Position numbers and translations under genes: made by a program. Below, piece after piece: positions 1-64,000 of a DNA stretch of 64,000 nt. Within the stretch, counting starts at the first letter, position 1. Each line of letters begins with the position of its first letter. The stretch spans positions 310,001 through 374,000 of the forward strand of contig NIVC01000110.1 of NCBI GenBank assembly GCA_002269645.1. The letters run 5' to 3'. Source of the DNA: Macrostomum lignano (Eukaryota). The notes beneath the pieces are model-generated. The model was given only the letters and a program-made list of their open reading frames with translations. It did not search any database and had not been told where the DNA came from.

Positions 1-552
<552 letters not shown>

Positions 553-959
553 ACCTCAAACCTATGCGTGAGCAGATTTCGCAAGCTGAGGTCAGAGTCG
601 CCTTAATTCTCTTTTGTTCTCTTGACCCACCGTGAGTGAATGAGTCATGAGTCACCTCAGCTCCGAGCGGCATGGATGCAGCTCCCTGCAACTCAGTCCA
701 AGCAAAATGCGCACAAAACAGCGTGTAGTAGAAGGAATTCTAAGAAATGTGGACAAGCCGAGAGTGAGGCTAAAGGGGGGCTCGGTGCCCAGCCAAGGCT
801 GCTCTTTTGAAAAGGCTTTCGCCAAGGACAGGACGAGCCTCGGTTTCAGGTATTGCGAGCAATGCCCACTAATACGCTCGAAGAGGCACTAAATTAATTC
901 TATAGGGATATATCGTGAGAAATTTTGCTATCGAAAAGAATCTATTTTTTACAAGCATT

Positions 960-1190
960 GGTGCGACGCAATTAGTGCCCTCAGTATTGGCGCTAGAATG
1001 ATTGGCGCCCAAACGATGACGCATCTAATATTGGCGCTAGAATGATTGGCGCCAAAACGATGACGCATCTAATATTGGCGCTGAAATGATGGCGTTTCCC
1101 AATCTTGGCGCTAGACGCCTCCCAATTGGCGCTAAAATGATGGCGCCGCTCAATATTGGCGCTAAAATGATGGCGCCTCCAATGATTGAC
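960..1190. repeat. Short degenerate tandem repeat built on ATTGGCGC(T/C)AAAATGA cores
   Basis: A ~45-bp unit (TATTGGCGCTAGAATGATTGGCGCCAAAACGATGACGCATCTAA) occurs twice, followed by shorter variants. It shares the GGCGCCAAAATGA core with the 21-bp satellite. Confidence 0.8.
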
Positions 1191-1654
1191 ACGAATGACC
1201 TTCAATTGACCTTGAAACGTTTTAAAACAAAATGCACTCAAGCTAGCTGTTACTACTTAAATAACGTATGAAAGTAGTAAAGTGCGTGAAAATAATAACA
1301 CAATTTAATTTTGGCCTAAGAAATTGACTGAGTGAGACTATTTTCGTTACATTGCCAGTTTTCCGAACCCAGTTTTTTGTTTAACGTGTGCTTTGTTTGA
1401 ACTGGCAGCTTATTTATGTTCCGGTGAAATTTATCGGTAGGAATCGATTCAAATTGTGGGTAATGCGAGCAGAGAAATTTTTGTGGATTCAAAAGCAGAT
1501 ATGCATGGAATACGAAGTAGACAGCACATGTATCCGGCCATACATTGGTCCAGTTCTCTATGATATACTTTTAAAACTGAAGTTTGTTACATCTTCGTGT
1601 TTAAGCCCTTTTAAACAAGTTTTAAACTTTCAACAATAGCAAACACATTCATCT

Positions 1655-3530
1655 ATGGGGTCTGCTATGGGGTGGACATGCCAATGCTCTGGGGCCCCCA
1701 CACCACCTTGTGACCCGTTGTGGAAATCAATCATTTTGTTTCAGGGCGCTAAAATAGAGCACATGTGGCGCCAAAACTAGTGCCTGCAGCGCTAAAATGA
1801 ATGCCTGCGGCGCCAAAATAGAGTGCCCACGGCGCCAAAAAGAGTGCTTGTTGCGCCAAAATGAGTGCTTGTGGCGCCAAAATAAGTGCTTGTGGCGCCA
1901 AAATAGAGTGCCTGCGGCGCCAAAATCAGTGCTTGTGGCGCCAAAATGAGTGCTTGTGGCGCCAAAATAAGTGCTTGTGGCGCCAAAATAGAGTGCCTGC
2001 GGCGCTAAAATGAGTGCCTGCGGCGCCAAAATAAGTGTCTGTGGTGGCAAAATGAGTGCCTGCGGCGCCAAAATGAGTGTCTGTGGTGGCAAAATGAGTG
2101 CTTGTGGCGCCAAAATGAGTGCTTGTGGCGCCAAAATAGAGTGCCTGCGGCGCCAAAATCAGTGCTTGTGGCGCCAAAATAAGTGCTTGTGGCGCCAAAA
2201 TGAGTGCTTGTGGAGCCAAAATAGAGTGTCTGCCGCGCTAAAATGAGTGCTTGTGGCGCCAAAATGAGTGCCTGCGGCGCCAAAATAAGTGTCTGTGGTG
2301 GCAAAATGAGTGCCTGCGGCGCCAAAATGAGTGCCTGCGGCGCCAAAATGAGTGCTTGTGGCGCCAAAATGAGTGCCTGTGGTGGCAAAATGAGTGCCTG
2401 CGGCGCCAAAATGAGTGCCTGCGGCGCCAAACTAGAGTGCCTGCGGCGCCAAAATAAGTGTCTGTGGTGGCAAAATGAGTGCCTGCGGCGCCAAAATAAG
2501 TGTCTGTGGTGGCAAAATGAGTGCCTGCGGCGCCAAAAAAGAGTGCCTGCCCCGCCAAAATGAGTGCTTGTGGCGCCAAAATGAGTGCCTGTGGTGCCAA
2601 AATGAGTGCTTGTGGCGCCAAAATGAGTGCTTGTGGCGCCAAAATAGAGTGCCTGCCGCGCCAAAATGAGTGCTTGTGGCGCCAAAATGAGTGCCTGTGG
2701 TGCCAAAATGAGTGCTTGTGGCGCCAAAATGAGTGCCTGTGGTGCCAAAATAGAGTGCCTGCGGCGCTAAAATGAGTGCCTGCGGCGCCAAAATAAGTGT
2801 CTGTGGTGGCAAAATGAGTGCCTGCGGCGCCAAAATGAGTGTCTGTGGTGGCAAAATGAGTGCTTGTGGCGCCAAAATGAGTGCTTGTGGCGCCAAAATA
2901 GAGTGCCTGCGGCGCTAAAATCAGTGCTTGTGGCGCCAAAATAAGTGCTTGTGGCGCCAAAATGAGTGCTTGTGGAGCCAAAATAGAGTGTCTGCCGCGC
3001 TAAAATCAGTGCTTGTGGCGCCAAAATGAGTGCCTGTGGTGGCAAAATGAGTGCCTGCGGCGCCAAAATGAGTGCCTGCGGCGCCAAAATAGAGTGCCTG
3101 CGGCGCCAAAATAAGTGTCTGTGGTGGCAAAATGAGTGCCTGTGGCGCCAAAATGAGTGCCTGCGGCGCCAAAATGAGTGCTTGTGGTGGCAAAATGAGT
3201 GCCTGCGGCGCCGAATTGAGTGTCTGTGGTGGCAAAATGAGTGCCTGCGGCGCCAAAATGAGTGCCTGCGGCGCCAAAATAAGTGTCTGTGGTGGCAAAA
3301 TGAGTGCCTGCGGCGCCAAAATGAGTGCCTGCGGCGCCAAAATAAGTGTCTGTGGTGGCAAAATGAGTGCCTGCGGCGCCAAAATGAGTGCCTGCGGCGC
3401 CAAAATAAGTGTCTGTGGTGGCAAAATGAGTGCCTGCGGCGCCAAAATGAGTGCCTGCGGCGCCAAAATGAGTGTTGACAACACCAATTCTAAAAATAAT
3501 GTGAGCACACAATTTAGTCATTAACATGCA
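1655..3530 (+). mobile_element. Satellite-bearing non-autonomous element, copy 1: head, ~80 x 21-bp unit, tail
   Basis: The head (GCTATGGGGTGGA...AATCAATCATTTTGTTTCAGGG) and tail (ACAACACCAATTCTAAAAATAATGT...AATTTAGTCAT) match the copies at 10311-10545 and 18345-19683. Confidence 0.75.
1748..3475 (+). repeat. 21-bp minisatellite GGCGCCAAAATGAGTGCCTGC with variants
   Basis: Head-to-tail units are visible throughout, and the ORF translations are periodic (MSACGAK, APQALIL). Confidence 0.98.
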
Positions 3531-4351
3531 CATATAGAATTCTTGGCTTTGTCTCCCCACCAAAAAATCCATGGTGACTGCAAGCAAACAAAAGAACAAA
3601 CTAAAGACGTTAGAACTTCAAAAACGTGTTGACTTCATGTAACTTTGCTGTCTCAAGCTCTACCACGTTTCAGATGCTTGAGTATGAATTTTCAGTCTCT
3701 GTGCTCTTCAAAGTCAACATAGCCAGCTACGAGTATCAAGCAGTACTCACTCCCAATGAATTTTCAAACCGTGACTCTATTGCCATGGTATTACACAGTA
3801 GCATTTTTATTGAAAGTTTACGTTCTACTTTCGGAGACAGTTTCAGTACACCCCTCGCAGTAACCTCGTTAAAACTGGTGCGATAATGAAATCGAGCAGT
3901 TCACAGAAATGAGAAATCGGCACAGTCTACTCCTCCAATAAAATCCGTGACTATTCGAGGTCACCGAGGCCACAGAGTTCAAATTCGCTACTGCCGCTGT
4001 ATTTCGTGTCCGAGCGAGCTCTTCTTGTCGAAAGCGTTGATTCTTCCACTCACTCTCTCTCTCTTCCCCGTCGAAGCTAGCAGGCAGTTCTCGGGCAATA
4101 TACCTGGCAATTAAGTCAAGAGACGCTGAGGCAGGGATGCGCGAGAGAGAATTGCGGAGCCTTGCAGTCTGCGCTCACCCGAGGTGAACCCATCGGTGGG
4201 GAGTGGTCTAGATGAGGAATCCAATCACGATAGGGAGAGAGATCTCCCCCCTATAGAAATCCCATAGGGTATAATTTACCTGAGATCTGCTCTCTGCAGA
4301 TCTGCTTTTAGAGGTGTTGGCAAAGAACCCAGAAAACTCTGTCTGTCTGGC

Positions 4352-4707
4352 ATGGCCTCAATCGAGCAGCACCAGGACGTTGCCAAGCGGATCTACCAAG
4401 TCTACCTGACCATCCTGCTGTTCGGCGGCTTGGCTGGCCACTTGGCCTCTGCCGCGGTGTTCTGGCGATTCCCCAGTCTGGCCAGCGCGAACACTCGCAG
4501 GTTTTTTATCTGCCTTGCAGCCGCCGATGCAGCCGTACTGCTCACCGCTGTGCTCAGGTACTGGCAGAGGCTGCTGATAGACTTCGACATTCGAAGCATC
4601 GGCTTGGCCGCCTGCAAGATTCACACTTTTGCAGTGTACCTGTTTTGCGACCTGGCGCTGTGGCTGCTGGTGGCTCTGTCCGTGGTTCGGCTGCTTTCCA
4701 TTGTCAG
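4352..4707 (+). CDS. Class A (rhodopsin-like) GPCR, exon 1 (TM1-TM3)
   Basis: Translation includes ILLFGGLAGHLASAAVF, FFICLAAADAAVLL, ACKIHTFAVY and LVALSVVRLLSI (degenerate DRY). Donor AG|GTGGGA at 4707/4708, phase 2. Confidence 0.88.
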
Positions 4708-5546
4708 GTGGGAGTCAAATGACCTTAGAATAGACATGACCGAATCGAAATCTTAAACCTAAACTATGACCTAAACTGTTTATGACCAAATACAAATCAC
4801 ATGACCTTAGCTATCTATGACCGAATCGAAATCGTAAACCTAAACTATGACCTAAACTATTTATGACCAAATACAAATCACATGACCTTAGCTATCTATG
4901 ACAGAATCGAAATCGTATGACCTAAACCAGTTACTCGTATGACCGAATCTAAATCTTATGACCTAAACTATTTATGACCGAATCAAAACTGTATGACCTA
5001 AGTAGTAATATACCATACAAAATTGCCAGCAAACCGTTCTCATAAATCAAATGATTTTAACCCTTTATCAGTGTGAAATGGCTCATTTCCCTTTCATTAC
5101 CGCTCGTCTTCACTCCGCTCAACTCGCTCCGCTCATCCTCCGCTTCATTTCGGTCAATCAACTCATTTCACACTTACAACGATTAATTCTCTTTGAATTC
5201 TGAGAATACGCTCTGCTCTCATCGTTCGCTTTGGTTTGCTGGCAATTTTGTATGGTACTCAAACTCTCCCTAACACACACAAGCACTCTGTAACCCCAGG
5301 CCGCGCCGCAGGCGCCAAGGGTCTTTTTCTGTAGTATGAAACTTCATACTGGCCCATTCATAAGTTATAATTCGTCTCTTTTCTCTTACCACCCATTGTT
5401 CCTTTATAGAGAGAAAGGCAGCAACACAACTAGCGCCAATCTTTGTAATTATAAAGAAAAGCGCCATTCTAAAAGAAAAGCTCCAATTCTATCCCAACCT
5501 ATTGTGCCTCCACTTCGTCTCTTTTTCTGTTACTAAAAATTACTAA

Positions 5547-5777
5547 AATGCTGTAAAGGGCGGAATCGAAGCAGCGAGGGCAGCAGAAGAACTAAAGAAA
5601 TTGAGGGAATTTAACGACACCCTCTCACAAATAAAAGCAATAAAAGATTTGAAACTAGCACAGGAAGCAACCCAAGCCGCACAACCAACAGAATTGCTTT
5701 ATTGCAATAAAGATAGTCAGGATTTTAATAAAGTGTTAACCACAATAAAAGGCGGAAAAGGATTAAAGAAATTTTAA
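5547..5777 (+). pseudogene. 5'-truncated Polinton ORF remnant (76 aa, NAVKGGIEAARAAEELKKL...GGKGLKKF*)
   Basis: Open frame with no start codon that ends 10 nt before the next ATG (5788), a viral-style packing inside the TIRs. Confidence 0.55.
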
Positions 5778-5787
5778 CAATATAAAA

Positions 5788-6683
5788 ATGGACTCAGTTA
5801 ATGACGAAAATCGGCCATATTTTATAGCAGAGGTTGTAGACACTTTAGATTTAGATGATAATAAACACAGCCACGCAATGTTGAAAAGATTGGATCGCTT
5901 AGGCAAAAAACTTGACTACGACATTGATACATTTAAACTTGCTTCAAAATATGCACAAGAAGGAAGGCCAATATCCTTTAACAACCGTGGTAAAAATTAT
6001 CGGCTAACAGACTCTGATGTGAAATTTTTATTGGAGACCCACATAAAAAAAGATGGTGGATTACTACCCATTCTACCAATTCTTTTAGGACTTGGGGCAG
6101 CAGGAGCAGCCGGTTTAGCAGGAAAAAGAATTCATGATTATCGAAAACAGTTAGCAGAATTAAAAGCAAAACAAGGGGGTATACCTCCACTTGCAACTTT
6201 GCTCCCAATAATTTTTGCAAAAAAAAGCTGCGGATGAAAAAGCTAAACGAGATGCTGAATTTCAAAGACAGCAAATAACGCAGGATGCTCAATTCAAACA
6301 GAAACTCATAGACACTATTAATAGTAGTTCAGCAACACCAGCACAAAAAAGAAATGCAGAAGCTAGGTTAGCGTCGGGAAAAGGTTTAATCTTACAAGGA
6401 TCAACCCACGGAAGCGGAGTTTTCGCGGATAAACTACACGAGTTTGGGCAAACTTTAGAAAAAACGAGAGAAAGCTAAAGGATTTTTTGACAATATTGGA
6501 GCCAATTTTAGACCAGCCGTTCAGAAGATTTTTAATAAATTAGGAAAAGATTTTAACATCATTGAAAAACATGACGGAAGCGGATTATATCTCGAGATGC
6601 GACCAAAAGCAGGTTCTGGAATCTTCTTAAATGCAAACGTTATGGGCAGTGGACTACTGTTGCCGAAAGCAGATCTCGAATAA
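5788..6683 (+). pseudogene. Polinton/adintovirus virion-core-like protein gene (pX/pVII-like motifs) with two frameshifts
   Basis: The first segment has DGG-LLPILPILLGLGAAGAAG and QGG-IPPLATLLPII. After a shift in the A8 run (~6219-6226) come GKGLIL and GSGVF. After a second shift (~6470) come GSGLYL, GSGIFL and GSGLLL, with TAA at 6681-6683. Confidence 0.65.
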
Positions 6684-7135
6684 ATATTATATAAATTTTA
6701 TTGTATAAAATGCCTGATATTTAAACCAGGCCAATTTAAACAGCCAAAATTGCCAGCAAACCAAAGCGAACGACGAGAGCAGAGCGTATTCTCAGAATTC
6801 AAAGAGAATTAACCGTTGTAAGTGTGAAATGAGTTGATTGACCGAAATGAAGCGAGGATGAGCGGAGCGAAAGTCGAATGACTTTGAGTCAAATGAGCCA
6901 TTTCACACTGATAAAGGGTTAAAATCATTTGGTTTATGAGAATGGTTTGCTGGCAATTTTGTATGGTATATTACTACTGACCTAAACTATTTAAAATAAA
7001 AATCAAAATCTATCAAAATCAGATGACCTAAACCAGTTATGACCGAATTAAAGTCGTATGACCTAAATGTAAGCTAGTCATGACCAAATCGAAGTCTAAA
7101 AATGACTGAGCACATACGCTCGTAACGCACCTTCC

Positions 7136-8159
7136 TGTGATGAAATAGGCAATTAGATAATAGCATGCACGGTGAGCAATTAGTTAGGCCCTAGACAAAC
7201 CTACTTGGAGCGTCAGAGATTTTAAAGCTATTAATCCTAATCGCCTATCGCCGGTCGGCGAGTTCTACCAGTCTTCTCCAATAGCCGCAGGTACAGTACA
7301 AGAAAATAAAGAACACGAGGGAACACAAACCGAAAGATTTAGAGAGTGATAATCCTATTTCAAGAATAGCTAACTTGATTGACGGTTTAATTTGATTAGC
7401 TGAGTTACAAGATTCAAACAAATTTGCGGCGCAGATAATTAGACTGATGATAACGAATAATAACGATTAATAAATAATGACTATATACGCACTGACAAGC
7501 GGATCTCAGCTGAAGAAGAAGAAGAAGGAGGCACCGAACACAGGACCATGGAGAAAGACTCCTAACCCCTGGCCTAAACCAGAACCTACTCTCAACGAGA
7601 GCCCTGCCGAATCGACCGTTCAACGGAGTACCGACTAAATTCTATCGCACTGCCCTTCAGTGTAACACTGAGGCCCTCGGTATCGAGGCCGCGTACTTGA
7701 TCAGATCCGACAGTCTCTATCTAACCGCGCTTGATAGCGACGACTTCAGACAGGAATTTGCCGTAGACGTTACGTCACAAGACTACTGCGGTTGGGCGGG
7801 GACAAAGATATGGACCGGGGGTGATGAAATCAAAACGCCTCAAAGCGCGAATCAAGGGGAAACAGGCCACCGGCCGGGAAGCTGGACAAACAAAACCGGG
7901 GAAAGAGAGGCGAGAAGGAGAGAGGCGAGATCCGATTGCCAAAACACACTTTCATATATAGTCAGAGTCACAACCCCCCAAAACCCCCCTCAAGCCGGGT
8001 GGTGGTCGTCTGGCCGGCCGCTCGATAAGCCGATTTGCACTGTGCCCGCGGCGCCGGGTAGAATTGAAACTTGCCGCGTGCCAGGGTCCAGGCCGGTTCT
8101 GATTGGCTGACCGCGCAAGCTGGGGTTCGCAGACAAACTCAACCCTCCGCTGAGTCACA
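7136..8159. mobile_element. Possible LTR-like fragment
   Basis: TGTGA...TCACA inverted termini, followed 4 nt later by a PBS-like TGGCGTC. No TSD or internal gene is seen. Confidence 0.25.
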
Positions 8160-8360
8160 AATTTGGCGTCTAACTCTAACCTGTTTACAAAATTGATTCT
8201 AACTAACAAGGAAAAAGTACACCAAAAACGTATGACTAAACTAAAGCAAAATAACAATTCAATAACAATATAGAAACTAATGCAGTCAATTTACAACAAA
8301 ATACACGCAAAGATGCTCACACTACATTCCTCAAACCGCTCCCCATGGCCCTTATTGCAG

Positions 8361-8742
8361 ACCCACCTGGCGCAAGCCGCACACCTCTCCCAGCTTCGTG
8401 CCGGTCCTCATCGCCCTGCTGACGGCAGCCTCAGTGGCAAGGAACTGGCCGCTGCTGCACTACCTCAGCCTGGAGTCGCCGTCGCCAGCGTCACCGGCCA
8501 ATTCCAATTCGGTGAACTTAACCAACTCCACCGGTTTGGAGTCCGGACAGTCTCAGAATGAACCGAAGGTGTGCGACTTCTCCAACCCGTTGGTTGTTCA
8601 GGCATTCGTGGCCGCTGAGTTCGTGCTGTACAGCGCCGTGCCCTGCTTCCTGCTGGCCGGCTGCAACATCTGCCTGGCGGCGCTTATGTACCGGGCGGCA
8701 GCGCGGCGCCGGCTACAGTTCGGAGTTGGGGCCTCCGCCGCG
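8361..8742 (+). CDS. Class A GPCR, exon 2 (TM4-ECL2-TM5)
   Basis: Acceptor TTATTGCAG|A restores the frame (R-PTWRKPH...VPVLIALLTAAS, KVCDF, EFVLYSAVPCFLLAGCNICL). Donor GCG|GTGAGC at 8742/8743, phase 0. Confidence 0.85.
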
Positions 8743-8819
8743 GTGAGCATTTGTTCTCCGACTCATGTACAGACCCCTCTTTTAGTAACTCACTAACCCA
8801 CCTTTCAACTTATAAAGTC

Positions 8820-9310
8820 ACTCGTGAACTCTCCAATGACCTCATGGACTCTCCAATGACCTCATGGACTCTCCAATGACCTCATGGACTCTCCAATGAT
8901 CTCATGAACTAACTCGTGAACTTTCCAATGACCTCATGGACTCTCCAATGATCTCATGGACTCTCCAATGACCTCATGGACTCTCCAATGATCTCATGGA
9001 CTCTCCAATGATCTCATGGACTCTCCAATGATCCCATGGACTCTCCAATGACCTCATGAACTAACTCGTGAACTCTCCAATGACCTCATGGACTCTCCAA
9101 TGACCTCATGAACTAACTCGTGAACTCTCCAATGACCTCATGAACTAACTCGTGAACTCTCCAATGGCCTCATGGACTCTCCAATGACCTCATGAACTAA
9201 CTCGTGAACTCTCCAATGGCCTCATGGACTCTTCAATGACCTCAAAAACTCACTCATAAACTCATGAACTCACTCATAAACTCATGAAGTCACACATGAA
9301 CTCATAAACT
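8820..9310. repeat. 20-bp minisatellite CTCCAATGACCTCATGGACT with AACTCGTGAACT variants
   Basis: Head-to-tail units are directly visible. Confidence 0.95.
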
Positions 9311-9552
9311 TTTGCAATCACTCACATGCCAGAAACTCACATTTTCAACGAAATAAGTTTGCTTGAATGATTCTATTTTTAACATCGCGTGCTCCGATGA
9401 CCCTGTCTCGGAACCAACAGTTAGCTTTAATTAATATAATTAGTTTTGCCAGGCAATTCGTTCTGGTAGTTATGAAATTGATCATGCAATATCTAGTTTG
9501 ATCAAGTTTAATCAAGGTAAAGCCTAAACAGTATGTTCGATTTAGTGGGTTG

Positions 9553-9893
9553 GGGGCGTAGTCCAGTCGTCTGGCGCGGCCAGCGGCCCAGACTCGATTC
9601 CAAGTGCAGTCACATTAATTTGGGGCTTTTGGGGCGAAATTGGAATCTCGGCTTGGCTCTGATCGTGCAATTAACGCCCAGCTTGAATGCCAACCTCCAA
9701 GGCACAGTGAAGTGTACATGCCTAACGATAAATAAAGTTAGGGCCGCTGTGCACTCCTGTGTGGGTGTGTGCCTGTGCGTATGACTGCGTACGTATCTGC
9801 GCGCTTGTGTGCCTGCTCAGGGGAGTCGGCGTAATGGGCAGCAATGCCTCTCGTGGGTTGCGACAATGTCGCTTAAAGTGCGCCAGGGTGCAC
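9553..9893 (+). mobile_element. tRNA-derived SINE family A, copy 1
   Basis: Degenerate A/B boxes (GTAGTCCAGTCG, GACTCGATTCC). The ~340-bp body is shared with 40002-40350 and 57484-57837. Confidence 0.8.
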
Positions 9894-10310
9894 GGAGCCA
9901 CCTGTCTCTGAATGCTTTAAAAATGCTTTGAAAGCAGATTCAAGGGCAATTAAGAGTCCATGGCCACCAAGGCTGGTGCCTCCCGGACCCTAACAAAAAT
10001 GCACACGCATGCCAAAAGACTGTAGTAAAGTTGGTGGTGCAATTGCAAGAGTGTGACTCAGACTTCTGACTCAATGATTTCTTGTTTCGTTCGAGTGAGC
10101 ACCCAGTGTCCTTGATCTCAAATCTAGAATTCTGGTGAGCTTACTTGATAGGAACAGATCATCTCATAATCAAGAGAATTAATAATTATTAATTGGACAA
10201 AATTATGATTTTTAAGTTGTTATAATTGAATTACATAACTCGTTTGTTCAGATATTAAAATTATAGTCTCAAAATTATTGATAGTCATAGAGAGAATCTA
10301 GAGAATATGA

Positions 10311-10545
10311 GGGGCGTCGCTACCAGGGGTGAGGCACAAGGGGGTCATGCCCTCCCCCCCCCGTAAAAGCTATGGGGTGGATGCAAAGTCTTTGTGCCCA
10401 GTTGTGGGAATCAATAATTTTGCTTCACGTTGCCAAAAAGAGTGCTAGAAACACCGATTCTCAGAATGATGCAGGAATTTAGTCATGTAGGGGGGGGGGA
10501 GGGGTTGTCCCCTTTCCCCCACAATAGAATCTGTGGCGACGCCCC
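10311..10545 (+). mobile_element. Short MITE, the single-unit form of the 21-bp-satellite element
   Basis: Perfect 10-bp TIR: GGGGCGTCGC (10311-10320) and GCGACGCCCC (10536-10545). It has the same head and tail as the two array-bearing copies but only one GCCAAAAAGAGTGCT unit. Confidence 0.75.
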
Positions 10546-10798
10546 GCGAAAATACAGAAAAAGACAGTTACGAGGGTATATTCATGAATAAAATGTAATG
10601 TAAAAGTATACACTGAAAGATGATCAAAAGGAAAAATGTCTGCTGTCAGACGGCGCTTTTGTGTTTCAAATATAAAAATTTTGATCAAAAGAGTTTGTGA
10701 GAGGCACGGGTCCAGCCTCTTTATGCTCAGACTTCCCATCCGGGAAAAATCATGCAAATTGAAATGTCAGTCAGCAGGGATCCAAATCCATGGAGCAG

Positions 10799-13122
10799 TC
10801 AGCCCTCAGCATCCTCTTGCGGCCCGAGCAGCTGCTGCACCACGCCAGCTTCATCTTCGGATCTCAGCCTCTCAACTGCATCCAGCGCCATGGGCAGCAG
10901 CTCCGTGGTTAGGTTTAGGTCGCAAAAGTACAACAGTGAAATTCACACTTTACTGACAATTTCAAGGATTAACAACTACTGGAACTTTACAAGGCTAAAT
11001 TGAATTTGCAAAATAAATTTGTTAAAATATTATTCAGATTCGAATTGCGTACGAGTTCATGACTTTGCGCCAAAAATGCCTGTATGAAGTTGAAGCTGCC
11101 TCATCCTGAGCAGCCAGACTCGCCAGAAGTTTTCTAAAATCTACTGGGAGAATCAGCAACCGGCCATATTCAGGTGCAAAACTGTCTCACAAGATAATCC
11201 TGAATATTTTCTTGACGCGAGACGGCAGAAATCTAAAATCCAGACTTTCTTCAAACACAAACTGAAGCACTGCGGCGGAGTCGGTCTCCTCCAGGTGCCG
11301 CCACACGAGCTCCTTCGCCTCGCCTACCGACAGCAGCTCGCTGCCTCCGCCAGGACTCTCCGGACACTCGATGCCGCTGCTCTCCTGGCCCGTCAGTCCT
11401 GCTGCAGCACCGGCCGCATCCAGCGGTGCTCCGACTTTGAGATGCGCCATCAACCTGAGGCTCTCTCTGGCTAATCTGGCGCAGTCTGGCAGCTCACCGA
11501 TCAGCTGCAGCAGCTCTGACAGTCTATCGGACTCAATGAAGGTGACGTCAATGTCGGAGTCCCAGCTGATCTCCCCGTTCAGAGTCTCCAGGCTGCTGCC
11601 CCACCCGTCTGCGAAGCTACCGAACATAAAGAAGTCGTTGTAATCCATCGGGTGTCTCAGGATGTCCTGCAGCGCCGCTCTGAACTGCCGCGTTGGCCTG
11701 CTTGAACCCGGCGGCTCGCATGGCTTCGGACAGCCGCGAGCTGCTCCTGGCGCTGCTCCTCCGCTGACCGGACGGTCGGCGCTGCGATATAGGGGCTGAG
11801 AAGAATGCAGAAAAAATATCTTAATCGCATCTGGTGGCGATTCCGCTCCAGCAGCAATTAAAAATTCTCTGACTGAGTCATTGCCTGGAAGCATCATAGT
11901 AAACAACGACAGCGTGAAGACCATCGGTCCTGGCTGATCCCAGCTGACACCAGCATCGATCAGAAGTTGCACCGCCTCTGTGAACCCAGCTGCTTAGGCA
12001 ACTATAAACCACTCTAAGCTGTTTTTTCCATCGATGTCTGCAGAAGCCTCAATCAGCATCCGAGCCATGGACAGCTACCGACGCTCGATTGCCTGCTTGA
12101 CCAAATCCTAGTTGTTATCGCTGCTCATATCGGCTGAAGCTCCAGCTCGAATCAGCTCTCCGGACGATCTCCGGAGTTTTTCATATAAACAGCCAATGCC
12201 AGGGGAGTTCGGCCATTGCTGTTCAGCAGGTCGACCCTGGCTCCAGCTCTGAGCAGCATGGCAACCAGCTCTGCTCTTCCTTTACGAACTGCAGTGTGCA
12301 GCGGCGATATTCCGCTTCACGTCCTCCTTATAATAAGACCAGACTGCGAAATAAAAATACTTTAAACGATTATCTAACCTTTCTGGAGATTAATCAACAT
12401 TGGCTCCGGCTTTGGTGAGAACTGCGGCTGTCTCAGTGCTCAAGTTGCTTTCTGCCGCACGGTGAACAGGAGTGAAGCCTTCTTCATCCGTAATTTCGGT
12501 ATTCACACCTGCGCTAATCAGCTGGCTCATGACGTCAATGTTCCCAAATTGTTCAGCCTCATGCAGTGGAGCTGAACCACGAGGGCAGTTCGGGTTCCGC
12601 CTGTCGGGATCTGCAGCGGCACTCAGCAATATTCGAACGATTTCGACATTGCCCGTCAGAACGTCCACAACGCCAGCCCGGCCGTGCAGGACGCACAGAA
12701 ACAGCGAAGTCGGCAGCGGGACGGCGGCTCCCGAGACCGGTGGCGGCTCCTGACGGCTGTCGGTGGCAGCGCAGGTCGGTCCGTCCCCGTCCGGACGGCT
12801 GGACTCGCTCCGGCTCGCAGCAGCCAGCAGCCGCGTCAGTCGCTCGCTGCTGCCGAGGACGGCACAGTGCAGCGGCGTAGAGCCGTCAGCTGCGGCCAGG
12901 TTGACGTTCGCAGAGGCCTCCACGAGCAGCCGCGCGGCCTCTGCGTTTCTTAGAAAGCTGGCGACGTGCAGCAAGGACCTGCCGAGAAAGTCCTGCCCGC
13001 CACTCACTGAGGAGGCCGCAGTCTCCCGACTCGAGCGACTCGAGCACCGACTCGAACTGCGGCGGCTCAGGTGGGCTGAGAGGTCGCCCTGATGTGACCG
13101 GAGGCGGCTGATGGGCCGTCAT
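10799..13122 (-). pseudogene. Ankyrin-repeat plus Pol-beta-superfamily nucleotidyltransferase (Mab-21/cGAS-like) pseudogene, nested antisense in GPCR intron 2
   Basis: Ankyrin motifs (GRSLLHVA, GSTPLHCA, GSAPLHEA, GFTPVHRA, GISPLHTA, GRTPLALA) precede FMFGSFADGWG...DSDIDVTF. Lesions: frameshifts near 13005 and 12165, and in-frame stops at 12392-12390, 12110-12108, 12077-12075 and 11996-11994. A 35-nt GT-AG intron lies at 12378-12344. Confidence 0.72.
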
Positions 13123-13541
13123 GGCTGTCTGTGCTGCACTGTGTTCTGTTTCTAAGAAATAAAGTGCAAGTTAAAAGCTTCGCCAGTGGCTAACTTTTGC
13201 GAAAGAAGAACAATGATGCAACCGAGTCGGTGCCTCCTCTTTGCTGACTTTCGCAGCTGTCTCTGATTTCTCCTCAATTGCTACTCTGGACTCCCACCTG
13301 ATCGCCATCCTCGATTCATCTCAGACTCACAATCTGCCTTTTGCTTTATTGTGACTTTTTCGTGTTATAAGAGTTGAACCTGACATACAGTTAAAAAGAA
13401 CAACCACAGATAACTCCAAGGGAAACGTTTACTTCTGATAGTAAGACTCTTGTCGACAATTTTTTGTAGAATTTTGTCATCCTGAATAGAAAATTTCCGG
13501 GAAACATGACCAATTAATTATCGCATGTATTTTCCTTACAG

Positions 13542-13850
13542 GCTTACGAAGAGTCCGAATCCCAAAGCCGCTCAGGCAGTCAGATGGTGTTAATCCTGTC
13601 GGCATTCTACCTGTGCTCGAACCTGCCCAGCATTGGCTTCTATGCTCTGAGCTGGGTTTTCAACGGTAATCTCGGCCTGAACCCAGAAGTAAACAACCTG
13701 CTTGCCGACTATCTGTTGATGTTTCACTTCAGCGCCAATGGCACCAGCTTTCTGTTTTATTGTTCGTTCAATGCCAACTTTCGCAGATGCTTGAAGAAGC
13801 TTTTCTTGTGCAAATCTGGCACAGGATCGGTGCAGCCGTTGGTGGCATGA
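13542..13850 (+). CDS. Class A GPCR, exon 3 (TM6-TM7-helix 8); spliced product about 348 aa
   Basis: Acceptor TTTCCTTACAG| is phase 0. Translation includes MVLILSAFYLCSNLP and SANGTSFLFYCSFNANFRRCLKKLF. The three exons total 1047 nt, an intact frame. Confidence 0.86.
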   Translation, partial: AYEESESQSRSGSQMVLILSAFYLCSNLPSIGFYALSWVFNGNLGLNPEVNNLLADYLLMFHFSANGTSFLFYCSFNANFRRCLKKLFLCKSGTGSVQPLVA

Positions 13851-14806
13851 GAAACAAGTGTGTATTGAGCACACCCAGCTGCACAGCAATAGGGAAAAAA
13901 GAAAGCAAGGAAGAAATGAGGATAGGGGGTCAGCGGTCACTATTTGACCAAAATTCGAATCAAAACTCGCACCTCATGTGAGAACTCAGCAAATTGCGGT
14001 CCATTCCATAGCAAAAAATCTATATTTAGCTGATGCGTAATATGCATGGTGTCGAAGCATGGAAAAACATTTCCTATAGAGAAATTTAGAAGCGAGAAAG
14101 ATCTGCGGCCAGAGTAATCAAATTTGATGTAAAATTTTTAATTTTTTTAGTTTTAAGCTTAAATTTCATCCCTCTTCTCGAGACTGAACGAATGCCGCTA
14201 CCATACGCTCGGTATGCTCTTGATGAATAGGTTTTCTCCTCCGGTTTTGTTGTCTATGGTAAAACCCCATTCAGCTCTCTCGACAAATATCTAATTTCTA
14301 AGAAACTCCAGTCTGGCGTCCTTCTACCATGCGTGAAATCCCCGACTAAATGCATTCGCGTGCCGACTAAAAGTCTGCGTTTTTTGCATGCTGGATCCGC
14401 CCTGCATCCTTGATGGGAATTGACAAACAACTGGCAGGGTCTCACGTTTCAAAGGCTTTGATTGCTCGGGGCTGCACGCGTGGGAGCGCGCCAGACAAGG
14501 TTCAGAATTTTGCAACCACAAGGAAAAATGGTTAATTTAATTATTCGGAATTTATTCATTAATGTTAGCCAACTTACTGTTTTACGAACAATATTTATCC
14601 TCTGATTCAAGCTTTGTTCAACATAGTCTGCACTTTTTGTTGGTTCTGTTTAAACACTTTTTTCTCTGACTCCTTTTTAGTTATTGTGCGAGTTTGATGT
14701 TCTCAGTAATCGGTTATTTTCCTAGCTTCTTAGCTTTACAATATATTGCTTGCCTATCTATCATTTTGGAGTCACTGCTATCCCGTTTGCGCTCAGTTCG
14801 AAGCAC

Positions 14807-14892
14807 TTACCCAGAGCAATTACCCAGAGCAATTACCCAGAGTAATTACCCAGAGCAATTACCCAGAGCAATTACCCAGAGCAATTACCCAG
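14807..14892. repeat. 13-bp tandem repeat TTACCCAGAGCAA, about 6.5 copies
   Basis: Directly visible. Confidence 0.95.
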
Positions 14893-14974
14893 AAAACATC
14901 ATAAATATACTTTTTTTCAATTAAAACAATTATACGCTTCTAATTAAAAATTAAATGCCTACCAGTACAAATGA

Positions 14975-15972
14975 ACTCACTCATGAACTCACGCATGAAC
15001 TCATTCATGAACTCACTCATGAACTCACTCATGAACTCACTCATGAACTCACTCATGAACTCAGTCATAAAGTCATGAACTCACTCTTGAACTCACTCAT
15101 GAACTCACTCATAAACCTATGAACTCACTCATAAAGTCATGAACACACTCATGAACTCACTCATGAACTCACTCAAAAACCTATGAACTCACTCAAAAAC
15201 CTATAAACTCACTCAAAAACCTATGAACTCACTCAAAAACCTATGAACTCACTCATAAAGTCATGAACACACTCATGAACTCACTCATGAACTCACTCAA
15301 AAAGTCATGAACTCACTCAAAAACCTATGAACTCACTCAAAAATCTATGAAATCACTCGTGAACTCACTAATAAAGTCATGAACTCACTCATGAACTCAC
15401 TCATGAACTCACTCAAAAACCTATGAACTCACTCATGAACTCACTCATGAACTCACTCATGAACTCACTCATGAACTCACTCATGAACTCACTCATGAAC
15501 TCACTCATGAACTCACTCATGAACTCACTCATGAACTCACTCTTGAACTCACTCATGAACTCACTCATAAACCTATGAACTCACTCATAAAGTCATGAAC
15601 ACACTCATGAACTCACTCATGAACTCACTCAAAAACCTATGAACTCACTCAAAAACCTATAAACTCACTCAAAAACCTATGAACTCACTCAAAAACCTAT
15701 GAACTCACTCATAAAGTCATGAACACACTCATGAACTCACTCATGAACTCACTCAAAAAGTCATGAACTCACTCAAAAACCTATGAACTCACTCAAAAAT
15801 CTATGAAATCACTCGTGAACTCACTCATAAAGTCATGAACTCACTCATGAACTCACTCATGAACTCACTCAAAAACCTATGAACTCACTCATGAACTCAC
15901 TCATGAACTCACCCATGAACTCACTCATTAACTCACTCATGAACTCACTCATGAACTCACTCATGAACTCAC
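14975..15972. repeat. 12-bp minisatellite ATGAACTCACTC with a 456-bp higher-order duplication
   Basis: The variant pattern (TCTTGA, AAACCTATG, AAAGTCATG, GAACACAC) recurs at 15085 and 15541. Confidence 0.95.
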
Positions 15973-16367
15973 AATCATGATCGCCAGCTCAGAAATCCTT
16001 GCCACTCAAAGTAGCCATCAGCTTTGCTGTCTCTAAGTAAAGAAAAATCTCAAAAGTGTTCTAAATTACTTGAGTTTGAACTTAGTTGCCAACTTTGCAC
16101 GCTTTTGTTTGCTAAGGATTTGTAGCCAATTGTGCAAAGGAGTTGCTACCATTTCCATATTTTAACAAATCTTGAACACTTTTTGTTACACGTCCTGAGC
16201 TAGCCTAAAGCAAAGATGTATGCATACCAAAAACACAGCCTTTTTAATTGCCTAAAAATACGCAGTCACTTGCAGTTTTCAAGATTTTACAAGGCAGATT
16301 TTACGATTCAAATATTTATTCATCTACTTTTCTAAGTAGTCTAGATTGAATTCTCACTTATCTCTTC

Positions 16368-16460
16368 TCTTGACCCACTAGCCTTCCTTGATCCATCAGC
16401 CTTCCTTGACCCAACTCCCTTTCCTTGACCCACCTGCCTTCCCTGACCCACCTTCCCTCC
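16368..16460. repeat. Short ~20-bp pyrimidine-rich tandem repeat (TTCCTTGACCCA core)
   Basis: Four to five degenerate units. Confidence 0.7.
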
Positions 16461-17164
16461 TAGGTTAGAATTTCCAATCTTTACCCGAATCTTCACGTAC
16501 AGGTACGCTCATCCATATAAGCAGACACTTGCGAATAGCTTCACCTTGAAAGCTACTACTGAAATCAGTAGCATTATTTGAACATTAAAAATATAAAGAA
16601 CCATAATCAGTAATTTGTTACTGCAGAATAAACAACTCCTGGTCTCCTGGTCTCTCGGATTTCCGTCCGTGAGACCGTGGCAGCCAAGCAGGCGTGAGAA
16701 TAAAGCTGGGAGAACCACAGAGAGCTGGAGAACCTCCGCTACATCAGCTACCGGCGGCTTCTTCCCTCACCAAAAATATTGTCCACAAGCAGGAAATTCG
16801 GCTTCTTTTTAGCTTTAGTTTCTTTTCTTGACGAAAGAAGGCAAGCCGCTACAATGTCGGGCTGCATGGCTTCCATCTGGTATGCGTGGGTCTTGGATTG
16901 AGTTACAGTTTCGGACCAGACTGCGTGATTAATAATGCCGAGATATCTTCGGGTCAGAAAGCACTTACAGTACGCAGCTAGCACGCGCGCGTCCAATGTT
17001 TTTTACAGCATCGGGATTCTGTCTTCATCGTCTCTTCATCATTTCCGGACCCTCCAATCCACCCTCTGTTCACCCTCTCCTGACCCTGTTTACCCTCGCC
17101 TCAACCACTTCTCAGCCTCTCTTCATCACATCTCTTTTCAACTTCTCATCCCTCTCTTTACCCT

Positions 17165-17710
17165 CTTCTTCTTACTCTCCCACACCTTCTCCTCACCCTC
17201 TCCATACCCTCTCCACACCCTCTCCTCACCCTCTCCATACCCTCTCCATACCCTCTCTTCATTCTCATTTTACGCTTTCCACACCCTCTCCACACCCTCT
17301 CCTTATACCCTCTCCACACCCTCTCCACACCCTCTCCATACCCTCTCCACACCCTCTCCATACCCTCTCCACACCCTCTCTATACCCTCTCCACACCCTC
17401 TCTTCATTCTCTTTGTACGCTTTCCACACCCTCTCCACACCCTCTCCACACCCTGTCCATACCCTCTCCACACCCTCTCCACACCCTCTCCATACCCTCT
17501 CCACATCCTCTCCTTATACCCTCTCCACACCCTCTCCACACCCTCTCCACACCCTCTCCACACCCTCTCCACACCCTCTCCACACCCTCTCCACACCCTC
17601 TCCTTACCCTCTCCACATCCTCTCCACACCCTTTCTACATCCTCTTCTTACCTTCTCCACACCCTCTCCACACTCTCCACACCCCCTCCTTACCCTCTCC
17701 TCACCCTCTC
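17165..17710. repeat. 11-bp C/T-rich minisatellite CCCTCTCCACA
   Basis: Directly visible; ORF translations are periodic (TLSTPSPHPLH). Confidence 0.93.
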
Positions 17711-18344
17711 CAGACTCTCTTCAACCTCCTTCACACCCTCAGCAGCTGTTTAGCTACTGTATACATCTACACAGCAGCACAGCGCGGTCCCATCGCTGCA
17801 CAAAAGTGGCAGCGGAGAGTTTCTATTTTCTCACCAAACCGCCTGACCAAAATTCATCCATAATTTGGGCCGACTCTGTTATTCCGTCATTGGCCTAGAA
17901 GATGTATTGCTGCCGCCGCTGCTGCCGACACAGCCCCGGGGGCAGTGCCATGGTGTCGCGCTGCTAAGTAAATAATACAAATTGAAAGTTAAGCAGGCCC
18001 ATGTGACCAGAGCAGACCATGTGAATCAATGGGGGCTTATATTGCACAGCTGAACTGCAGCTACATGCATGAGTCTCTGGAGCCATTTAACTGCGCAATT
18101 GTCTGCGCAACCAAGCATCCATCTCGCAGAGAGCCTTTGCGCACGCTTGAGCCTCCTGCAGACCCGTTGTCCTGGGCAGCAAAGTAAAAAAATACTGTCA
18201 ACCCCAATGACCAAGGAGCCCTTGGTCTGGTTATCTGGAATTGAAACTCTTTATTCTTTATATAGTCTATGGCCGAAAAAGGGGGTCTATGAAGCAGAAA
18301 ATCAGATAAAAGTTTAAAGATGATTAGAAAAGTATAAAACGGTA

Positions 18345-19683
18345 GGCGTTGCTGTGGGTTCTATGGGCCAAAAATTTTACAGCACTAAATTCCTACATTA
18401 TTTTTGGAATTGATGTTGTTAGCACTCATTTTGGCGCCGCAGGCACTCATTTTGGCGCCGCAGACACTCATTTTGGCGCCGCTGACACTCATTTTGGCGC
18501 CGTAGACACTCATTTTAGCGCCGCAGACACTCACTTTGGCGCCGCAGACACTCATTTTGGCGCCGCAGACACTCATTTTGGCGCCGCAGACACTCATTTT
18601 GGCGCCGCAGACACTCATTTTGGCGCCGCAGACACTCATTTTGGCGCCGCAGACACTCATTTTGGCGCCGCAGACACTCATTTTAGCGCCGCAGACACTC
18701 ATTTTAGCGCCGCAGACACTCATTTTGGCGCCGCAGACACTCATTTTGGCGCCGCAGGCACTCATTTTGGCGCCGCAGACACTCATTTTGGCGCCGCAGG
18801 CACTCATTTTGGCGCCGCAGACACTCATTTTGGCGCCGCAGGCACTCATTTTGGCGCCGCAGACACTCATTTTAGCGCCGCAGACACTCATTTTAGCGCC
18901 GCAGACACTCATTTTAGCGCCGCAGACACTCATTTTAGCGCCGCAGACACTCATTTTAGCGCCGCAGACACTCATTTTGGCGCCGCAGACACTCATTTTA
19001 GCGCCGCAGACACTCATTTTGGCGCCGCAGACACTCATTTTGGCGCCGCAGGCACTCATTTTAGCGCCGCAGACACTCATTTTAGCGCCGCAGACACTCA
19101 TTTTGGCGCCGCAGACACTCATTTTGGCGCCGCAGACACTCATTTTGGCGCCGCAGGCACTCATTTTAACGCCGCAGGCACTCATTTTAGCGCTGCAGAC
19201 ACTCATTTTGGCGCCGCAGACACTTATTTTGGCGCTGGAGGCACTCATTTTGGCGCCGCAGACACTCATTTTGGCGCCGCAGGCACTCATTTTAGCGCCG
19301 CAGACCCTTTTTTGGCGCCGCAGACACTCATTTTGGCGCCGCAGGCACTCATTTTGGCGCCGCAGACACTCATTTTGGCGCCGCAGGCACTCATTTTGGC
19401 GCCGCAGACACTCATTTTGGCGCCGCAGGCACTCATTTTGGCGCCGCAGACACTCATTTTGGCGCCGCAGGCACTCATTTTGGCGCCACAGACACTCATT
19501 TTGGCGCCGCAGACACTCATTTTGGCGCGGAAGGCGTTATATTCCGTCACCCCTGAAGCAAAATTATTGATTTTCGTATCAATTCGCAAGGTGGGACGGG
19601 GGGACACAGGATTTACATGTCCTATCAATAGCTTTTACTGGGGGGGGCATGTCCCCCTGTCCCCCCAGGTGGCGACGATCCTG
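18345..19683 (-). mobile_element. Satellite-bearing element, copy 3, inverted, with about 53 x 21-bp units at 18421-19530
   Basis: Its reverse complement reads CAGGATCGTCGCCACC...AAAAGCTAT...AATCAATAATTTTGCTTCA - array - AACAACATCAATTCCAAAAATAATGTAGGAATTTAGT, matching copies 1 and 2. Confidence 0.78.
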
Positions 19684-20009
19684 CTATAAATATCCAAAAA
19701 TTCGTCATCAGCTACTAATGTCCAGTCCAGATTCTATGGTCAAGAAGTCCATGGTCTAGGCCTCGGCGCAAGTTCTGTGAATCGAATAGCACGACAGTTC
19801 CATCAGCGCTGACTTGCGCGTGTGACCCTGGCTGCTGCACGCGACTTGGACACCAGACAGATCTAACAGCCTGGCTGTGGGGCTGAACTAACCAACTCGC
19901 ATTCTGAACCAGAATTGCATCAAGTTTCACTTGGCCTTGTCAGTGCTGCTGGTGGGCAGAGTGTTGTCCTACAACTGGGAATGTGCACACCATAGCCTTA
20001 TACGGCAGC

Positions 20010-20408
<399 letters not shown>

Positions 20409-21023
20409 AAGGCGTTGCGCTAGGCAGCCCACAGCCCTCCTGCAAATTTTTTAGAAAAACAAAAACTAAAGAGCATGATTGAGCTGTTCTGATTAACGAA
20501 TTTATGTTGTCGCCGATAAAAGATTTTGTTTGAAAACGCCGCCGTTTAATAACAGATTACAGGTGGGCTTGGCAAACAAGGAGACACACAGGTTGGACAG
20601 AAGTTACGGCACAACTAGAAACACATTTTAAATTTTGTCACATTGATGATTTGAAATTAATAACAAGTAGAACAATTTGTTTATAATAACGAAGGTCCAA
20701 AAAACAGGTCTCGAAGACAGGTACAAGTAGAGCTGAGATCTAATTGAAGCCACAGAAAAAAAGCTCAGAGAACGACAATATCCAGGTGCAATCAGACTAA
20801 ACCACAAGCTGAAATTTATTCACCGCGATAGAAAGCTGTAGGCTGTAATGTTGGCTTGAGTAGATGCCATCGTATTCTACTGGTAAGAAGATTTAATCAA
20901 AGAAATCTGTTCTGTTCTGGACAGCAAAGCGGTACAATGAAGACTGGACTGGACAAAACCGAAAAAGACAACAGCAAGTGTACAGGTGAACAAAGTCTCG
21001 AACTTCAACAACTCAGTTGTGCT

Positions 21024-22165
21024 TCAATTGGCTTCTGGGACGTCGTCAGTTCCATCGGCTTGGCACTTGCGCAGGTGCTTCTCGAGAGTGCTGGCAACGC
21101 TGAACGGCGTGCGGCATCGGGTGCACACGTGCGCAGCGGCGCTCTTGCCGCCGTGCGTCTTCATGTGCCGCGTCAGCTTGCTGCTCTGCGCGCAGGCGTA
21201 GCTGCACAGCCGGCAGCTGTACGGCTTCTCACCCGTGTGGCTCCGCCTGTGCACAGTCAGGTTCGAGCAGTTCTTGAACACTTTGCCGCAGAACTCGCAG
21301 GTGTCGCTGCGTCGAGACTTTGTCGGCGACGGTGTTGCTGCGATGGCGTCGGCGTCTGCAGTTGAGGCAGGTTGATTGTTCTTGTTGCTGCTGCTGCTGC
21401 TGCTGCTTAGGTTCTTGGCGTTTTTAGCATTTCCAGAATCAATATCGACAGCCGCTGTCGGTAGCGACACAGAGGAAGTCGGCGGTGCAGCGGCTTGAGA
21501 TACGCTTGAGGCTGGAGGTCCGGCCGGAGACAGGGCTGGCGGCAGGAGCGGCGGCGGAGGCAGCGGCGGCGGCGGCGGTACCACCGAGCTGCGTCGCCAG
21601 AGCTGCGGTGGTGGCAGCGGCAGCGGCAGAGGCAGCTGCTGCTGCTGCTGAGGACCATCGAAATCCAGCCTCGGCCGCTTGGCCGCCGCGGAAGCCGCCA
21701 TGGCGGCCGCCATAGCAGCCGTGACGGCTGGGTGCCAGCAGTGGGGACTGTAGGGCGATCTGGCAGCGTAGAATGCGGCAGCCGATGACAGCAGACTCGA
21801 GCTGGTCGGTGGAGGCGGCGGCGGCGGTGGCATCGGCAGCGGCCTCGGCGGCGGCGGCAGCATCAGGCTCGGGTCGAACAGACCGGCCTGGAGCGCCAGA
21901 CGCCGCTTCTCGGGATGCTGTTGCAGCGGCGGCGGCGGTGGTGGCGAGTGCGCCAGCGGCGAGGAGCTTGTCGTTGAAGCGGTTTCCGTTGCGGCAGCGA
22001 TGCCCTCTCCCGAGGACAGGAAGATATCCAGCCGGTGCTGGGACTGGGCATGCTGCAGCAGCTGCCAGGCGCTCCGGTAGCTGCACAGGCATTTGCGGCA
22101 CACGAAACTGCTGGGTTCGTCCAACTGTTGACCTCCGGCTGCCGGGTCCGCTGCGTTGCCAGGGG
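21024..22165 (-). CDS. BCL11: BCL11/CTIP-family C2H2 zinc-finger transcription factor, terminal exon
   Basis: [11 protein letters not shown]...[13 protein letters not shown] matches BCL11 ZF1. [26 protein letters not shown]...[17 protein letters not shown] and [11 protein letters not shown] match the C-terminal ZF triplet. Phase-1 acceptor CACCCTCCAG| at 22166/22165. Confidence 0.93.
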
Positions 22166-22262
22166 CTGGAGGGTGAGTTGGCGGCTTGCATCTTTGTCTG
22201 TGTAACATGCATGAATGTGCCTCTGCTCCCTCTCGCCTCTCCGCACACCCAACTACACTTCT

Positions 22263-22571
22263 TTCCCCTCTGTTCCCCTCTGTTCCCCTCTGTTCCCCAC
22301 TGTTCCCCTCTGTTCCCCTCTCTCCCCCTCTGTTCCCTCTGTTCCCACAGTTCCCCTCTGTTCTCCTCTGTTCCCCTCTGTTCCCCTCTGTTCCCCTCTG
22401 TTCCCCTCTGTTCCCCTCTGTTCCCCTCTGTTCCCCTCTCTTCCCTCTGTTCCCCTCTGTTCCCCTCTGTTCCCTCTGTTCTGTTCCCCTCTGTTCCCCT
22501 CTGTTCCCCTCTGTTCCCCTCTGTTCCCCTCTGTTCCCCTCTGTTCCCCTCTGTTCCCCTCTGTTCCCCTT
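22263..22571. repeat. Intronic 10-bp repeat CCCCTCTGTT
   Basis: Directly visible; lies between the donor at 22579 and the acceptor at 22166. Confidence 0.96.
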
Positions 22572-22579
22572 TGACTCAC

Positions 22580-22723
22580 TTGAGTCCACACAGCCTCGGG
22601 TGCTGGTCCAGGCATCCTTGCTCTCCGTGAGCGACTCAGACGGTCCCTGCTGCTGACTGCTGGATTGAGTCGTCATCACGTTAGAGTTCGAAGACTTCAA
22701 GACCGCAGAAGCGTCCGCAATCT
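22580..22723 (-). CDS. BCL11: BCL11-like gene, internal exon (144 nt, phase 1-1)
   Basis: Acceptor TCTTCCCCACAG| and donor A|GTGAGT; in frame with both neighbouring exons. Confidence 0.75.
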
Positions 22724-23443
22724 CTGTGGGGAAGAGATTTAAACCGGTGCAACTCAACAGAAATTGAAGAGAAAAAATTAGCTGAAAATGTAAAGTGAAA
22801 CTAAACAGGTATAACCTGTTTCCTCCCGGTAAGCAAAGCAAACAAAGAGGTCACGTATTCTCAGATATGATAAAATTATTCAATTTTCAAACTGAGCAAT
22901 CAGAATCCCCTCCATGCAGATGCGATCGCCACTATGCTTGGGCTTGAATCAATCAAATCAGCCATCGCTGGCATTATCCCAGCTGCTTAAAATTCACCCG
23001 CGGATCAGGGCAAAGGACCTGACAAAAAATGCAGAGCTGGAAAAAGGCTCAGTAAAAAAGCAGAAAAATTGCATACATGAGTGGCCAGGGAAAAAGAATG
23101 GGCAGAGGAGGCTGGGGCGGCATGATGAGGGCTCCCCGCCTGCTCGCCTGTTGAAATGAAATTGAAAATGGCCCTCTGAGTGCCCGAGCAGCTACGGCTG
23201 TGATTGTTGCTCAGACTCCACTCAGCTGAGCCGAGCGGCATCCTCTCTAGAGATAGCTCAAGCCGGGGGGGGGGGATAGAATCCACTCTTCGCTGATCTG
23301 CTATTGTCTGCGAGCTGCTTCCATTGTCTCTGCCCCATGGCCCTGTGCCGCTTTCTGCTGTCCCACGAGGGCCGGCCTGGGACCTGCCGGCTGCCATGCG
23401 GGCGGCAGATCGAAAAAACCCGTAAGCCATTGCTGAATTAATG

Positions 23444-24300
<857 letters not shown>

Positions 24301-24344
24301 AGATAGATAGATAGAGATATAGATAGATAGATATAGATAGATAT

Positions 24345-24411
24345 AGAGGACAGATATGAGGGGTAGATTTGAGATAGATAGATGAGGGATATTTGAGGAT
24401 AGATATGAGAT

Positions 24412-24444
<33 letters not shown>

Positions 24445-25285
24445 GATAGATAGATAGAGATAGATAGAGATAGATATAGAGGGGTATTTGAGATAGATAT
24501 GAGGGGTAGATTTGAGATAGATATAGATAGATAGATTTGAGGATAGATATGAGGGGTATTTGAGATAGATATGAGATATTTGATGATAGATATGAGATAG
24601 ATTTGAGATAGATATGAGGGGTATAGAGATAGATATAGAGATATTTGAGGATAGATATGTGGGGTATTTGAGAATAGGTATGAGGGATATTTGAGATAGA
24701 TATGATATTTGAGGATAGATATGAGGGGTATTTGAGGATAGATAGATATCTGAGGATAGATATGAGGGGTATTTGAGGATAGATATGAGGGATAGAGAAT
24801 AGATATGAGATATTTGAGATAGATATTAGGGGTATTTGAGGATAGATATGAGGGGTATTTGAGGATAGATATGAGGGGTATTTGAGGATAGATATGAGGG
24901 GTATTTGAGGATAGATATAAGGGGTATTTGAGGATAGATATGAGGGGTATCTGAGGATAGATATGAGGGATATTTGAGGATAGGTATTAGGGGTATTTGA
25001 GGATAGATATGAGGGGTATTTGAGGATAGATATGAGGGATATTTGAGGATAGATATGAGGGGTATTTGAGGATAGATATGAGGGGTATTTGAGGATAGAT
25101 ATGAGGGATATTTGAGGATAGATATGAGGGGTATCTGAGGATAGATATGAGGGGTATTTGAGGATAGATATGAGGGGTATTTGAGGATAGATATGAGGGG
25201 TATTTGAGGATAGATAGGAGGGGTATTTGAGGATAGATATGAGGGGTATTTGAGGACAGATATGAGGGGTATTTGAGGACAGATA
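24345..25285. repeat. 23-bp minisatellite GATAGATATGAGGGGTATTTGAG
   Basis: Directly visible; grades out of the GATA array. Confidence 0.95.
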
Positions 25286-25827
25286 CGAGTAGGTCACTTG
25301 GAATAAAGCTAGACTTATGAAACTGTAAGCCACTTGACACCAACTTTTTATTGCATTTTTCCCTAGCCGCTTTCCAATGCATCCCCTTCTTGAAAGACGT
25401 TTGGGGGTTGGGTGGACAAAGAGTCTAAGGCAGCCTATTGTATTGCTAATAAAGATCAGGCTGAAAGATTTCACAGTTTTTTCAAGCTTTCACTGGTCAA
25501 CCAGTCTTTATCCCACTCTGTGTAGTTCCCGCAGCTCTCCGACATGCCGATACCTATCAGGCTGAGTTAGCGACAGCTGTCTGTCAGGCGTAGGCCAACT
25601 AGATTTTCCAGTGTTGACCGAGCTTAGAAAAAACAAGAAAAAATGAGAGGACATATTAACGCAAAACTTTTTGCGTCTTTGTTACTACTTGTGCGATTGT
25701 AGTTTTAAAGAGACGCGGAGGTCAAAAGTTTTGTTTTCAAGCTCAGCTATAGAATTCGACTATTGTACAGGATTTGCGCGAAAGCTTTCCGTGATTCAAA
25801 TATCTGGTAGAGGCAAGCGTGAGTAGA

Positions 25828-26460
25828 CTAAAGAAAGAGAGGAGAAAGACAGGGGGAGAGAGAGGAGAAAGGCAGGGAGAGAGGAGGAGAAAGGCAGGGA
25901 GAGAGGAAGAGAAAGGCAGGGAGAAAGGAGGAGAAAGGCAGGGAGAGAGGAAGAGAAAGGCAGGGAGAGAGGAGGAGAAAGGCAGGGAGAGAGGAGAAGA
26001 AAGGCAGGGAGAGAGGAGGAGAAAGGCAGGGAGAGAGGAGGAGAAAGGCAGGGAGAGAGGAGAAGAAAGGCAGGGAGAGAGGAGGAGAAAGGCAGGGAGA
26101 GAGGAAGAGAAAGGCAGGGAGAGAGGAGGAGAAAGGCAGGGAGAGAGGAGGAGAAAGGCAGGGAGAGAGGAAGAGAAAGGCAGGGAGAGAGGAGGAGAAA
26201 GGCAGGGAGAGAGGAGGAGAAAGGCAGGGAGAGAGGAGAAGAAAGGCAGGGAGAGAGGAGAAGAAAGGCAGGGAGAGAGGAGAAGAAAGGCAGGGAGAGA
26301 GGAGAAGAAAGGCAGGGAGAGAGGAGGAGAAAGGCAGGGAGAGAGGAGAAGAAAGGCAGGGAGAGAGGAGAAGAAAGGCAGGGAGAGAGGAGGAGAAAGG
26401 CAGGGAGAGAGGAGAAGAAAGGCAGGGAGAGAGGAGAAGAAAGGCACGGAGAGAGAAGAA
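25828..26460. repeat. 20-bp purine-rich minisatellite GAGAGGAGGAGAAAGGCAGG
   Basis: Directly visible. Confidence 0.96.
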
Positions 26461-26665
26461 AGATAGGAATAAAAGAAAGAATAGAAAAATGCTGATCAAA
26501 AGGGCGAGAGAGATGATAGAAGTATTTGTTAAAGCAGGATATCAAAGTGGGGTTAAGCAATAAAGTTCTACTCTATAGCTACAGTAGTTGGTCTCTGTAG
26601 TTGTTAGTCAGATCATTGGCACTTATCAGAGAAAATGCATGGCACTAGTGAGCTCAAGAACTCAC

Positions 26666-26801
26666 CACTGGGAGCAGTCTCCTCGGATTCGGTTCGTCCT
26701 GAGCCGCTTCGATCTCCGGGGCTGATTTGGGTCGGCTTCTCCTGTTTTCGTCGGCTCGATGCCTGCTCGCCGCAGCCGCTGGATGCCAGGGCTCGAATCA
26801 T
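26666..26801 (-). CDS. BCL11: BCL11-like gene, first coding exon with the NuRD-binding SRRKQxKP motif
   Basis: SRRKQEKP matches the BCL11/SALL/FOG N-terminal motif. Phase-1 donor G|GTGAGT at 26666/26665. The start codon is ambiguous (see findings). Confidence 0.78.
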
Positions 26802-27046
26802 GTCTCAGCCTCAGTTGTTTGTAGTGCGCGCAATTGAGCAGATAAAAAATCAACCGTTTGGATTTTGAGCTTCTGTTAATAATGAATGCGGCCGCTAATA
26901 ATGAAGATATATGATGATTCAGATTCCCGGTCGAGCCAACCAATAGGAGCAGCCCGAGGTGCCTTCCGCGGGGCGATGCGGGCGGAGGGGTTGAGAGACT
27001 TGGGTTTGGATTGGAGGATTGGATTGGTTATAGAATTGCCGAAAGG

Positions 27047-27828
<782 letters not shown>

Positions 27829-30800
27829 ACTACAGTTTAGATAGATGAGCCCTCAGCCTTATTCCTTTTATATTAAAATCGCGTCTGAGATTTAATGTCC
27901 AAATCTCTATTATGACATTTAATTAGTATAGGCGAGATTTAGATTTTTCTATATTTTGATATTGGGCTTGCAGTTTTACTGTGAGTAACTTCTGGGTCAA
28001 TACTGGGGTAACTCGACTGACATGGCATTTAAAACTGAAGATTGAAGAAGTTGTTTATGATACATGAGAAGTCAAAGTCAAACTACTGTCCTGGGGAAAC
28101 TTTTCTTTCTGATTATATACGTATCACTTTTGGTGCCAAAGTATCTGGAAGAGGAATTTATGGTCTACTTTTCAGCCCTCTTGTCAAAGTCAGACGCTTG
28201 TGTTCACAACGATCTATTGTCAATTTAGTCAGATTGGAAATCAAACATACGTATACACTATGTTCAGTTTATACATGTAGTATTTTGTACTCGATTTATT
28301 GCTGTTTCAGGCAACGGAGTGGCAAGAATTATTTTAAAGTAAAGAATAATGGATTTTCAAAAGCCTTCCTTAAGTGCTCAAAGCTAAGCTTTAAATACAT
28401 TATCATGTATTAGCCTGCATGGGCGATCAGTGCATGTAGGACAAGCCCATCAATTGGCTGTAGTTAAATGTATTTCATGCTATGCTTTTTAAAACTGAAT
28501 GAGCTAGAAAGCACAAAGCTAAGATTCGTGGTCGATCAAGCAACTTAAACTTGGAAGCAAGTGAGCCTACGCCTACGGTAATATTTTAAATGGGTCGTAT
28601 TTTTCATTCAAGTTTTTAGCGGCTTAAAAATCGAGTAAATTAAGAAAATGAAATGAATAAAATAACAAGACTGACTGAACTGCCAAAACTTAAAGACCGA
28701 TACTAATTTGAATTTAAGTTATTTATGTAAAATTTTACTTACAATAGAAAATAAACCCTAGTAATTTTATCAGTTTTCGCTTTCGCATTTAATTTAACAA
28801 GGTCCTGTTAAACCAGGTACTAAAAAGTTGTCTTGGACGAGTTGCAATGCTCAACTTGGCACTTCATTTATTGATAGCTTTTAAAATATTGTCCTTACAT
28901 TGAATTAGATCAGTTTCTACTTTATTATTGATGCTTAAGCAACTTTTTGACACAGATTTTGTATGGGTAGTTTTATGCTGACTTGGAATTAGTTTTGGGA
29001 GTGTCAAAAAAGTTTAGATATTTTTGTACCTTGTTCTGAATCTGACTGACAAAATGTAAGATGTAAAAAAATTGCACAAGCCTATTATATGAAGGAAAAA
29101 ATAAAAGTGCTTTTTTGGTTAAGGTCTATTTTATATTTTTAATGCTACAAATATATAGCCAGAGCAGAGCTGTTATGTCAAATAGGCCCTACACTACTAT
29201 TAGGATTCAGACTTGGATATTAGATACAATTTTAAGTTCTATGTCTTGTAGTTCATATTAAATTTAGAATATTGATCGATACTTCTAGTCACTGGCATTA
29301 TTGGGTTTTCTTAAGACTTCTATCAAGTTGTAAAGTTTGATTAGGCTCTAATGTAACTATGAAAGTTGTAGAACTTAGCAACTTTGGTCAGAAAGGCTTT
29401 GCTACATAAGGGATAAATGATGGATGTTGAAATTTTATTTGATTTTTAATGTCTTAAATAATATTTATACCAGCTAATATCTTAGTTTTCAATTTGGCAT
29501 TTTTAATTTTGACTTAGATTATAGATATTATTAAAATCATTTTGACATAAAATGAGGGGAGGGCAATGGGCCATGCCCCCTACCACTTTTGAAGTTGGGG
29601 GGCATCAGTGGTACCTGGCCTCCCATTCATTTTTTAAGCAACTTTTGATATATTTTCTTACAAATTATAAAATTTTTCTATAGACTTCTAAAATTATAAG
29701 ATAAGGACTTTGTCTTCATATAAAAATATAGAAAATATCATGATTTTATATGTTAGTTCAGTTTCTAGAAATAAAAAAAAAATGAATAAAATCAATCTTT
29801 CATTTATTGATTAAAGTGGTTTGCTTTGGAAAAGGGCTAGCTGGCCACTTACTTTTTTAATATTCCAATGTCTATGCCTATAATGCCAAATAGATATTGT
29901 CTTAAATTATTAAAGTTTTAACAGAGAAACTTAGTTATTAGATTTATAGCATAGGTATTAAAAATGTACCATATATATATAAAACCTCCCTAAAAAGAAT
30001 TTTTTAAGGAAAATTTTTGTCAAAATATTATAATAGGATTATATTGGCCTATACTCAAAAGACCAACAATAGATATCAAGCAATTATAAACTAAATTAAA
30101 AGGTAAAATTCTATCATAACCAATTTTTTTATTCAATTATTCTATGTTTTATTATTCTGTTTTTGTTAAATGCTCTAGAGCTCAAACTTACCTTAAAACT
30201 TATGTTGAATAAAAATGCTGAATGTTTTCATAAATTTCATTAGGGAAAGGAAAATAAAAGAATTCTTTTTAAGGTATAGATGTCTTTCAATACATTGTAA
30301 CTATTTTAAACTTTTTAATACTTATATATTAAGAAATTCCTTTCAAATATCTTTAAGATAATCATATATTACAAGTAAAAGCTATGTAATAATGCATTTA
30401 AGCATAAAAACTAGGCCATATTATAATGAATGGCCATTTTTTGTGAATAGCCTAATGGATTTCATAGAGTTGTAGGCAATAATAGCATTATCAATTTTTT
30501 TAAAAGACAAAAAGAGAAAGGTATAAGACCATAGATGAGAAAGAAATGTCTAGTCTAAAAAAGGTATCTTCCACAGGTAAGACTTTGGCTGCAATTGGGA
30601 AACTAAGCATTTAAAAAAATTTAAAATGAATAGCTAAAAGCTAAAAAAATCTGAAACATCTAAAAAAACTTTTTTAGACATATTTTCTGAACCTAATTAT
30701 ATACTTACATGTAATGTACATTAAAAATATAGTATCTATAGGTAGCAAGCTAGAAGTTTGTTAAAGAGACGGATCCTATGACAATCCTACCGTAATTCAA

Positions 30801-31665
30801 CTAAATATTAGAGTATTAAGTGCTTTAAGTTATTCTTATTAGATTTCAATTATATTAGAGTTTATGTTATTTAGATAATTTTAAAAGATCTATAAAAGTA
30901 TATTGGCATTATTAATAGTAAGTATACATTTGTCCCATATGTAAAAATAAATGCTGTATCACAGTCCTAACCTACTACTTATTAGTAAGCTAGTTTGTAT
31001 TTTATTTATGCCTATCCTAGTATTAGACTTTTAATTTTTTTTATAATAAGCATAGTTGTATGCAGAATTATAGCTTCTTTCTAAATCACTGTATTTTTAT
31101 AAAGCTGTATTTTTACATTTTTACATTGTTTTACATTATTTTTTCTAATAATAGTTTGAAAAGTCAAAACGATGACTATTGAAATCTATAGGAAAGAGTT
31201 CAAACTACCAGATTTATGCAGTCATAGCTATAAGAGCAGTTCTTTTCTATAGCTGTGTATCTGCAAGGTCTATATGCTGAGGGGAGAGATGAGAAATGGC
31301 AAACGTGATGACAAAAGAGATGAAAGAGAAAAGATAAGATTAGATGTGAGATGTGATGAGGGGGAAGATAAGAGAGAAAATAAGAGGATAAATGCGATTA
31401 GAGATAAAAGGAAAGAAGAGATGAGAGAGGAAATCAGAATAGAGAGAGAAAAAAAAAGAGAAGACGGGAGAGAAGAGAGCTTAAAAAAGAAGGGCTGGAT
31501 TGCAATTTTAAAGTTTCAAAGGATTCGAGGGCCAGATAGAGAAGCTTGATGCCATATTTGGACAACTTTATAAAAGCAACACTCAATAGCAAACTTCAAA
31601 ATTGACATTCCTGTGCAAAATCTGTGTTCTAAATTAACTGACATACGAGTTAAAAACTGTCAGTC

Positions 31666-32577
31666 ATGGCCCAATCGAGGCCGTTGCCCCCGATTCCGAA
31701 CTCCGGAGGTCTTGGCGATGTTTCAGTTCGCAATGCCAGATCTAACCTGCTTGAGGCCATCCGAGATAGTCGCCAGCTAGACTATGGCGAACTGCTGCAA
31801 ATGCAGATCAACCAAAAGTACAAGCTAGTGGATGCTCGCGCCGCCATGTCGGGTGACAAAAAATCAGCCGAAGACGTCAAGCGATCCTGCCTATTTCTGC
31901 GCAACAAGCTCAAGCACCTGCTGCGTCCAGAGAGAGACCGACCACCGGATTGGCACAGGGTGCAGGCCTCATTCTGCCAGTGCCTCTCGGGCGTTGACCA
32001 ACTATTAGAACGCATTGGTTTCGAGCGCAACGATCAGAATTTCACCATTACATCTGAACGATTGTCGAACGAAGCCCTTGTTGATACTCTCGTAGACTTG
32101 TACCTGCTGGCTGAAGAGCTGAGCCTCATTATTAAGGATAACCATCCGTTGGGTGCTAAGCTTATCGCCAAGAATGAACAGCCAGCTCTTAGGCGTGCCG
32201 GACCCTCCGGGATGCAGGATAGAGTAAACGCAATGCAGCGCAAGCTCAACCAGAATTGCGACCTGTGCGGCGAGGTCGCGGCAACGGTGGCCTGCCAGGA
32301 GAAGCACTGCTCCAAGCGGCGCCTGTGCGAGAGTTGCGACGGACGCTGGCACGGGCATCCGGACCGGCGCAGTCATAATCGACGTAAAATCAGCGACGCC
32401 GTCGGATCCAACGCTGTGCGGTTGGTGCCACCGGGAGTGGTGGGACCTGCCAGTGTGCAGTTGAACTCTGGAGTTAGGAAGGTTGTGTCAAACAGTCAAG
32501 CGGTTAGTTATAAGTCTCAACTTGGTCTCATGGGTAATAATAGTCCAAATCTACCCCAACAGCAGCAGCAACCTGCG

Positions 32578-32609
<32 letters not shown>

Positions 32610-35226
32610 ACCTGCTGTTGCTGTGCCGCCTCCGAGGGTTCCACCGCCGCAGTATCCCGGACAAAAACCGCGAAATGTTTTACCTCAACAACAGCCACAG
32701 CAGCCACCGCGACAGCAGCCTAGCGATACCAGCGAGTCAGATGCCCGTGTAATGAAACTCAATGAGTTCATGATGTCGTTAAAGCCTATTAGCGAGGAGC
32801 GCAGCTTTTCGAAGCCAGCTGGCGACATTCGTCGACCGCCGACGCCTGAAGAAGAGTTTTTTGACTGCTCAGATCAGCTGCCTCCGCAGCCATCGCTGCC
32901 AGCTCCGCAGCCACCGCAACCGCCGCAACAGCCACAATCGATACCGAAGCCCAAGCCACGTCTGTCTAAATCAATTGTGCCGAAACCTGAGACACCTCCA
33001 CCCCCTCCGCAGCAGCAGTTGCCTCCAAGGCCCGTGCCTAACGAACCAACGGAAGCGAACAGTTGGCCTTGCCCCGTTTGTACGGCGCTAAATCCTATAG
33101 CCGAGACGAAGCTAATAAAAAGTAGCCGCGTCATATGCTCAGTTTGTTCGATGACTTGCGACGATCAGGAAATTATTGCAAAGGTCAAAAAACAGCAGCA
33201 AGAGCCAGCAGTAAAACAGCCGGAAGCTCCAAAGCAGGTGGAGATTCCAGATCGCGCACCACTGAAGCCTAAACAAGAGCCGCTGTCCAATGAACAAGAT
33301 TGGTCTTGCTCCGCATGTACAATGCTTAATCCCATTACTGCAAAGTCTTGCGCAATTTGCCAAACTCCACGCGAACTCGGTGGCAGTGACGGTATCAAGC
33401 TTCCCTTTGAGGTCAAGCCAGTAGCCCGTCAGCGAAATCCAGAGATGGAGGAGGCTGCAAACAGACAGCTGTTGAAGCTTATACAAGATATCGAATTTTC
33501 TGGCTTCGATGGTCGGTTGGGCCAGCTGTATTTGGTGGCAACTGCTGATGATGGCGCCCAGTCGGAGGCTAGATTCAAGGCCTGGGTGGCAGAAAAATGG
33601 CCGGCACTGATTGAGCAGGTCGGTTGCGAGGTAGCGAAAGTGCTGCAGGGTGATAATGCAGGTGTGCGACCCTCATTTGACGATATCGCATCTGCTGTGC
33701 TGGACAACACATGCGACCTTGAAGCGGCTATTCAGATGTGCGCCCAGCGTCACAAAGCAAAGGTCGCTTGGATTGCGGAGAACTGCCCAGAGTTGCTGCA
33801 GTCAGCCCATGAGGTGAACCTTGATTTTCAGGGCGATGGTGATTTTACTAATTTTTATCAAGCCGAAAACGAACGGGTCTTTAGAGATTTCGCACAATTT
33901 TTGTTCTGCAAGGAGGGCCAGGAGCCACCTAAGTTCGACAGAATGAATGGAAGTGAGACCTCCCTCCACTGTCTGATGGGAGAGTTCGACTTAAGAAAGA
34001 TTAGCGATGCTAAAATACTTTTTCAGCTTATGCAAAACAGCGAGTTTAAGGGCCGCGATCTTTACGACCTTGCAGAGGCTGCAAAGGGCAGCAATAACAG
34101 GTGCGATTATGTTGACTTCGTGAAAAGTTTCTTGGGGTGCGCGTGCAGTTGCTGTTCTGGAGAGTTTCCAAAGCACAAGTTATTGCCAATGGCTTCATGC
34201 CAGTGTGAGTTGTGCCATGAGTGCTTTCGTAACTTCGTAGCAACGGCTATGACAGGTGGCGGGCATGTCACAGATCTTTGTTGCCCGATGTGCCAAGTAC
34301 CCAATGCAAATCAAATAGAGGAGTTCGAAAGCCATTTCGGAATTCTTCTGCCACAGATCAAACAGATACAAGACTTTAAACAATCTGAATATAAATTTGA
34401 TGGAAACGTTGTTGAGCTTGTGGAGCAAAAGATCACAGAGTGGAATCTTATTCGAGATCCAAACTTTCGCTGGTGCAGCAGCTGTGGCTTTGGAATGGTT
34501 CTCGGAGAGATCATGATCGGTTTGAAGTTCCAATGTCCTAATTGTGAGGCCTTTACCTGCAAAGAGTGTAAAAAACCGTGGAAAGATCAGCATGAGGGCA
34601 TTGACTGCGACCAGTTTGAGAAGTGGCTGATGGACAATGATCCAGAATACCAGGAGAAAGGTGTTGGATTTTTTCTGCAAGCCAATGGCATTGAATGTCC
34701 TAATTGTGGCTTCCAGTACGCCCTAGCAAAGGGTGGCTGTCTGCACTTCACCTGCCGAATGTGCCGCTTTCAATTCTGCGCAGGCTGTGACGGCGAGTAT
34801 ACAATCATTCACGGCAGAGGCCTGAGTTGCAAACACCCGAGAGACTGTCTGTTCTACCTTAGAGACTTTGGAGTGGACCGGCTCCAGCAGCTGCTGAATT
34901 TACACAGAGTGGAGTTCGAGAGCGAAGCTGAGAACCCAGTTGACAAATGCGAAGTGATGGAGCAAAAGGAAGTTGGAAGCGGTTTGAAGGATGAGCCGTG
35001 CGGTGTCGACGTGAAACCGGGCCAGGCGAACCTGTGTGAGAAGCACTACATTGAGTACCTTGTATCGCTGGTGAACAAGCAAAAGCTGGATCCCGTCAGT
35101 GTGATGGCCGAAGGCGAGCTCAAGGGAGTGTGTCTGCGTGAAGGAATTGACTGCTCGGGAGTCGGCGAGAACAACGTGGCAGCCCTGCGAGCTTTGATTG
35201 CTCAGCAGAAGCCACTTGTGAAGTGA
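31666..35226 (+). CDS. RNF31: H1: full-length HOIP/RNF31-like RBR E3 ligase (PUB-like, B-box, 2 NZF, UBA-like, RING1-IBR-RING2-LDD), 1186 aa, single exon
   Basis: YALAKGGCLHFTC (catalytic Cys and His), HPRDCLFYLRD and LCEKHYIEYLVSLVN match human HOIP motifs. B-box LCESCDGRWHGHPDRRSH. PUB-like ELSLIIKDNHP. Confidence 0.93.
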
Positions 35227-36522
35227 CTCGTCACGGCGGTTCTATCTTAATAATTACTTTTAGGAATTTTCCTTATAAGACGATCCTTACTTTCCGTTCA
35301 GATATTTTTGTGAATAGAATTACTATGAATTAAATGAATTTTCGAGTAATGGATTGATTAGTTAGTTTAAATCTGAACATTTTCAATAATCGACGAGTAT
35401 GGTTTCAAAGACCTTGAACTGTATGTTTTTCACACCCTTATAACCCTGTATCAACGGCACAAATGAGTCAAGGTCTAATTAATACAAGCGTAAAACTGCA
35501 AACTAACTTAAGATTTTTTGTCTGTTAGATTGGAACCAAATCGTCAATATAATTCCCGGTTCTGTGAATTAAATTAATGTTTTTGTTAATATTTGATGTT
35601 TCAATATTTATTTGATATCCAAGGAAACTTTTGAACTGAAAATTTTAAACCGTAGCAAATTATAATCAACCTTTCTAAACAACGCCTTTTAATAAATCAG
35701 TTGGCGTTTTCGTATAATTACTCTAGAAGTTTTGAATTTTTACATTAGATTGCTATAAGTGGTCCATTTCATCGTGCTTAAATTTTAAGTTGTTCCAAAT
35801 TGTCCACATTTTGTTATTTTATCAAGATTTTATTGCCATTTGAGACTATGATTAAAGTTATTAACCAATTTTCGTGCTACTCTGTCGTCTTTGTACTCTG
35901 ACTAAACCGAACTTTCCATCATACTAGTTTCAATGCTTTATACCAGTGGTATTGGCTGTTTTTCATTCAACTGAATTTCTTTTTAAAATGCTCCACTGGT
36001 ATTTTACATAAGTGCTGTCCCCTGTTCTTCAGTGTTTAAGATCGTATCTATTTTCATGTTTCGCCTGATTTATTTTGTTATTCAGATATACCAGCTTATC
36101 ATCTAGCTGGGGTGTTTTTAAACAAATAAATAATGAAGCCAAATATTATGCTTAGGATTTGCCATTTAAATATTTTATTTTTTTATCTACTTTGCCAATT
36201 CAACTCGTACGACGTGTGTACAGAAAGTCCTGTGACTTTATCGTAGCTCAAACCGTAGACTCAAATTATGTTCTTAAGCTTAAATTTATTGGCTTTGGAT
36301 TTGATTAGTAGTTTCAGAGACATTGATTAGTTGAATGTAAGAGCTAGGTTAGTCATAGGCTTACACAATCTCGTATGTAAAAAATGATAGGTCTTTAAAT
36401 TGACGTCCACTTGACAATTAGAAATGAATAATAAACAGTGTTAATGACATTTTTTCAGACAAGGCTGGTGTTCTGAGAGAGGCTCTCATTTATTGCATCA
36501 CTTATGAACGTAAGACAGCGAA

Positions 36523-36561
36523 ATGCATGCGAGAAAGAATCAATCTACGAGCAGTTGCAAG
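36523..36561 (+). CDS. Putative first micro-exon of H2 (MHARKNQSTSSCK)
   Basis: ATG to AAG|GTAATT is phase 0 and compatible with the acceptor at 36914/36915. No homology supports it. Confidence 0.3.
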
Positions 36562-36914
36562 GTAATTTTAGCATGATATTCTGCAAGTCTCTGATCGCTA
36601 TATACTCGTACCTCTGAAACTACTTATCCAGTGCCTTATTGATGATATTTAAAAAGAGCCTTGCCACTTTCTTAGTAGTTTACTAACGATGTGCTACAAT
36701 CGAAATTAATAACACCTGTAGTATGTTAGGAAGTCTCGTGTTTATATTTATTCTAATTTTTTGGTTTAAGAAGTAAACAATCCTGTAAGTTAGCTACCGT
36801 CATAGAAACGATTTTGCAGTTAGACCAAAACTTAAACCACAAATAGTCTAGTTCCTAGCTACCATTTCAAGTCGTAATCCTAACTAAGGACTGTATCGCG
36901 TACTTTTTTTCCAG

Positions 36915-39491
36915 GCCACATCGAGCGGCAGCAGCTCCAAACGTAGAGGCAATCATTCAGCCTCATTCCTGCTGCATCAGAATGAAAAACAAAAACAAAA
37001 AAGCCATAAAAACAAGGCAACTGTCAAGAAGAACAGCAGCAGCACTGCCACTTGGCGCTGCCGTCACTGCACCTACGAGAATCAGCTGGCTGAGACGCGT
37101 CGCACCGCCGGTTCTGGTCGACTCATCTGCGAAGTCTGCGGCAAATCTAGCGAGCCCGTTGGCGTTCACAACGCTGCACCGACTGCGGTTGCCGAGCACT
37201 CCGACTGTGGCGACTGTCCGCTGTGCCTGGAGTCGCAGCTGGCATTGCTGACAGTCCCTCTGTGCGGCTGTCGGCTCTGCAGCGACTGTCTGTGTAGATT
37301 CGTCCGAGTCAGCTTGCGCAGTCACGGCTCGGCTGACCGGCTTGCTTGTCCGGTTTGCAGCCGGCCAGATTCGGACACTCTGGCCGATCCTAGTTGTGAG
37401 TACTTTCCCCAGCTGCGGAGTCTGCTAGCGGGCCGGCTCAGCCGCGACCTAATGCAGCAGCTCGACGACAGGCTGCGCGACTGGCGTCTGGAGCGAAGTC
37501 GCAACTTCATGTGGTGCAGCGGCTGCGCTTTCGGCTTTGAAGTTGACGACAACGTCGAGGAGTTGGCGATCCGGTGTCCGCACTGCAGCAAGGAGACGTG
37601 CAGGAAGTGCGGCAAGGCGTGGCACGAGCGGCACCGAGGCGTGAGCTGCCAGCAGTTCGGCGAGTGGCGTCAGCAGACGGACTTGAGCGAGCGCGGACTG
37701 GCGCAGTTCCTGGAGAGTCGGGGCAGCTCGTGTCCAAAGTGCGGCTTCCAGTTCGAGCTGTCTCGAGGCGGCTGTCTTCACCTGACGTGCAGGCAGTGCA
37801 AGGCGGAGTTCTGCAGCGACTGCGGCAGTCTGTTTGTTCGACAGGAGTGCTGCGGCGGGAACAAGGGACTCCATTGCCACCACGGGTCGGAGTGCGTGGA
37901 GACGTTCAGAGACTGGCCGTTGGAGAAGGTTCGGCAGACGGCGCTGGAGCGGGGCGTTCAGCTGGAGCTTGTCGGAGTGGCGGTCGCTGGAGGTCGGTGC
38001 AGCATCCAGGAGCAGAAGGAGACATCAGGAGGCGGTCTGGAGGACGGGGAGTGCGGGAGGCCGGTCGTCGAGTCGGGTCTGTGCGAGTCGCACCTCAAGG
38101 AGGCCCTGGCCAGCGCCATGCGTGGCAGGAAAGTCAAGCAGGCAGTCACCGCCGCCGCCGCCCCTGCCGCATCTAATCCAGTGGAGTCAAAGCTCACTCC
38201 GATGCTCATCGAAATGATGACGCGCCTGCCTCCGCCGTTACTGCCGACTTCTACGCCGCAGGAGGCCGCTCCGCAGCAGCCGTGGATCTGCAGCCTGTGC
38301 CACAATGTCAACTCGCCGGTCAACGTTGAATCCGGTTCGCCTGCCAGCTGTGAGATGTGCGACTCACCAGCAGCTGCCGCTTCTGCGACCTCGAATCAAA
38401 GGCCTGGAGGTGGCACAACAGCGTTGCAGGCAGTCAGGACTTCCATACCTTCTGTGACTAACTGGTTCGCTCGGCCTCCACCGCCTCTGCTGCCGAATCA
38501 GAGCTTGAGACCGTCGCATTACAGACAGCCAATGCAGAGCATGAACTCAATGCAGCCAATGCAGCCAATGCAGAGCATGAACTCAATGCAGCCAATGCAG
38601 AGCATGAACTCAATGCAGCCAATGCAGAGCATGAACTCAATGCAGCCAATGCAGAGCATGAACTCAATGCAGCCAATGCAGAGCATGAACTCAATGCAGC
38701 CAATGCAGAGCATGAACTCAATGCAGCCAATGCAGAGCATGAACTCAATGCAGCCAATGCAGAGCATGAACTCAATGCAGCCAATGCAGAGCATGAACTC
38801 AATGCAGCCAATGCAGAGCATGAACTCAATGCAGCCAATGCAGAGCATGAACTCAATGCAGCCAATGCAGAGCATGAACTCAATGCAGCCAATGCAGAGC
38901 ATGAACTCAATGCAGCCAATGCAGAGCATGAACTCAATGCAGCCAATGCAGAGCATGAACTCAATGCAGCCAATGCAGAGCATGAACTCAATGCAGCCAA
39001 TGCAGAGCATGAACTCAATGCAGCCAATGCAGAGCATGAACTCACCAGTACCGCCAATGCAGAGCATGAACTCAACAGTACCGCCAATGCAGAGCATGAA
39101 CTCACCAGTACCGCCAATGCAGAGCATGAACTCACCAGTACCGCCAATGCAGAGCATGAACTCACCAGTACCGCCAATGCAGAGCATGAACTTACCAGTA
39201 CCGCCAATGCAGAGCATGAACTTACCAGTACCGCCAATGCAGAGCATGAACTCACCAGTACCGCCAATGCAGAGCATGAACTCACCAGTACCGCCAATGC
39301 AGAGCATGAACTTACCAGTACCGCCAATGCAGAGCATGAACTCACCAGTACCGCCAATGCAGAGCATGAACTCACCAGTACCGCCAATGCAGAGCATGAG
39401 CTCAAGAATGCAGCAGTTCACGAGCCCGTTTCAGCCAATAAATGCGACTCAACAGAATCTAAAATCTTACCACTATCAACAACAGAATTAA
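36915..39491 (+). CDS. H2: HOIP-like RBR ligase paralogue (NZF, RING1-IBR-RING2-LDD variant, NZF, M/Q/S/N repeat tail)
   Basis: The frame is open from the acceptor TTTTTTTCCAG| (36915), upstream of the ORF-track start at 37245. Motifs: WRCRHCTYEN, ELSRGGCLHLTC, LHCHHGSEC, LCESHLKEAL. Confidence 0.85.
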   Translation, partial: ATSSGSSSKRRGNHSASFLLHQNEKQKQKSHKNKATVKKNSSSTATWRCRHCTYENQLAETRRTAGSGRLICEVCGKSSEPVGVHNAAPTAVAEHSDCGDCPLCLESQLALLTVPLCGCRLCSDCLCRFVRVSLRSHGSADRLACPVCSRPDSDTLADPSCEYFPQLRSLLAGRLSRDLMQQLDDRLRDWRLERSRNFMWCSGCAFGFEVDDNVEELAIRCPHCSKETCRKCGKAWHERHRGVSCQQFGEWRQQTDLSERGLAQFLESRGSSCPKCGFQFELSRGGCLHLTCRQCKAEFCSDCGSLFVRQECCGGNKGLHCHHGSECVETFRDWPLEKVRQTALERGVQLELVGVAVAGGRCSIQEQKETSGGGLEDGECGRPVVESGLCESHLKEALASAMRGRKVKQAVTAAAAPAASNPVESKLTPMLIEMMTRLPPPLLPTSTPQEAAPQQPWICSLCHNVNSPVNVESGSPASCEMCDSPAAAASATSNQRPGGGTTALQAVRTSIPSVTNWFARPPPPLLPNQSLRPSHYRQPMQSMNSMQPMQPMQSMNSMQPMQSMNSMQPMQSMNSMQPMQSMNSMQPMQSMNSMQPMQSMNSMQPMQSMNSMQPMQSMNSMQPMQSMNSMQPMQSMNSMQPMQSMNSMQPMQSMNSMQPMQSMNSMQPMQSMNSMQPMQSMNSMQPMQSMNSMQPMQSMNSMQPMQSMNSPVPPMQSMNSTVPPMQSMNSPVPPMQSMNSPVPPMQSMNSPVPPMQSMNLPVPPMQSMNLPVPPMQSMNSPVPPMQSMNSPVPPMQSMNLPVPPMQSMNSPVPPMQSMNSPVPPMQSMSSRMQQFTSPFQPINATQQNLKSYHYQQQN
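38526..39398 (+). repeat. In-frame coding tandem repeat: 27-bp (MQSMNSMQP) then 30-bp (MQSMNSPVPP) units
   Basis: Directly visible; both unit lengths are multiples of 3. Confidence 0.97.
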
Positions 39492-40001
39492 ATCGCACAG
39501 AATCTAGACGGCAATGTTGAATAAAATACTTTGGACTTGTTCCAATAGTATTATGCAAGTATTTAGCTTCTAATTACTCAATATCCTTATCTAATGCAGA
39601 GTGATTTTTACCAATCTCTCAAGGAGTCTAATGTATTTAAGCTAGCATTTTTTCTCTCCAATCTCATCAAATTGTCTCCACACGCGAATGCAAATACTCC
39701 GATATATTTTAGTCAAATTATTAGATTTTTATTAAACATTATGTTTAATTCTCAGCCTAGCATTTCTATTAAAATGATTAATAGTTTTATCATGTGTTGT
39801 CAGACGTAAGCGTTAGATGACTTAGTTTAATTCTAAATTAGCTGCAAAGGCAAAAAAACGTGTGCTTCATTTAGTGCCGTGCAGTTCATATAGATATTAA
39901 TTTAATTATAAAACCAATAGCTGGGGAAAAAGCGTTCCATTTGTCAGTGTATCAACAATTTGCCCTAGTCCTATGGCCTAGTAACCTGGCTGTTTTAGAG
40001 A

Positions 40002-40350
40002 GGACCCGCAGTCCAGTGGTCCAGCGCGGCGCTCTGAAGTGCCAGGGGTCCAGGCTCGATTCCAAATGCAGTCGCGTTAATTTGGGGCTAAATTGGAATC
40101 TCGGCTTGGCTCTGCTCGTGCAATTAACGGTCTTGAGGGCCAACCCCCAGGGCACAGTGAAGTGTACATGCCTAACGATAAATAGAGTCAGGGCCGCTGT
40201 ACACTCCTGTGTGAGTGTGTGCCTGTGCGTATGACTGCGTACGTATCCGCGCGCTTGTGTGCCTGCTCAGGGGAGTCGGCGTAATGGGCAGCAATGCCTT
40301 TCGCTGGTTGTGTGACAATGTCGCTTGAAGTGCGCCACCTGATGCACACA
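40002..40350 (+). mobile_element. tRNA-derived SINE family A, copy 2
   Basis: GCAGTCCAGTGG (A box) and GGCTCGATTCC (B box); body shared with copies 1 and 3. Confidence 0.82.
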
Positions 40351-41100
40351 GCCCACTGACTCAGTATAATTATTGCATGGCTCAGTATGTCAACAGTACA
40401 ACCAGCAACATTGAGACACCAACGCTGAGACCAAAAAAGTGAAAAAGCAAGTGATTAAAACAAAAATACTATAAAGTTGCATACTTGCGTCTAAGACAAA
40501 AGGTCGCACAAGTTGCATTCAGCGACAGAATGCTGGATCGGTGCCTAATTTTGCACTAATAGCTGGTGAAAGCCATAAACCTTTGTTTAGTCAAAGTTTT
40601 ATATATTAACGAATGATAATGGCAGTTGTTTAATGGCAGGTTTAAGTATAATTCAATTACGATATGAGTGGTGGCAATCGTACGCTCGTATTTATTACAA
40701 TGTGCTCATTTTTATTTATTTTAGCTTTAATTTTGGTTGCGATACAACTGCTTGAATGATATTGGCACTTTGTGTGTTACACGCTTCATGCTTATCTATT
40801 TATCAGCTGATGTGTTATTACAAAGTGCCTATTTGTCTAAATAAATATCGATTATTTTTTCGAGCAATATTTCCGAAATTATAACTTTGCTATTTTTTTT
40901 TTACTTCAAAGCACAACCATTGCTTTTAGTGACTTAAAATTTGAACTTAGCGTAAAAATTTTTGAAAAAGGCTTAGGAGCTTTAGAATTTCGTTCCTATT
41001 CTAAATAGCTAGTTATATTTATTAACTCAAATCTTAAGATTTTTACGAGGCATACAACCACAAATGTAAATATCATTCATGTTGGATTGAATAATCTAGC

Positions 41101-42210
41101 ATGCCACACTTATCGCAGTGGCAGTGTCCGCACTGTACCTTCATCAATGATGGAGCACAGGGTCGCCAACTGCACAGAAGGCTCATCTGCTTAATGTGCG
41201 GAAAATCCACTGATTTCTCAGAGCTGAAGACATCTGCAGAGTGCCCCGTGTGCACCGACGACAAGAAGCTGGTCGAGGTTCCCCTGTGCGGCTGCGAGGT
41301 CTGCAGCGACTGTCTGTGCCAGCAGATCGAGGTGCGCCTGATGAACGACAGCTCGGTGTCGGTGCTGACGTGTCCGGTGTGCGACAAGCTGGACGACCGA
41401 GCTCTGACGGACACTTCGTGCGAGTACTTTCCGCTGCTTCGGAGGCTGCTGGCGGGCCAGCTGAAGCCCGCAGTGATGAAGAAGCTGGATGAGAGACTGC
41501 GCGACTGGCGACTGAAGCTGACGGACAACTTCTGCTGGTGCAGCGGGTGCTCGAACGGTTTCGAGGTGTCGGAGCACCACGACAGGCAGGTGCGGTGCCC
41601 GCACTGCGGCAAGGAGACGTGCAGGAAGTGCGGCAAGGCGTGGCACGAGCGACACCGAGGCGTGAGCTGCCAGCAGTTCGGCGAGTGGCGTCAGCAGACG
41701 GACTTGAGCGAGCGCGGACTGGCGCAGTTCCTAGAGAGTCGGGGCAGCTCGTGTCCAAAGTGCGGCTTCCAGTTCGAGCTGTCTCGAGGCGGCTGTCTTC
41801 ACCTGACGTGCAGGCAGTGCAAGACGGAGTTCTGCAGCGACTGCGGCAGTCTGTTTGTTCGACAGGAGTGCTGCGGCGGGAACAAGGGACTCCACTGCCA
41901 CCACGGGTCGGAGTGCGTGGAGACGTTCAGAGACTGGCCGTTGGAGAAGGTTCGGCAGACGGCGCTGGAGCGGGGCGTTCAGCTGGAGCTTGTCGGAGTG
42001 GCGGGCGCTGGAGGTCGGTGCAGCGTCCAGGAGCAGAAGGAGACGTCAGGAGGCGGTCTGGAGGACGGGAAGTGCGGGAGGCCGGTGGTCGAGTCGGGTC
42101 TGTGCGAGTCGCACCTCAAAGAGGCCCTGGCCAGCGCCATGCGTGGCGACAACAAGAAGCCCCGTGTAGGCGTTGCTAACGTCGCATCTTCAAGGCGAAA
42201 GCAAACCTCA
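41101..42210 (+). CDS. H3 exon 1: HOIP-like RBR ligase paralogue (NZF, RING1-IBR-RING2-LDD variant)
   Basis: WQCPHCTFIN and RBR-LDD motifs as in H2 and H5. Phase-0 donor TCA|GTAAGC at 42210/42211. Confidence 0.85.
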
Positions 42211-42296
42211 GTAAGCTATTCTAGAAGGTATATTTTGTCTTTGCACGTAGTAAAGAGATGTCGCTAACGTCTTGACGAATAACTTTCCCTATCCAG

Positions 42297-42686
42297 GGTG
42301 CTACTGGCGCCGGTTCCAGTCAGAAGACTAATCCTGGAAGCCGCAGAAAGCCACGCAACCACCTGTCCATCGGTGGCAAGGACTGGACTGTGGCCACTGT
42401 TGGCAAAGAGGCAAAGTTTACTTTAACGGACACCAAAGGCGTTGATAGAGGTCAACCATTTTTCCGTCTCGTACCGGAAGGCGTTGAAAGTGACGGTGCT
42501 CAAGTGCCAGTTCGATTCAGAATTGAAGCCTCCGAAGGCAAAGTGAAATACCTCTGCAGTTTTACTCCGAAAATGCCGGGAGTTCATCTGTTAACATTTG
42601 GCTTTGGCAATGTAACAATGGGCCGGTCGTACAGGGTGGAGGTTCGCGATCTAGCAGCAACTGATGGTGCCGTAGATGCAGGTTAG
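42297..42686 (+). CDS. H3 exon 2: filamin/ABP280-type Ig-like repeat
   Basis: Branch point GCTAAC and acceptor TTTCCCTATCCAG| (phase 0). ATVGKEAKFTL...YLCSFTPKMPGVHLLTFGFG...YRVEV fits the filamin repeat pattern. Confidence 0.7.
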   Translation, partial: GATGAGSSQKTNPGSRRKPRNHLSIGGKDWTVATVGKEAKFTLTDTKGVDRGQPFFRLVPEGVESDGAQVPVRFRIEASEGKVKYLCSFTPKMPGVHLLTFGFGNVTMGRSYRVEVRDLAATDGAVDAG

Positions 42687-43231
42687 TTTTGTTGCAATGA
42701 CTGGTTAGGTTTCAGTTGAAATCGTCTACTCAGACAAGATATTGAGACTCGAAGCAGATTTGTTTTTTTATTTAATAACAAGTTGGATAACTTTACTGAG
42801 GTGAATTTTTATTGGTTCAACTGAATGGCAGTTCGAGTTTCTGTTTGTTTGGATTAGAGTTTGGGACTCTAACTACTGTGGCTCTGTTTATGATTTTATT
42901 TCTATTACGAGTATTCGAACCAAAAAACCGAGGCGTTGGATTCGACTGACTGACTTTTCCTGTTGATGCGATCACGCAAGGGGGGTTTACCTACAGTCTG
43001 ATGTAATCAATGGTTTTAATCACATTGATGTTAACTTGCAAAGTAAGATGTTGATACAAGGGGAAGGCTTCAAGTAAGATGCTTCCGATGATTTTGAAAT
43101 CGCTCTAAAGGTCTGCTGTCTGGGCGAACCAGTAGTTCGGTCTGGTGTATGGAGGGGGGTGGTTTATTCTTTAATTGTTAAATCAGAGTAGTTCGGTTAG
43201 CTATTTCTGAGTTGGTCTATTAGAGGGTATA

Positions 43232-43515
43232 GTATCTTACTTGACTTGACTTAGCTTCAAGGGGTTTCGGGCATCTGGATAGAGCGGGAAGGCGTCGTCG
43301 CCCTATAGCTGCAGTTCCCGCCTCCGGAGAGTCCGGAAGGTGGATGGTCGCTCGCCCGGTAGCCCTTGGGTAGCGGACGAGCTGGCAGAGATTCTCCTGG
43401 CCGGAAAACGTCGGAAAGGTCTGGGTTTGGGCCGAAGTTGGTGAGCCTATCCTGAGTAAAGGCGGGGCATTCACAAATAAAGTGCTCCGCATTCTCAACA
43501 CCGGAGAGGCAAAAT
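43232..43515 (-). mobile_element. 5'-truncated non-LTR retrotransposon 3' end
   Basis: Minus-strand CLFCLSGVENAEHFICECPAFTQDR is the C-terminal CCHC knuckle typical of LINE ORF2. It ends in a short (AAGTC)n tail. Confidence 0.65.
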
Positions 43516-44817
43516 AAACAAATGGCAAAATGGTGTTTCACTTTGTAAATTACGGTAATGACGAGTAGGAACGAAAATAGATCACTTCATCAGAGTTTTA
43601 TTAATTGTGTCAAGTGGAGTAAAAGACTGTTTCTTAGCGCGAAAAACTTCTACCTTGCAGATCGGCATCAAGGGAAAGCCTACAGTCAGCGCAGGACTCG
43701 ACTAGAACTCCTGTCGAGTACAGGGCTTCCAACACTGCATTGAGAAATGTGATGGATTTATTCCAACCAATTTTGAGTGATTCAATGCTGAGTTGTTTTT
43801 GTAAACAAAAAGTTCAATTATTCCGTTTTTCAACACAGAATATACCAAAATATTCTCTGTGATTTTATACAATGGTATTATATTTTATAAACGTGATATT
43901 TACCTTAAATTTAAATGTATGATTTAAGACAAAGATAGCTGTGCTGTATCCATATAGTCTTTGTTTTTCATTATTAAGATACTCCAGATTTTGAATGTTT
44001 TGCTGTTAAAGCGTTTTGCTGAAGTGTTAATTTATAAGGTACGAAACGTTTTTGTTTTTGTTCTTTTCTCAACTTCAAATTATGGTTCACTGTGTGATGC
44101 GGTATCAAAACTCAGTTTTTAAAAAACTAAATCGTAATGAAACAGTCGTGAAAAATCAATAGTTTTGGTAAAGGTAGAAAACAATCAATGCACATTAACA
44201 GGTTAAAAGCATGGACAGGCACGAATACAGTAGTGCAACTCTCAGATAATACGGAGGACGTGACCTGCGCCACTGTGCTAGGGCTGGGTGTTGAGGCTAG
44301 GCGAGCTTAGGCAGAACTTCAATGATTAGTGAGTTTGTAGTCTAATTGGCATTTGTAGATTTTTTAAAGCACTTTTCTGGTTGACAACTACAGCACTTAC
44401 CGTATCATACTGAATGAGATGATTTTGTATTGCAGATGGTTTAAATTGCTCCTTAGCCTTTAGGGTAAACAGCTGACTTTGGTTTCCCCAGTGGGAATAC
44501 CAAAACTTTGTTCTTTTTCGTTGCCAAATAAGCTCGACAATTCATCTCAAAGTGCTAAATGCGTTGAAATATTTATTGACTTTAATATTTATTATTTACT
44601 TATTAATTCTTTATATCGCCTAGAAATCAACACCCTACCTGAATATTTCTCGAAAAAACCCTCTAGAGATCACTTTGTTTCTCTTTAGTTTATGCTCTCG
44701 TAGCTAGATTACTCAAACTTGTCAATCCACAGTTGCTCTTGATTGAGTTTAAAGCTTCTACCCTATTTCAATTTCAGCAGCGCTCCTGACCAACAAGCAA
44801 ACTTGGTTGTGCAACGC

Positions 44818-47800
44818 ATGGCTCACCGAGTGTTTGCTGAGCGCTGCCTCATCTGCAGCCGCCCAGGCGCCTCAATCCGGTGCCTGGAGGCCGGCTGCGG
44901 CTTCCAACTGATCTGCGAGTCCTGCCACATCAACTGGCACAGCGTTGAGAATCACCGAGTCGAGGTGCTGCCGCCGCCGCCTCAGGCCCAGCGTCGCTGC
45001 GACACCTGGCTGACCGAGCGACTCCAGGAAGTGAAGCAGCTCAGGGAGTTCAAGGACTTCTCTGATACTGACCTCATTGACTCAATCCAGTCTTGCGAGA
45101 AGGCCTGTGATGATGTGGTAGCTCTGTTAGCGCACTTGAGAAGCCAGTGTTGCAAGTGCTCAAAGCAGATGCCGCGTCACAAGCTGTTTCACATGGCGAC
45201 GTGCGAGTGCGAGCTGTGCTGTGGCTGTTTCTGCAGCTTCCTGTCCGGAATGCCGGGGCAGCTGGAGTGTCCGGTGTGTGGAGTGGCCTGGTCTGGAGAC
45301 CATGTAGCTCGAAACACGACTATGATTCTTGTGTACGAGCTGGAGTCTCAGCTAGGTAATGATGAGGCGGCGAGACTACTGCAGATGTTGGAGCAGCAAC
45401 AGAGCGACCAGCACCAGAGAGAGGAACAGGAGAGAGAAGAACAGCTGAGAGAACAGCTGAGAGACCAGCTGAGAGAGCAACAGGAGAAAGAAGAACAGCT
45501 GAGAGAACAGCTGAGAGACCAGCTGAGAGAGCAACAGGAGAGAGAAGAACAGCTGAGAGACCAGCTGAAAGAGCAACAGGCGAGAGAAGAACAGCTGAGA
45601 GACCAGCTGAGAGAGCAACAGGAGAGAGAAGAACAGCTGAGAGACCAGCTGAAAGAACAGCTGAGAGACCAGCTGAGAGAGCAACAGGAGAGAGAAGAAC
45701 AGCTGAGAGACCAGCTGAGAGAGCAACAGGAGAGAGAAGAACAGCTGAGAGACCAGCTGAGAGAGCAACAGGAGAGAGAAGAACAGCTGAGAAACCAGCT
45801 GAGAGAGCAACAGCAGAGAGAGCAACAGCAGAGAGAGCAGCAGCAGAGAGAGCAGCAGCAGAGAGAGCAGCAGCAGAGAGAGAAGCAGCAAAGAGAGCAG
45901 CAGCAGAAAGAGCAACAGCAGCAGCAGCAGCAGCGGAGAGAGCAACGGAAGAGAGAGCAGCAGCAGAGAGAGCAGCAGAATTCGTTCTTAGACCTGAAAG
46001 TGCGAGGTCAATTTCAAGGTCAAGATAAAGCAAATGATCTTTATGAGCAGCAGAGACAGTATCTCAATAATCTTCAGAAGCAGCAGAGAAATCCACAACA
46101 GGTTGCACTGCAGAGAGAGCAACAGCAGAGAGAGCAACTTGAGAGAGAGCAGCAGCAGAGAGAGCAACAGCAGAGAGAGCAACTTGAGAGAGAGCGACAG
46201 CTGAGAGAGCAACAGCTGAGAGAGCAACAGCAGAGAGAGCAACAGTTGAGAGAACAACAGCAGAGAGAGCAACTTGAGAGAGAGCAGCAGCAGAGAGAGC
46301 AACAGCAGAGAGAGCAACTTGAGAGAGAGCGACAGCTGAGAGAGCAACAGCTGAGAGAGCAACAGCAGAGAGAGCAACTTGAGAGAGAGCAGCAGCAGAG
46401 AGAGCAACAGCAGAGAGAGCAGCAGCAGAGAGAGCAGCAGCAGAGAGAGCAGCAGCAGAGAGAGCAACAGCAAAGAGAGCAACAGCAGAGAGAGCAACGT
46501 GAGAGAGAACAAAAGCAGAGAGAGCAGCAGAAAGAACAGAATCGGCAACTACATGGGCATCATACAACTAATGTTCCTTCAAAAGAAACTTCTCAAAATT
46601 TCCAAGAAAACAATTTTCAAAGCAACGGCAGCTGGGTCTGCATGCACTGCACGCTGGTGAACCCGGCTCCGTCGCAGCCAGGCGCTGGGCTTAGGATTTG
46701 CTCTGCTTGCTCACAGACTACCGAACTCAGTGGCGGCGCCACTAAAGGAGGCGCAGTCGCTCGCAATGAAGCCGTTGCTGCTGCGTCCATGCTGACCTCC
46801 GCAGCCACAGCAGCCGCCAGTGATGCAGTCGGAGCGGTAGGAAGCGATTCCAGCACAGGCTTTATTGAATGGTCCGATAGAACTCAAAACCTGGCTTCGC
46901 AGCTCAGAGTAGAAGACTGGGTTGCAGAGAGAATTCTGGCTGTCAAAAGTATGCCCAAGTTTAACGAGTTTTCCGAATCAGACCTTGTAGTTGCGATTGA
47001 GTCGTGTGGCGGCCTTGCGTTCGAAGACGACGCTCTGATGAGCCAACTGCGTCGCAAGTGCAGCCGCTGTTCGAATGAGTTGCCACGTCACAAACTTGTT
47101 GCAATGGCAGCATGCGAGTGTCAGATGTGTCCAGAGTGTTTTCGAAAATTTCTTCTTAGACTGGAAAGCAGCAGGATTCAGTGCCCTGTCTGCCATTGTG
47201 TGTGCGATGATGAGGACAGTCGGGATTTTATGACTTTGCAGCTGATGGAAATGGCGGATGTGCTTGGCACTGACACTGTGGAGTATGCAGTGGCGCACAT
47301 TAAAGTCCTTGTGCTGGGAGGTGTTTCAAAAAAAAGTGATGATGAAGATTGGGTAAAGGTCGACGCTCAAGGTAAGAAAGGGAAAAACTCAAAAGCCTCC
47401 AAAGATGCCTCGACAGTTCCAGTAAACACTTCGAATGGTTATTGTCCTCATAGGAATGGTGGACTACCGAAAAGGGACACTCGACAGTGCGAAAGTTACT
47501 GCAAAGTTTGCAAACAGGATGTCTGCAAGAAATGTTTCGGCTTCTGGGTTGATCACCAACGGATGGACTGCAGCAGTTATCGGGATTATGCAGCAGGTAT
47601 TCAACAAAAAGGAGATTATAACGAAATGCACATAGCTGCTCAAAAGCAAGGCTTCTCGCCTACTGACGCAAACCTGCACGATCAGATGATGGAGCTTCTG
47701 ACTTTTGATTTGGTTTGCCCAGTCTGCAGTCATTGCTACCAACAAGTGTCCAAATCAGGAAGCCTTGTGTTTCACTGCAGATGTGGGCATTCATTCTGTC

Positions 47801-48309
47801 CATTTTGCCGAAGCCCTCAGATGAGACCTCACGACGTCTGCCCGATTAAGGGACTTCATGTGCACCACCATCGCCAGTGCTACTTTAATTTGAAGCAAGT
47901 AAAACAGACGACTCTACTCGGTTTGCTGAAGAGAAATAAGGTAAAAGTGAACGAAACATGCTCAAAGTTTGGCAAAGCGTGTCAGCTTCCTGATTTGAAG
48001 ATAGAACGAAAGTTGATTGGTGTATATCCTTGTACCGAAAAAGTTACTCATAAAAAACGAGGTATATGTGACAGGCACTACCGTGAGTATCTAATTCAGC
48101 TCATCAATGCGCACAAGCTCGATTTGGTAGATGTTGCCAATGAGAATGAGCTGCTGGAGATGTTCAAAAGGTTTGATTTGGCCCCACCGCAAGTCAAAGC
48201 CTCCAACCCTGCTTCTGCTGCGAGAGAGAAGATGAGAGTTTACCGCGAACGGCTGAAGGACATGGTGCCACCGCTGTTGGGTAGCAAAGAGAAAGAAGCT
48301 TTGGTGTAA
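44818..48309 (+). CDS. H4: catalytically inactive HOIP-like paralogue (B-box, extra UBA-like/RING1 module, Q/E/R coiled repeats, NZF, RING1-IBR-RING2*-LDD)
   Basis: The ORF is open from 44743 to 48309; the first ATG is at 44818. RING2 reads SKSGSLVFHC where HOIP has ARGGCMHFHC. LDD reads GICDRHYREYLIQLINAHKLD. Confidence 0.87.
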   Translation: MAHRVFAERCLICSRPGASIRCLEAGCGFQLICESCHINWHSVENHRVEVLPPPPQAQRRCDTWLTERLQEVKQLREFKDFSDTDLIDSIQSCEKACDDVVALLAHLRSQCCKCSKQMPRHKLFHMATCECELCCGCFCSFLSGMPGQLECPVCGVAWSGDHVARNTTMILVYELESQLGNDEAARLLQMLEQQQSDQHQREEQEREEQLREQLRDQLREQQEKEEQLREQLRDQLREQQEREEQLRDQLKEQQAREEQLRDQLREQQEREEQLRDQLKEQLRDQLREQQEREEQLRDQLREQQEREEQLRDQLREQQEREEQLRNQLREQQQREQQQREQQQREQQQREQQQREKQQREQQQKEQQQQQQQRREQRKREQQQREQQNSFLDLKVRGQFQGQDKANDLYEQQRQYLNNLQKQQRNPQQVALQREQQQREQLEREQQQREQQQREQLERERQLREQQLREQQQREQQLREQQQREQLEREQQQREQQQREQLERERQLREQQLREQQQREQLEREQQQREQQQREQQQREQQQREQQQREQQQREQQQREQREREQKQREQQKEQNRQLHGHHTTNVPSKETSQNFQENNFQSNGSWVCMHCTLVNPAPSQPGAGLRICSACSQTTELSGGATKGGAVARNEAVAAASMLTSAATAAASDAVGAVGSDSSTGFIEWSDRTQNLASQLRVEDWVAERILAVKSMPKFNEFSESDLVVAIESCGGLAFEDDALMSQLRRKCSRCSNELPRHKLVAMAACECQMCPECFRKFLLRLESSRIQCPVCHCVCDDEDSRDFMTLQLMEMADVLGTDTVEYAVAHIKVLVLGGVSKKSDDEDWVKVDAQGKKGKNSKASKDASTVPVNTSNGYCPHRNGGLPKRDTRQCESYCKVCKQDVCKKCFGFWVDHQRMDCSSYRDYAAGIQQKGDYNEMHIAAQKQGFSPTDANLHDQMMELLTFDLVCPVCSHCYQQVSKSGSLVFHCRCGHSFCPFCRSPQMRPHDVCPIKGLHVHHHRQCYFNLKQVKQTTLLGLLKRNKVKVNETCSKFGKACQLPDLKIERKLIGVYPCTEKVTHKKRGICDRHYREYLIQLINAHKLDLVDVANENELLEMFKRFDLAPPQVKASNPASAAREKMRVYRERLKDMVPPLLGSKEKEALV
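45410..46530 (+). repeat. Coding Q/E/R-rich tandem repeats in H4 (42-bp EREEQLRDQLREQQ and 15-bp REQQQ units)
   Basis: Directly visible; the frame is preserved. Confidence 0.93.
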
Positions 48310-50353
48310 ATGTAGAACGTTGATGAACTAAACAGTTAGTCGAGCTATTCGTTCCTCCGCGGCTTTAACGTTGGATTTTAAACTGCCATGTTACAAAATC
48401 TAAAATTCGTATTTTGAGTATATGTTCAAATTATTGTTTTAAAATGTGTCTTATTTTTAGTTAAAACAACATGTATTTTCCTGATTTTTGTGAGAAGTCT
48501 GGTAAGTTTTTTATGTTCAATAACTTCTGACTTTTTATTTTATGCAAGTGATGAATGGTTTTTGGTTAATGGTTTTTTACTATTTTCTCCGTTTGTAGAC
48601 TTTAATTTTCATACTGTCGTTTACTTTTGTAATCGATATGTGGTGATGTAGGTCTCTCGAGGAAGTATTTTGATTACACTACCGTAGGCAAAGCATGCGT
48701 GTGTTTTATTGTATGAGTCACTTTACTCCCTCTGGGACAGCTTTGTGCACTCTGTGTACGAGTACTTTGCGTGCGTTTTATCTGCCCCTTCCTCTAGCCA
48801 GGGGCCTTTCACCCCGTCTTCGCTGTATGGGCGAGGGCCGAGGGGCGGGCGTCACTTGCGGCCGAATTTTTGTCTTAATTAAAAAATATTTTCTTGTAAG
48901 TTTCAGCGCACAATGCATTCTAGCTGCTCAAGCACTAAGAGCATTGTCAGAGACAAGTTTCGACAAGTAGATAAAAGCCACTTGCCAAAGTGAGCAGTGT
49001 AGGCAGAAACTGCTTGCTAGAAAGAAATCAAAGAAAGCACGTGTAAAAAGCATCGTTTAGTATTTTTATTATATATTTCCATTTTGTATTTGTTTCTCGT
49101 TGTTTTGATGTCCTTTCTTTTTTGTGTCGCACGACATTTGCAGGTACACAGTTAATTACATTTGAGTCAATTGACTGCGGAGACAATTAGTTGATTTTAA
49201 GCTTGTTCTATGAAATATGGCAGTAAAATGAATTAGCTTAAACAAGCAATCAATTGATGCTCAATCGATTTGTAGTGTATTTTGAAATCTTTCAATCGTC
49301 ACTACACGCAGTTGTTTGTAGGAAATTTTCGTGACACTATTTTTCGACTGCTAGTAAATAAAGTTTTCTTAAGTGTGTTCGTCAAAAGAGGTAAAGTGTT
49401 GTTTACACTGACATCAAATCAAATAAAGGTCCAATTTCGTGTGGTTACGCTCGTAACTCCTACAGCAGCTTTCATTCCTTTTTACATCGATAGTGCGACT
49501 TGATTGCTCATTCTATGACAATGTTAATCAGCCTTAATGATTTTAGTATTAAATTCTTGATTTGTTTAAAGTTTTTTTCAATATCCAATTTGTCTAGAAT
49601 TAGAATTATGTCTTCGCCTTCATAACAGAACGTTTTTCCAGTTACTGTTTTATCGCTCAAGTACACTCAGCAGAATGTTAAAGTTTCCACCTTGAGTGTG
49701 TACCAAGTATACCGGTATGCTCACTGTCTATACGTTTTTAAAAAGTTTCCAAACTAGGCCAATCAAATTTATTGTCCAATTATTTTTATCCAAGTTCATA
49801 TCTTTCTACAATCATTGATTTTTTTCATGTCAACAGCGGTATTTTTAACAAGATGGCTTAAAATATTTTTATAAAATATACTATTCAGATTTAAATTGCC
49901 TTCGCATTGCACTGCGAGTCTCAAATCGTTTTTTTCTTTATAAATTTTACATAGTAAAGTTTACGAAAATATTTAGATAATGGTAGAGGCCACTGGTACT
50001 ACTACGAGCTGCTAAATCACTATATATTCCACTCGCTATTGAATTAGATAGCAGCAGAAAAAGCTAAGCTTGCTACTGAAAAAGGTAAACATGGGGCGCA
50101 TTTTTAGCTGAAAAAGTATCTATAATCTAATAGAATCTACGATTATATTTAATGAGTATGATAGTACGAGTATATAGCAAGATTATATTAAATTGCAATG
50201 ATGTTTTTGAGTTGCTTAAACTTTTAGACATTTTTAATTGAATGCTTTTCGACGTATTATTAAACTGATTACCTTTTCAATTCAAAGTTAGCTAAGTTTT
50301 GTTTAAATGAACTCATTGCAGCAAAGGTTTGCAAGCTTGCAGCACCAAATCGT

Positions 50354-52267
50354 ATGGCATCAGCTAGCCAAAACATTGAGTGGCAGTGCCAGCACTGCAC
50401 ATTTATCAACTCGGCAATGTGCGACACTTCCAATCCTAAAAGTCGCATCATCTGCAGCGTGTGTTCCAAGTCAGTCTCTTGTCGGGAGCTTCTGGATCTG
50501 CACCAGCGACAGCAGAGAGCACAGCATCTTAAACGGGCACCCAAGCCAAAGCCTCTTAAAAATCAACATCACAGGCAAAGCTTTGACGATGCATCCTGTG
50601 ATTCGTGGAGTTTACGAGACCCCGAAACGGATACAGCGGCCGAACCTTTCAGAGACATGTTTCAGCGATTTTCGAGGACCCGGATGAGCGAGACAAGCAG
50701 CTCCTCGGGTCTCCGAAGACGCATAGGAGAAGAGCAGGACCGAGGTGCTGTAGAAGCGGATGACATTTTCACTAGGAGTTTGGAGCCATTTCACCCTACT
50801 CACGGTGTTACTCAAGGTATGCTGCAGTGGGATCAAATTCGGCCAGTTCAAAAGTCGTCGCTCAGAGCAATTTCTGTTCGAAACTCCAAAGCATCTCCAA
50901 TGGAAACTACTGTTAGCAAAGAGTGCCCGGTGTGCATCAACAACAAGAAGCTGGTCCAAGTTCCGCTGTGCGGCTGCGAGGTCTGCAGCGACTGTCTGTG
51001 CCAGCAGATCGAGGTGCGCCTGATGCACGACAGCTCGGTGTCGGTGCTGACGTGTCCGGTGTGCGACAAGCTGGACGACCGAGCTCTGACGGACACGTCG
51101 TGCGAGTACTTTCCGCTGCTGCAGAGGTTGCTGGCGGGCCAGCTGAAGCCCGCAGTGATGAAGAAGCTTGATGAGAGACTGCGCGACTGGCGACTGAAGC
51201 TGACGGACAACTTCTGCTGGTGCAGCGGGTGCTCGAACGGTTTCGAGGTGTCGGAGCACCACGACAGGCAGGTGCGGTGCCCGCACTGCGGCAAGGAGAC
51301 GTGCAGGAAGTGCGGCAAGGCGTGGCACGAGCGGCACCGAGGCGTGAGCTGCCAGCAGTTCGGCGAGTGGCGTCAGCAGACGGACTTGAGCGAGCGCGGA
51401 CTGGCGCAGTTCCTGGAGAGTCGGGGCAGCTCGTGTCCAAAGTGCGGCTTCCAGTTCGAGCTGTCTCGAGGCGGCTGTCTTCACCTGACGTGCAGGCAGT
51501 GCAAGGCGGAGTTCTGCAGCGACTGCGGCAGTCTGTTTGTTCGACAGGAGTGCTGCGGCGGGAACAAGGGACTCCACTGCCACCACGGGTCGGAGTGCGT
51601 GGAGACGTTCAGAGACTGGCCGTTGGAGAAGGTTCGGCAGGCGGCGCTGGAGCGGGGCGTTCAGCTGGAGCTTGTCGGAGTGGCGGGCGCTGGAGGTCGG
51701 TGCAGCGTCCAGGAGCAGAAGGAGACGTCAGGAGGCGGTCTGGAGGACGGGGAGTGCGGGAGGCCGGTGGTGGAGGCGGGTCTGTGCGAGTCGCACCTCA
51801 AGGAGGCCCTGGCCAGCGCCATGCGTGGCAACAAGAAGAAGGACCGTGTAGGTGCGCCGGACTTTCTGGCTGGCCCTATGAGCAGTAAGGTGGGCAAAGC
51901 GCAGCGACCTACATCTGGGCCTCTAGTGGCACCATCGAAATCTTTGAACCCGGGTCTCACCCAGCGTCCCATGCGACTGGATTTTTTTTCGTCAAACAAT
52001 AAACCGAAGCTTAATTTTAATCGTCGCGATTTGTCACCCACATTGTCGGAGATTTCAACTTCAGTTGACTTTGCCTGCCCGCATTGCACCGCCGTGTCTC
52101 CAACTGCGCCCAGCGTATCCAATGGTTCGCGTGTTCTTTGCACTGTGTGCGGCAAAACCACACCTTCGAAGGGTGGATCGGGTGCAGATGGCGCTTTCAG
52201 TGGCTCGGATTCGATGTTTAACTCTTATGATGTTGATTTTGAAAGCTGTCTAGATATTTGGGATTGA
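50354..52267 (+). CDS. H5: HOIP-like RBR ligase paralogue (NZF, RING1-IBR-RING2-LDD variant, NZF-like), 637 aa
   Basis: Motifs WQCQHCTFIN, GGCLHLTC, LHCHHGSEC and a C-terminal FACPHC...VLCTVC. Confidence 0.87.
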   Translation: MASASQNIEWQCQHCTFINSAMCDTSNPKSRIICSVCSKSVSCRELLDLHQRQQRAQHLKRAPKPKPLKNQHHRQSFDDASCDSWSLRDPETDTAAEPFRDMFQRFSRTRMSETSSSSGLRRRIGEEQDRGAVEADDIFTRSLEPFHPTHGVTQGMLQWDQIRPVQKSSLRAISVRNSKASPMETTVSKECPVCINNKKLVQVPLCGCEVCSDCLCQQIEVRLMHDSSVSVLTCPVCDKLDDRALTDTSCEYFPLLQRLLAGQLKPAVMKKLDERLRDWRLKLTDNFCWCSGCSNGFEVSEHHDRQVRCPHCGKETCRKCGKAWHERHRGVSCQQFGEWRQQTDLSERGLAQFLESRGSSCPKCGFQFELSRGGCLHLTCRQCKAEFCSDCGSLFVRQECCGGNKGLHCHHGSECVETFRDWPLEKVRQAALERGVQLELVGVAGAGGRCSVQEQKETSGGGLEDGECGRPVVEAGLCESHLKEALASAMRGNKKKDRVGAPDFLAGPMSSKVGKAQRPTSGPLVAPSKSLNPGLTQRPMRLDFFSSNNKPKLNFNRRDLSPTLSEISTSVDFACPHCTAVSPTAPSVSNGSRVLCTVCGKTTPSKGGSGADGAFSGSDSMFNSYDVDFESCLDIWD

Positions 52268-53866
52268 TATATTTGTTGACTAAAAAAGTTCTAATTGTTT
52301 GTTTCATGTTTTATATCCTGATATATTGTTAGATTGAATTCCTATGATATATTCGATTTATAACTTTATTGTTGGATTATGCTACGAATTATGCTACATT
52401 TTTGTGTACAATTCTAAGAGCTAGTTGCTTACTAGCAGATATCATCATTGGGCTTTTGCAAGGTAAAATATTTATACTACAGTTAAGGTGCATAATATGT
52501 GCTATACTCGATTTCAAAGTTTTATTCGAAACATTGATAACGTCGTTTGCAAAAACTACATACAGTTTACAGCTGGTTTCTCACCTGCCAGTTTAAAGTT
52601 TCTCCACTTTGCTTTATTTTTAGTAAAAGCTAATGATTATTTTTATATTTATTCAGATCATCCCCCTTGAGTGATGCGTGCTGCGTAAGTTTCGAGCACC
52701 AGCTTTGTACAACTTTCAATGTTTTTTTTGTCATCAGAATTCGTGGTGCATGCGTTTTAATTGTATATCTATTGCCCATTGAAAGATTAAACTCCAAAGG
52801 CGGAATCCAATTCCTGATTTTTGAGGCAGGACTCTTCTTGTGCAGCCTTGAACTTCCCCTGTATCTTAAATTTCAAAGTTGTAACTTTGAAGACAGACTT
52901 CACTTTACTTCCCACAAAGCCGTGACTAACTTTTACTACTGAAACTTTTTCGAACGGAAACTACTAACAGTAGCGTAAAAGCAAATTTGCCTCAACCCCT
53001 TAAACTATTTTCTACTACATATGCAATATTGCAAAGTTTATCCACAAGTTTTCGTTTGATTTTCCTTCTTGGGTTAAACATTTTTTCTATCGATAAAGCG
53101 TCTGGTTACAAGACGGATACAATTGCTTCAACCTAAGTGTGTTCTTGCATAATACCAGCGTAATTTTGTGATCAACTAACGACTAACTTCCGACGTGTCA
53201 ATATTGTTATTCCAATCAGCGCCACAATATTGTTTGTCCATTACGACTATTTGAACTATTCTAGAACTTTCGATTGGTTTTTGTTGATTTTTTTGTTCAG
53301 ATGAAACTTTTTAAAATATATTTCAAAAGTTCCAATTAAACTTGTTAAATTTTGCGGTCATGAGGATTTCCATATTATGTGAGTAATTGAGCAGTGTGAG
53401 CAATAAAACACAATTGTAAGACGGAATGCATTTTATTTTGCCAAAGCTTGGCTAGGTGTAATTGCTCTTCTTTCTTAATATGTTTACTTTCGAAAAATTA
53501 TGTCCAGCAGAAATAGTACGAGAAGATTGGATGTATGAGAGATTCAAGTTAGACTACTCAGAAAAGTAGACGAGTAAAGATTTGAGTCGTAAAATCTTTC
53601 CCATTACCCGAACCAATTTTCCATACAGAAAACGTCTGTGTACACTGAGAGAGGTGGGAGAGGTCGGCATGTGGCTGTGGTTGTTTGAAGAAGGCAAACA
53701 AACCAGCAAACGATCTCCGTCTGCCTTAGCAAGGTTAGACCCCACTTTTAGTGTGTTTCAGTTTGATAAGCAGTCCCTCATAGGTGGTTGGTTTTTTTAT
53801 TATTATCATTTTTTAGCACAATCATCTGGATCCTTTCTGGCTTATTCTTGTTTGGGGTTAATAATT

Positions 53867-54602
53867 GCCTAGCCTAGTGGTTGGAGCGTCGGACTCACGA
53901 CTTGAAGGTCAGGGGCTCGATTCCCGATCCCACTGGAACCTGTTCCTGTTCACCCGCTGTAAAATGGGTGCCAGCATTAGCTGGGGTAATTGAGGGTGTG
54001 TGTGGCGACTCCCCAGTCCTTGGACTGAACAGCCGTACGCAGCCTTCAGATGCGCCGCGCAATAGCTGCGGCTGAGCTGTCGGTTGCACGGGAGTACGAC
54101 ATTTGCTTGCAGGAATTTTGCTTGCCGAGCTTTGCTTGCGGAATTTTGCTTGCCGAATTTTGCTTGCCGAACTTTGCTTGCCGAACTTTGCTTGTGGAAT
54201 TTCGATGTATGCTTCCTAGAAATTCGCAATCACAATTGCAAGGTTTTAACTTGCCGAATCATCTTGTTTGCTTGCTTGTTTGATTGCTTTTGAAGTCGGT
54301 CAGTCAATTATTACTTACTACAGATGCTTTGCAAGTGGATTCTTATCAGCGTCGACGTAAACTGACTTGACACTGAGCTTTTTCAAACTAGGCTTATAGA
54401 GTTTCATTCTAAGAATTTAGTATATCGAATGATTAGAGATTTAGAATAGGTAGATAGGGATCTGTAACAGTATAAATCTTTGTAGTTCTGATTTCCACAA
54501 GAAAACTGGCTGACAAACCTCGGCAAGCATAATTTCTGCAAGCAAACTTCTCGCAAGCAAATTTCATAGACCCGGTTGCACATCTGGCCCAATTGGGGCA
54601 GG
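53867..54602 (+). mobile_element. tRNA-derived SINE family B (CORE-like), copy 1, interrupted by a MITE
   Basis: A box TAGCCTAGTGG, B box GGCTCGATTCC, CTGTAAAATGGG core. The tail resumes at 54574 after the insertion. Confidence 0.8.
54090..54573. mobile_element. 484-bp MITE with GGG-starting imperfect 21-bp TIRs and an 8-bp TSD (Merlin-like by terminus and TSD)
   Basis: TSD GGTTGCAC at 54082-54089 and 54574-54581. Ends are GGGAGTACGACATTTGCTTGC and GCAAGCAAATTTCATAGACCC. Subterminal 15-bp TTTGCTTGCCGAA repeats are inverted between the arms. Confidence 0.8.
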
Positions 54603-55025
54603 TGAGATTAATCAATTACTGTTATTATTTTTTTTGAATTACGAGTAATAACCTGCGTATCATGCAGTCCTTTAGCTTCTCCACTGCCTGAAGCTGTGAA
54701 AGACCTATGACTCATTGGGTGACCAAATTAATTGCTGTCAGTTGAAGACAAAACAAGCAAAACATTTATTTGTTAATATTCTACTGATAGACTGCTAATA
54801 CAATAAGTGTCTTCAATTTCAATGAAATTTCTCTTTAAAATAAGATCACTTTTTAACCGTAATATATGTGAAATATCATTTAAACTTGTTAGAACTTAAA
54901 TTGTTTTTTACAAAGTTTAGAAATGATCTTTCTGCGTTATCATTGCTCTGTGAAATTCATCTGTTTATGTATCTGACTTCTCACTTTCCTGTGCGATTTA
55001 AGACAGCTCAAACGCTGTTACGTCT

Positions 55026-56627
55026 ATGGATTGCGTCAACTGGGAGTGCAAGATTTGCACTTTTAACAACGAGTTTGTCGCCTTCTGCCTGCCAGTCAGC
55101 GAAGGACGCATCTTCTGCAAAGTTTGCGAATCCTGTCACGGCTTGAAGGAAATTGTGACTGATGTAAACCAGCGCACTGGTCAATACCTGTGCATCAGGT
55201 GCACTCTTCTCAACCCAAGAAGCCGCCACTATTGCTCCGCCTGCGGTTCTTGGCTGCTTTTTGTGTCAGAGTCGCCGCCTGAATCAGAGCAGCTGCAGTC
55301 TGAGCTGTCCTTCCTAAGCTTAACATCTCGGTCACTCAGTGATGTTGATGAGGACAATGAAAATAACGAAGAGATGATAGACTTGATGTTAAGATTCAGT
55401 TTCACTAAACTGGAACACTCGGCTAACTTTATTAAGCTTCGCGAACAGCCAGAGTTCCGGAATTTCGATCCAAACGATTTGGCCGAAGCTGTTCGCAGTT
55501 GCGGAGACCAGCTTGACTACGTGGACTTTGTGAGTGCGTACTTCAAGAACGAGTGTCCCATCTGTTTTGATAGCTTTCCCAGGCACAAAGTTCTTCAGAT
55601 GGCCTCCTGCCAGTGCAAGTTGTGCTTCAGCTGCTTCCGGAACTTTGTGACCGCCAGTCTGGACAACAACGATCATGTGTCTCATCTTCAGTGTCCGATC
55701 TGTAACACACCGGACTCTGAGAACGAAGCGGAGCTGGAGAACTATTTTGAGTATCTGCTAATTCAGGTGAAAAGCTTTCAGCATGCTGAGATCAGGTTCG
55801 AAGCTGACAAGATCAACATGCTCGAGCAGAGGCTTCGCGATTGGAACCTGATGCGGGACCCGAATTTCCGGTGGTGCAGCCACTGTCCAAATGGAGTTGT
55901 ACTGAGTGAGCAGATGCGGGGTCTGAAGTTCCAGTGCAACCAGTGCTCAAAGTACACGTGCAAGCAGTGCCGCAAGCAGTGGCGAGAGCAGCACGAGAAA
56001 ATCAGCTGCGAGCAGTTCCAGCAGTGGCTGGTGGAGAATGATCCGGACTACCAAGCGAAGGGAGTGGCAGCGTTTCTAGAAAACAACGGCATCGAGTGTC
56101 CGAAGTGCAAGTTCAAATACGCTCTGGCGAAGGGCGGGTGCATGCACTTCACCTGCCGGCCGCCGTGCCGGGCAGAGTTTTGCTCAGGTTGCGGCGGCTT
56201 TTTCAAAAGACTGCACGGTCGAGGTCTCGTCTGCGAGCATCCGAGAGACTGTCTGTTCTACCTGAGAGACTTTACTGTGCGAAGTCTTCAGAAGCTGCTC
56301 AGCGACCACGGGGTTCAGTACGAGACGGCTGCAGAAGGCGCCGCTTCTGGCACCTGCGATGTGATGGAGCAGAAAGAGAGTGGCAATCTGGTTGACGAAG
56401 CTTGCGGCAGACCCGTTGAGGGTCACGCAAAACTGTGCGGCAAGCACTACAAAGAGTACCTTGTATCGCTGATCAACAAGAATCGCTTGGATCCAGTTGA
56501 GGTGATGGACGTTGAGCAGTTGAAGGAAACTTGCAGAAGGCATAAAATTGAGGTTCAGAATAGTATTTCCACAGATTCGACAGCTTTGCGTGCACTGATC
56601 GTGCGCCAAGTTCCGCTTCGGTCTTAA
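55026..56627 (+). CDS. H6: compact canonical HOIP-like ligase (2 NZF, UBA-like linker, RING1-IBR-RING2-LDD), 533 aa
   Basis: YALAKGGCMHFTC, HPRDCLFYLRDF and LCGKHYKEYLVSLINKNRLDP. Closest to H1, but lacks PUB and B-box. Confidence 0.9.
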   Translation: MDCVNWECKICTFNNEFVAFCLPVSEGRIFCKVCESCHGLKEIVTDVNQRTGQYLCIRCTLLNPRSRHYCSACGSWLLFVSESPPESEQLQSELSFLSLTSRSLSDVDEDNENNEEMIDLMLRFSFTKLEHSANFIKLREQPEFRNFDPNDLAEAVRSCGDQLDYVDFVSAYFKNECPICFDSFPRHKVLQMASCQCKLCFSCFRNFVTASLDNNDHVSHLQCPICNTPDSENEAELENYFEYLLIQVKSFQHAEIRFEADKINMLEQRLRDWNLMRDPNFRWCSHCPNGVVLSEQMRGLKFQCNQCSKYTCKQCRKQWREQHEKISCEQFQQWLVENDPDYQAKGVAAFLENNGIECPKCKFKYALAKGGCMHFTCRPPCRAEFCSGCGGFFKRLHGRGLVCEHPRDCLFYLRDFTVRSLQKLLSDHGVQYETAAEGAASGTCDVMEQKESGNLVDEACGRPVEGHAKLCGKHYKEYLVSLINKNRLDPVEVMDVEQLKETCRRHKIEVQNSISTDSTALRALIVRQVPLRS

Positions 56628-57483
56628 TTTTTATCGAGACTAAGCCTGTTTAAATAGCGAAGACAATCGGATTCTTTTCTTATATATCCTTGCCTTTCTT
56701 TTGCTCATTTATAAGTTTTGATAGTTGCCACACAATCAAGAGTGTACCTACATTACAAGTATATACCAGATGGTTTTGTATTTTCTGAATACTGCTTAAT
56801 TATGTGTTTTCATATGGTTTTAACTTCCGAAAACATTATCCGTAAACGTTCTTTAAAGACACGCTAAACGTATTCTCGATTTTATCATTTCGAGTGTTCT
56901 TACCGCTCTGATGGTGACAAATTTATAATTCTAATGGCATTTTTTTGGTTTTCTGTGAACTATTACTGTACATGTATTTTGTTGCAAATTTGAAGTGCCA
57001 GGATATTAAATTTACTGCATTGTGCAAATTTTATCCCAGTAAAACTTTTTTGAATGCAAAGTATTGCAGTTATTAGTATTTTTTTGTGCGAAAAGTCTTT
57101 TTACTCTAGCTAAAGGCCAAATTTTATAAGAAGAAATAAACTTTTCCGTTTATTTGATCTGCTTAAAACGCCAGTTCTTTCAATTTGCTGTGTTTTCTAG
57201 TTATCGTTTTACAGTTATGTATGTAGCTTTGGCTTTTATATAGGAAGTTTTTGTTGTTGCTGATCAAACTATTTTTTAGTTATTGTTTATTGGTACTGGA
57301 ATTCAGGTAATAATCTATTAGATCAATACGTTTTAAAATCTAATGTCGAGCAGCAGATAAGAATGGATATGATAGCAAATAGCCAAAGCTAAATGACAAA
57401 GTGACGAAAGATTGCCGTGCTGAACTGCCAGTTTTATTTTTTCACAGATTTCTTATTTAGTTATATAGATAGAGGCAGGGGTT

Positions 57484-57837
57484 GTGTGCACCCTGGCGCA
57501 CTTTAAGCGACATTGTCACACAACCGGCGAGAGGCATTGCTGCCCATTCCCCCGACTTCCCTGAGCAGGCACACAAGCGCGCGGATACGTACGCAGTCAT
57601 ACGCACAGGCACACACTCACACAGGAGTGTACAGCGGCGCTAACTTTATTTATCGTTAGGCATGTACACTTCACTGTGCCTTGGGTTTAGGCCTTAAGGG
57701 CGTTAATTTCACGAGTAGAGCCAAGCCTAGATTCCAATTTAGTCCCAGATTAATTTAGATTACTGCTGACTGCAATTGGAATAGAACCTGGGCCGCTGGA
57801 ATATCAAAGCGCCGCGCTGGACCACTGGGCTACGTCC
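57484..57837 (-). mobile_element. tRNA-derived SINE family A, copy 3
   Basis: The reverse complement starts GGACGTAGCCCAGTGG (A box) and contains GGTTCTATTCC (B box); body shared with copies 1 and 2. Confidence 0.83.
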
Positions 57838-57895
57838 TCTTTTTTATCAGATATTCTGATTTAAAAATTCTAGGTGTGTCGCCTAGTAGGGGGGA

Positions 57896-58197
57896 TGTAG
57901 CCTACTGGAAGTGGTTCAAGCGTCGGGCTAATGACTTGAAGGTCGGGGATTCGATTCTCGACCCACTCGAAACAATTTGTGTCCTTGATTGAGCAAGACA
58001 CTTAACTCTGCATTGCTTCAGTTCACCTAGGTGTAAAATGGGTGCCAGCATTAGCTCGGGTAATTGAAGGTTGGGTGTGGCGACCCCCCCCCCCCAGTCC
58101 TTAGACTGAACAGCCGTACGCAGTCTTCAGATGCGCGGTGCAATAGCTGCGGCTGAGCTGTCGCCTGTCGGTTGCACATCTGGCCCAATTGAGGCAT
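57896..58197 (+). mobile_element. tRNA-derived SINE family B (CORE-like), copy 2
   Basis: GTGTCCTTGA...GCAAGACACTTAACTCT...TGTAAAATGGG resembles the MIR/CORE domain; 3' body shared with B1 and B3. Confidence 0.8.
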
Positions 58198-58295
58198 GTG
58201 TTATCATTTTTTTATTACGAGCTATTATTATTGAAGAAAGTATTTTATATTTTCTCCAGCTGACCACTCTCGCCGCCCAGTTCCACTTGCTCTCC

Positions 58296-58610
58296 ATGAC
58301 GTCATCAATAGTAGACTGCAGTTTCTGCGGCGACAATCCAGCCGCAGTCTACTGCAGTACGCCCACCTGCAGCCGCAACATTCTGTGCCGCAGCTGCGAC
58401 TCGCTCTGGCACGGACACCCTAATCGTAGAAATCACGTGACCGAACCTTATCATCAGCAGCAGTCTGGCCTTGCAATTGCTCCGTCTAGCACTGAAGTTT
58501 CATCGCGCAGATTTTTTAACATCGAATTCTGGATTTTTTATGGTCCAGCAGTTCTGCTCTTTGCATTGCTGTTGCTAAACTTGTGCGGCAGAGCTGATAC
58601 TCCGTCTTGA
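58296..58610 (+). CDS. B-box-only micro-ORF (104 aa) with a C-terminal hydrophobic segment; truncated paralogue of the H7 5' end
   Basis: CSFCGDNPAAVYC...LCRSCDSLWHGHPNRRNH matches the H7 and H1 B-box. It ends FWIFYGPAVLLFALLLLNLC...*. Confidence 0.6.
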   Translation: MTSSIVDCSFCGDNPAAVYCSTPTCSRNILCRSCDSLWHGHPNRRNHVTEPYHQQQSGLAIAPSSTEVSSRRFFNIEFWIFYGPAVLLFALLLLNLCGRADTPS

Positions 58611-60861
58611 TGCCAGATCAACTGGTTGATGCTTCATTTGTCACGGAAAATGTTGAATCCTCTTCATAGATTTCCGGATGGCTGAGAAAGTTGTAAACCA
58701 GCCGTCTGATGCGGCTTCGAATTGTCCTTATGGATTAATTCTGTTATACTGCATCTATTGGACTCGACCTGATGTGATGAAAGCTGGTCGTTGATCGCAG
58801 CCTGAAAAAGGAAATCAATATTTGATTGTAACTTTTTGATTATCAATCTGTTTAGACGATTTTAACAGTTGATCAATAGATCAATAAATTAAAATAGACT
58901 GTAATAGACTGATGATACTACACTCATGGTAAAAGTACAAATACGAGGGTTGTTCTGTGGCTGACTGTGATATTCGAATTTGATGCAACTTGCGTCATAA
59001 GTAGAAAAGGATCAAACGGTTGTTTTGATTTTTAATGGGGTAAAAATGCCAATTCATTCAAAATTTATGCCTATGGTTAGAGCGAGGGGTAGAGGGTGGA
59101 GTTTCACCAAGTCGAGCATACTATGCTGACCATAGACTAAACTTTTGATGTTTAGTCAGAAGCACAGAATACACCAGAATGCTCAATCAGCTTCCAAATC
59201 GAAAGCCGAAATATAAAACCATAGTCACTACTCCTGAGGTGAATAAGAGATAAGTAGTACTGAAATTTGAGAAGTAGTCACCTTTTTGTACGTCCATTCG
59301 AGGGGGAACATTTTTATGGACAGAAGGTCCCGACTGTATATTTGCAGCTGTAGCGACATGAAAATGTAGATATTAATTGTGAACATTAAACGCAAACTAG
59401 AACAGTTTAAAAACAGCAGTATGAGCAGCAGTTTAGGCAATTGGGTACGTGATATAGCCGTACGTGAAAATTTAGCATGAAAATTGCAAACTGGAACAGT
59501 TTAAAAAGAGCAGTATGAGCAGCAGTTTAAGCCTCAAACATGCCCACTTGTGCTCGTTGGCTTTGCCAAGCAGGTCGGCTCTGTAGATTCGGCGCGCCCA
59601 TTCTTCGCATCTGCATGAAACAGTTATTATGGCATGCCTGTCAAAAGCGACTACAATAACTACTCGTAAGATATCATATCATAATACTGATGTCACGTAC
59701 CTTTCAGGACTCTTGATTGGAAACTTATGAAAACGAACTCCAGGTTGATTTCTATACGCATAAGATTTACAGCCGTATGATGCGCACTGCCGACGTGAAA
59801 CTGTTAGCATGGCGCAACAGAGGCGTGAAAATGAGAATCACGGGACACTTACAATTAAATAAAGTAGCTGTCAGCCAAACGACTTTAATTAACATTGGAC
59901 CATCGATTTATTTGGAGCGGCCAAAAGGGGTATAAATCTAAGGAACGCAGGCAACTAAGCTGAGTTATTGTACACTAGGCATCCAATAGATAGGATAGAT
60001 GGACAGAAAGACAAGCGAAAAACATCGTCTATGGCAAAATCGATCTCAATACACTCGGGTTGATGAAAGAAGCCAGCACTACTCACAAATCACTTCACCT
60101 TAGAAGTAGCGTAGCTAGCAAGCTAGCAAATAGTTTTTGCCTCAACTTTTTTTCTCAGGGAGCTTGAATGAGCATTCTGGTGTATTCTGTGGTCAGAACC
60201 ATCGATTTGAAAAAGAAGAAGCTGAAGAGAAACAAAAGAGCACATAAGCCCTCGAAAAAAGCAGAAGCTAATCTGAAGCAGAAGCAAGCAGAACAGCTGC
60301 AGGCTGCAGGCTGAGGGGTGACTTCGTCGAAAAGTCATCAGTCAAGGGCGATGGCGATGCTACGTGACCGACTTTGCGGACCCCTCGACTTGGTGTAACT
60401 CTGCCCCCTACCCCTTGTTCTAATTGTAGGCATAACTTTTGAATGAATTCGCATTTTATCCCCATTTAAAAAGCAAAACAACCGTTGGATTTTTTTCTAC
60501 TTATGACGCAATTTGCATCAAATTCGAATATCACAGTCAGCCTCTGTACCGGTTTTTCCCGCTATTTCTGGGACAGCCCTCGTAGATGTCACAAACGTGC
60601 TTTCTATTTGCTTACTGTTGCCATAGTTTGCGATCAATGTACTGAGTATGTGCTGAATATGTTAAATAAATGTGCGTATTTAATGAGATTCTTTTATGTA
60701 ACGTAACAAACGGATGTTGGCTTGAAATGATTTTGAGATTTTCAATAGTTTAACTCCAACAGGCACCAGTAAATGTAGTTTTTTAGCTTCGACTTAAGAG
60801 TACAAGCATTAAAGTAGAAATATGTACCAAATTATTTTGTCGTAATAATAAATTAGTCAAG

Positions 60862-61150
60862 GGAAGTTGTAGCCTAGTGGTTAGAGCGTCGGACGCACGA
60901 GATAAAGGTCGGGGGTTCGATTCTCGACCTACTCGGGGGGGCGGGAATTTGTGTCCTTGAGCAAGAAACTTAACTCTGCATTGCTTCAGTTCACCCAGCT
61001 GTAAAATGGGTGCCAGCATTAGCTGGGGTAATTTAGGGTGTGTGGCGACCCCCCCGTCCTTGGACTGAACAGCCGTACGCAGCCTTCAGATGCCCCGGGC
61101 AGTAGCTGCGGCTGAGCTGTCGGTTGCACATCTGGCCCATTGGGGCAGGT
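60862..61150 (+). mobile_element. tRNA-derived SINE family B (CORE-like), copy 3
   Basis: TAGCCTAGTGG, GGTTCGATTCT and a CORE-like block; shared 3' body. Confidence 0.83.
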
Positions 61151-61375
61151 TTAATCAAATATTAGTTTTTTATTGTTCTGAGGTGTTGTTTTGTGAGATT
61201 CTATAATAATTTCAAATAGTAACGACAGTAAAAAAAGTTCATCAAGGCTCACGGTTTACAACTTTCGAACGAGGTTCCATCTGGTTCTAGATAGCAGAGT
61301 CCCGATTATTTAGGACAACTTTTTTTAGGTCAATCAAATATTAACCAAGCAGTCAATACTCCCACAGAGCGCAGT

Positions 61376-64000
61376 ATGGCTACAGTAGACTGTAGCTTTT
61401 GTGGCGATTACCCAGCCGAAGTGCAGTGCGAAACAGCCGGCTGCAGCCGGAATCTGCTGTGCAAAAGCTGCGACCAGATTTGGCACAACCATCCGAATCG
61501 GAAAAATCACCAGACCAGACCCTACCAGCCCGGGTCGGCCGCTGGTCCTTCACGATCTCCCCAGTCAGGCCGCACGCCGCCGAAACGACCGCCACCGCCT
61601 CAACCAACATCTCCGCCACCTGCTTCTAGCAGCAGCGGTGGCTGGCAGTGCCAATTCTGCACTTTCATCAACGAGGATTCTACGCGAAGGATATGCAGCG
61701 TTTGTGGCAAGAGTGATGGAACACCTCCGATTGAGTTTAAGGAAGCCAGTCCTCCTGCAGGTAGCAACAACAATCGGTCAAATTCTGGCACAGGTGTTGC
61801 TAAACCGACAGTACCTGGTGGTTCCGCTCAGTCTGCTTCTTATTCGTCAGCTGTTTTGCCTAGCGAGTCTGATAGAGGATCGAGCGGAACATTCGATTCT
61901 CGGGCACCGGCTCACCAGAAGCCTGACAATGCTGCTCACAGTGTTGGCCGTACAGATACTAATGATAGTGACCTAGCTTTTGGAAGCAATAAGAATGCGC
62001 ACCAGAATTCATTTTTGGACGTAAAAAATCAGCAAGGTCAATTTCAAGGTCAAGATAAAGCAAATGATCTTTATGAGCAGCAGAGACAGTATCTAAATAA
62101 TCTTCAGCAGCAGCAGAGAAATCCACAACAGGATGAACAGCAGAGAGAGCAACAGCAGAGAGAGCAGCAGCAGAGAGAGCAACAGAAGAGAGAGCAGCAG
62201 CAGAGAGAGCAACAGCAGAGAGAGCAACAAAAGAGAGAGCAGCAGCAGAGAGAGCAGCAGCAGAGAGAGCAGCAGCAGAGAGAGCAACAGCAGAGAGAGC
62301 AACAGCAGAGAGAGCAACAGCAGAGAGAGCAGCAGCAGAGAGCGCAGCAGCAGAGAGAGCAACAGCAGAGAGAGCAACAGAAGAGAGAGCAGCAGCAGAG
62401 AGCGCAGCAGCAGAGAGAGCAACAGCAGAGAGAGCAACAGAAGAGAGAGCAGCAGCAGAGAGAGCAACAGCAGAGAGAGCAACAGAAGAGAGAGCAGCAG
62501 CAGAGAGAGCAACAGCAGAGAGAGCAACAAAAGAGAGAGCAGCAGCAGAGAGAGCAGCAGCAGAGAGAGCAGCAGCAGAGAGAGCAACAGCAGAGAGAGC
62601 AACAACAGAGAGAGCAGAATCGGCAACTACATGAACATCCTGCAACTAATTTTCCGTCAAAAGTAGCCTCTCAAAATTTCCAAGAAAAAAATTCTCAAAG
62701 CAGCTGGGTCTGCAAGCACTGCACGCTGCTCAACCCGGCTCCATCGCAGCCAGAAACTGGGCTTAGGATTTGCTCTGCTTGCGCACACACTACCGAACTC
62801 AGTGGTGGCGCCACTAAAAGAGGCGCAGTCGCTCGCAGTGAAGCCGCTTCTGCTGCGTCCATGCTGGCCTCCGCAGCCACAGAAGCCGCCAGTGATGCAG
62901 TCGGAGCGGCAGGAAGCGAGTCCAGCACAGGTTTTACCGAATGGTCCGATAGAGCTCAAAACCTGGCTTCGCAGCTCAGAGTGGAAGACTGGGTAGCAGA
63001 GAGAGTTCTGGCTGTCAAAAGCATGCCCAAGTTTAACGAGTTTTCCGAATCAGACCTTGTAGTTGCGATTGAGTCGTGTGGCGGCCTGGCGTTCGAAGAC
63101 GATGCTCTGATGAGCCAACTGCGTCGCAAGTGCAGCCGCTGTTCGAATGATTTACCGCGTCACAAACTTGTTGCCATGGCAGCATGCGAGTGCCAGATGT
63201 GTCCAGAGTGTTTTCGAAAATTTCTTCTTGAGCTGAAAAGCAGCAGAATTCAGTGCCCTGTCTGCAAGGATGTGTGCGATGATGAAGACAGTCGGGATTT
63301 CATGAGGATGCAGCTGATGGAAATGGCGGATGTGCTTGGCGCTGACGCTGTGGCGTATGCATTGGCGCGCCTTGAAGATAATTCAAGCAAAAATAGCGAC
63401 GAAGGTTGGGAAGTGGTCGAAGCTCCAGGCAAGAGAGGGAAAAAATCAAAAGCCTCAAAAGATGCCTCGACAGTTCCAGTAAACATTTCGAATGGCTATT
63501 GTCCTCATAGGAATGGTGGACTACCGAAAAGAGACACTCGGCAGTTCGAAAGTCACTGCAAAGTTTGTAAGCAGGATGTATGCAAGAAATGCTTTGGCTT
63601 CTGGACTGATCACCAACGGATGGACTGCAGCAGTTATCGGGTTCATGCAGCAGGTATTAAAAAAGGAGATTATAACAAAATGCACATAGCTGCTCAAAAG
63701 CAAGGCCTCTCGCCTACTGACGCAAACCTGCACGATCAGATGATGGAGCATCTGACTTTTGATTTGGTTTGCCCAGACTGCAGTCTTTGCTACCAGCGAG
63801 TGTCCAAATCTGGAGTTCCTGTGTTTCACTGCAGATGTGGGCATTCATTCTGTCCATTTTGTCGAAGCCCTCAGTTGAGACCTCACGAAGGCTGCCAAAT
63901 TAAAGGAATTCATGTGCACCACCAGCGCCAGTGCTACTTTTATTTGAAGCAAGTAAAACAGACGACTCTACTTGATTTGTTGAGGAGAAATAAGATTAAA
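61376..64000 (+). CDS. H7 (partial, runs off the window): catalytically inactive HOIP-like paralogue (B-box, NZF, REQQQ repeats, NZF, RING1-IBR-RING2*-LDD)
   Basis: It is absent from the ORF track because it has no stop. The frame starting at ATG 61376 stays in register at my spot checks (62003, 62615, 62705, 63815, 63962). RING2 reads SKSGVPVFHC. It is similar to H4 from about 62000 onward. Confidence 0.86.
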   Translation, partial: MATVDCSFCGDYPAEVQCETAGCSRNLLCKSCDQIWHNHPNRKNHQTRPYQPGSAAGPSRSPQSGRTPPKRPPPPQPTSPPPASSSSGGWQCQFCTFINEDSTRRICSVCGKSDGTPPIEFKEASPPAGSNNNRSNSGTGVAKPTVPGGSAQSASYSSAVLPSESDRGSSGTFDSRAPAHQKPDNAAHSVGRTDTNDSDLAFGSNKNAHQNSFLDVKNQQGQFQGQDKANDLYEQQRQYLNNLQQQQRNPQQDEQQREQQQREQQQREQQKREQQQREQQQREQQKREQQQREQQQREQQQREQQQREQQQREQQQREQQQRAQQQREQQQREQQKREQQQRAQQQREQQQREQQKREQQQREQQQREQQKREQQQREQQQREQQKREQQQREQQQREQQQREQQQREQQQREQNRQLHEHPATNFPSKVASQNFQEKNSQSSWVCKHCTLLNPAPSQPETGLRICSACAHTTELSGGATKRGAVARSEAASAASMLASAATEAASDAVGAAGSESSTGFTEWSDRAQNLASQLRVEDWVAERVLAVKSMPKFNEFSESDLVVAIESCGGLAFEDDALMSQLRRKCSRCSNDLPRHKLVAMAACECQMCPECFRKFLLELKSSRIQCPVCKDVCDDEDSRDFMRMQLMEMADVLGADAVAYALARLEDNSSKNSDEGWEVVEAPGKRGKKSKASKDASTVPVNISNGYCPHRNGGLPKRDTRQFESHCKVCKQDVCKKCFGFWTDHQRMDCSSYRVHAAGIKKGDYNKMHIAAQKQGLSPTDANLHDQMMEHLTFDLVCPDCSLCYQRVSKSGVPVFHCRCGHSFCPFCRSPQLRPHEGCQIKGIHVHHQRQCYFYLKQVKQTTLLDLLRRNKIK
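62130..62612 (+). repeat. Coding 15-bp repeat (REQQQ) in H7
   Basis: Directly visible. Confidence 0.96.

What the first reader, a model, noticed from the sequence alone, without database searches (positions are those of the whole stretch)
5001..6978. A 2-kb mini-Polinton/Maverick that kept virion-core genes instead of polymerase or integrase
AGTAGT termini, ~250-bp TIRs and a perfect 6-bp TSD (GACCTA) show a clean integrase-type insertion. Autonomous Polintons are typically 15-20 kb, and this one is 1978 bp. It lacks pPolB, integrase and capsid genes. The intact TSD and near-identical TIRs suggest the short form was itself mobilised in trans, as a MITE-like or defective-interfering satellite of a Polinton virus. 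It sits in GPCR intron 1 inside a tandem repeat that contains GACCTA in its unit.
Basis: partly seen in the sequence, partly recalled or inferred. Interest (0 to 1): 0.75.

Follow-up and report, generated by a model that had tools for sequence, protein, structure and literature searches.

The report
Shrunken Polinton with broken virion genes
This is a 2-kb leftover of a giant virus-like transposon (a Polinton) sitting in an intron of an animal receptor gene: its two ends are intact, but the two virus-particle-type genes it still carries are broken, so it is most likely a passive remnant or hitch-hiker rather than a new kind of satellite virus.

Summary
The element is real. 5001-6978 (1978 bp) has AGTAGT/ACTACT ends, 250/234-bp TIRs and a GACCTA duplication. 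The TSD is genuine: an empty site with one GACCTA rebuilds the host repeat unit (18-nt exact match, against 5 nt with two copies). It lies in intron 1 of an intact GPCR gene. It carries no polymerase, integrase or capsid gene. The main gene (5788-6683) belongs to a family with the adenovirus protein X (mu) domain, as in animal Polintons. Here it has two frame breaks and lacks about 21 residues that its relatives keep. A second coding remnant (5547-5777) has no in-frame start and no homolog found. So the genes are dead passengers, not shown to be 'kept' for a purpose. An intact TSD and TIRs do not show that the short form moved, because deletion in place leaves the same marks. Trans-mobilised passive derivative (about 0.47) and in-place deletion (about 0.42) are nearly tied; only a genome-wide copy search can decide, and no genome was available. 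Each TIR is itself a long hairpin, and the two TIR centres are unrelated. Verdict: non-autonomous Polinton derivative of a known kind; modest interest.

The parts
4995..5000 (+). Left copy of the 6-bp target-site duplication GACCTA (part of the host repeat unit)
5001..5250 (+). Left TIR, starting with (AGT)2; folds into a long hairpin whose arms are 5011-5035 and 5233-5257 (25-nt perfect inverted repeat, reaching 7 nt beyond the shared TIR)
   Evidence: DNA fold -39.6 kcal/mol, z -7.5, 0 of 200 shuffles
5089..5123 (+). Left-only centre block of the TIR (about 35 nt), unrelated to the about 20-nt block at 6871-6890 in the right TIR; both lie in the hairpin loop
5258..5546 (.). Non-coding-looking left internal stretch with short repeated motifs; possible terminal promoter region or site of a second junction
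   Evidence: no coding signal in any of 6 frames by a codon test trained on the pX gene; no Pfam match; 19-bp tandem at 5453-5491
5547..5777 (+). ORF A: 76-codon coding remnant with two [V/I]KGG motifs resembling adenovirus-type protease sites; no in-frame start codon (the start-like TAAAATG motif at 5544 is in another frame); no homolog found
   Evidence: codon log-odds 0.33, 0 of 2000 shuffles as high; negative searches
5788..6683 (+). Broken pX/mu-domain family gene (about 300 aa in relatives): N-terminal alpha/beta domain, two GG-hydrophobic motifs, charged helix, C-terminal GxG[L/I]xL repeats. Frame breaks near 6225 and near 6475; about 21 residues that relatives keep are missing at the first break
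6704..6744 (+). TATAAAATG start-like motif (same type as before the other two genes) followed by a short stub running into the right TIR; likely site of the main deletion junction (inference)
   Evidence: motif positions; the right TIR lacks the last 7 nt of the hairpin arm seen on the left; weak coding signal 0.09
6745..6978 (-). Right TIR, ending in (ACT)2; also a long hairpin
   Evidence: DNA fold -41.2 kcal/mol, z -7.0, 0 of 200 shuffles
6979..6984 (+). Right copy of the target-site duplication GACCTA
4736..7100 (+). Host degenerate tandem repeat (35/81-bp periods) interrupted by the element
4352..13850 (+). Host three-exon rhodopsin-type GPCR gene, intact; the element is in intron 1 (4708-8360)

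Best explanation
A passive, non-autonomous deletion derivative of a recently active Polinton. A parent with these ends lost almost all of its interior, probably in one large deletion that ended at the inner edge of the right TIR. That left the left end, the first one or two virion genes (ORF A and a pX/mu-family gene) and the right TIR. Only the ends matter: the (AGT)2 motif and TIRs are the sites that a Polinton terminal-protein-primed polymerase and RVE integrase recognise. An autonomous relative supplied those enzymes in trans and inserted the 2-kb form into the GPCR intron, making the 6-bp duplication. The two genes are passengers that sat next to an end; they are broken and make no working virion protein. 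Shown: ends, TSD, gene family, breaks, absence of core genes. Inferred: the junction site, one deletion rather than two, and the order 'shorten, then insert'. That order is only marginally favoured over deletion in place. The shared core (Polinton deletion derivative with dead passenger genes) stands at about 0.9.
For: The end motif, 6-bp TSD and TIR length fit Mavericks (PMC8097293; PMC10748475). The TSD is real. Relatives cover 87-98% of the read-through protein at 38-50% identity as one ORF (3 hits of 8000 candidates). Adeno_PX matches 7 of 10 aligned members at E<=1 (best 3.8e-6) and is the only Pfam label among the 120 listed hits (13 carry it). Animal Polintons carry pX-like domains (PMC8502044 section 3.2). 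The window's copy has 0 substitutions at 32 columns invariant in 7 relatives but is gapped at 4 of them, with a 21-residue private gap against 0-11 in the others: recent origin from a working gene, then breakage. Three coding lesions in 1.1 kb are somewhat many for TIRs only about 2% apart (P of 3 or more = 0.02, 0.11, 0.40 for assumed indel:substitution ratios of 0.05, 0.1, 0.2), a weak hint that decay began before insertion. Polintons lacking polB are reported as still mobile in insects (bioRxiv 10.1101/2025.02.07.637071 passages). Inference: members of multi-copy short families are met more often than one-off deletions.
Against: No second copy, partner or other Polinton gene in the window (29 of 123 ORFs of 110 aa or more were scanned). 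Nothing tested here separates this from deletion in place, and the lesion count fits post-insertion decay at the higher indel ratio. The pX assignment is indirect: the window's protein matches 0 Pfam families, its closest relative has no Adeno_PX match, and only 2 of the 7 relatives scanned reach the curated cut-off of 25 bits (27.1 and 25.0). The Atlas hit was a lead only (0.89, below its 0.9 line). ORF A has no homolog, so 'virion core' for it rests on motifs alone. If the parent had the interior pX position of reference adintoviruses, the one-deletion picture is wrong.
Confidence: 0.47

Rival explanations
1. Deletion in place: a full-length (13-25 kb) Polinton inserted here with its own integrase and later lost its interior in the chromosome, perhaps helped by pairing of the TIRs or by selection against a huge intron insertion. 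The 2-kb form never moved; it is a genomic fossil.
For: Predicts exactly the intact TSD and TIRs seen. Single copy in the window. 96% of vertebrate Maverick loci are degraded (PMC8097293). [quoted passage not shown] TIR divergence (4 of 198; 95% range 0.55-5.2%) allows the lesions to postdate insertion.
Against: Needs a deletion of more than 85% of a young insertion that spares both ends. If the parent's pX gene was interior, as in the reference maps (text layer of Fig. S2 of PMC8502044; pz is central in vertebrates), two deletions are needed. The unrelated TIR centres are not explained by simple point decay.
Confidence: 0.42
2. Selected satellite or defective-interfering genome: a 2-kb family that is copied and packaged by a Polinton virus and keeps pX and ORF A because they help it compete for capsids or disturb the helper; this copy happens to be decayed.
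For: Both retained genes are of the protease-processed core type and adjacent; the pX gene was under constraint until recently (0 substitutions at 32 invariant columns). The longest contigs of the closest relatives are short (1229-5870 bp), which does not exclude other short elements. pX genes are interior in reference maps, which would make their retention non-trivial.
Against: Both genes are broken here. The 289 bp before ORF A look like a terminal non-coding region rather than the tail of an upstream gene, so one deletion may suffice. Short contigs are expected for any repeat in fragmented assemblies. Vertebrate Maverick size is constrained to about 17 kb plus or minus 10%, so packaging of 2 kb is doubtful (inference). 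No data on copies, transcripts or particles.
Confidence: 0.07
3. Not a Polinton derivative as it stands: either another TIR transposon that captured a Polinton gene, or an assembly or read artefact in which the breaks are errors in A-rich runs.
For: Both breaks lie in A-rich sequence. No autonomous element with these TIRs was seen, so TIR ownership rests on motif and TSD.
Against: (AGT)2//(ACT)2 with a 6-bp TSD is the commonest published Maverick end and co-occurs with a Polinton-type gene. A 21-residue private gap is not a homopolymer error. The host GPCR around it is error-free over 1047 coding bp. Flanks rebuild a clean empty site.
Confidence: 0.04

Closest known systems
Polintons/Mavericks (adintoviruses) of animals
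   Same: (AGT)2//(ACT)2 ends, 6-bp TSD, TIR within 46-1447 bp (PMC8097293); a gene of the pX-domain type (PMC8502044).
   Different: 1978 bp against 13-25 kb; no pPolB, integrase, ATPase, protease or capsid gene; retained genes are broken.
Partial and polB-less Polintons (C. elegans remnants; insect polB-lacking mobile Polintons; integrase-less Ca_PLV1)
   Same: Loss of core genes with ends retained; mobilisation in trans proposed or left open.
   Different: Those described in the passages I saw are larger (the insect ones came from a screen of insertions of 12 kb or more) or keep pPolB or capsid genes; this one keeps neither and is far shorter.
Non-autonomous Polinton families in Repbase (recalled from Kapitonov and Jurka 2006 and Repbase names; not seen in any call)
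   Same: As recalled: short elements with Polinton TIRs and 6-bp TSDs, without coding core.
   Different: Could not be compared. Family status (multiple copies) is not shown for this element.
PLA2X / GasderminX genes and adenovirus protein X (mu) precursor
   Same: pX-like domain and GG-type protease motifs (consensus M/LXGG, PMC7998265).
   Different: No PLA2 or gasdermin Pfam match in 10 of 10 members; the N-terminal 89-aa domain (pLDDT 79.8) was not assigned; two GG-hydrophobic motifs in tandem; P4 is Lys in both motifs of the window's gene, not M/L.
Transpovirons
   Same: Small linear TIR elements derived by reduction from the Polinton group and dependent on a helper (PMC5499653).
   Different: About 7 kb, keep a helicase and lose virion genes, ride in giant viruses; this element keeps virion-type gene remnants and no replication gene.

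Membership tests
Autonomous Polinton/Maverick | Protein-primed DNA polymerase B gene | tested here: not met
   Longest frame 156 aa; no Pfam match
Autonomous Polinton/Maverick | RVE integrase gene | tested here: not met
Autonomous Polinton/Maverick | Major and minor capsid, packaging ATPase and protease genes | tested here: not met
   No room and no match; the only gene with homologs is the pX-family gene
Autonomous Polinton/Maverick | Length 13-25 kb | tested here: not met
   1978 bp; range
Polinton-derived element | (AGT)2//(ACT)2 end motif | tested here: met
   motif from PMC8097293
Polinton-derived element | TIRs of about 100-1500 bp | tested here: met
   250/234 bp, 194 of 198 identical outside the centre block
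Polinton-derived element | 6-bp target-site duplication | tested here: met
   GACCTA; empty-site test
Polinton-derived element | Interior descends from Polinton genes | tested here: met
   Family link to Adeno_PX through relatives; indirect, since the window's protein itself has no Pfam match and the relatives' contigs could not be read
Polinton-derived element | Same TIRs as an autonomous Polinton in the genome | not testable with these tools
   Only the 64-kb window was available
Non-autonomous (MITE/Ds-like) family | Intact cis ends and no working mobility gene | tested here: met
Non-autonomous (MITE/Ds-like) family | Several copies with shared internal junctions and distinct TSDs | not testable with these tools
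   None in the window; genome not available
Satellite / defective-interfering genome | Replicated or packaged by a helper virus, and interferes with it | not testable with these tools
   Needs extrachromosomal or particle data
Satellite / defective-interfering genome | Retained gene intact in this copy (needed for the 'kept for function' claim) | tested here: not met
   Two frame breaks and a 21-residue private gap in pX; ORF A has no in-frame start
PLA2X gene | N-terminal parvovirus-type PLA2 domain | tested here: not met
   No PLA2 Pfam family among matches for 10 of 10 members at E<=1
GasderminX gene | Gasdermin C-terminal-like domain | tested here: inconclusive
   No Pfam match; fold searches gave no usable assignment
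pX/mu-domain proteins (PF05829) | Adeno_PX match | tested here: inconclusive
   7 of 10 aligned members at E<=1, best 3.8e-6; 0 for the window's own protein, whose gap falls in the matching region

The most novel reading that the evidence does not exclude
The 2-kb element is one decayed copy of a family of helper-dependent mini-Polintons that circulate as satellite or defective-interfering genomes of an animal Polinton virus. They kept an interior core-protein cassette (ORF A and pX) through two deletions because it pays during co-packaging, and the hairpin TIRs with different centres mark left and right ends for replication or packaging.
Probability: 0.08. Interest if true: 0.7.

Novelty: new member of a known kind. 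Interest (0 to 1): 0.3.

Why it matters
As it stands it is a clean marker that a Polinton lineage was recently active in this animal, and its TIR is a ready probe for the autonomous partner. If genome-wide copies share the junctions, it would show that about 250-bp ends are enough for Polinton integration in trans. That is a useful minimal-cis-element result for a group whose transposition has been inferred almost only from sequence. If some copies also keep an intact, selected pX gene, it would be the first sign of satellites of animal Polintons that I could find in the library searched, and indirect evidence for a virion stage. The hairpin architecture of the TIR and its different centres is a testable clue to how the two ends are read.

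Tried and rejected
Homolog search with the first gene piece alone: 0 of 462 candidates; the full HMMER scan gave 7 hits of 1.84 billion at E<=0.001. One of them (3656 aa, 9 stretches) was left out of all later analyses as unrelated in form. ORF A: no useful Pfam, PHROG or Atlas hit, and none of 123 fetched relatives hits it by tblastn. Bacterial and archaeal genome contigs: 95 pattern matches, 0 confirmed; the scan with the alignment could not run. Phage records: no match. Rfam: 0 matches at E<=1. PDB sequence search: 13 matches at E<=10, none below 0.28; an entry named PX appeared at E 2.7, not significant. The model of the closest intact relative was poor (pLDDT 53.6) and gave no Foldseek match at E<=0.001 and only generic helical matches, best Z 7.0. 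The N-terminal domain model was better (pLDDT 79.8) but its best Z was 4.0 and no viral match reached E<=0.001; this shows neither a new fold nor the absence of a known one. The sigma-70 scan is not meaningful for an animal locus. Flip-flop inversion of the TIR centre, as in parvovirus ends: rejected by eye, the two centres are not reverse complements. An integrase N-terminus on the minus strand near the left TIR was considered and not supported. TSD as an artefact of the host repeat: rejected. The first exon test had an off-by-one border and showed stops; corrected. Literature: 'nonautonomous Polinton' 0 papers; Polinton + nonautonomous + Repbase + 6-bp 0; six phrases including 'mini-Polinton' and 'non-autonomous Maverick' 4 papers, none on a short animal element by title or abstract start. 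The library lacks most subscription papers, including Kapitonov and Jurka 2006 and Pritham 2007, so absence there does not show novelty. The supplement of PMC8502044 was cut before its protein FASTA file, so ORF A and the pX gene could not be compared with named Adintoc2, Cupiennin, PLA2X or GasderminX sequences. The host taxon was not determined.

Full report
Observation. The TIRs are 5001-5250 and 6745-6978. They match at 86 of 88 outer and 108 of 110 inner positions, and the 4 differences are transitions. Of 98 AGTAGT...ACTACT pairs within 30 kb in the window, only this one has a TSD or matching ends. Each TIR is also a long hairpin: 5011-5035 pairs perfectly with 5233-5257, and both ends fold far better than shuffles (z -7.5 and -7.0, 0 of 200 each). 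The unrelated centres lie in the hairpin loops.

The TSD. Removing the element and one GACCTA gives a junction that matches other repeat units exactly over 18 nt; keeping both copies gives 5 nt; and 1 of 381 positions in the empty allele has identical adjacent 6-mers. The duplication was therefore made at insertion. The site is in intron 1 (4708-8360) of a three-exon 7TM receptor gene that reads 348 aa without stops (Pfam 7tm_1 and Srw matches). The host is an animal by gene content; I did not establish the taxon.

Content. No frame in the element exceeds 156 aa and Pfam finds no polymerase, integrase, ATPase, protease or capsid. Three consecutive frames at 5788-6683, read through with X at the two breaks, match 3 of 8000 candidate proteins over 87-98% of the length at 38-50% identity, each a single ORF; so this is one broken gene. 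A full HMMER scan with the first piece gave 7 hits. A profile of 9 relatives gave 367 hits of 8000 candidates; Adeno_PX (PF05829) is the only Pfam label among the 120 listed, on 13 of them, and three are Lottia gigantea hypothetical proteins. Adeno_PX matches 7 of 10 aligned members at E<=1, best 3.8e-6, but not the window's protein; it maps to the second GG-hydrophobic motif and the segment after it. The Atlas gave the same lead at 0.89. Starrett et al. report pX-like domains in the PLA2X and GasderminX genes of animal Polintons, and Barth et al. found mu-like proteins in insect PLVs. In adenovirus, pX is a protease-cleaved core protein that binds DNA. So 'virion-core type' is a fair label for this gene, by family rather than by direct match. 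It is not PLA2X by Pfam; its N-terminal domain folds with confidence but stayed unassigned.

The gene is broken in a way that matters. At the first break it lacks a run of 21 residues present in at least 6 of 7 close relatives; their own longest private gaps are 0-11 (18 columns filled in at least 8 of 9 relatives). The gap falls in the pX-matching region. Yet it has 0 substitutions at 32 columns invariant in the other seven (4 lost in the gap). It descends recently from a working gene and then broke. Upstream, ORF A (5547-5777) has the codon usage of the pX gene (0 of 2000 base shuffles as high; the test is lenient because the frame was picked as stop-free) and two [V/I]KGG motifs, but no in-frame start and no homolog. 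A TAAAATG-type motif precedes ORF A (out of frame), the pX gene and a stub at 6704 that runs into the right TIR. The right TIR also lacks the last 7 nt of the hairpin arm seen on the left. I infer that the main junction lies at about 6713-6745. The 289 bp left of ORF A show no coding signal in any frame, which fits a terminal non-coding region and a single deletion. Against that, pX-type genes are interior in the reference adintovirus maps (read from the text layer of Fig. S2) and pz is central in vertebrate Mavericks (that pz is the pX-type gene is my recollection, not tested). The parent's gene order is unknown.

Mechanism. By established Polinton biology the repeated end motif serves protein-primed replication by jumping back, and the RVE integrase makes the 6-bp TSD. 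This element has the cis parts and none of the enzymes. Either the short form was inserted by an autonomous relative, or a full element inserted and then shrank. The one internal clock is weak: TIR divergence is 4 of 198 (95% range 0.55-5.2%), and three coding lesions in 1.1 kb have probability 0.02-0.40 depending on an assumed indel rate. There is no second copy or partner in the window (29 of 123 long ORFs scanned) and no genome was provided. I put the passive trans-mobilised form at 0.47, mainly because copies of short families are met more often than one-off deletions (inference), deletion in place at 0.42, a selected satellite at 0.07 and other origins at 0.04.

Comparison with what is known. 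It is not an autonomous Polinton (polymerase, integrase, capsid module and size not met) but meets the tests for a Polinton derivative. Degraded copies are the rule: 96% of vertebrate loci. Partial Polintons with the same unresolved history are described in C. elegans, and polB-less but mobile ones in insects. I recall short non-autonomous Polinton families from Kapitonov and Jurka 2006 and Repbase; no call showed them. My phrase searches found no paper on a 2-kb animal mini-Polinton, but the library lacks those founding papers.

Papers, as seen: PMC8502044, passages, section 3.2 in full, and the start of the supplement archive (cut before File S2); PMC8097293, PMC10748475, PMC4028283, PMC6431247, PMC5718144, PMC5753468, PMC7998265, PMC5499653, and bioRxiv 10.1101/2025.02.07.637071, 10.1101/2024.01.15.575659, 10.1101/2022.05.25.493380 and 10.1101/2022.07.12.499685, passages only (the last two gave nothing relevant); PMC11296320, passages and one section; the rest as search listings only; Kapitonov and Jurka 2006 and Pritham 2007, nothing (recalled). 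Supplements of the bioRxiv papers were closed and may list short elements.

Verdict. A real, young, cleanly bounded Polinton deletion derivative with dead virion-type genes; a new member of a known kind. Interest 0.3. The satellite reading is not excluded (about 0.08) and would deserve about 0.7. The copy-number and gene-order search in the genome is cheap and decisive.

Noticed in passing
window 5011-5257 and 6745-6968: Each TIR is an imperfect palindrome forming a long DNA hairpin (z about -7). The inner half looks like an inverted copy of the outer half with a 24-nt insertion. I did not find whether other Polinton TIRs share this.
   Followed up: partly
window 5089-5123 versus 6871-6890: The TIR centres are unrelated blocks (about 35 and 20 nt). 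The left one is rich in CGCTC-type repeats; the right one holds a small hairpin. Native end asymmetry, two subfamilies or private damage: unexplained.
   Followed up: partly
window 6712-6731: A small 7-pair stem-loop lies between the third start-like motif and the right TIR, at the inferred deletion junction.
   Followed up: no
window 31654-56627: Cluster of at least five long ORFs with IBR and RBR C-terminal domains (HOIP-like E3 ubiquitin ligases; one with UBA_HOIP and a RanBP zinc finger), a tandem expansion of large single-exon paralogs.
   Followed up: no
window 11190-13118 (- strand): An ankyrin-repeat ORF (Pfam Ank E 1.8e-22) and a neighbouring frame lie antisense inside intron 2 of the GPCR gene; the flanking frames look disrupted, possibly a nested pseudogene.
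   Followed up: no
window 1745-3474 and 18423-19528: The same 21-bp satellite flanks the GPCR region in inverted orientation, about 15 kb apart (88% complementary).
   Followed up: no
window 7100-8200: The rest of GPCR intron 1 holds non-repeat DNA with a 198-aa stop-free frame (7514-8110) that has no Pfam match; possibly another mobile-element fragment.
   Followed up: no
window 44743-48309 and 61295-64000: Two long ORFs with 15-bp Gln/Glu/Arg-rich coding repeats and no Pfam match, apparently paralogs interspersed with the RBR cluster.
   Followed up: no
window 21027-22850 (- strand): A 608-aa frame with C2H2 zinc fingers near its end, between ATCT/AGAT microsatellites in inverted orientation.
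   Followed up: no

Follow-up and report, generated by a model that had tools for sequence, protein, structure and literature searches.

HOIP (RNF31), the catalytic subunit of LUBAC, is to our knowledge the sole enzyme known to form Met1-linked ubiquitin chains. Its LDD extension (PF18091) is, as far as we know, unique among the RBRs, and we know of hardly any studies of LDD specificity other than mutagenesis of the human protein. The PUB pocket of human HOIP (Asn102) recruits OTULIN, SPATA2-CYLD and p97, and E3 ligases have non-catalytic partners (HOIL-1L and SHARPIN for HOIP, and pseudo-enzyme paralogues more generally); a pseudo-enzyme turned regulator is usually marked by fold and binding modules kept and the nucleophile lost. 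In the human enzyme, Arg935 and Asp936 touch the acceptor ubiquitin and their Ala mutants lose linear activity (PMC7125101), while C916A still forms the thioester and makes no linear chains (PMC3463842). Furthermore, Drosophila LUBEL (CG11321) produces linear chains without HOIL-1L, SHARPIN or OTULIN (PMC5090701, PMC5413910). The view of the initial annotation that HOIP is a single-copy gene in well-studied animals is only roughly true, an additional RNF31-like paralogue being present in fishes, sharks and frogs.

The window analysed here is a stretch of 64,000 nt of contig NIVC01000110.1 from the flatworm Macrostomum lignano, and the array occupies its positions 31666-64000. The best reading, to which we give a probability of about 80%, is that RBR-LDD ligase genes of the HOIP (RNF31/LUBEL) type have genuinely multiplied in tandem in this species, as a lineage-specific event. 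Seven RBR-LDD-like copies (H1-H7), all on the + strand, were found by tblastn of ORF products against the window, and none at positions 1-31000; these copies and a B-box micro-gene, as initially annotated, were confirmed by tblastn and Pfam. The features are as follows.

H1, 31666-35226, +: single exon, 1186 aa, full-length HOIP-like; PUB-like region at aa ~17-156 (model only), B-box 198-237, P/Q-rich linker, two NZF (467, 546), UBA_HOIP 631-705, RING1-IBR-RING2-LDD ~835-1157; GGCLHF 34732-34749, KHPRDC 34831-34848, YLRDF 34855-34869.
H2, 36523-39491, +: two exons.
H2 exon 1, 36523-36561, +: MHARKNQSTSSCK; donor GTAATT at 36562.
H2 exon 2, 36915-39491, +: NZF, RING1-IBR-RING2, truncated LDD, NZF-like, M/Q repeat; GGCLHL 37767-37784, HHGSEC 37878-37895, TFRDW 37902-37916.
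H3 exon 1, 41101-42210, +: NZF, RING1-IBR-RING2, truncated LDD; GGCLHL 41788-41805; donor GTAAGC at 42211.
H3 putative exon 2, 42297-42683, +: in frame past an 86-nt GT..AG intron; weak filamin/ABP280-like repeat.
H4, 44818-48309, +: 1163-aa predicted pseudo-ligase; B-box, extra UBA-like and RING1 module, ~400-aa Q/E/R repeat (15-nt unit, 45391-46530), NZF, UBA-like, RING1, altered IBR, RING2 without catalytic Cys/His, LDD; KSGSLVF 47752-47772 (RING2), NLKQV 47887-47901 (LDD).
H5, 50354-52267, +: 637 aa; NZF, linker, RING1-IBR-RING2, truncated LDD, C-terminal NZF-like; GGCLHL 51470-51487.
H6, 55026-56627, +: 533 aa; two NZF, helical region, RING1-IBR-RING2-LDD; GGCMHF 56133-56150, EHPRDC 56235-56252, YLRDF 56259-56273.
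B-box-only ORF, 58296-58610, +: 104 aa, hydrophobic C-terminal tail.
H7, 61376 to beyond 64000, +: open at the window end, whole protein 998 aa; B-box, NZF, Q/E/R repeat 62136-62616, NZF, UBA-like, RING1, altered IBR, dead RING2, LDD; KSGVPVF 63806-63826 (RING2), YLKQV 63941-63955 (LDD).

The array does run past the window, as had been proposed: H7 ends 369 nt beyond it and is followed by two further genes with B-box, NZF and RING1/IBR-like modules, in neither of which a RING2-LDD was found. H9 is split over two frames. The genes are almost intron-less, as the founder copy probably was. The two exons of H2 encode 13 + 858 aa, which is the GenBank product of 871 aa, and the putative second exon of H3 is absent from the GenBank model. 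The B-box-only ORF, with 59% identity to the H7 N-terminus, is a duplicate, cut short, of 5' sequence from an H7-type gene.

Membership of the HOIP family is clearest in H1, H2, H3, H5 and H6, where Pfam IBR/IBR_1 and PF18091 score over cut-off and where the zinc Cys/His pairs of RING1-IBR-RING2 are complete when aligned to HOIP of human, a mollusc and a cnidarian. PF18091 is covered over the whole model in H1 (93 bits) and H6 (84 bits), and only at model positions ~25-75 in H2, H3 and H5 (26.7-29.2 bits, cut-off 23). In the same Pfam scans no match was obtained for H4 and H7, which keep all zinc pairs except the first of the IBR (C-x-H instead of C-x2-C). In each class that was compared with the PDB, HOIP chains come out on top; for H4 these are RBR-LDD chains (5EDV, E=1.6e-21), the phmmer alignment running through the LDD. 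Moreover, HOIP RBR-LDD structures are the best fold matches of the H4 structure model (TM 0.68-0.76 for RING2-LDD), which, like the model of the H1 N-terminus, was made from alignments including true HOIPs and is thus biased to the HOIP fold. H4 and H7 are thus derived from HOIP by descent and predicted fold but, lacking Cys885 and His887, are not predicted to be ligases.

The shuffling of accessory modules described initially holds for the B-box and NZF modules and for the Q/E/R and M/Q repeats (in-frame tandem repeats of 15-nt and 27-nt units, the latter in H2 with ~30 copies of the 9-aa PMQSMNSMQ at 38557-39405), but less so for two others. The filamin match on the putative H3 exon 2 is weak (PF00630, E=0.0022, 19.3 bits, under the 26.9 cut-off), and the PUB-like domain of H1 is backed by a model only (AF2, N-terminus alone; TM 0.62-0.72 to HOIP PUB structures); judged by alignment only, this domain is without the six-residue KFNNPV loop bearing human Asn102. 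UBA_HOIP is matched in H1 only (25.5 bits, cut-off 22.4), and the Pfam scans found no UBL domain in any array product.

The copies fall into three classes, each with 100% bootstrap and with residues as initially described: A (H1/H6), B (H2/H3/H5) and C (H4/H7). The equivalents of Cys885, His887, Cys930, Arg935 and Asp936 are present in A and B, the RING2 catalytic motif being GGC[LM]H in all five copies and the Arg935/Asp936 site YLRDF in A and TFRDW in B. The loss of the catalytic Cys and His in class C is borne out by GSLVF (H4) and GVPVF (H7) in RING2, and the Arg935/Asp936 site is also lost there (NLKQV and YLKQV). Nevertheless, the class C zinc ligands are unchanged in all four sequences, in which the former catalytic position varies (S/Y/V/V), and the zinc scaffold and the predicted HOIP fold are kept despite the catalytic loss.

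H1 and H6 had been called canonical, which is right for the active site and HPRD; however, a deletion of 8-9 residues removes Cys911 and Cys916 from H1, its counterparts H1' and H1b', H6 and gene A of a second cluster, all of which also have S/K in place of His923/His925. This insert is kept in all aligned non-flatworm sequences, from sponge to human, and without it H1 and H6 are not fully canonical. Similarly, H2, H3 and H5 had been regarded as rewired: the active site is intact and HGSE is present (GSE for Pro927-Asp929), but HPRD corresponds to human residues 926-929 (numbering checked) and is not the specificity pair, Arg935/Asp936, which is kept. Class B also misses the last ~60 LDD residues (~1013-1072 equivalents). 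Classes B and C have four possible zinc-finger ligands, with a spacing different from that of the Cys911/Cys916 insert. The full set of canonical determinants is carried by none of the copies.

A second colinear array was found on NIVC01000691.1, with the same gene order, mosaic DNA identity (86-98.6%) and a different structure: it bears an H3'-Q/E/R-H1b' fusion ORF of more than 1219 aa with the extra H1b' module, and repeat lengths differ. Depending on the part of the cluster, the two arrays diverge by as little as ~1% or by >30%, the genome-wide SNP divergence of M. lignano being ~2.2% (PMC10733133). Within the array, the RBR-LDD core of H3 (41238-42170, +) and that of H5 (50920-51852) share 97.3% DNA identity, and the flanks of the two copies differ, as would be expected if one had been duplicated recently or gene conversion had acted on this tract. 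Haplotypes or homeologues thus vary in copy number and in structure, and arrays unlike in structure, together with gene-conversion tracts, fit a dynamic cluster. A further, unlinked HOIP-like cluster lies on NIVC01001484.1. The at least seven diverged copies are a real tandem cluster, of which no account was found in the searchable literature.

In a neighbour-joining tree all M. lignano copies form one group, which indicates a lineage-specific expansion; the support for monophyly in this distance tree is moderate (bootstrap 71%) and may reflect long-branch attraction, and the term lineage-specific carries no date, since the databases searched contain no other Macrostomum proteins. Class C occurs in both clusters, as P0125 joins H4/H7 with 100% bootstrap, and when 1.84 billion representatives were searched exhaustively with HMMER, no close relative of this class was found outside M. 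lignano. The vertebrate RNF31-like/lubel paralogue forms its own clade (99.7%), unrelated to the flatworm classes. The expansion would have arisen as genes were duplicated locally again and again, with accessory modules reshuffled and with gene conversion.

The reading frames are intact as proposed, ORFs of 533-1186 codons being unbroken on two independent scaffolds amid AT-rich, stop-rich DNA. Pairwise Nei-Gojobori dN/dS is 0.12-0.68 over all genes and modules tested; between counterparts, some pairs of which are perhaps not strict ones, it is 0.15 (H6), 0.17 (N-terminal part of H1), 0.39 (H5), 0.45 (H2), 0.53 (H3) and 0.51-0.52 (RBR-LDD of H4/H7). These counterpart values (0.15-0.53) are significantly below 1 (P<0.05) for all seven copies, the catalytically dead ones included. 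The copies are not decaying, then, and every one is under purifying selection, with constraint relaxed in classes B and C (0.4-0.55) as compared to H6. Moreover, dS between the classes is saturated, which places their split long before the recent genome duplication. GenBank annotates this assembly from transcripts (PMC5730564); its models cover H1, H2, H3/H5, H6, H7 and H8 on NIVC01000110.1, and H1', H4', H6', BB' and H7' on the other scaffold. One of them is an H3/H5 chimera, so its transcript support can be assigned to neither copy. The objections foreseen by the initial annotation are hence not seen: dN/dS is below 1 for every copy, transcript-derived models lie over most of them, and the colinear array speaks against an artefact. 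Its likeness to immune gene clusters extends to the structural and copy variation between arrays, but gene-wide pairwise tests, with two to four sequences each, gave no sign of positive selection (dN/dS >1).

That haplotypes or homeologues were wrongly placed in tandem is conceivable in an assembly in which chimeric scaffolds are reported to make up 36% of the Mlig_3_7 length and copy-number errors are common (PMC10733133), and the near-identical H3/H5 cores would suit it; yet neighbouring copies share 22-88% protein identity and have unlike domain architectures, for which a haplotype difference of ~2% cannot account, and the gene order recurs on a second scaffold. The array is not an assembly artefact, the chance of this being negligible. 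That most copies are without function, being young duplicates and fragments that a neopolyploid genome prone to duplication has thrown up and that drift towards pseudogenes, is somewhat less far-fetched, though still very improbable. The assembly is massively redundant, with three subgenomes (PMC5730564, PMC10733133), and debris and rearrangements are present (the B-box-only ORF, whose differences from its counterpart are nearly all non-synonymous, the split H9, the H3'-H1b' fusion and the fast-changing in-frame repeats). Against this stand the long ORFs intact on both scaffolds, the dN/dS significantly below 1, the transcript-derived models and a class separation that predates the recent genome duplication.

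As regards function, a possible, if doubtful, alternative to an immune role is a functional family that serves reproduction, the germline or development. It has a precedent in the 3-21 ARI1 copies with germline functions described for Caenorhabditis (PMC6288150), reproduction genes specific to its lineage are a known trait of M. lignano (PMC5816591), and gene-wide dN/dS is without the positive selection typical of host-pathogen conflict. However, the nameable gene IDs are absent among the entries listed in the neoblast/germline supplements of PMC5816591, the NZF, B-box, PUB and UBA accessories are the ones found in HOIP, a signalling enzyme, and the functions of HOIP and LUBEL known so far are in inflammatory, stress and cell-death signalling. 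It is unlikely that the paralogues alone form LUBAC-like hetero-oligomers, with H4/H7 as scaffold or activator (the HOIL-1L/SHARPIN role) or as decoys. The dead copies are under purifying selection with zinc scaffold, RING1, NZF and UBA-like region intact, their class is old enough to occur in both clusters, the ~400-aa Q/E/R repeat is suited to oligomerisation, and LUBEL is an example of a HOIP-type enzyme that operates with neither HOIL-1L nor SHARPIN nor OTULIN (PMC5413910). On the other hand, mammalian activation consists of UBL binding to the HOIP UBA (PMC3463842), and the array lacks any UBL in Pfam scans and has a recognisable HOIP UBA in H1 only; besides, the short copies are similar to the human HOIP fragment made up of RBR-LDD, which is active on its own, and the PUB-like domain of H1 has no Asn102 loop.

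Under the preferred reading of a lineage-specific expansion, classes A and B, which keep Cys885/His887 and Arg935/Asp936, should take ubiquitin from an E2 as a RING2 thioester and pass it on, to judge from the residues on which human HOIP depends, and would be recruited by their NZF fingers to ubiquitin chains already present. Their product may or may not be Met1-linked, the insert being lost in A and ~60 LDD residues in B. Class C, having lost the catalytic residues, would be unable to form the thioester; since selection maintains its zinc scaffold, its RING1, NZF and B-box modules and its long coiled-coil-type repeat, it is most likely a non-catalytic adaptor or regulator. An immune or stress role is suggested by likeness to HOIP and LUBEL, that is, by analogy only; the cluster gene IDs had no match in searchable literature text and supplements, where no data on expression after infection were found. 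A multi-enzyme HOIP-derived ubiquitin system without counterpart in model animals, with enzymes in A and B and a regulatory class C, is an unlikely joint reading. It might comprise Met1 specificity without the Cys911/Cys916 finger (A) or the C-terminal LDD helices (B), or alternatively other linkages or non-lysine modifications, and pseudo-HOIPs acting on active paralogues through coiled-coil, RING1 and NZF.

The cluster offers natural, selection-kept LDD variants, without zinc-finger insert (A), without C-terminal helices (B) or catalytically dead (C), which could show the parts of the LDD truly required for linear chains and whether pseudo-HOIPs can control active HOIP. It is a clear example of a signalling E3 that has expanded in one lineage, here in a flatworm amenable to RNAi and transgenesis; if the copies are redundant stress or immune ligases, it would be an ordinary gene-family expansion.

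Several known systems can be compared. In fish, shark and frog RNF31-like/lubel (UEV, NID and RBR-LDD), HOIP was also duplicated and gained new N-terminal modules, but as one extra copy with intact catalytic residues and no array. In Caenorhabditis, one RBR subfamily, ARI1, has likewise multiplied in a lineage-specific manner; it differs in being another subfamily, without LDD and tied to germline development (PMC6288150), and we know of no catalytically dead class in it. Class C resembles pseudo-enzyme regulators, with the nucleophile gone and fold and binding modules retained, whereas HOIL-1L and SHARPIN are not derived from the HOIP RING2-LDD and bind via a UBL, class C being a HOIP paralogue without UBL. 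The module order of H1 is identical to that of human HOIP (PUB-like, B-box, two NZF, UBA, RING1-IBR-RING2, LDD), which is one gene as opposed to seven or more paralogues, and from which A differs by the missing Cys911/Cys916 insert, B by the missing LDD end and C by the missing catalytic residues. Finally, LUBEL represents the HOIP type among invertebrates and combines B-box, NZF and UBA with RBR-LDD, but it is a single very large gene without PUB, with the LDD zinc-finger cysteines conserved, and we know of no dead or truncated paralogues of it; it is the best model for how H1 and H6 might work alone.

By descent, the genes of the array are members of the HOIP family. Seven RBR-LDD-like copies (H1 to H7), each on the + strand and lying within 31666-64000, together with an ORF coding for a B-box only, had been proposed in the initial annotation and were recovered by tblastn of long ORF products against the window (assembly Mlig_3_7, GCA_002269645.1; NIVC01000110.1, 310001-374000); the same search found no HOIP-like sequence in positions 1-31000.

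Features of the window (window coordinates)
1-552, 20010-20408, 23447-24476 and 27047-27826: tetranucleotide arrays (TCTA/ATCT/AGAT/ACTA, 100-260 copies)
1745-3474 and 18423-19528, in opposite orientation: two long arrays of the 21-bp satellite GGCGCCAAAATGAGTGCCTGT
4352-4756: 7TM-receptor fragment
11187-13007, - strand: ankyrin-repeat gene
21024-22841, - strand: C2H2 zinc-finger gene with a 10-residue repeat
31666-34833, + strand: H1 GenBank gene model (record 341666-344833)
36523-36561, + strand: H2 exon 1, 13 codons, donor GTAATT, spliced to 36915
38557-39405: in-frame coding tandem repeats, 27-nt unit x30, 95% match
41101-52267, + strand: 494-aa GenBank model made of parts of H3 and H5
45391-46530 and 62136-62616: in-frame coding tandem repeats, 15-nt units x32-79
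57910-58206 and 60876-61157: segment of ~300 nt upstream of the B-box ORF and its repeat upstream of H7
58296-58610, + strand: B-box-only ORF
61376 to the window end and beyond, + strand: H7

Upstream of the array, the tetranucleotide arrays and other satellites occupy most of the 31 kb, and the arrays of the 21-bp satellite flank ~15 kb containing the ankyrin-repeat gene and other satellites. Searches of the window for tRNA genes and Rfam families gave no match, and the intergenic Pfam scan covered stretches that stay open for 60 codons or more.

H1, H4, H5, H6 and H7 each consist of one open frame that starts with ATG and ends at a stop; in H7 this frame runs uninterrupted to a stop 369 nt past the window end (998 aa), so that the array continues beyond the window, as had been anticipated. 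The H2 ORF has no ATG and starts at a TTCCAG acceptor matching the motif published for trans-splicing, and the spliced leader of M. lignano ends in an ATG in frame with it; a start by trans-splicing was nevertheless rejected, since the 13-codon exon joined to 36915 exactly reproduces the 871-aa GenBank product. In H3, a donor GTAAGC at 42211 and an acceptor at 42295-42296 would add in frame a 129-codon exon, missing from the GenBank model, with a weak, below cut-off match to a filamin repeat (PF00630, E=0.0022). The cores of H3 and H5 (933 nt) are 97.3% identical and their flanks unrelated; the 494-aa GenBank model takes its 5' end from H3 and its 3' end from H5, jumping across these cores (637-143=494) and leaving H4 inside an apparent 9.7-kb intron. 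It is probably a transcript-mapping artefact, owing to which H3 and H5 lack gene annotations of their own, and a protein look-up gave no exact match to the H5 product. The mean number of introns per M. lignano gene is 4.9 (PMC5730564), and gene A, a relative in an unlinked cluster, has two introns within its RBR-LDD; compared with these, the array is nearly intron-free, which suggests a processed or intron-depleted founder.

Five copies (H1, H2, H3, H5 and H6) show IBR, IBR_1 and the HOIP-specific C-terminal PF18091 above the Pfam cut-off. H4 and H7 gave no Pfam match at all, and their homology was established by tblastn, phmmer against PDB, a custom HMM and fold search. Thus, H4 matches H1 (E=1.7e-22) and H6 (E=7e-30) by tblastn in the window, and its best PDB sequence matches are HOIP RBR-LDD chains (5EDV, E=1.6e-21). 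For an AlphaFold model of its 484 C-terminal residues (mean pLDDT 71.7), the top 18 fold matches are all HOIP, with TM 0.68-0.76 over RING2-LDD, the model alignment having included true HOIPs and being biased towards that fold to this extent. In protein searches by word index, the queries H1 and H4 were dominated by low-complexity words and gave only one or two matches.

Domain architecture of the copies, and dN/dS against the counterpart on NIVC01000691.1
H1: PUB-like, B-box, NZF, NZF, UBA_HOIP, RBR, LDD; 0.17 (residues 1-720), 0.28 (C-terminal half, against H1b')
H2: NZF, RBR, short LDD, NZF-like, ~30 copies of PMQSMNSMQ; 0.45
H3: NZF, RBR, short LDD, possibly then filamin-like; 0.53
H4: B-box, extra UBA-like+RING1 module, ~400-aa Q/E/R repeat, NZF, UBA-like, dead RBR, LDD; 0.51 (UBA-like-RBR-LDD)
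H5: NZF, RBR, short LDD, NZF-like; 0.39
H6: NZF, NZF, RBR, LDD; 0.15
H7: B-box, NZF, Q/E/R repeat, NZF, UBA-like, dead RBR, LDD; 0.52 (UBA-like-RBR-LDD)

The extra module of H4 is 37% identical to H4's own downstream copy. Residues 1-245 of H1, the PUB-like region, match neither PDB nor Pfam by sequence; the evidence for this domain consists of a profile made from vertebrate N-termini and of a structure model (pLDDT 73, built with vertebrate HOIP N-termini), which 22 HOIP PUB structures match at E~1e-7 and TM 0.62-0.72. The human PUB has a six-residue loop with Asn102 which, in the alignment, H1 lacks.

Residues were compared in the numbering of the 1072-residue human HOIP (GGC885-M-H887; C911-PEPN-C916; H923-G-H925-H926-P-R-D-C930; Y-L-R935-D936-W). 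Cys885 is the thioester acceptor, and Arg935 and Asp936 contact the acceptor ubiquitin, their Ala mutants losing linear activity (PMC7125101); the C916A mutant can form the thioester and yet yields no linear chains, and in C930A the LDD binds ubiquitin more weakly (PMC3463842). Class A (H1 and H6, with gene A and the counterparts H1' and H1b' on a second scaffold) retains Cys885, His887, His926, Cys930, Arg935 and Asp936. An 8-9-residue deletion, however, takes out Cys911 and Cys916, an insert found in all other aligned sequences from sponge to human, and Ser/Lys replace His923/His925. The residue observations of the initial annotation were thus borne out by the alignment, while its description of H1 and H6 as canonical does not hold in full. 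A reading of HPRD as the Arg935/Asp936 specificity pair is ruled out by the human numbering. Class B (H2, H3 and H5) retains Cys885, His887 and Arg935/Asp936 (as TFRDW), with enough Cys/His for the insert; GSE replaces Pro927-Arg928-Asp929, VETF replaces LFYL, and similarity to HOIP stops at human residue ~1012, the last ~60 LDD residues being missing. Class C (H4 and H7) has Ser or Val at Cys885, Val at His887 and Lys-Gln at Arg935-Asp936; in all four class-C sequences the zinc ligands are invariant and the former catalytic position varies (S, Y, V, V).

An assembly artefact, one way in which the array might have been spurious, is contradicted by scaffold NIVC01000691.1, which carries H1', H2', H3', H4', H5', H6', BB' (the B-box ORF), H7' and H8' in matching order, and misassembled haplotypes are ruled out as an explanation by the 22-88% protein identity between neighbouring copies. 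DNA identity between the window and this scaffold ranges from 86% to 98.6%; the three subgenomes of M. lignano diverge by ~2.2% genome-wide and 1.1% in coding sequence (PMC10733133). The locus is structurally dynamic. On NIVC01000691.1 (locus L002, 19885-23541), the frame of H3' stays open across a Q/E/R repeat and takes in a second NZF-UBA-RBR-LDD module, H1b'; this ORF of more than 1219 codons, absent from the window, runs past the end of the locus and would encode a single protein carrying both ligase modules complete. The C-terminal half of H1 in the window is 90% identical in amino acids to H1b' and 58% to H1', and the frame of H2' is 114 codons shorter than the 871 aa of H2. Moreover, the repeats occur in different copy numbers on the two scaffolds, which means that repeat slippage is changing the length of the proteins. 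The B-box ORF has the same length in both scaffolds, with nearly all differences non-synonymous, and in both its terminal segment, FWIF[YN]GPAVLLFALLLLNL, is hydrophobic and conserved and could be a tail anchor. Its upstream segment is repeated upstream of H7 with 81% identity; the ORF therefore originated from a duplicated H7-type 5' end plus upstream region.

Further relatives lie outside the window. On the same scaffold, locus L003 (identical to the window across the overlap) contains at 14703-21697, equivalent to window 66072-73066 and on the same strand, H8 (767 aa) and H9 (split over two overlapping frames). Both have a B-box, a RERDSGQPM repeat, NZFs, two RING1-like modules and an IBR-like one, without RING2-LDD; RBR and LDD were not detected in them by Pfam, and their homology was established by the approaches used for H4 and H7. 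They are RBR derivatives of which only the E2-binding half is left. The unlinked cluster of three genes (NIVC01001484.1:138014-160107) includes gene A, an intron-containing NZF-NZF-UBA-RBR-LDD gene with GGCLHF, HPRS and the zinc-finger deletion of the H1/H6 type, and a dead B-box/NZF/RING1 gene (gene B, P0125), of which a further scaffold (a 375,631-bp contig) carries a near-identical copy, P0258; the third gene also has a B-box.

Each window gene was compared with its NIVC01000691.1 counterpart by the Nei-Gojobori method, with a one-sided Fisher test for dN/dS<1; all values were below 1 (P between 0.048 and 4e-11), and the dead RING2-LDD module alone gave 0.45-0.68, significant in four of five comparisons. 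Every copy, the dead ones included, is thus under purifying selection, weaker in classes B and C. The pairwise estimates gave no gene-wide sign of positive selection, and dS between classes is saturated. A bootstrapped NJ tree of RBR-LDD, with sponge, cnidarian, annelid, mollusc, arthropod, echinoderm and vertebrate HOIPs and the vertebrate UEV-type paralogue as outgroups, placed all M. lignano sequences together (71%), with class B (100%), class C including P0125 (100%) and the H1 group (99%) supported and H6 distinct. Among 1.84 billion representative proteins, an exhaustive HMMER search with the H4 C-terminus found one below 1e-30, H4' itself, the other matches being ordinary HOIPs at ~30% identity, and the databases searched gave no close homologues in other Macrostomum species. 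The premise that HOIP is normally single-copy in well-studied animals needs qualification: fishes, sharks and frogs carry a second HOIP paralogue, and duplication as such is therefore not new.

The GenBank annotation of Mlig_3_7 was made only from RNA-seq-derived transcripts (PMC5730564). It includes models for H1, H2, the H3/H5 chimera, H6, H7 and H8 on the window scaffold, and for H1', an H2' fragment, H4', H6', BB', H7' and H8' on NIVC01000691.1, which indicates indirectly that most copies, or near-identical counterparts, are transcribed. The proteins are deposited only as 'hypothetical', their Mlig gene IDs are absent from the supplements of three M. lignano expression papers and from searchable text, and no paper in the searchable literature deals in this sense with HOIP, RNF31 or LUBAC of Macrostomum, planarians or flatworms.

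By analogy with HOIP biochemistry, RING1-IBR of classes A and B would bind E2~ubiquitin, the RING2 cysteine would take over the ubiquitin and then transfer it, and the NZF fingers would target the enzymes to ubiquitinated complexes. Their products may or may not be Met1-linked, since each class is without one element that matters in the human enzyme. H1, with its UBA and PUB-like domains, would most likely be the regulated full-length enzyme. Judged by its residues, class C cannot be a thioester-forming ligase; the RING1, NZF, B-box and repeat region that it conserves suggest that it binds or regulates other proteins. A role of the array in immunity or stress can be proposed only from the parallel with HOIP and LUBEL (PMC5090701, PMC6462001); by a similar analogy, with the ARI1 expansion of Caenorhabditis (PMC6288150), the role may be reproductive or developmental.

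M. lignano is amenable to RNAi and transgenesis, and the array offers in this tractable animal a natural series of LDD variants together with a conserved pseudo-HOIP. The short forms of the array resemble the RBR-LDD fragment of human HOIP, which is constitutively active (PMC3463842). Of the features defined on the human enzyme, five array copies keep the catalytic ones and none keeps the full set.

Follow-up and report, generated by a model that had tools for sequence, protein, structure and literature searches.

Predicted HOIP-like RBR ligases with a shortened LDD retain the Arg935/Asp936 pair in a Macrostomum lignano tandem array

To our knowledge, no ligase besides HOIP has been found to make Met1-linked ubiquitin chains. 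The Met1 specificity of HOIP is attributed to the whole LDD, that is, to ZF1 together with the helical base. Every LDD mutant of human HOIP that was tested abolishes chain formation and LDD-less constructs were not expressible (PMC3463842), and both ZF1 and the helical base are described as required for acceptor positioning (PMC5413910). The invertebrate orthologue Drosophila LUBEL (CG11321) makes Met1 chains without HOIL-1 or SHARPIN (PMC5090701); its RBR-LDD is complete and highly conserved and lacks none of the zinc ligands. HOIL-1 (RBCK1) and RNF216 share the RBR thioester mechanism, with acceptor choice set by elements appended to RING2, and the oxyester bonds that HOIL-1 forms on Ser/Thr (PMC7246992) show that RBR acceptor chemistry can diverge.

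We analysed a 64,000-nucleotide window of the Macrostomum lignano genome (contig NIVC01000110.1, positions 310,001 to 374,000), in which HOIP-like paralogues (H1 to H7) form a tandem array on one strand. A search for literature on M. lignano together with RNF31 returned nothing. Gene models and domain cores, numbered from the first letter of the window, are as follows.

31666..35226, plus strand: H1, long HOIP-like paralogue with UBA_HOIP, NZF fingers, HPRDC and full-length LDD helices, without ZF1 ligands
36523-39491, plus strand: H2, GenBank transcript-based model (871 aa)
36933..39491, plus strand: H2 main coding exon, frame open from 36888, no ATG
37215..38126, plus strand: H2 RBR and minimal-LDD core, from CPLC to SAMRG (Cys codon 37773-37775, His codon 37779-37781)
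41101..42210, plus strand: H3 exon 1, with NZF-like finger (41119-41199), RBR and minimal LDD
42211, plus strand: H3 GTAAG splice donor, followed by exon 2 from ~42297 and the last exon at ~43660-43743
41242..42147, plus strand: H3 RBR and minimal-LDD core (GGCLH 41788-41802, catalytic Cys 41794-41796)
44743..48309, plus strand: H4, HOIP-like paralogue with SGSLV for GGCLH and KQ for RD, LDD C-terminal helices kept
50354..52267, plus strand: H5 ORF (637 aa)
50381-50464 and 52073-52150, plus strand: N-terminal and C-terminal NZF-like fingers of H5
50924..51829, plus strand: H5 RBR and minimal-LDD core (GGCLH 51470-51484)
51476-51478 and 51482-51484, plus strand: H5 catalytic Cys375 and His377
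55026..56627, plus strand: H6, short HOIP-like paralogue reading GGCMH and HPRDC, PF18091 matched over its whole length, without ZF1 ligands
61999..64000, plus strand: H7, H4-like (87.6% identical to 45972-47940), running past the window end

H2 is ordered as an NZF-like finger, RBR, short LDD, a second NZF-like finger and an M/Q/S-rich repeat tail, while H5 runs from an NZF-like finger through a linker, RBR, minimal LDD and a predicted-disordered linker to another NZF-like finger. The spliced H3 product corresponds to UniRef A0A1I8HUB4 (P0002). For the H5 ORF product an exact look-up found no matching record, and in the GenBank model the start of H3 is instead fused to the end of H5. The C-terminal exon of H3 had been taken by eye for filamin/Ig-like, an assignment that was dropped as Pfam gave no match at E≤0.01.

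H2, H3 and H5 are clearly related to human HOIP (phmmer of H5 residues 189-492 against the human RNF31 RBR-LDD, 5edv_A, E=6e-53), and have in common with it (5EDV, 4LJO) the RING1-IBR-RING2 order, the zinc ligands, GGC(L/M)H, the ZF1 histidines, the ZF2 ligands, Asp983 and Arg935/Asp936. They differ from it in their HGSEC and VETF motifs, a 19-residue insert with adjacent cysteines and the missing helices of ~1013-1072; overall identity is only ~31-39%, and neither PUB nor UBA_HOIP was matched by Pfam in any of the three (UBA_HOIP was found in H1 only, E=1.4e-5). Compared with LUBEL they are small (~500-870 aa), carry NZF-like fingers directly beside the RBR and combine a truncated LDD with an altered knuckle. 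HOIL-1 and RNF216 gave weaker structural and sequence matches; the RING2 extension of H2, H3 and H5 is HOIP-derived (PF18091, ZF2 and the RD pair) and unrelated to the extensions of those two ligases.

The initial annotation had reported that H2, H3 and H5 read HGSEC in place of HPRDC while keeping GGCLH, and this matches the sequence exactly. The stretch HHGSECVETFRDW, the same in all three, starts at 37878 (H2), 41899 (H3) and 51581 (H5), and HHGSEC lies 32 codons downstream of an intact GGCLH in each (starting at 37767, 41788 and 51470, respectively). The annotation further held that this substitution replaces the linear-chain acceptor site, placing Arg935 and Asp936 inside HHPRDC. We therefore give the motif together with the residues that align with that pair.

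37878..37895, plus strand: H2 HHGSEC, equivalent to human His925-Cys930 (HHPRDC), with Pro927Gly, Arg928Ser and Asp929Glu
37908..37913, plus strand: H2 Arg-Asp, equivalent to Arg935/Asp936, retained
41899..41916, plus strand: H3 HHGSEC
41929..41934, plus strand: H3 Arg-Asp, equivalent to Arg935/Asp936, retained
51581..51598, plus strand: H5 HHGSEC
51611..51616, plus strand: H5 Arg420-Asp421, equivalent to Arg935/Asp936, retained

The human chain was numbered by anchoring on the catalytic Cys885, which also recovers Cys699, Cys702, His887, Gln896, Phe905, Cys916, Leu922 and Cys930 (named in PMC7125101 and PMC3463842). By this anchor human HHPRDC spans 925-930 (Pro927, Arg928, Asp929), and Arg935/Asp936 are the RD of LFYL-RD-W, seven positions beyond Arg928/Asp929. 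In LUBEL, Cys2704 is followed at +50/+51 by Arg2754/Asp2755, a pair needed for activity (PMC5090701), and since this is the same +50 spacing it supports the Cys885-anchored mapping. The pair thus belongs to (L/F)RDW, and the placement inside HHPRDC was wrong. H2, H3 and H5 retain it in the form VETF-RD-W (FRDW), the equivalent of LUBEL Arg2754/Asp2755 included, and the phmmer alignment pairs human hhPRDcLFYlrdw with hhGSEcVETfrdw of H5. Arg935/Asp936 are conserved in 71-72 of 72 other HOIPs. H4 and H7 serve as an internal control: both have lost the catalytic Cys and His (SGSLV in place of GGCLH in H4; SKSGVPVFHC in H7) and read KQ for RD, so that RD is kept where catalysis is kept. The documented acceptor-ubiquitin contact has therefore been retained in H2, H3 and H5, not replaced, and a GS-to-PR reversion would restore no Arg935/Asp936 site because that site was never lost.

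The catalytic centre is likewise preserved. All RING1, IBR and RING2 zinc ligands are intact in H2, H3 and H5. Of the Cys/His columns that at least 93% of a set of 33 full-length homologues share, none is lost in the three, which also match Pfam IBR and IBR_1 above cut-off. Equivalents of Cys885 and His887 (GGC-x-H), present in 73/73 homologues, are found in all three, as are the ZF2 ligands Cys969, Cys986, Cys998 and His1001 and Asp983 of the donor-tail hairpin; strands at the ZF2/hairpin site were predicted by AlphaFold with pLDDT 79-92. With Cys, His, RBR zinc ligands and Asp983 all kept, the earlier prediction of a transthiolation-competent RBR is plausible. That the LDD zinc ligands are kept was borne out for ZF2, His923, His925, His926 and Cys930, and the ZF1 cysteine pair is spaced differently. 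In H2, H3 and H5 these cysteines are adjacent (ECCGG) within a 19-residue insert that carries an extra Cys at 924, whereas most HOIPs have 24 residues and C-x4-C; given this 'CC' arrangement, ZF1 may fold otherwise than in HOIP.

We found a larger departure at the C-terminal end of the LDD. Homology stops at HLKEALASAMRG in H2, H3 and H5, which end with the helix equivalent to ~1000-1012 and lack the C-terminal LDD helices (human ~1013-1072, ~60 residues), including the conserved Asp1016, Pro1017, Arg1032, Leu1053 and Leu1063. A search of the literature on HOIP R1032 returned nothing. PF18091 is matched only over profile positions that start at ~25-26 and end at ~72-75 of 92 (26.7-29.2 bits, cut-off 23), and smaller residues stand at the hydrophobic positions Leu942, Leu945, Leu946 and Tyr1005. 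A missed intron as the cause of the truncation was ruled out by tblastn, which found no spare downstream exon for these helices (matches only in H1, H4 and H6). The spliced product of H3 and the uninterrupted ORFs of H2 and H5 speak against it as well. AlphaFold gave pLDDT 82.7 for the RBR-LDD core, with HOIP structures (5edv, 4ljp, 4ljo) as the best Foldseek matches; a model of H5 residues 340-637 fell to pLDDT 30-40 past the last LDD helix and contained no structured replacement. Judged from these alignments and models, the unusual feature of H2, H3 and H5 is a remodelled, shortened specificity domain and not a lost acceptor site.

The knuckle is most likely part of this remodelling. In H2, H3 and H5 the family consensus is not matched: HPR[D/N]C has become HGSEC and the following [LF][FY]YL has become VETF, which removes the family-invariant Tyr933/Leu934. 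Pro927 and Arg928, invariant in 72/72 other HOIPs, are both replaced, and our conservation census contains no other HOIP with Ser at the Arg928 position. Among ~197 RING2-LDD sequences the GSE|VETF pair is restricted to M. lignano proteins. A word-index search for HGSEC-type orthologues outside M. lignano returned P0001 and P0002 only, and in an exhaustive HMMER search of 1.84 billion representatives all HGSEC-type copies fell in one 50% cluster. Next in rank came P0084 (36% identity, E=1e-84), in which RING1-IBR units are repeated, the RING2 end is short and the LDD is missing, followed by H6 (39%). No role for Pro927/Arg928 is documented in the literature searched, and their conservation is near-universal. 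An HDX study placed Arg928 on a turn that is exposed to solvent to different degrees in the bound and the unbound HOIP-RBR structures; an invariant Arg928 on a mobile turn beside the active site could have a direct function that is lost in H2, H3 and H5. Most likely, the HGSEC change belongs to a co-adapted remodelling that affected the LDD core and is not the loss of an acceptor-binding contact.

These changes bear on whether acceptor specificity has shifted, as the initial annotation proposed. Its stated reason, loss of Arg935/Asp936, does not hold; a shift could still come about through the loss of Pro927/Arg928, Tyr933/Leu934 and the LDD helices. Met1 would then no longer be positioned, and the thioester might instead be discharged to lysines (giving another linkage, or substrate or auto-mono-ubiquitination), hydroxyls or non-protein acceptors, with the target chosen by the variable tails and NZF-like fingers. 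We regard this as possible but doubtful. Four family-invariant residues are replaced in a combination unique among the ~197 sequences, the C-terminal helices are gone, one cassette is joined to three different tails, and the Met1 chains of human HOIP depend on LDD integrity; because the LDD is essential there, shortening the base and altering invariant residues could abolish Met1 synthesis despite the Arg-Asp pair. However, Arg935/Asp936, His887, the ZF1 histidines and the donor hairpin are conserved although their neighbours changed, loss of the contact residues in the Cys-less H4 and H7 suggests that contact with an acceptor ubiquitin is still under selection, and nothing points positively to any alternative acceptor. 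Similarly tentative is the form in which the mini-LDD cassette is an active thioester ligase with a changed target (another linkage or a non-ubiquitin acceptor) and has kept Arg-Asp for another purpose.

HGSEC occurs three times in the window within a tract of high identity.

37617..38126, plus strand: H2 gene-conversion tract (second half of IBR, RING2 and LDD)

This ~500-bp tract is 95-100% identical to H3 ~41638-42147 and H5 ~51320-51829, while RING1 upstream of it is only 48-82% identical between H2 and H3/H5. Similarly, dS between H2 and H3/H5 is 0.03-0.05 in the IBR-RING2-LDD block versus ~1.0 in RING1. Gene conversion has homogenised this block across H2 and H3/H5, and since the motifs sit in the converted tract, the three occurrences of HGSEC represent one event and not three.

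Seven intact copies lie on three scaffolds in homeologous clusters, with dN/dS 0.15-0.44, the selection signals in the converted block resting on small counts. RING1, compared between H2 and H3/H5, gave dN/dS 0.34-0.36 at dS~1 (Fisher p=2.6e-4), and pooled homeologue RBR cores gave p=4e-7 for constraint. The Mlig_3_7 GenBank models derive from an RNA-seq-guided transcriptome (PMC5730564); the genes have such transcript-based models, but those of the cluster are partly chimeric, and expression of each copy is putative. That these are young redundant duplicates becoming pseudogenes in a neopolyploid, repeat-rich genome, with the motif change as neutral decay, would fit the massive recent duplication in M. 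lignano (PMC5730564), the low divergence of the copies in the converted block (dS 0.02-0.06) and some chimeric or truncated annotations. We consider it very improbable: reading frame, every zinc ligand and the catalytic residues are intact in all seven copies, RING1 at dS~1 indicates long-lasting constraint, and transcript-derived models exist for the genes.

Taken together, H2, H3 and H5 are best read as functional RBR ligases that derive from HOIP, are specific to this lineage and have a minimal LDD. With a probability of roughly 55%, they would be expressed, constrained, M. lignano-specific HOIP/RNF31 paralogues in which one homogenised RBR and minimal-LDD cassette is joined to different N- and C-terminal tails. 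In such a ligase, RING1 would dock E2~Ub and ubiquitin would be handed to the RING2 cysteine (H5 Cys375), with His377 of H5 activating the incoming nucleophile and the ZF2 hairpin holding the donor tail. Presentation of ubiquitin as acceptor would still be the task of the Arg-Asp pair, which these proteins retain, and of the ZF1-like knuckle. As only about half of the acceptor platform remains, Met1 is probably oriented less strongly or less exclusively than canonical HOIP achieves, and the flanking NZF-type fingers and variable tails probably recruit ubiquitin or substrate. Enzymes that complete only the first half of this reaction, taking ubiquitin from E2 but building no chains, could serve as sinks for E2~Ub, as dominant-negative partners or as scaffolds for other paralogues of the array. 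Human LDD mutants offer a precedent, since E2~Ub discharge and thioester formation persist in them while chain synthesis is lost (PMC3463842), and the non-catalytic relatives H4 and H7 are already in the cluster. This seems unlikely, however, as His887, needed for the second step only, is conserved together with Arg935/Asp936 and Asp983, and purifying selection extends over the whole RBR-LDD core.

The main correction is that the changed motif is not the Arg935/Asp936 acceptor site. The array contains three natural partial versions: one has an intact catalytic centre and Arg935/Asp936 but lacks half of the base and has an altered invariant knuckle (H2, H3 and H5), one has the whole base but no ZF1 (H1 and H6), and one has the whole base but no catalytic Cys (H4 and H7). 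Activity in any of them would reveal the LDD elements that Met1 specificity really requires and the role that Pro927/Arg928 play; were the target indeed changed, the array would be a natural dissection of the LDD elements that encode Met1 specificity. H1 and H6 had been used as the reference set for Met1 synthesis, and both do read HPRDC. Unlike H2, H3 and H5, they have HPRDC-LFYLRD unchanged and an LDD that is complete at its C-terminal end (PF18091 1-92), yet they are not a clean reference, having a 15-residue insert without the ZF1 ligands Cys911, Cys916, His923 and His925. A fully canonical RING2-LDD is present in no paralogue of the array. Self matches aside, H6 lay closest to H2, H3 and H5 in a distance table, with weak support (Kimura ~1.14 versus 1.2-1.3 for other HOIPs).

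The window holds six long open reading frames (ORFs) at 31.6-56.7 kb, all on the + strand and all HOIP/RNF31-like, followed by a seventh copy:

H1: 31666-35226, + strand, HOIP/RNF31-like ORF
H2: ORF listed from 37245, frame open from 36888, + strand, HOIP/RNF31-like ORF
H3: 41101-42267, + strand, HOIP/RNF31-like ORF
H4: 44743-48309, + strand, HOIP/RNF31-like ORF
H5: 50354-52267, + strand, HOIP/RNF31-like ORF
H6: 55026-56627, + strand, HOIP/RNF31-like ORF
H7: 61999-64000, leaving the window at its end, seventh, H4-like copy

The closest database proteins to the array products are Macrostomum lignano hypothetical proteins (95-99% identity). Proteins of the H2/H3/H5 type are on deposit as hypothetical proteins only, and a literature search for M. 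lignano plus RNF31 found no discussion of them. Since the GenBank annotation of GCA_002269645.1 (Mlig_3_7) was built from an RNA-seq-guided transcriptome (PMC5730564), its models for H1, H2, H3/H5, H6 and H7 are evidence that the cluster is transcribed, though imperfect evidence because one of them, PAA90426, joins the start of H3 to the end of H5 across H4. This model (BOX15_Mlig019423g2, 494 aa; 41101-52267) unites the H3 N-terminus with the H5 RBR and C-terminus over a join of ~9.7 kb, and H4 has no gene annotation because it lies in the resulting ‘intron’. PAA90426 is probably a chimeric transcript model from 97%-identical cassettes; the alternative would be a true long-range splice. The annotated H1 product (31666-34833; 1056 aa) ends ...GLSCK immediately before HPRDC. 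In the genome its frame is uninterrupted as far as 35226 (1186 aa). For the homeologue on NIVC01000762.1 the annotation gives 1184 aa, and that of H1 is probably truncated. H2 carries a coding 27-bp tandem repeat (38557-39405; ~30 copies, 95% matches) encoding MQSMNSMQP / PVPPMQSMNS units in a long M/Q/S/P-rich low-complexity tail.

We confirmed that HHGSEC starts exactly at 37878 (H2), 41899 (H3) and 51581 (H5), reading HHGSECVETFRDW in every copy, with GGCLH kept 111 nt upstream; H1 and H6 have HPRDC-LFYLRDF at the equivalent site. We fixed human numbering by setting the GGCMH cysteine of the human RNF31 RBR-LDD chain 5edv_A as 885, an anchor that recovers Cys699, Cys702, His887 and Gln896 as named in papers and reproduces both the HOIPIN pocket residues Phe905 and Leu922 (PMC7125101) and the LDD mutants Cys916 and Cys930 of Smit et al. 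(PMC3463842). On this numbering HHPRDC is His925-His926-Pro927-Arg928-Asp929-Cys930, and Arg935/Asp936 are the ‘RD’ within Leu931-Phe932-Tyr933-Leu934-Arg935-Asp936-Trp937. Drosophila LUBEL, with catalytic Cys 2704 and the equivalents Arg2754/Asp2755 (PMC5090701), has the same Cys-to-RD spacing as human HOIP (+50/+51), an independent check of the mapping; in H5 the spacing is +45/+46, and the insert of the first LDD zinc finger (ZF1) has 5 residues fewer. H5 189-492 matched 5edv_A at E=6e-53 (phmmer), with ‘hhgsecvetfrdw’ facing ‘hhprdclfylrdw’. According to published work, Arg935/Asp936 make contact with Glu16 and Thr14 of the acceptor ubiquitin, and mutating them to Ala abolishes the synthesis of linear chains. 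The initial annotation had taken HGSEC as the loss of this acceptor site; the pair lies outside HHPRDC and is kept in H2, H3 and H5 (VETF-RD-W), and that rationale, judged on the alignment, is refuted.

The catalytic Cys and His are absent from H4 (SKSGSLVFHC) and H7 (SKSGVPVFHC), where RD is replaced by KQ while the HxxxC knuckle and distal LDD helices are kept. Retention of RD where catalysis is retained argues that H2, H3 and H5 still make use of the pair. H4 and H7, which carry long E/Q/R-rich coding repeats of 15-bp period (45391-46530 and 62136-62616), are probably pseudo-ligases or scaffolds.

Every family-conserved Cys/His column is present in H2, H3 and H5: the RING1, IBR and RING2 ligands, His923, His925, His926 and Cys930, and the ligands of the second finger, ZF2 (Cys969, Cys986, Cys998, His1001). 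Cys885, His887 and the hairpin Asp983 are also kept; position 896 is Glu, as in 29/73 homologues. The ZF1 cysteines are adjacent (ECCGG) in a 19-residue insert, as against C-x4-C and 24 residues, which makes ZF1 geometry uncertain. The expectation that catalytic residues and LDD zinc ligands were intact was borne out for Cys885, His887 and ZF2, with ZF1 uncertain. With E2-binding RING1, IBR, RING2 Cys/His and donor-tail hairpin all in place, the facts support a transthiolation-competent RBR as predicted; of the proposed change in acceptor specificity, the Arg935/Asp936 ground fell away.

The altered motif is rare. Pro927 and Arg928 do not vary across 72 homologues that range from sponges to humans (72/72); position 929 is D or N in 69 of them, Leu931-Leu934 show almost no variation, and Arg935 and Asp936 are found in 71/72 and 72/72. 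In a set of ~197 RING2-LDD sequences, which took in the best 150 of 1.84 billion representatives, GSE combined with VETF was limited to M. lignano proteins, and outside these position 928 is R with a single K exception. A word-index search and an exhaustive search of the 1.84 billion representatives found no HGSEC-motif orthologue outside M. lignano. By simple distances the H2/H3/H5 clade is marginally nearer H6 than other HOIPs.

The LDD itself is shortened. Human RING2-LDD has been described as a scaffold of seven helices into which two zinc fingers are inserted (PMC5135002). In H2, H3 and H5, homology ends after ...HLKEALASAMRG (human ~1012), and PF18091 matches over positions ~26-72 of 92, compared with 1-92 in H1 and H6. 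When the last 75-95 residues of H1, H4 and H6 served as tblastn queries, the distal helices turned up solely in those three copies, with no orphan exon for them near H2, H3 or H5; the spliced H3 product (UniRef A0A1I8HUB4) runs on into unrelated sequence. AlphaFold2 modelled the RBR and short LDD of H5 confidently (mean pLDDT 82.7), with three LDD helices, residues 496-570 at pLDDT 30-40 and then a C-terminal zinc-finger-like element; top Foldseek matches were HOIP 5edv, 4ljp and 4ljo. Leu942, Leu945, Leu946 and Tyr1005 are replaced by V, T/A, A and A. Because these buried-looking hydrophobics and the distal helices change jointly, we infer that the helical base has shrunk in a co-adapted manner. 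A real acceptor switch is a less likely reading; its grounds are now the missing distal LDD and the replacement of invariant Pro927, Arg928, Tyr933 and Leu934, not Arg935/Asp936. It is improbable that these copies discharge E2~Ub without making product, as human LDD mutants do (PMC3463842).

The reading we favor, put at roughly 55% as a package, keeps ubiquitin as the acceptor. It would be docked by the Arg-Asp pair that these copies retain and by the ZF1-like knuckle, the reduced helical base would make Met1 orientation weaker or less exclusive, and RBR-flanking NZF-type fingers and divergent tails would supply ubiquitin or substrate recruitment. The finger motif is W-x-C-x2-C-T-F-x-N in H3 and H5, with T-Y in H2; the T-F motif of Npl4-type NZFs binds ubiquitin. 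By sequence, H2, H3 and H5 are HOIP/RNF31 family members, given PF18091 scores above cut-off and their best PDB and Foldseek matches, yet they lack both HPR[D/N]C-[LF][FY]YL and a complete LDD, and their ZF1 is uncertain.

A 933-bp block is common to H3 and H5 (97% identity), and H2 shares ~730 bp with them (91%). Over RING1, H2 is 48-82% identical to H3/H5 (dS ~1.0, dN/dS 0.34-0.36); from ~37617 to 38126, spanning the latter half of IBR together with RING2 and LDD, identity jumps to 95-100% (dS 0.03-0.05) and then collapses, the signature in these alignments of gene conversion or recent cassette exchange. The three HGSEC motifs therefore trace to a single evolutionary event, and the fact that they are identical does not count as separate evidence of constraint. 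Such evidence for these copies comes instead from RING1, where non-synonymous changes per site are significantly fewer than synonymous (p=2.6e-4), and from the RBR cores of homeologues. The neopolyploid genome holds four further HGSEC-type copies in homeologous clusters (3 on NIVC01000762.1, 1 on NIVC01000691.1); 7/7 copies are intact, with RBR-core dN/dS of 0.15-0.44 (pooled test p=4e-7), and decaying duplicates are very unlikely. One copy on NIVC01000762.1 (21003-22728 of the locus L002), a third of H5 type, has a one-codon RING1 deletion (CEYFPLL to CEFPLL) and runs from the HGSEC cassette into an H4-like Q/E-rich tail, fused after ...SAMRG and reading KKKKLREQQQNQQ..., further evidence of cassette shuffling between different tails.

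H1 (34732-34850) and H6 (56133-56255) lack ZF1 zinc ligands, though supposedly canonical. Their Cys901-to-His926 insert is 15 residues versus ~24, without Cys911 and Cys916 equivalents; His923/His925 are S/K in H1 and V/E in H6, and in the NIVC01000762.1 homeologue the sole His of the insert is Gln. Comparable short inserts occur in a few other database proteins (P0135, P0200). ZF1 ligands are near-universal elsewhere in HOIPs, and C916A abolishes chain formation by human HOIP. No copy of the array has a fully canonical RING2-LDD, and taken together the copies form a natural series of use for working out which parts of the LDD specify Met1 linkage.

Upstream of the array, an ORF at 21024-22841 (- strand) with C-terminal C2H2 zinc-finger motifs and proline-rich stretches is probably a transcription-factor exon on the opposite strand. 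Most long spurious ORFs of the first 27 kb arise from a 21-bp satellite, GGCGCCAAAATGAGTGCCTGT, in two large arrays of opposite orientation ~15 kb apart (1745-3474 and 18423-19528), and from TCTA/AGAT/ACTA microsatellites (1-552, 20010-20408, 23447-24476 and 27047-27826). An inverted ~370-bp pair (86% identity) in the H2-H3 gap (39999-40362) and downstream of H6 (57472-57840) is probably composed of fragments of a dispersed repeat.

What the first reader, a model, noticed from the sequence alone, without database searches (positions are those of the whole stretch)
47755..63825. Two intact pseudo-ligases: catalytic Cys and His lost, zinc ligands and reading frames kept
At the HOIP Cys885/His887 positions H4 has Ser/Val (AGC at 47761, GTG at 47767) and H7 has Val/Val (GTT at 63815, GTG at 63821). 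Surrounding zinc ligands, the LDD helix and >2.6-kb frames are preserved. The former Cys codon has drifted between the two copies while structural residues have not, which argues for selection on a non-catalytic role such as dominant-negative regulator, allosteric partner (HOIL-1/SHARPIN-like) or decoy for pathogen effectors.
Basis: partly seen in the sequence, partly recalled or inferred. Interest (0 to 1): 0.8.

Follow-up and report, generated by a model that had tools for sequence, protein, structure and literature searches.

The report
Catalytically dead HOIP-like ligase paralogs, flatworm
In a tandem array of HOIP/RNF31-like ubiquitin-ligase genes of the flatworm Macrostomum lignano, two genes (and their copies on two other contigs) have lost every catalytic residue yet stay intact, transcribed and under purifying selection, so they are most likely non-catalytic "pseudo-ligases" rather than decaying pseudogenes.

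Summary
H4 (44818-48309) has AGC/GTG (Ser/Val) and H7 (61376 to beyond the window) has GTT/GTG (Val/Val) at the HOIP Cys885/His887 positions.

The window is Macrostomum lignano contig NIVC01000110.1. It holds an intronless tandem array of HOIP-like RBR-LDD genes. H1, H2, H3, H5 and H6 keep GGC[LM]H.

In H4/H7 the third triad residue (Gln896 to Ser) and the acceptor-ubiquitin contacts (Arg935/Asp936 to Lys/Gln) are also changed. Nearly all family-invariant zinc ligands, RING1 and the LDD remain.

Copies on two further contigs give six H4/H7-type sequences.
- Pairwise dN/dS is 0.43-0.61, with every bootstrap interval below 1.
- Structured domains are more constrained than linkers.
- No premature stops are seen against 13-21 expected under random substitution, and all indels are in frame.
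- Four copies carry transcript-derived gene models.
- A seventh copy is visibly broken, which shows what decay looks like here.

The ex-catalytic codon is the most variable codon in the structured region (Ser, Val, Tyr).

Selection for a non-catalytic role is supported. Loss of activity and the actual role (ubiquitin-binding adaptor, regulator or decoy) are inferred, not shown. I rate it a new variant of a known kind (pseudo-E3).

The parts
44818..48309 (+). H4: complete single-exon ORF (1163 aa) of the pseudo-ligase subfamily
   Evidence: ORF and translation. It has no gene model of its own, because a chimeric H3/H5 model spans it.
44845..44955 (+). H4 N-terminal B-box-like zinc finger
   Evidence: Cys/His pattern. 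The equivalent H7 segment gives a weak Pfam ANCHR-like B-box hit, E=9e-4, below the gathering score.
45148..45285 (+). H4 extra N-terminal RING1-like finger (absent from H7; resembles the N-terminus of downstream gene H9)
   Evidence: C-x2-C...C-x-C-x2-C-x2-C...C-x2-C pattern.
45394..46548 (+). H4 Q/E/R-rich 15-nt-period repeat arrays (two blocks, 45394-45987 and 46105-46548); length varies between copies
   Evidence: Translations.
46630..46716 (+). H4 NZF-like (RanBP-type) zinc finger
   Evidence: Weak Pfam Zn_ribbon_RanBP hit, 17.9 bits, below the cut-off.
46864..47193 (+). H4 pre-RING1 helices plus RING1; all eight zinc ligands kept; the most constrained part (pN/pS 0.31-0.35)
   Evidence: Foldseek matches HOIP RING1 (7v8f, TMt 0.61). 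The E2-contact Val701 is Arg.
47440..47571 (+). H4 degenerate IBR (second ligand shifted to His)
   Evidence: Alignment. No Pfam IBR hit.
47710..47880 (+). H4 RING2 without catalytic residues
   Evidence: phmmer to HOIP RING2-LDD. No Pfam IBR_1 hit.
47761..47769 (+). H4 ex-active-site codons AGC CTT GTG (Ser-Leu-Val in place of Cys885-Met886-His887)
47881..48174 (+). H4 LDD (linear-chain determining domain), with Arg935/Asp936 replaced by Lys/Gln
   Evidence: Pfam PF18091, E=3e-11, 43.7 bits against a cut-off of 23. Foldseek to HOIP RING2-LDD, TMt 0.75-0.79. Alignment.
61376..64000 (+). H7: ORF cut by the window end. On the contig it continues 369 nt to a stop (998 aa). GenBank model BOX15_Mlig004413g2.
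61391..61711 (+). H7 B-box-like zinc finger (61391-61510) and first NZF-like finger (61643-61711)
62132..62626 (+). H7 Q/E/R repeat array
62702..62788 (+). H7 second NZF-like finger
62936..63265 (+). H7 pre-RING1 helices plus RING1
63497..63628 (+). H7 degenerate IBR
63764..63934 (+). H7 RING2 without catalytic residues
63815..63823 (+). H7 ex-active-site codons GTT CCT GTG (Val-Pro-Val)
31666..35226 (+). H1: full-length HOIP-like paralog with intact GGCLHF (context and control)
   Evidence: Pfam IBR, IBR_1, LDD and UBA_HOIP hits. 269.8 bits to the HOIP RBR-LDD chain 5edv.
55026..56627 (+). H6: short HOIP-like paralog with intact GGCMHF (context and control)

Best explanation
H4 and H7 belong to a Macrostomum-lineage subfamily of HOIP/RNF31-derived RING1-IBR-RING2-LDD proteins. 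This subfamily lost the RING2 active site before H4 and H7 split and before the cluster was multiplied onto three contigs.

Without Cys885, His887 and Gln896 they cannot take ubiquitin from an E2 as a thioester, so they should not build chains. This step is inferred.

They are nevertheless kept as intact, transcribed genes under purifying selection. Selection is strongest on the pre-RING1/RING1 module and the LDD core. This step is shown.

My best guess at the mechanism, also inferred, is a non-catalytic ubiquitin-system adaptor or regulator.
- The NZF finger(s) and the retained RING2-LDD ubiquitin-docking scaffold bind ubiquitin or ubiquitin chains without transferring ubiquitin. The Lys/Gln replacements for Arg935/Asp936 are conservative and invariant.
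- The long Q/E/R helix acts as a spacer.
- RING1 serves as a protein-binding module.
- The result is competition with, or scaffolding of, the catalytically competent paralogs encoded next door (H1, H2, H3, H5, H6).
For: Loss of catalytic residues:
- Alignment to solved HOIP structures.
- The 23-sequence family alignment, where all invariant zinc ligands are kept but GGCxH, Gln896 and Arg935/Asp936 are changed only in this clade.
- 135 of 149 family representatives keep GGCxHxxC.

Established roles of these residues:
- Cys885 is the thioester site and His887 the general base (PMC5135002).
- HOIP C885S gave no detectable oxyester intermediate, and C885A was used as the inactivating RING2 mutant in the NF-kB assays (PMC3463842).
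- Arg935/Asp936 contact the acceptor ubiquitin, and their Ala mutants abolish activity (PMC7125101).

Fold kept:
- Pfam LDD hit above the gathering score.
- The AlphaFold2 model has RING2-LDD pLDDT of about 70-92. Foldseek's top hits are HOIP RBR (E=2.7e-18) and HOIP RING2-LDD (TMt 0.75-0.79).

Selection:
- Six copies on three contigs.
- dN/dS of 0.43-0.61 with all intervals below 1.
- pN/pS by domain: 0.31-0.39 in pre-RING1, RING1 and LDD against 0.74-0.88 in linkers and tail.
- 12.6-20.6 stops expected, 0 seen, P<1/5000; all roughly 12 indels are in frame.
- A seventh copy (L009 about 6998-8729) carries at least 3 frameshifts and at least 2 stops, so decay does happen in this family.
- Catalytic neighbours evolve at a comparable rate, dN/dS 0.26-0.48.

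Expression:
- The annotation is derived only from RNA-seq (PMC5730564).
- It holds models for H7, for the H7 copies on the other two contigs (full-length single exons of 1011 and 984 aa) and for the H4 copy on NIVC01000691.1 (976 aa).
Against: - No biochemical data exist; inactivity is inferred.
- dN/dS near 0.5 is only moderate constraint.
- Mosaic nearest-neighbour patterns show ongoing gene conversion, for example 0 differences between the contig-762 H4 copy and H7 over about 225 nt. Copies are therefore not independent, and conversion could refresh a dead copy.
- H4 itself has no gene model of its own.
- H7's model skips 19 nt (window 63653-63671) and ends before RING2.
- The contig-762 H4 copy is preceded by an in-frame stop.
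- RNA-seq reads multi-map between copies that are about 90% identical.
- No orthologs from other species could be retrieved, so conservation is only shown within one polyploid genome.
- The RING1 E2-contact Val701 is Arg and Trp704 is Asn in all copies. This argues against simple E2 sequestration.
- A novel Cys (HOIP position 877) is conserved in all copies.
Confidence: 0.62

Rival explanations
1. H4 and H7 are young non-functional duplicates (unprocessed pseudogenes). Their frames survive only because too little time has passed, or because gene conversion keeps copying sequence between them.
For: Copies are only 8-10% diverged at the nucleotide level. Conversion tracts are evident. dN/dS is higher than for typical conserved genes. 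One family member is clearly decayed, and the contig-762 H4 copy has an upstream stop. H4 lacks its own gene model.
Against: With the observed number of substitutions, 13-21 stops are expected and none is seen. All indels are in frame. dN/dS is below 1 in all 15 pairs. Folded domains are 2-3 times more constrained than linkers. Conversion only occurs among the pseudo-ligase copies themselves, which are about 25% identical to the catalytic paralogs, so it cannot import 'healthy' sequence. The catalytic residues were lost before all seven copies diverged, yet the scaffold persisted. Transcript-based models exist.
Confidence: 0.08
2. They are still ligases that work by another route. Options are an alternative nucleophile (the clade-specific conserved Cys at HOIP position 877, or Ser885 in H4 acting through an oxyester), RING1 acting as a canonical RING, or RING2 having drifted into a canonical RNF4-like RING that activates E2~Ub directly.
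For: A new Cys is conserved in all seven copies (CS[HL]CY). The H4 RING2 region matches the RNF4 RING by phmmer (46.5 bits for the tandem construct, 28 bits for a single RING), with the same C-x2-C-x18-C-x-H-x2-C-x2-C-x10-C spacing; H1 does not match RNF4. RING1 is the most conserved domain.
Against: Four of six copies have Val at position 885, which cannot carry ubiquitin. HOIP C885S gave no detectable oxyester (PMC3463842). The general base and the third triad residue are gone too. Foldseek finds HOIP RING2-LDD and no RNF4-type RING, although the model is biased by its HOIP-rich alignment. The residue equivalent to the E2-binding hydrophobic of canonical RINGs (CP-x-C) varies V/D/N/K among copies. 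The eighth cross-brace ligand is Lys. RBR RING1 domains hold E2~Ub open rather than activating it (PMC5462532 abstract), and Val701 is Arg here.
Confidence: 0.12
3. They are non-catalytic decoys or sensors in an arms race. The ex-active-site surface is under diversifying selection because it is bound by something that normally targets the active HOIP paralogs, for example a pathogen effector or an endogenous inhibitor.
For: The former Cys codon needs at least 5 nucleotide changes among six copies. That is the maximum of 590 codons (mean 0.71), matched only by two tail columns. Changes at the 885/886 dipeptide exceed even the neutral expectation: P=0.013 for the codon, and 0.0025 and 0.0064 on the two lineages concerned. 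The flanking 20 nt are identical in all copies. States found at position 885 are Val, Ser and Tyr; at 886 they are Pro, Leu, Ser and Phe. A second hypervariable dipeptide follows RING1 (HC/KD/QG). The family is tandemly expanded and fast-evolving, as immune gene families often are. HOIP is a known effector target in mammals (PMC8944867).
Against: Two multi-nucleotide mutation events, or plain relaxation of a now useless site, could give the same picture. The sample is six recombining copies from one genome. No site-model test was possible. No pathogen or partner is known for this free-living flatworm.
Confidence: 0.1

Closest known systems
HOIP / RNF31 (catalytic subunit of LUBAC; Drosophila LUBEL), the RBR-LDD E3 ligase family
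   Same: Homologous over RING1, IBR, RING2 and LDD (phmmer E=1e-21 to 5edv; Pfam LDD hit; Foldseek TMt 0.75-0.79 on RING2-LDD). NZF-type fingers lie upstream. The zinc-ligand columns are kept.
   Different: Cys885, His887, Gln896 and Gly883 are replaced. Arg935/Asp936 become Lys/Gln. The IBR and RING2 are no longer recognised by Pfam. No PUB or UBA hit. There is a B-box-like N-terminal finger and a long Q/E/R repeat. The genes are intronless and lie in a tandem array with five catalytically intact paralogs.
Pseudo-E3s / RING pseudoligases (BARD1, TRAF2, some TRIMs; PMC13061254, bioRxiv 10.1101/2024.10.15.614675)
   Same: They are members of an E3 family that keep the fold but lack the features needed for catalysis, and are thought to act as structural or regulatory partners.
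   Different: Those are canonical RING proteins that fail to bind or activate the E2. Here an RBR (RING/HECT-hybrid) ligase has lost its thioester Cys. I found no described RBR example in the searched literature.
IBR / BRcat domain of RBR ligases
   Same: The RING2 of H4/H7 is now what an IBR is: the same zinc-ribbon scaffold as the catalytic RING2, without the active Cys.
   Different: It is still fused to an LDD and occupies the RING2 position. The resemblance is descriptive, not a shared origin.
HOIL-1/RBCK1 and SHARPIN (non-HOIP LUBAC subunits)
   Same: They are accessory proteins of the linear-ubiquitin machinery that carry NZF fingers.
   Different: HOIL-1 keeps its catalytic Cys and is active. 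Both bind HOIP through UBL-UBA contacts, and no UBL was detected in H4/H7. There is no evidence of complex formation here.
Other HOIP-like proteins lacking the Cys: M. lignano PAA67416.1/PAA73089.1 and spider Caerostris darwini GIX67345.1
   Same: RING2 aligns, with Ala (SKSTADHIAC) or Ser (GGSLLY) at position 885. The M. lignano pair also shows dN/dS 0.48.
   Different: They share at most about 36% identity with H4. The M. lignano pair keeps His887 and has lost the IBR. Whether it shares the loss with H4/H7 or lost the Cys independently is unresolved.

Membership tests
HOIP/RNF31-type RBR-LDD E3 ligase | RING1 with eight zinc ligands | tested here: met
   C7, C10, C25, (C27), C30, C33, C48 and C51 are invariant in alignment A2. 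phmmer matches HOIP RING1. Foldseek to 7v8f gives TMt 0.61.
HOIP/RNF31-type RBR-LDD E3 ligase | IBR (C6HC) domain | tested here: inconclusive
   Seven of eight ligand columns are kept and the second is shifted to His. There is no Pfam IBR hit even at E<=1. pLDDT is 59-76.
HOIP/RNF31-type RBR-LDD E3 ligase | RING2 zinc scaffold | tested here: met
   C871, C874, C890, C893, C898, C901, H925 and C930 columns are kept; the C890-C893 spacing is shortened by one residue.
HOIP/RNF31-type RBR-LDD E3 ligase | Catalytic Cys in RING2 (HOIP Cys885) | tested here: not met
   Ser in H4; Val in H7 and three other copies; Tyr in one copy.
HOIP/RNF31-type RBR-LDD E3 ligase | His887 general base and Gln/Glu896 of the triad | tested here: not met
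   Val and Ser respectively in all copies. The triad role of residue 896 is from my own knowledge of the HOIP/parkin literature and was not found in the papers read.
HOIP/RNF31-type RBR-LDD E3 ligase | LDD C-terminal domain (PF18091) with its zinc finger | tested here: met
   43.7 bits against a cut-off of 23. The C969, C986, C998 and H1001 columns are kept. Foldseek TMt 0.75-0.79.
HOIP/RNF31-type RBR-LDD E3 ligase | Acceptor-ubiquitin contacts Arg935/Asp936 | tested here: not met
   Lys/Gln in all copies. Roles are from PMC7125101.
HOIP/RNF31-type RBR-LDD E3 ligase | Forms an E3~Ub thioester and makes Met1-linked chains | not testable with these tools
   Needs biochemistry.
Pseudoenzyme / pseudo-E3 | Clear homolog of an active enzyme family with the fold retained | tested here: met
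Pseudoenzyme / pseudo-E3 | Catalytic residues missing | tested here: met
Pseudoenzyme / pseudo-E3 | Maintained by selection and expressed (not a pseudogene) | tested here: met
   dN/dS 0.43-0.61 with intervals below 1. 0 stops against 13-21 expected. Transcript-derived models for four copies. Caveats: evidence comes from within one genome, gene conversion is active, and H4 has no model of its own.
Pseudoenzyme / pseudo-E3 | Absence of activity shown experimentally | not testable with these tools
   Needs thioester, discharge and chain assays.
Pseudogene | Disabling mutations (stops, frameshifts) or dN/dS near 1 | tested here: not met
   None is found in H4, H7 or the full-length copies. Disabling mutations are present in the separate copy on L009.
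Canonical C3HC4 RING (RNF4-like) | Eight cross-brace ligands and a conserved hydrophobic E2-binding surface | tested here: not met
   The spacing matches for seven ligands, but the eighth is Lys. The CP-x-C residue varies V/D/N/K. There is no RING-fold hit for this region in Foldseek.

The most novel reading that the evidence does not exclude
The dead active site has been turned into a rapidly diversifying recognition surface. These HOIP paralogs would then be decoys or sensors for factors that attack the active LUBAC-like ligases. This would be an animal counterpart of 'integrated decoy' logic built from an RBR ligase, evolving by tandem duplication, gene conversion and diversifying selection at the former catalytic Cys.
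Probability: 0.1. Interest if true: 0.8.

Novelty: new variant of a known kind. Interest (0 to 1): 0.55.

Why it matters
Pseudo-E3s are recognised for canonical RING proteins. I found no described case of an RBR ligase, and none of the linear-chain ligase HOIP, that has naturally lost its thioester cysteine yet is kept by selection.

If confirmed, H4/H7 would be a natural experiment on what the RING1-IBR-RING2-LDD scaffold can do without catalysis: ubiquitin reading, regulation of active paralogs, or decoy function. They sit beside five catalytically intact paralogs in an organism where RNAi and transgenesis work.

The finding also shows that M. lignano has an unusually large, intronless, recombining HOIP-like gene family whose members are all 'hypothetical proteins' in GenBank.

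Tried and rejected
- The word-indexed protein search returned only one hit each time. It even missed an 83%-identical annotated paralog, so it cannot be used to claim absence in other species.
- The exhaustive HMMER search found no relative above 37% identity outside one 50%-identity cluster. Members of that cluster cannot be listed, so cross-species conservation remains untested.
- Literature searches for the gene identifiers, and for Macrostomum together with HOIP, found nothing.
- Pfam on full-length H4 and H7 gave no hit. This turned out to be a masking effect of the low-complexity repeats, because the isolated C-terminus hits the LDD model.
- I first read H4's AGC CTT as close to the ancestral TGT CTT (Cys-Leu) of H2/H3/H5. 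The seventh, more divergent copy has GTT TTT, so Val at position 885 is more likely ancestral for the clade and Ser/Tyr derived.
- Whether the second M. lignano Cys-less family (P0006) is sister to H4/H7 stays unresolved. NJ groups them on long branches, but BLAST scores do not clearly favour H4/H7 over H1.
The accepted alignment is shallow (20 sequences) and HOIP-rich, so the model cannot test a fold change independently.
- The look-up of H1's full ORF found no exact gene model.
- ARAGORN found no tRNA in the tRNA-like stretch near 60870.
- The regex survey left 11 of 149 family representatives unclassified; these are fragments or proteins without a recognisable RING2.
Full report
**1. Where the window comes from**

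The only close database match to H4's C-terminal half is a Macrostomum lignano protein. Look-ups place the window on contig NIVC01000110.1 of assembly GCA_002269645.1.

The + strand from about 31.6 kb to the window end carries seven long, intronless ORFs related to HOIP/RNF31:
- H1: 31666-35226
- H2: 36523-39491
- H3: 41101-42267
- H4: 44818-48309
- H5: 50354-52267
- H6: 55026-56627
- H7: 61376 to beyond 64000

Pfam finds IBR, IBR_1 (RING2) and the HOIP-specific C-terminal domain PF18091 (LDD) in H1, H2, H3, H5 and H6. All five have GGC[LM]H at the active site.

**2. The observation**

- H4: AGC 47761, CTT 47764, GTG 47767.
- H7: GTT 63815, CCT 63818, GTG 63821.

phmmer against solved structures aligns H4 'SKSGSLVFHC' to HOIP 'ARGGCMHFHC' at E=1.4e-17. 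These are therefore the Cys885 and His887 positions.

Cys885 is the thioester site and His887 the general base (PMC5135002). HOIP C885S gave no detectable oxyester, and C885A was the inactivating RING2 mutant in the NF-kB assays (PMC3463842).

A 23-sequence alignment shows that H4/H7 keep every family-invariant Cys/His of RING1, IBR, RING2 and the LDD zinc finger. They uniquely change several other positions:
- Gly883 to Ser.
- Gln/Glu896 to Ser.
- The HHPRD motif.
- Arg935/Asp936 to Lys/Gln. These are the acceptor-ubiquitin contacts whose Ala mutants abolish activity (PMC7125101).
- The EQKE hairpin.

Minor ligand changes are a C-x-H in the IBR and C-x-C at positions 890/893.

Among 149 representative HOIP-family proteins found by exhaustive HMMER, 135 carry GGCxHxxC. 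Only three alignable RING2 domains lack the Cys: an H4 copy, another M. lignano protein and a spider protein.

H7 runs off the window. On the contig its ORF continues 369 nt to a stop, giving 998 aa.

**3. More copies**

The cluster exists on two more contigs, as expected for this neopolyploid genome. They are NIVC01000762.1 (L003, L009) and NIVC01000691.1 (L004, L005).

This gives six H4/H7-type sequences, each with an intact region of about 575 codons from the NZF to the stop. Position 887 is Val (GTG) in all six. Positions 885/886 vary:
- AGC CTT (Ser-Leu) in H4.
- TAT TCT (Tyr-Ser) in the contig-691 H4 copy.
- GTT CCT (Val-Pro) in the other four.

The flanking nucleotides are identical in all copies.

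A seventh, more divergent copy (L009) has GTT TTT (Val-Phe). It is genuinely broken upstream, with at least three frameshifts and two stops. Its last 243 codons are nonetheless annotated as a gene.

The catalytic residues were therefore lost before all these copies diverged.

**4. Is it selected?**

- *dN/dS.* Nei-Gojobori dN/dS for H4 versus H7 is 0.55 (bootstrap 0.41-0.77). All 15 pairs give 0.43-0.61 with upper bounds of 0.93 or less.
- *By domain.* pN/pS is 0.31 (pre-RING1 helices), 0.35 (RING1), 0.39 (LDD), 0.49 (IBR) and 0.55 (RING2). Linkers and the tail give 0.74-0.88. This is the pattern of a folded, working protein.
- *Stops and indels.* Placing the observed number of substitutions at random predicts 12.6-20.6 premature stops. 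None is observed in any of 5000 simulations' worth of expectation (P<1/5000). All roughly 12 indels are in frame.
- *Comparison with neighbours.* The catalytically intact neighbours evolve at dN/dS 0.26-0.48, so the whole array is fast-evolving.
- *Caveat on independence.* Nearest-neighbour scans show a mosaic of conversion tracts between copies and contigs. The pairs are not independent. However, conversion only shuffles sequence among the Cys-less copies.

**5. Expression**

The GenBank annotation of this assembly is built solely from RNA-seq-derived transcripts (PMC5730564). It holds models for four copies:
- H7 (BOX15_Mlig004413g2).
- The two other H7 copies, as full-length single exons of 1011 and 984 aa.
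- The contig-691 H4 copy (PAA78395.1).

Weak points remain. H7's own model skips 19 nt (63653-63671) and so terminates before RING2. H4 lies inside a chimeric H3/H5 model and has no model of its own. Reads will also multi-map between copies.

**6. Fold**

The isolated H4 C-terminus hits Pfam PF18091 at 43.7 bits against a cut-off of 23.

An AlphaFold2 model of RING1 to the C-terminus has mean pLDDT 68.8, with RING2-LDD blocks at about 70-92. Foldseek matches it to HOIP RBR (E=2.7e-18) and to HOIP RING2-LDD (TMt 0.75-0.79, rmsd 3.2-3.7 Å). The model rests on a shallow, HOIP-rich alignment.

**7. What else the sequence says about mechanism**

- The RING1 hydrophobic E2 pocket of HOIP is Val701, Cys725, Ile732 and Pro745 (PMC8944867). 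In every H4/H7 copy it is Arg, Cys, Leu and Pro. Simple E2 sequestration is therefore doubtful.
- The Lys/Gln pair at positions 935/936 is a conservative replacement and is invariant. With the NZF finger(s), this fits a ubiquitin-binding, non-transferring module.
- A new Cys at HOIP position 877 is conserved in all copies. I cannot rule out a role for it.
- The H4 RING2 region also matches the RNF4 RING by sequence (46.5 bits), which H1 does not. The eighth ligand is Lys, the putative E2-contact residue varies among copies, and no RING fold is recovered.

**8. The ex-catalytic site**

Column 885 needs at least 5 nucleotide changes among six copies. This is the maximum over 590 codons (mean 0.71) and is equalled only by two unreliable tail columns.

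Against a synonymous tree length of 0.456, this exceeds the neutral expectation: P=0.013 for the codon, and 0.0025 and 0.0064 for the two lineages that changed.

The cause could be repeated multi-nucleotide mutation or diversifying selection. I cannot tell which. A second hypervariable dipeptide (HC/KD/QG) follows RING1.

**9. Verdict**

The interpretation, selection for a non-catalytic role, is supported by the tests that could be run. Inactivity and the actual role remain inferences.

Pseudo-E3s are a known concept for canonical RINGs (PMC13061254). I found no RBR/HOIP example. I therefore rate this a new variant of a known kind, of moderate interest.

Noticed in passing
window 55026-56627 versus L003 10001-11602: The H6 coding sequence is nucleotide-identical on contigs 110 and 762 (0 of 1599 differences). 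The surrounding 4.6 kb is 97% identical, and neighbouring genes show dS 0.07-0.2. This could be recent conversion, very strong constraint or assembly collapse.
   Followed up: partly
L003 2-3391; L004 904-4887: There are chimeric ORFs in the other cluster copies. In L003, an H5-like catalytic RBR-LDD is fused in frame to the Q/E/R repeat, followed by one stop and then the H4-type C-terminus. In L004, a 1328-aa ORF contains two complete catalytic RBR-LDD modules (H3-like plus H1-like) joined by repeats. The Q/E/R repeat seems to act as a recombination joint.
   Followed up: partly
L009 about 6998-8729 (NIVC01000762.1): A seventh H4/H7-type copy has at least 3 frameshifts and at least 2 in-frame stops upstream. 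Its last 243 codons (RING2 without Cys, plus LDD; Val-Phe-Val at the active site) are intact and annotated as gene BOX15_Mlig027647g1. It shares the stop before 'HHATNVPS' with the contig-762 H4 copy.
   Followed up: partly
L001 14679-17003 and 18672-21697 (2.3-9 kb beyond the window end): Two further array members (H8, H9) have a B-box-like finger, 'RERDSGQPM' repeats, NZF fingers and two RING1-like fingers, but no RING2 or LDD at all. H4's N-terminal module resembles H9's N-terminus, which points to domain shuffling.
   Followed up: no
window 31666-64000 and sister contigs: All HOIP-like genes of the array are single uninterrupted ORFs of 1.2-3.6 kb, although M. lignano genes average about 5 introns (PMC5730564). 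This suggests descent from a retroposed ancestor followed by tandem duplication.
   Followed up: no
window 47194-47199 (H4) and 63266-63271 (H7), codon columns 212-213 of the six-copy alignment: A second hypervariable dipeptide lies directly after the last RING1 CPxC, with states His-Cys, Lys-Asp and Gln-Gly. Each state is shared by one H4-type and one H7-type copy.
   Followed up: partly
window 47710-47880: The H4 RING2 region matches the RNF4 RING domain by phmmer (E=1.9e-11 for the tandem construct 4ap4, about 6e-6 for single RINGs) with identical ligand spacing. The catalytic paralog H1 does not match RNF4.
   Followed up: partly
window 63653-63671: The GenBank CDS of H7 (BOX15_Mlig004413g2) skips these 19 nt, which have no GT-AG boundaries. 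This shifts the frame, so the model ends 'ITKCT*' at 63689, before RING2. It is probably a transcript-to-genome mapping artefact or a variant transcript from another copy.
   Followed up: partly
window 41101-52267: An annotated 494-aa gene model starts at H3's ATG and ends at H5's stop, spanning the whole of H4 as an 'intron'. This is almost certainly a chimera caused by the near-identity of H3 and H5 (dS 0.055).
   Followed up: partly
window 58131-58610: A small ORF encodes a stand-alone B-box-like zinc finger of the same type as the N-termini of H7 and H8. It is annotated as 112-114 aa genes on the other contigs.
   Followed up: no
contigs NIVC01001484.1 (L006) and NIVC01001037.1 (L007): A second M. 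lignano HOIP-like cluster contains another Cys-less family (PAA67416.1/PAA73089.1). It has Ala at position 885, keeps His887, has lost the IBR, and shows dN/dS 0.48 (0.27-0.97).
   Followed up: partly
window about 38500-39480; 1-630; 19900-20480; 23000-25500; 2000-3600; 18350-19690: The window holds extensive tandem repeats: a long 'MQSMNS(MQP/PVPP)' coding repeat at the C-terminus of H2, (TCTA)n-type microsatellites, and a satellite giving 'HSFWRRR'-like pseudo-ORFs on both strands.
   Followed up: no
window about 60870-60930: A tRNA-like stretch (GTAGCCTAGTGGTTAGAGCG...GGTTCGATTC) lies upstream of H7 and is probably a tRNA-derived SINE. ARAGORN calls no tRNA there.
   Followed up: partly
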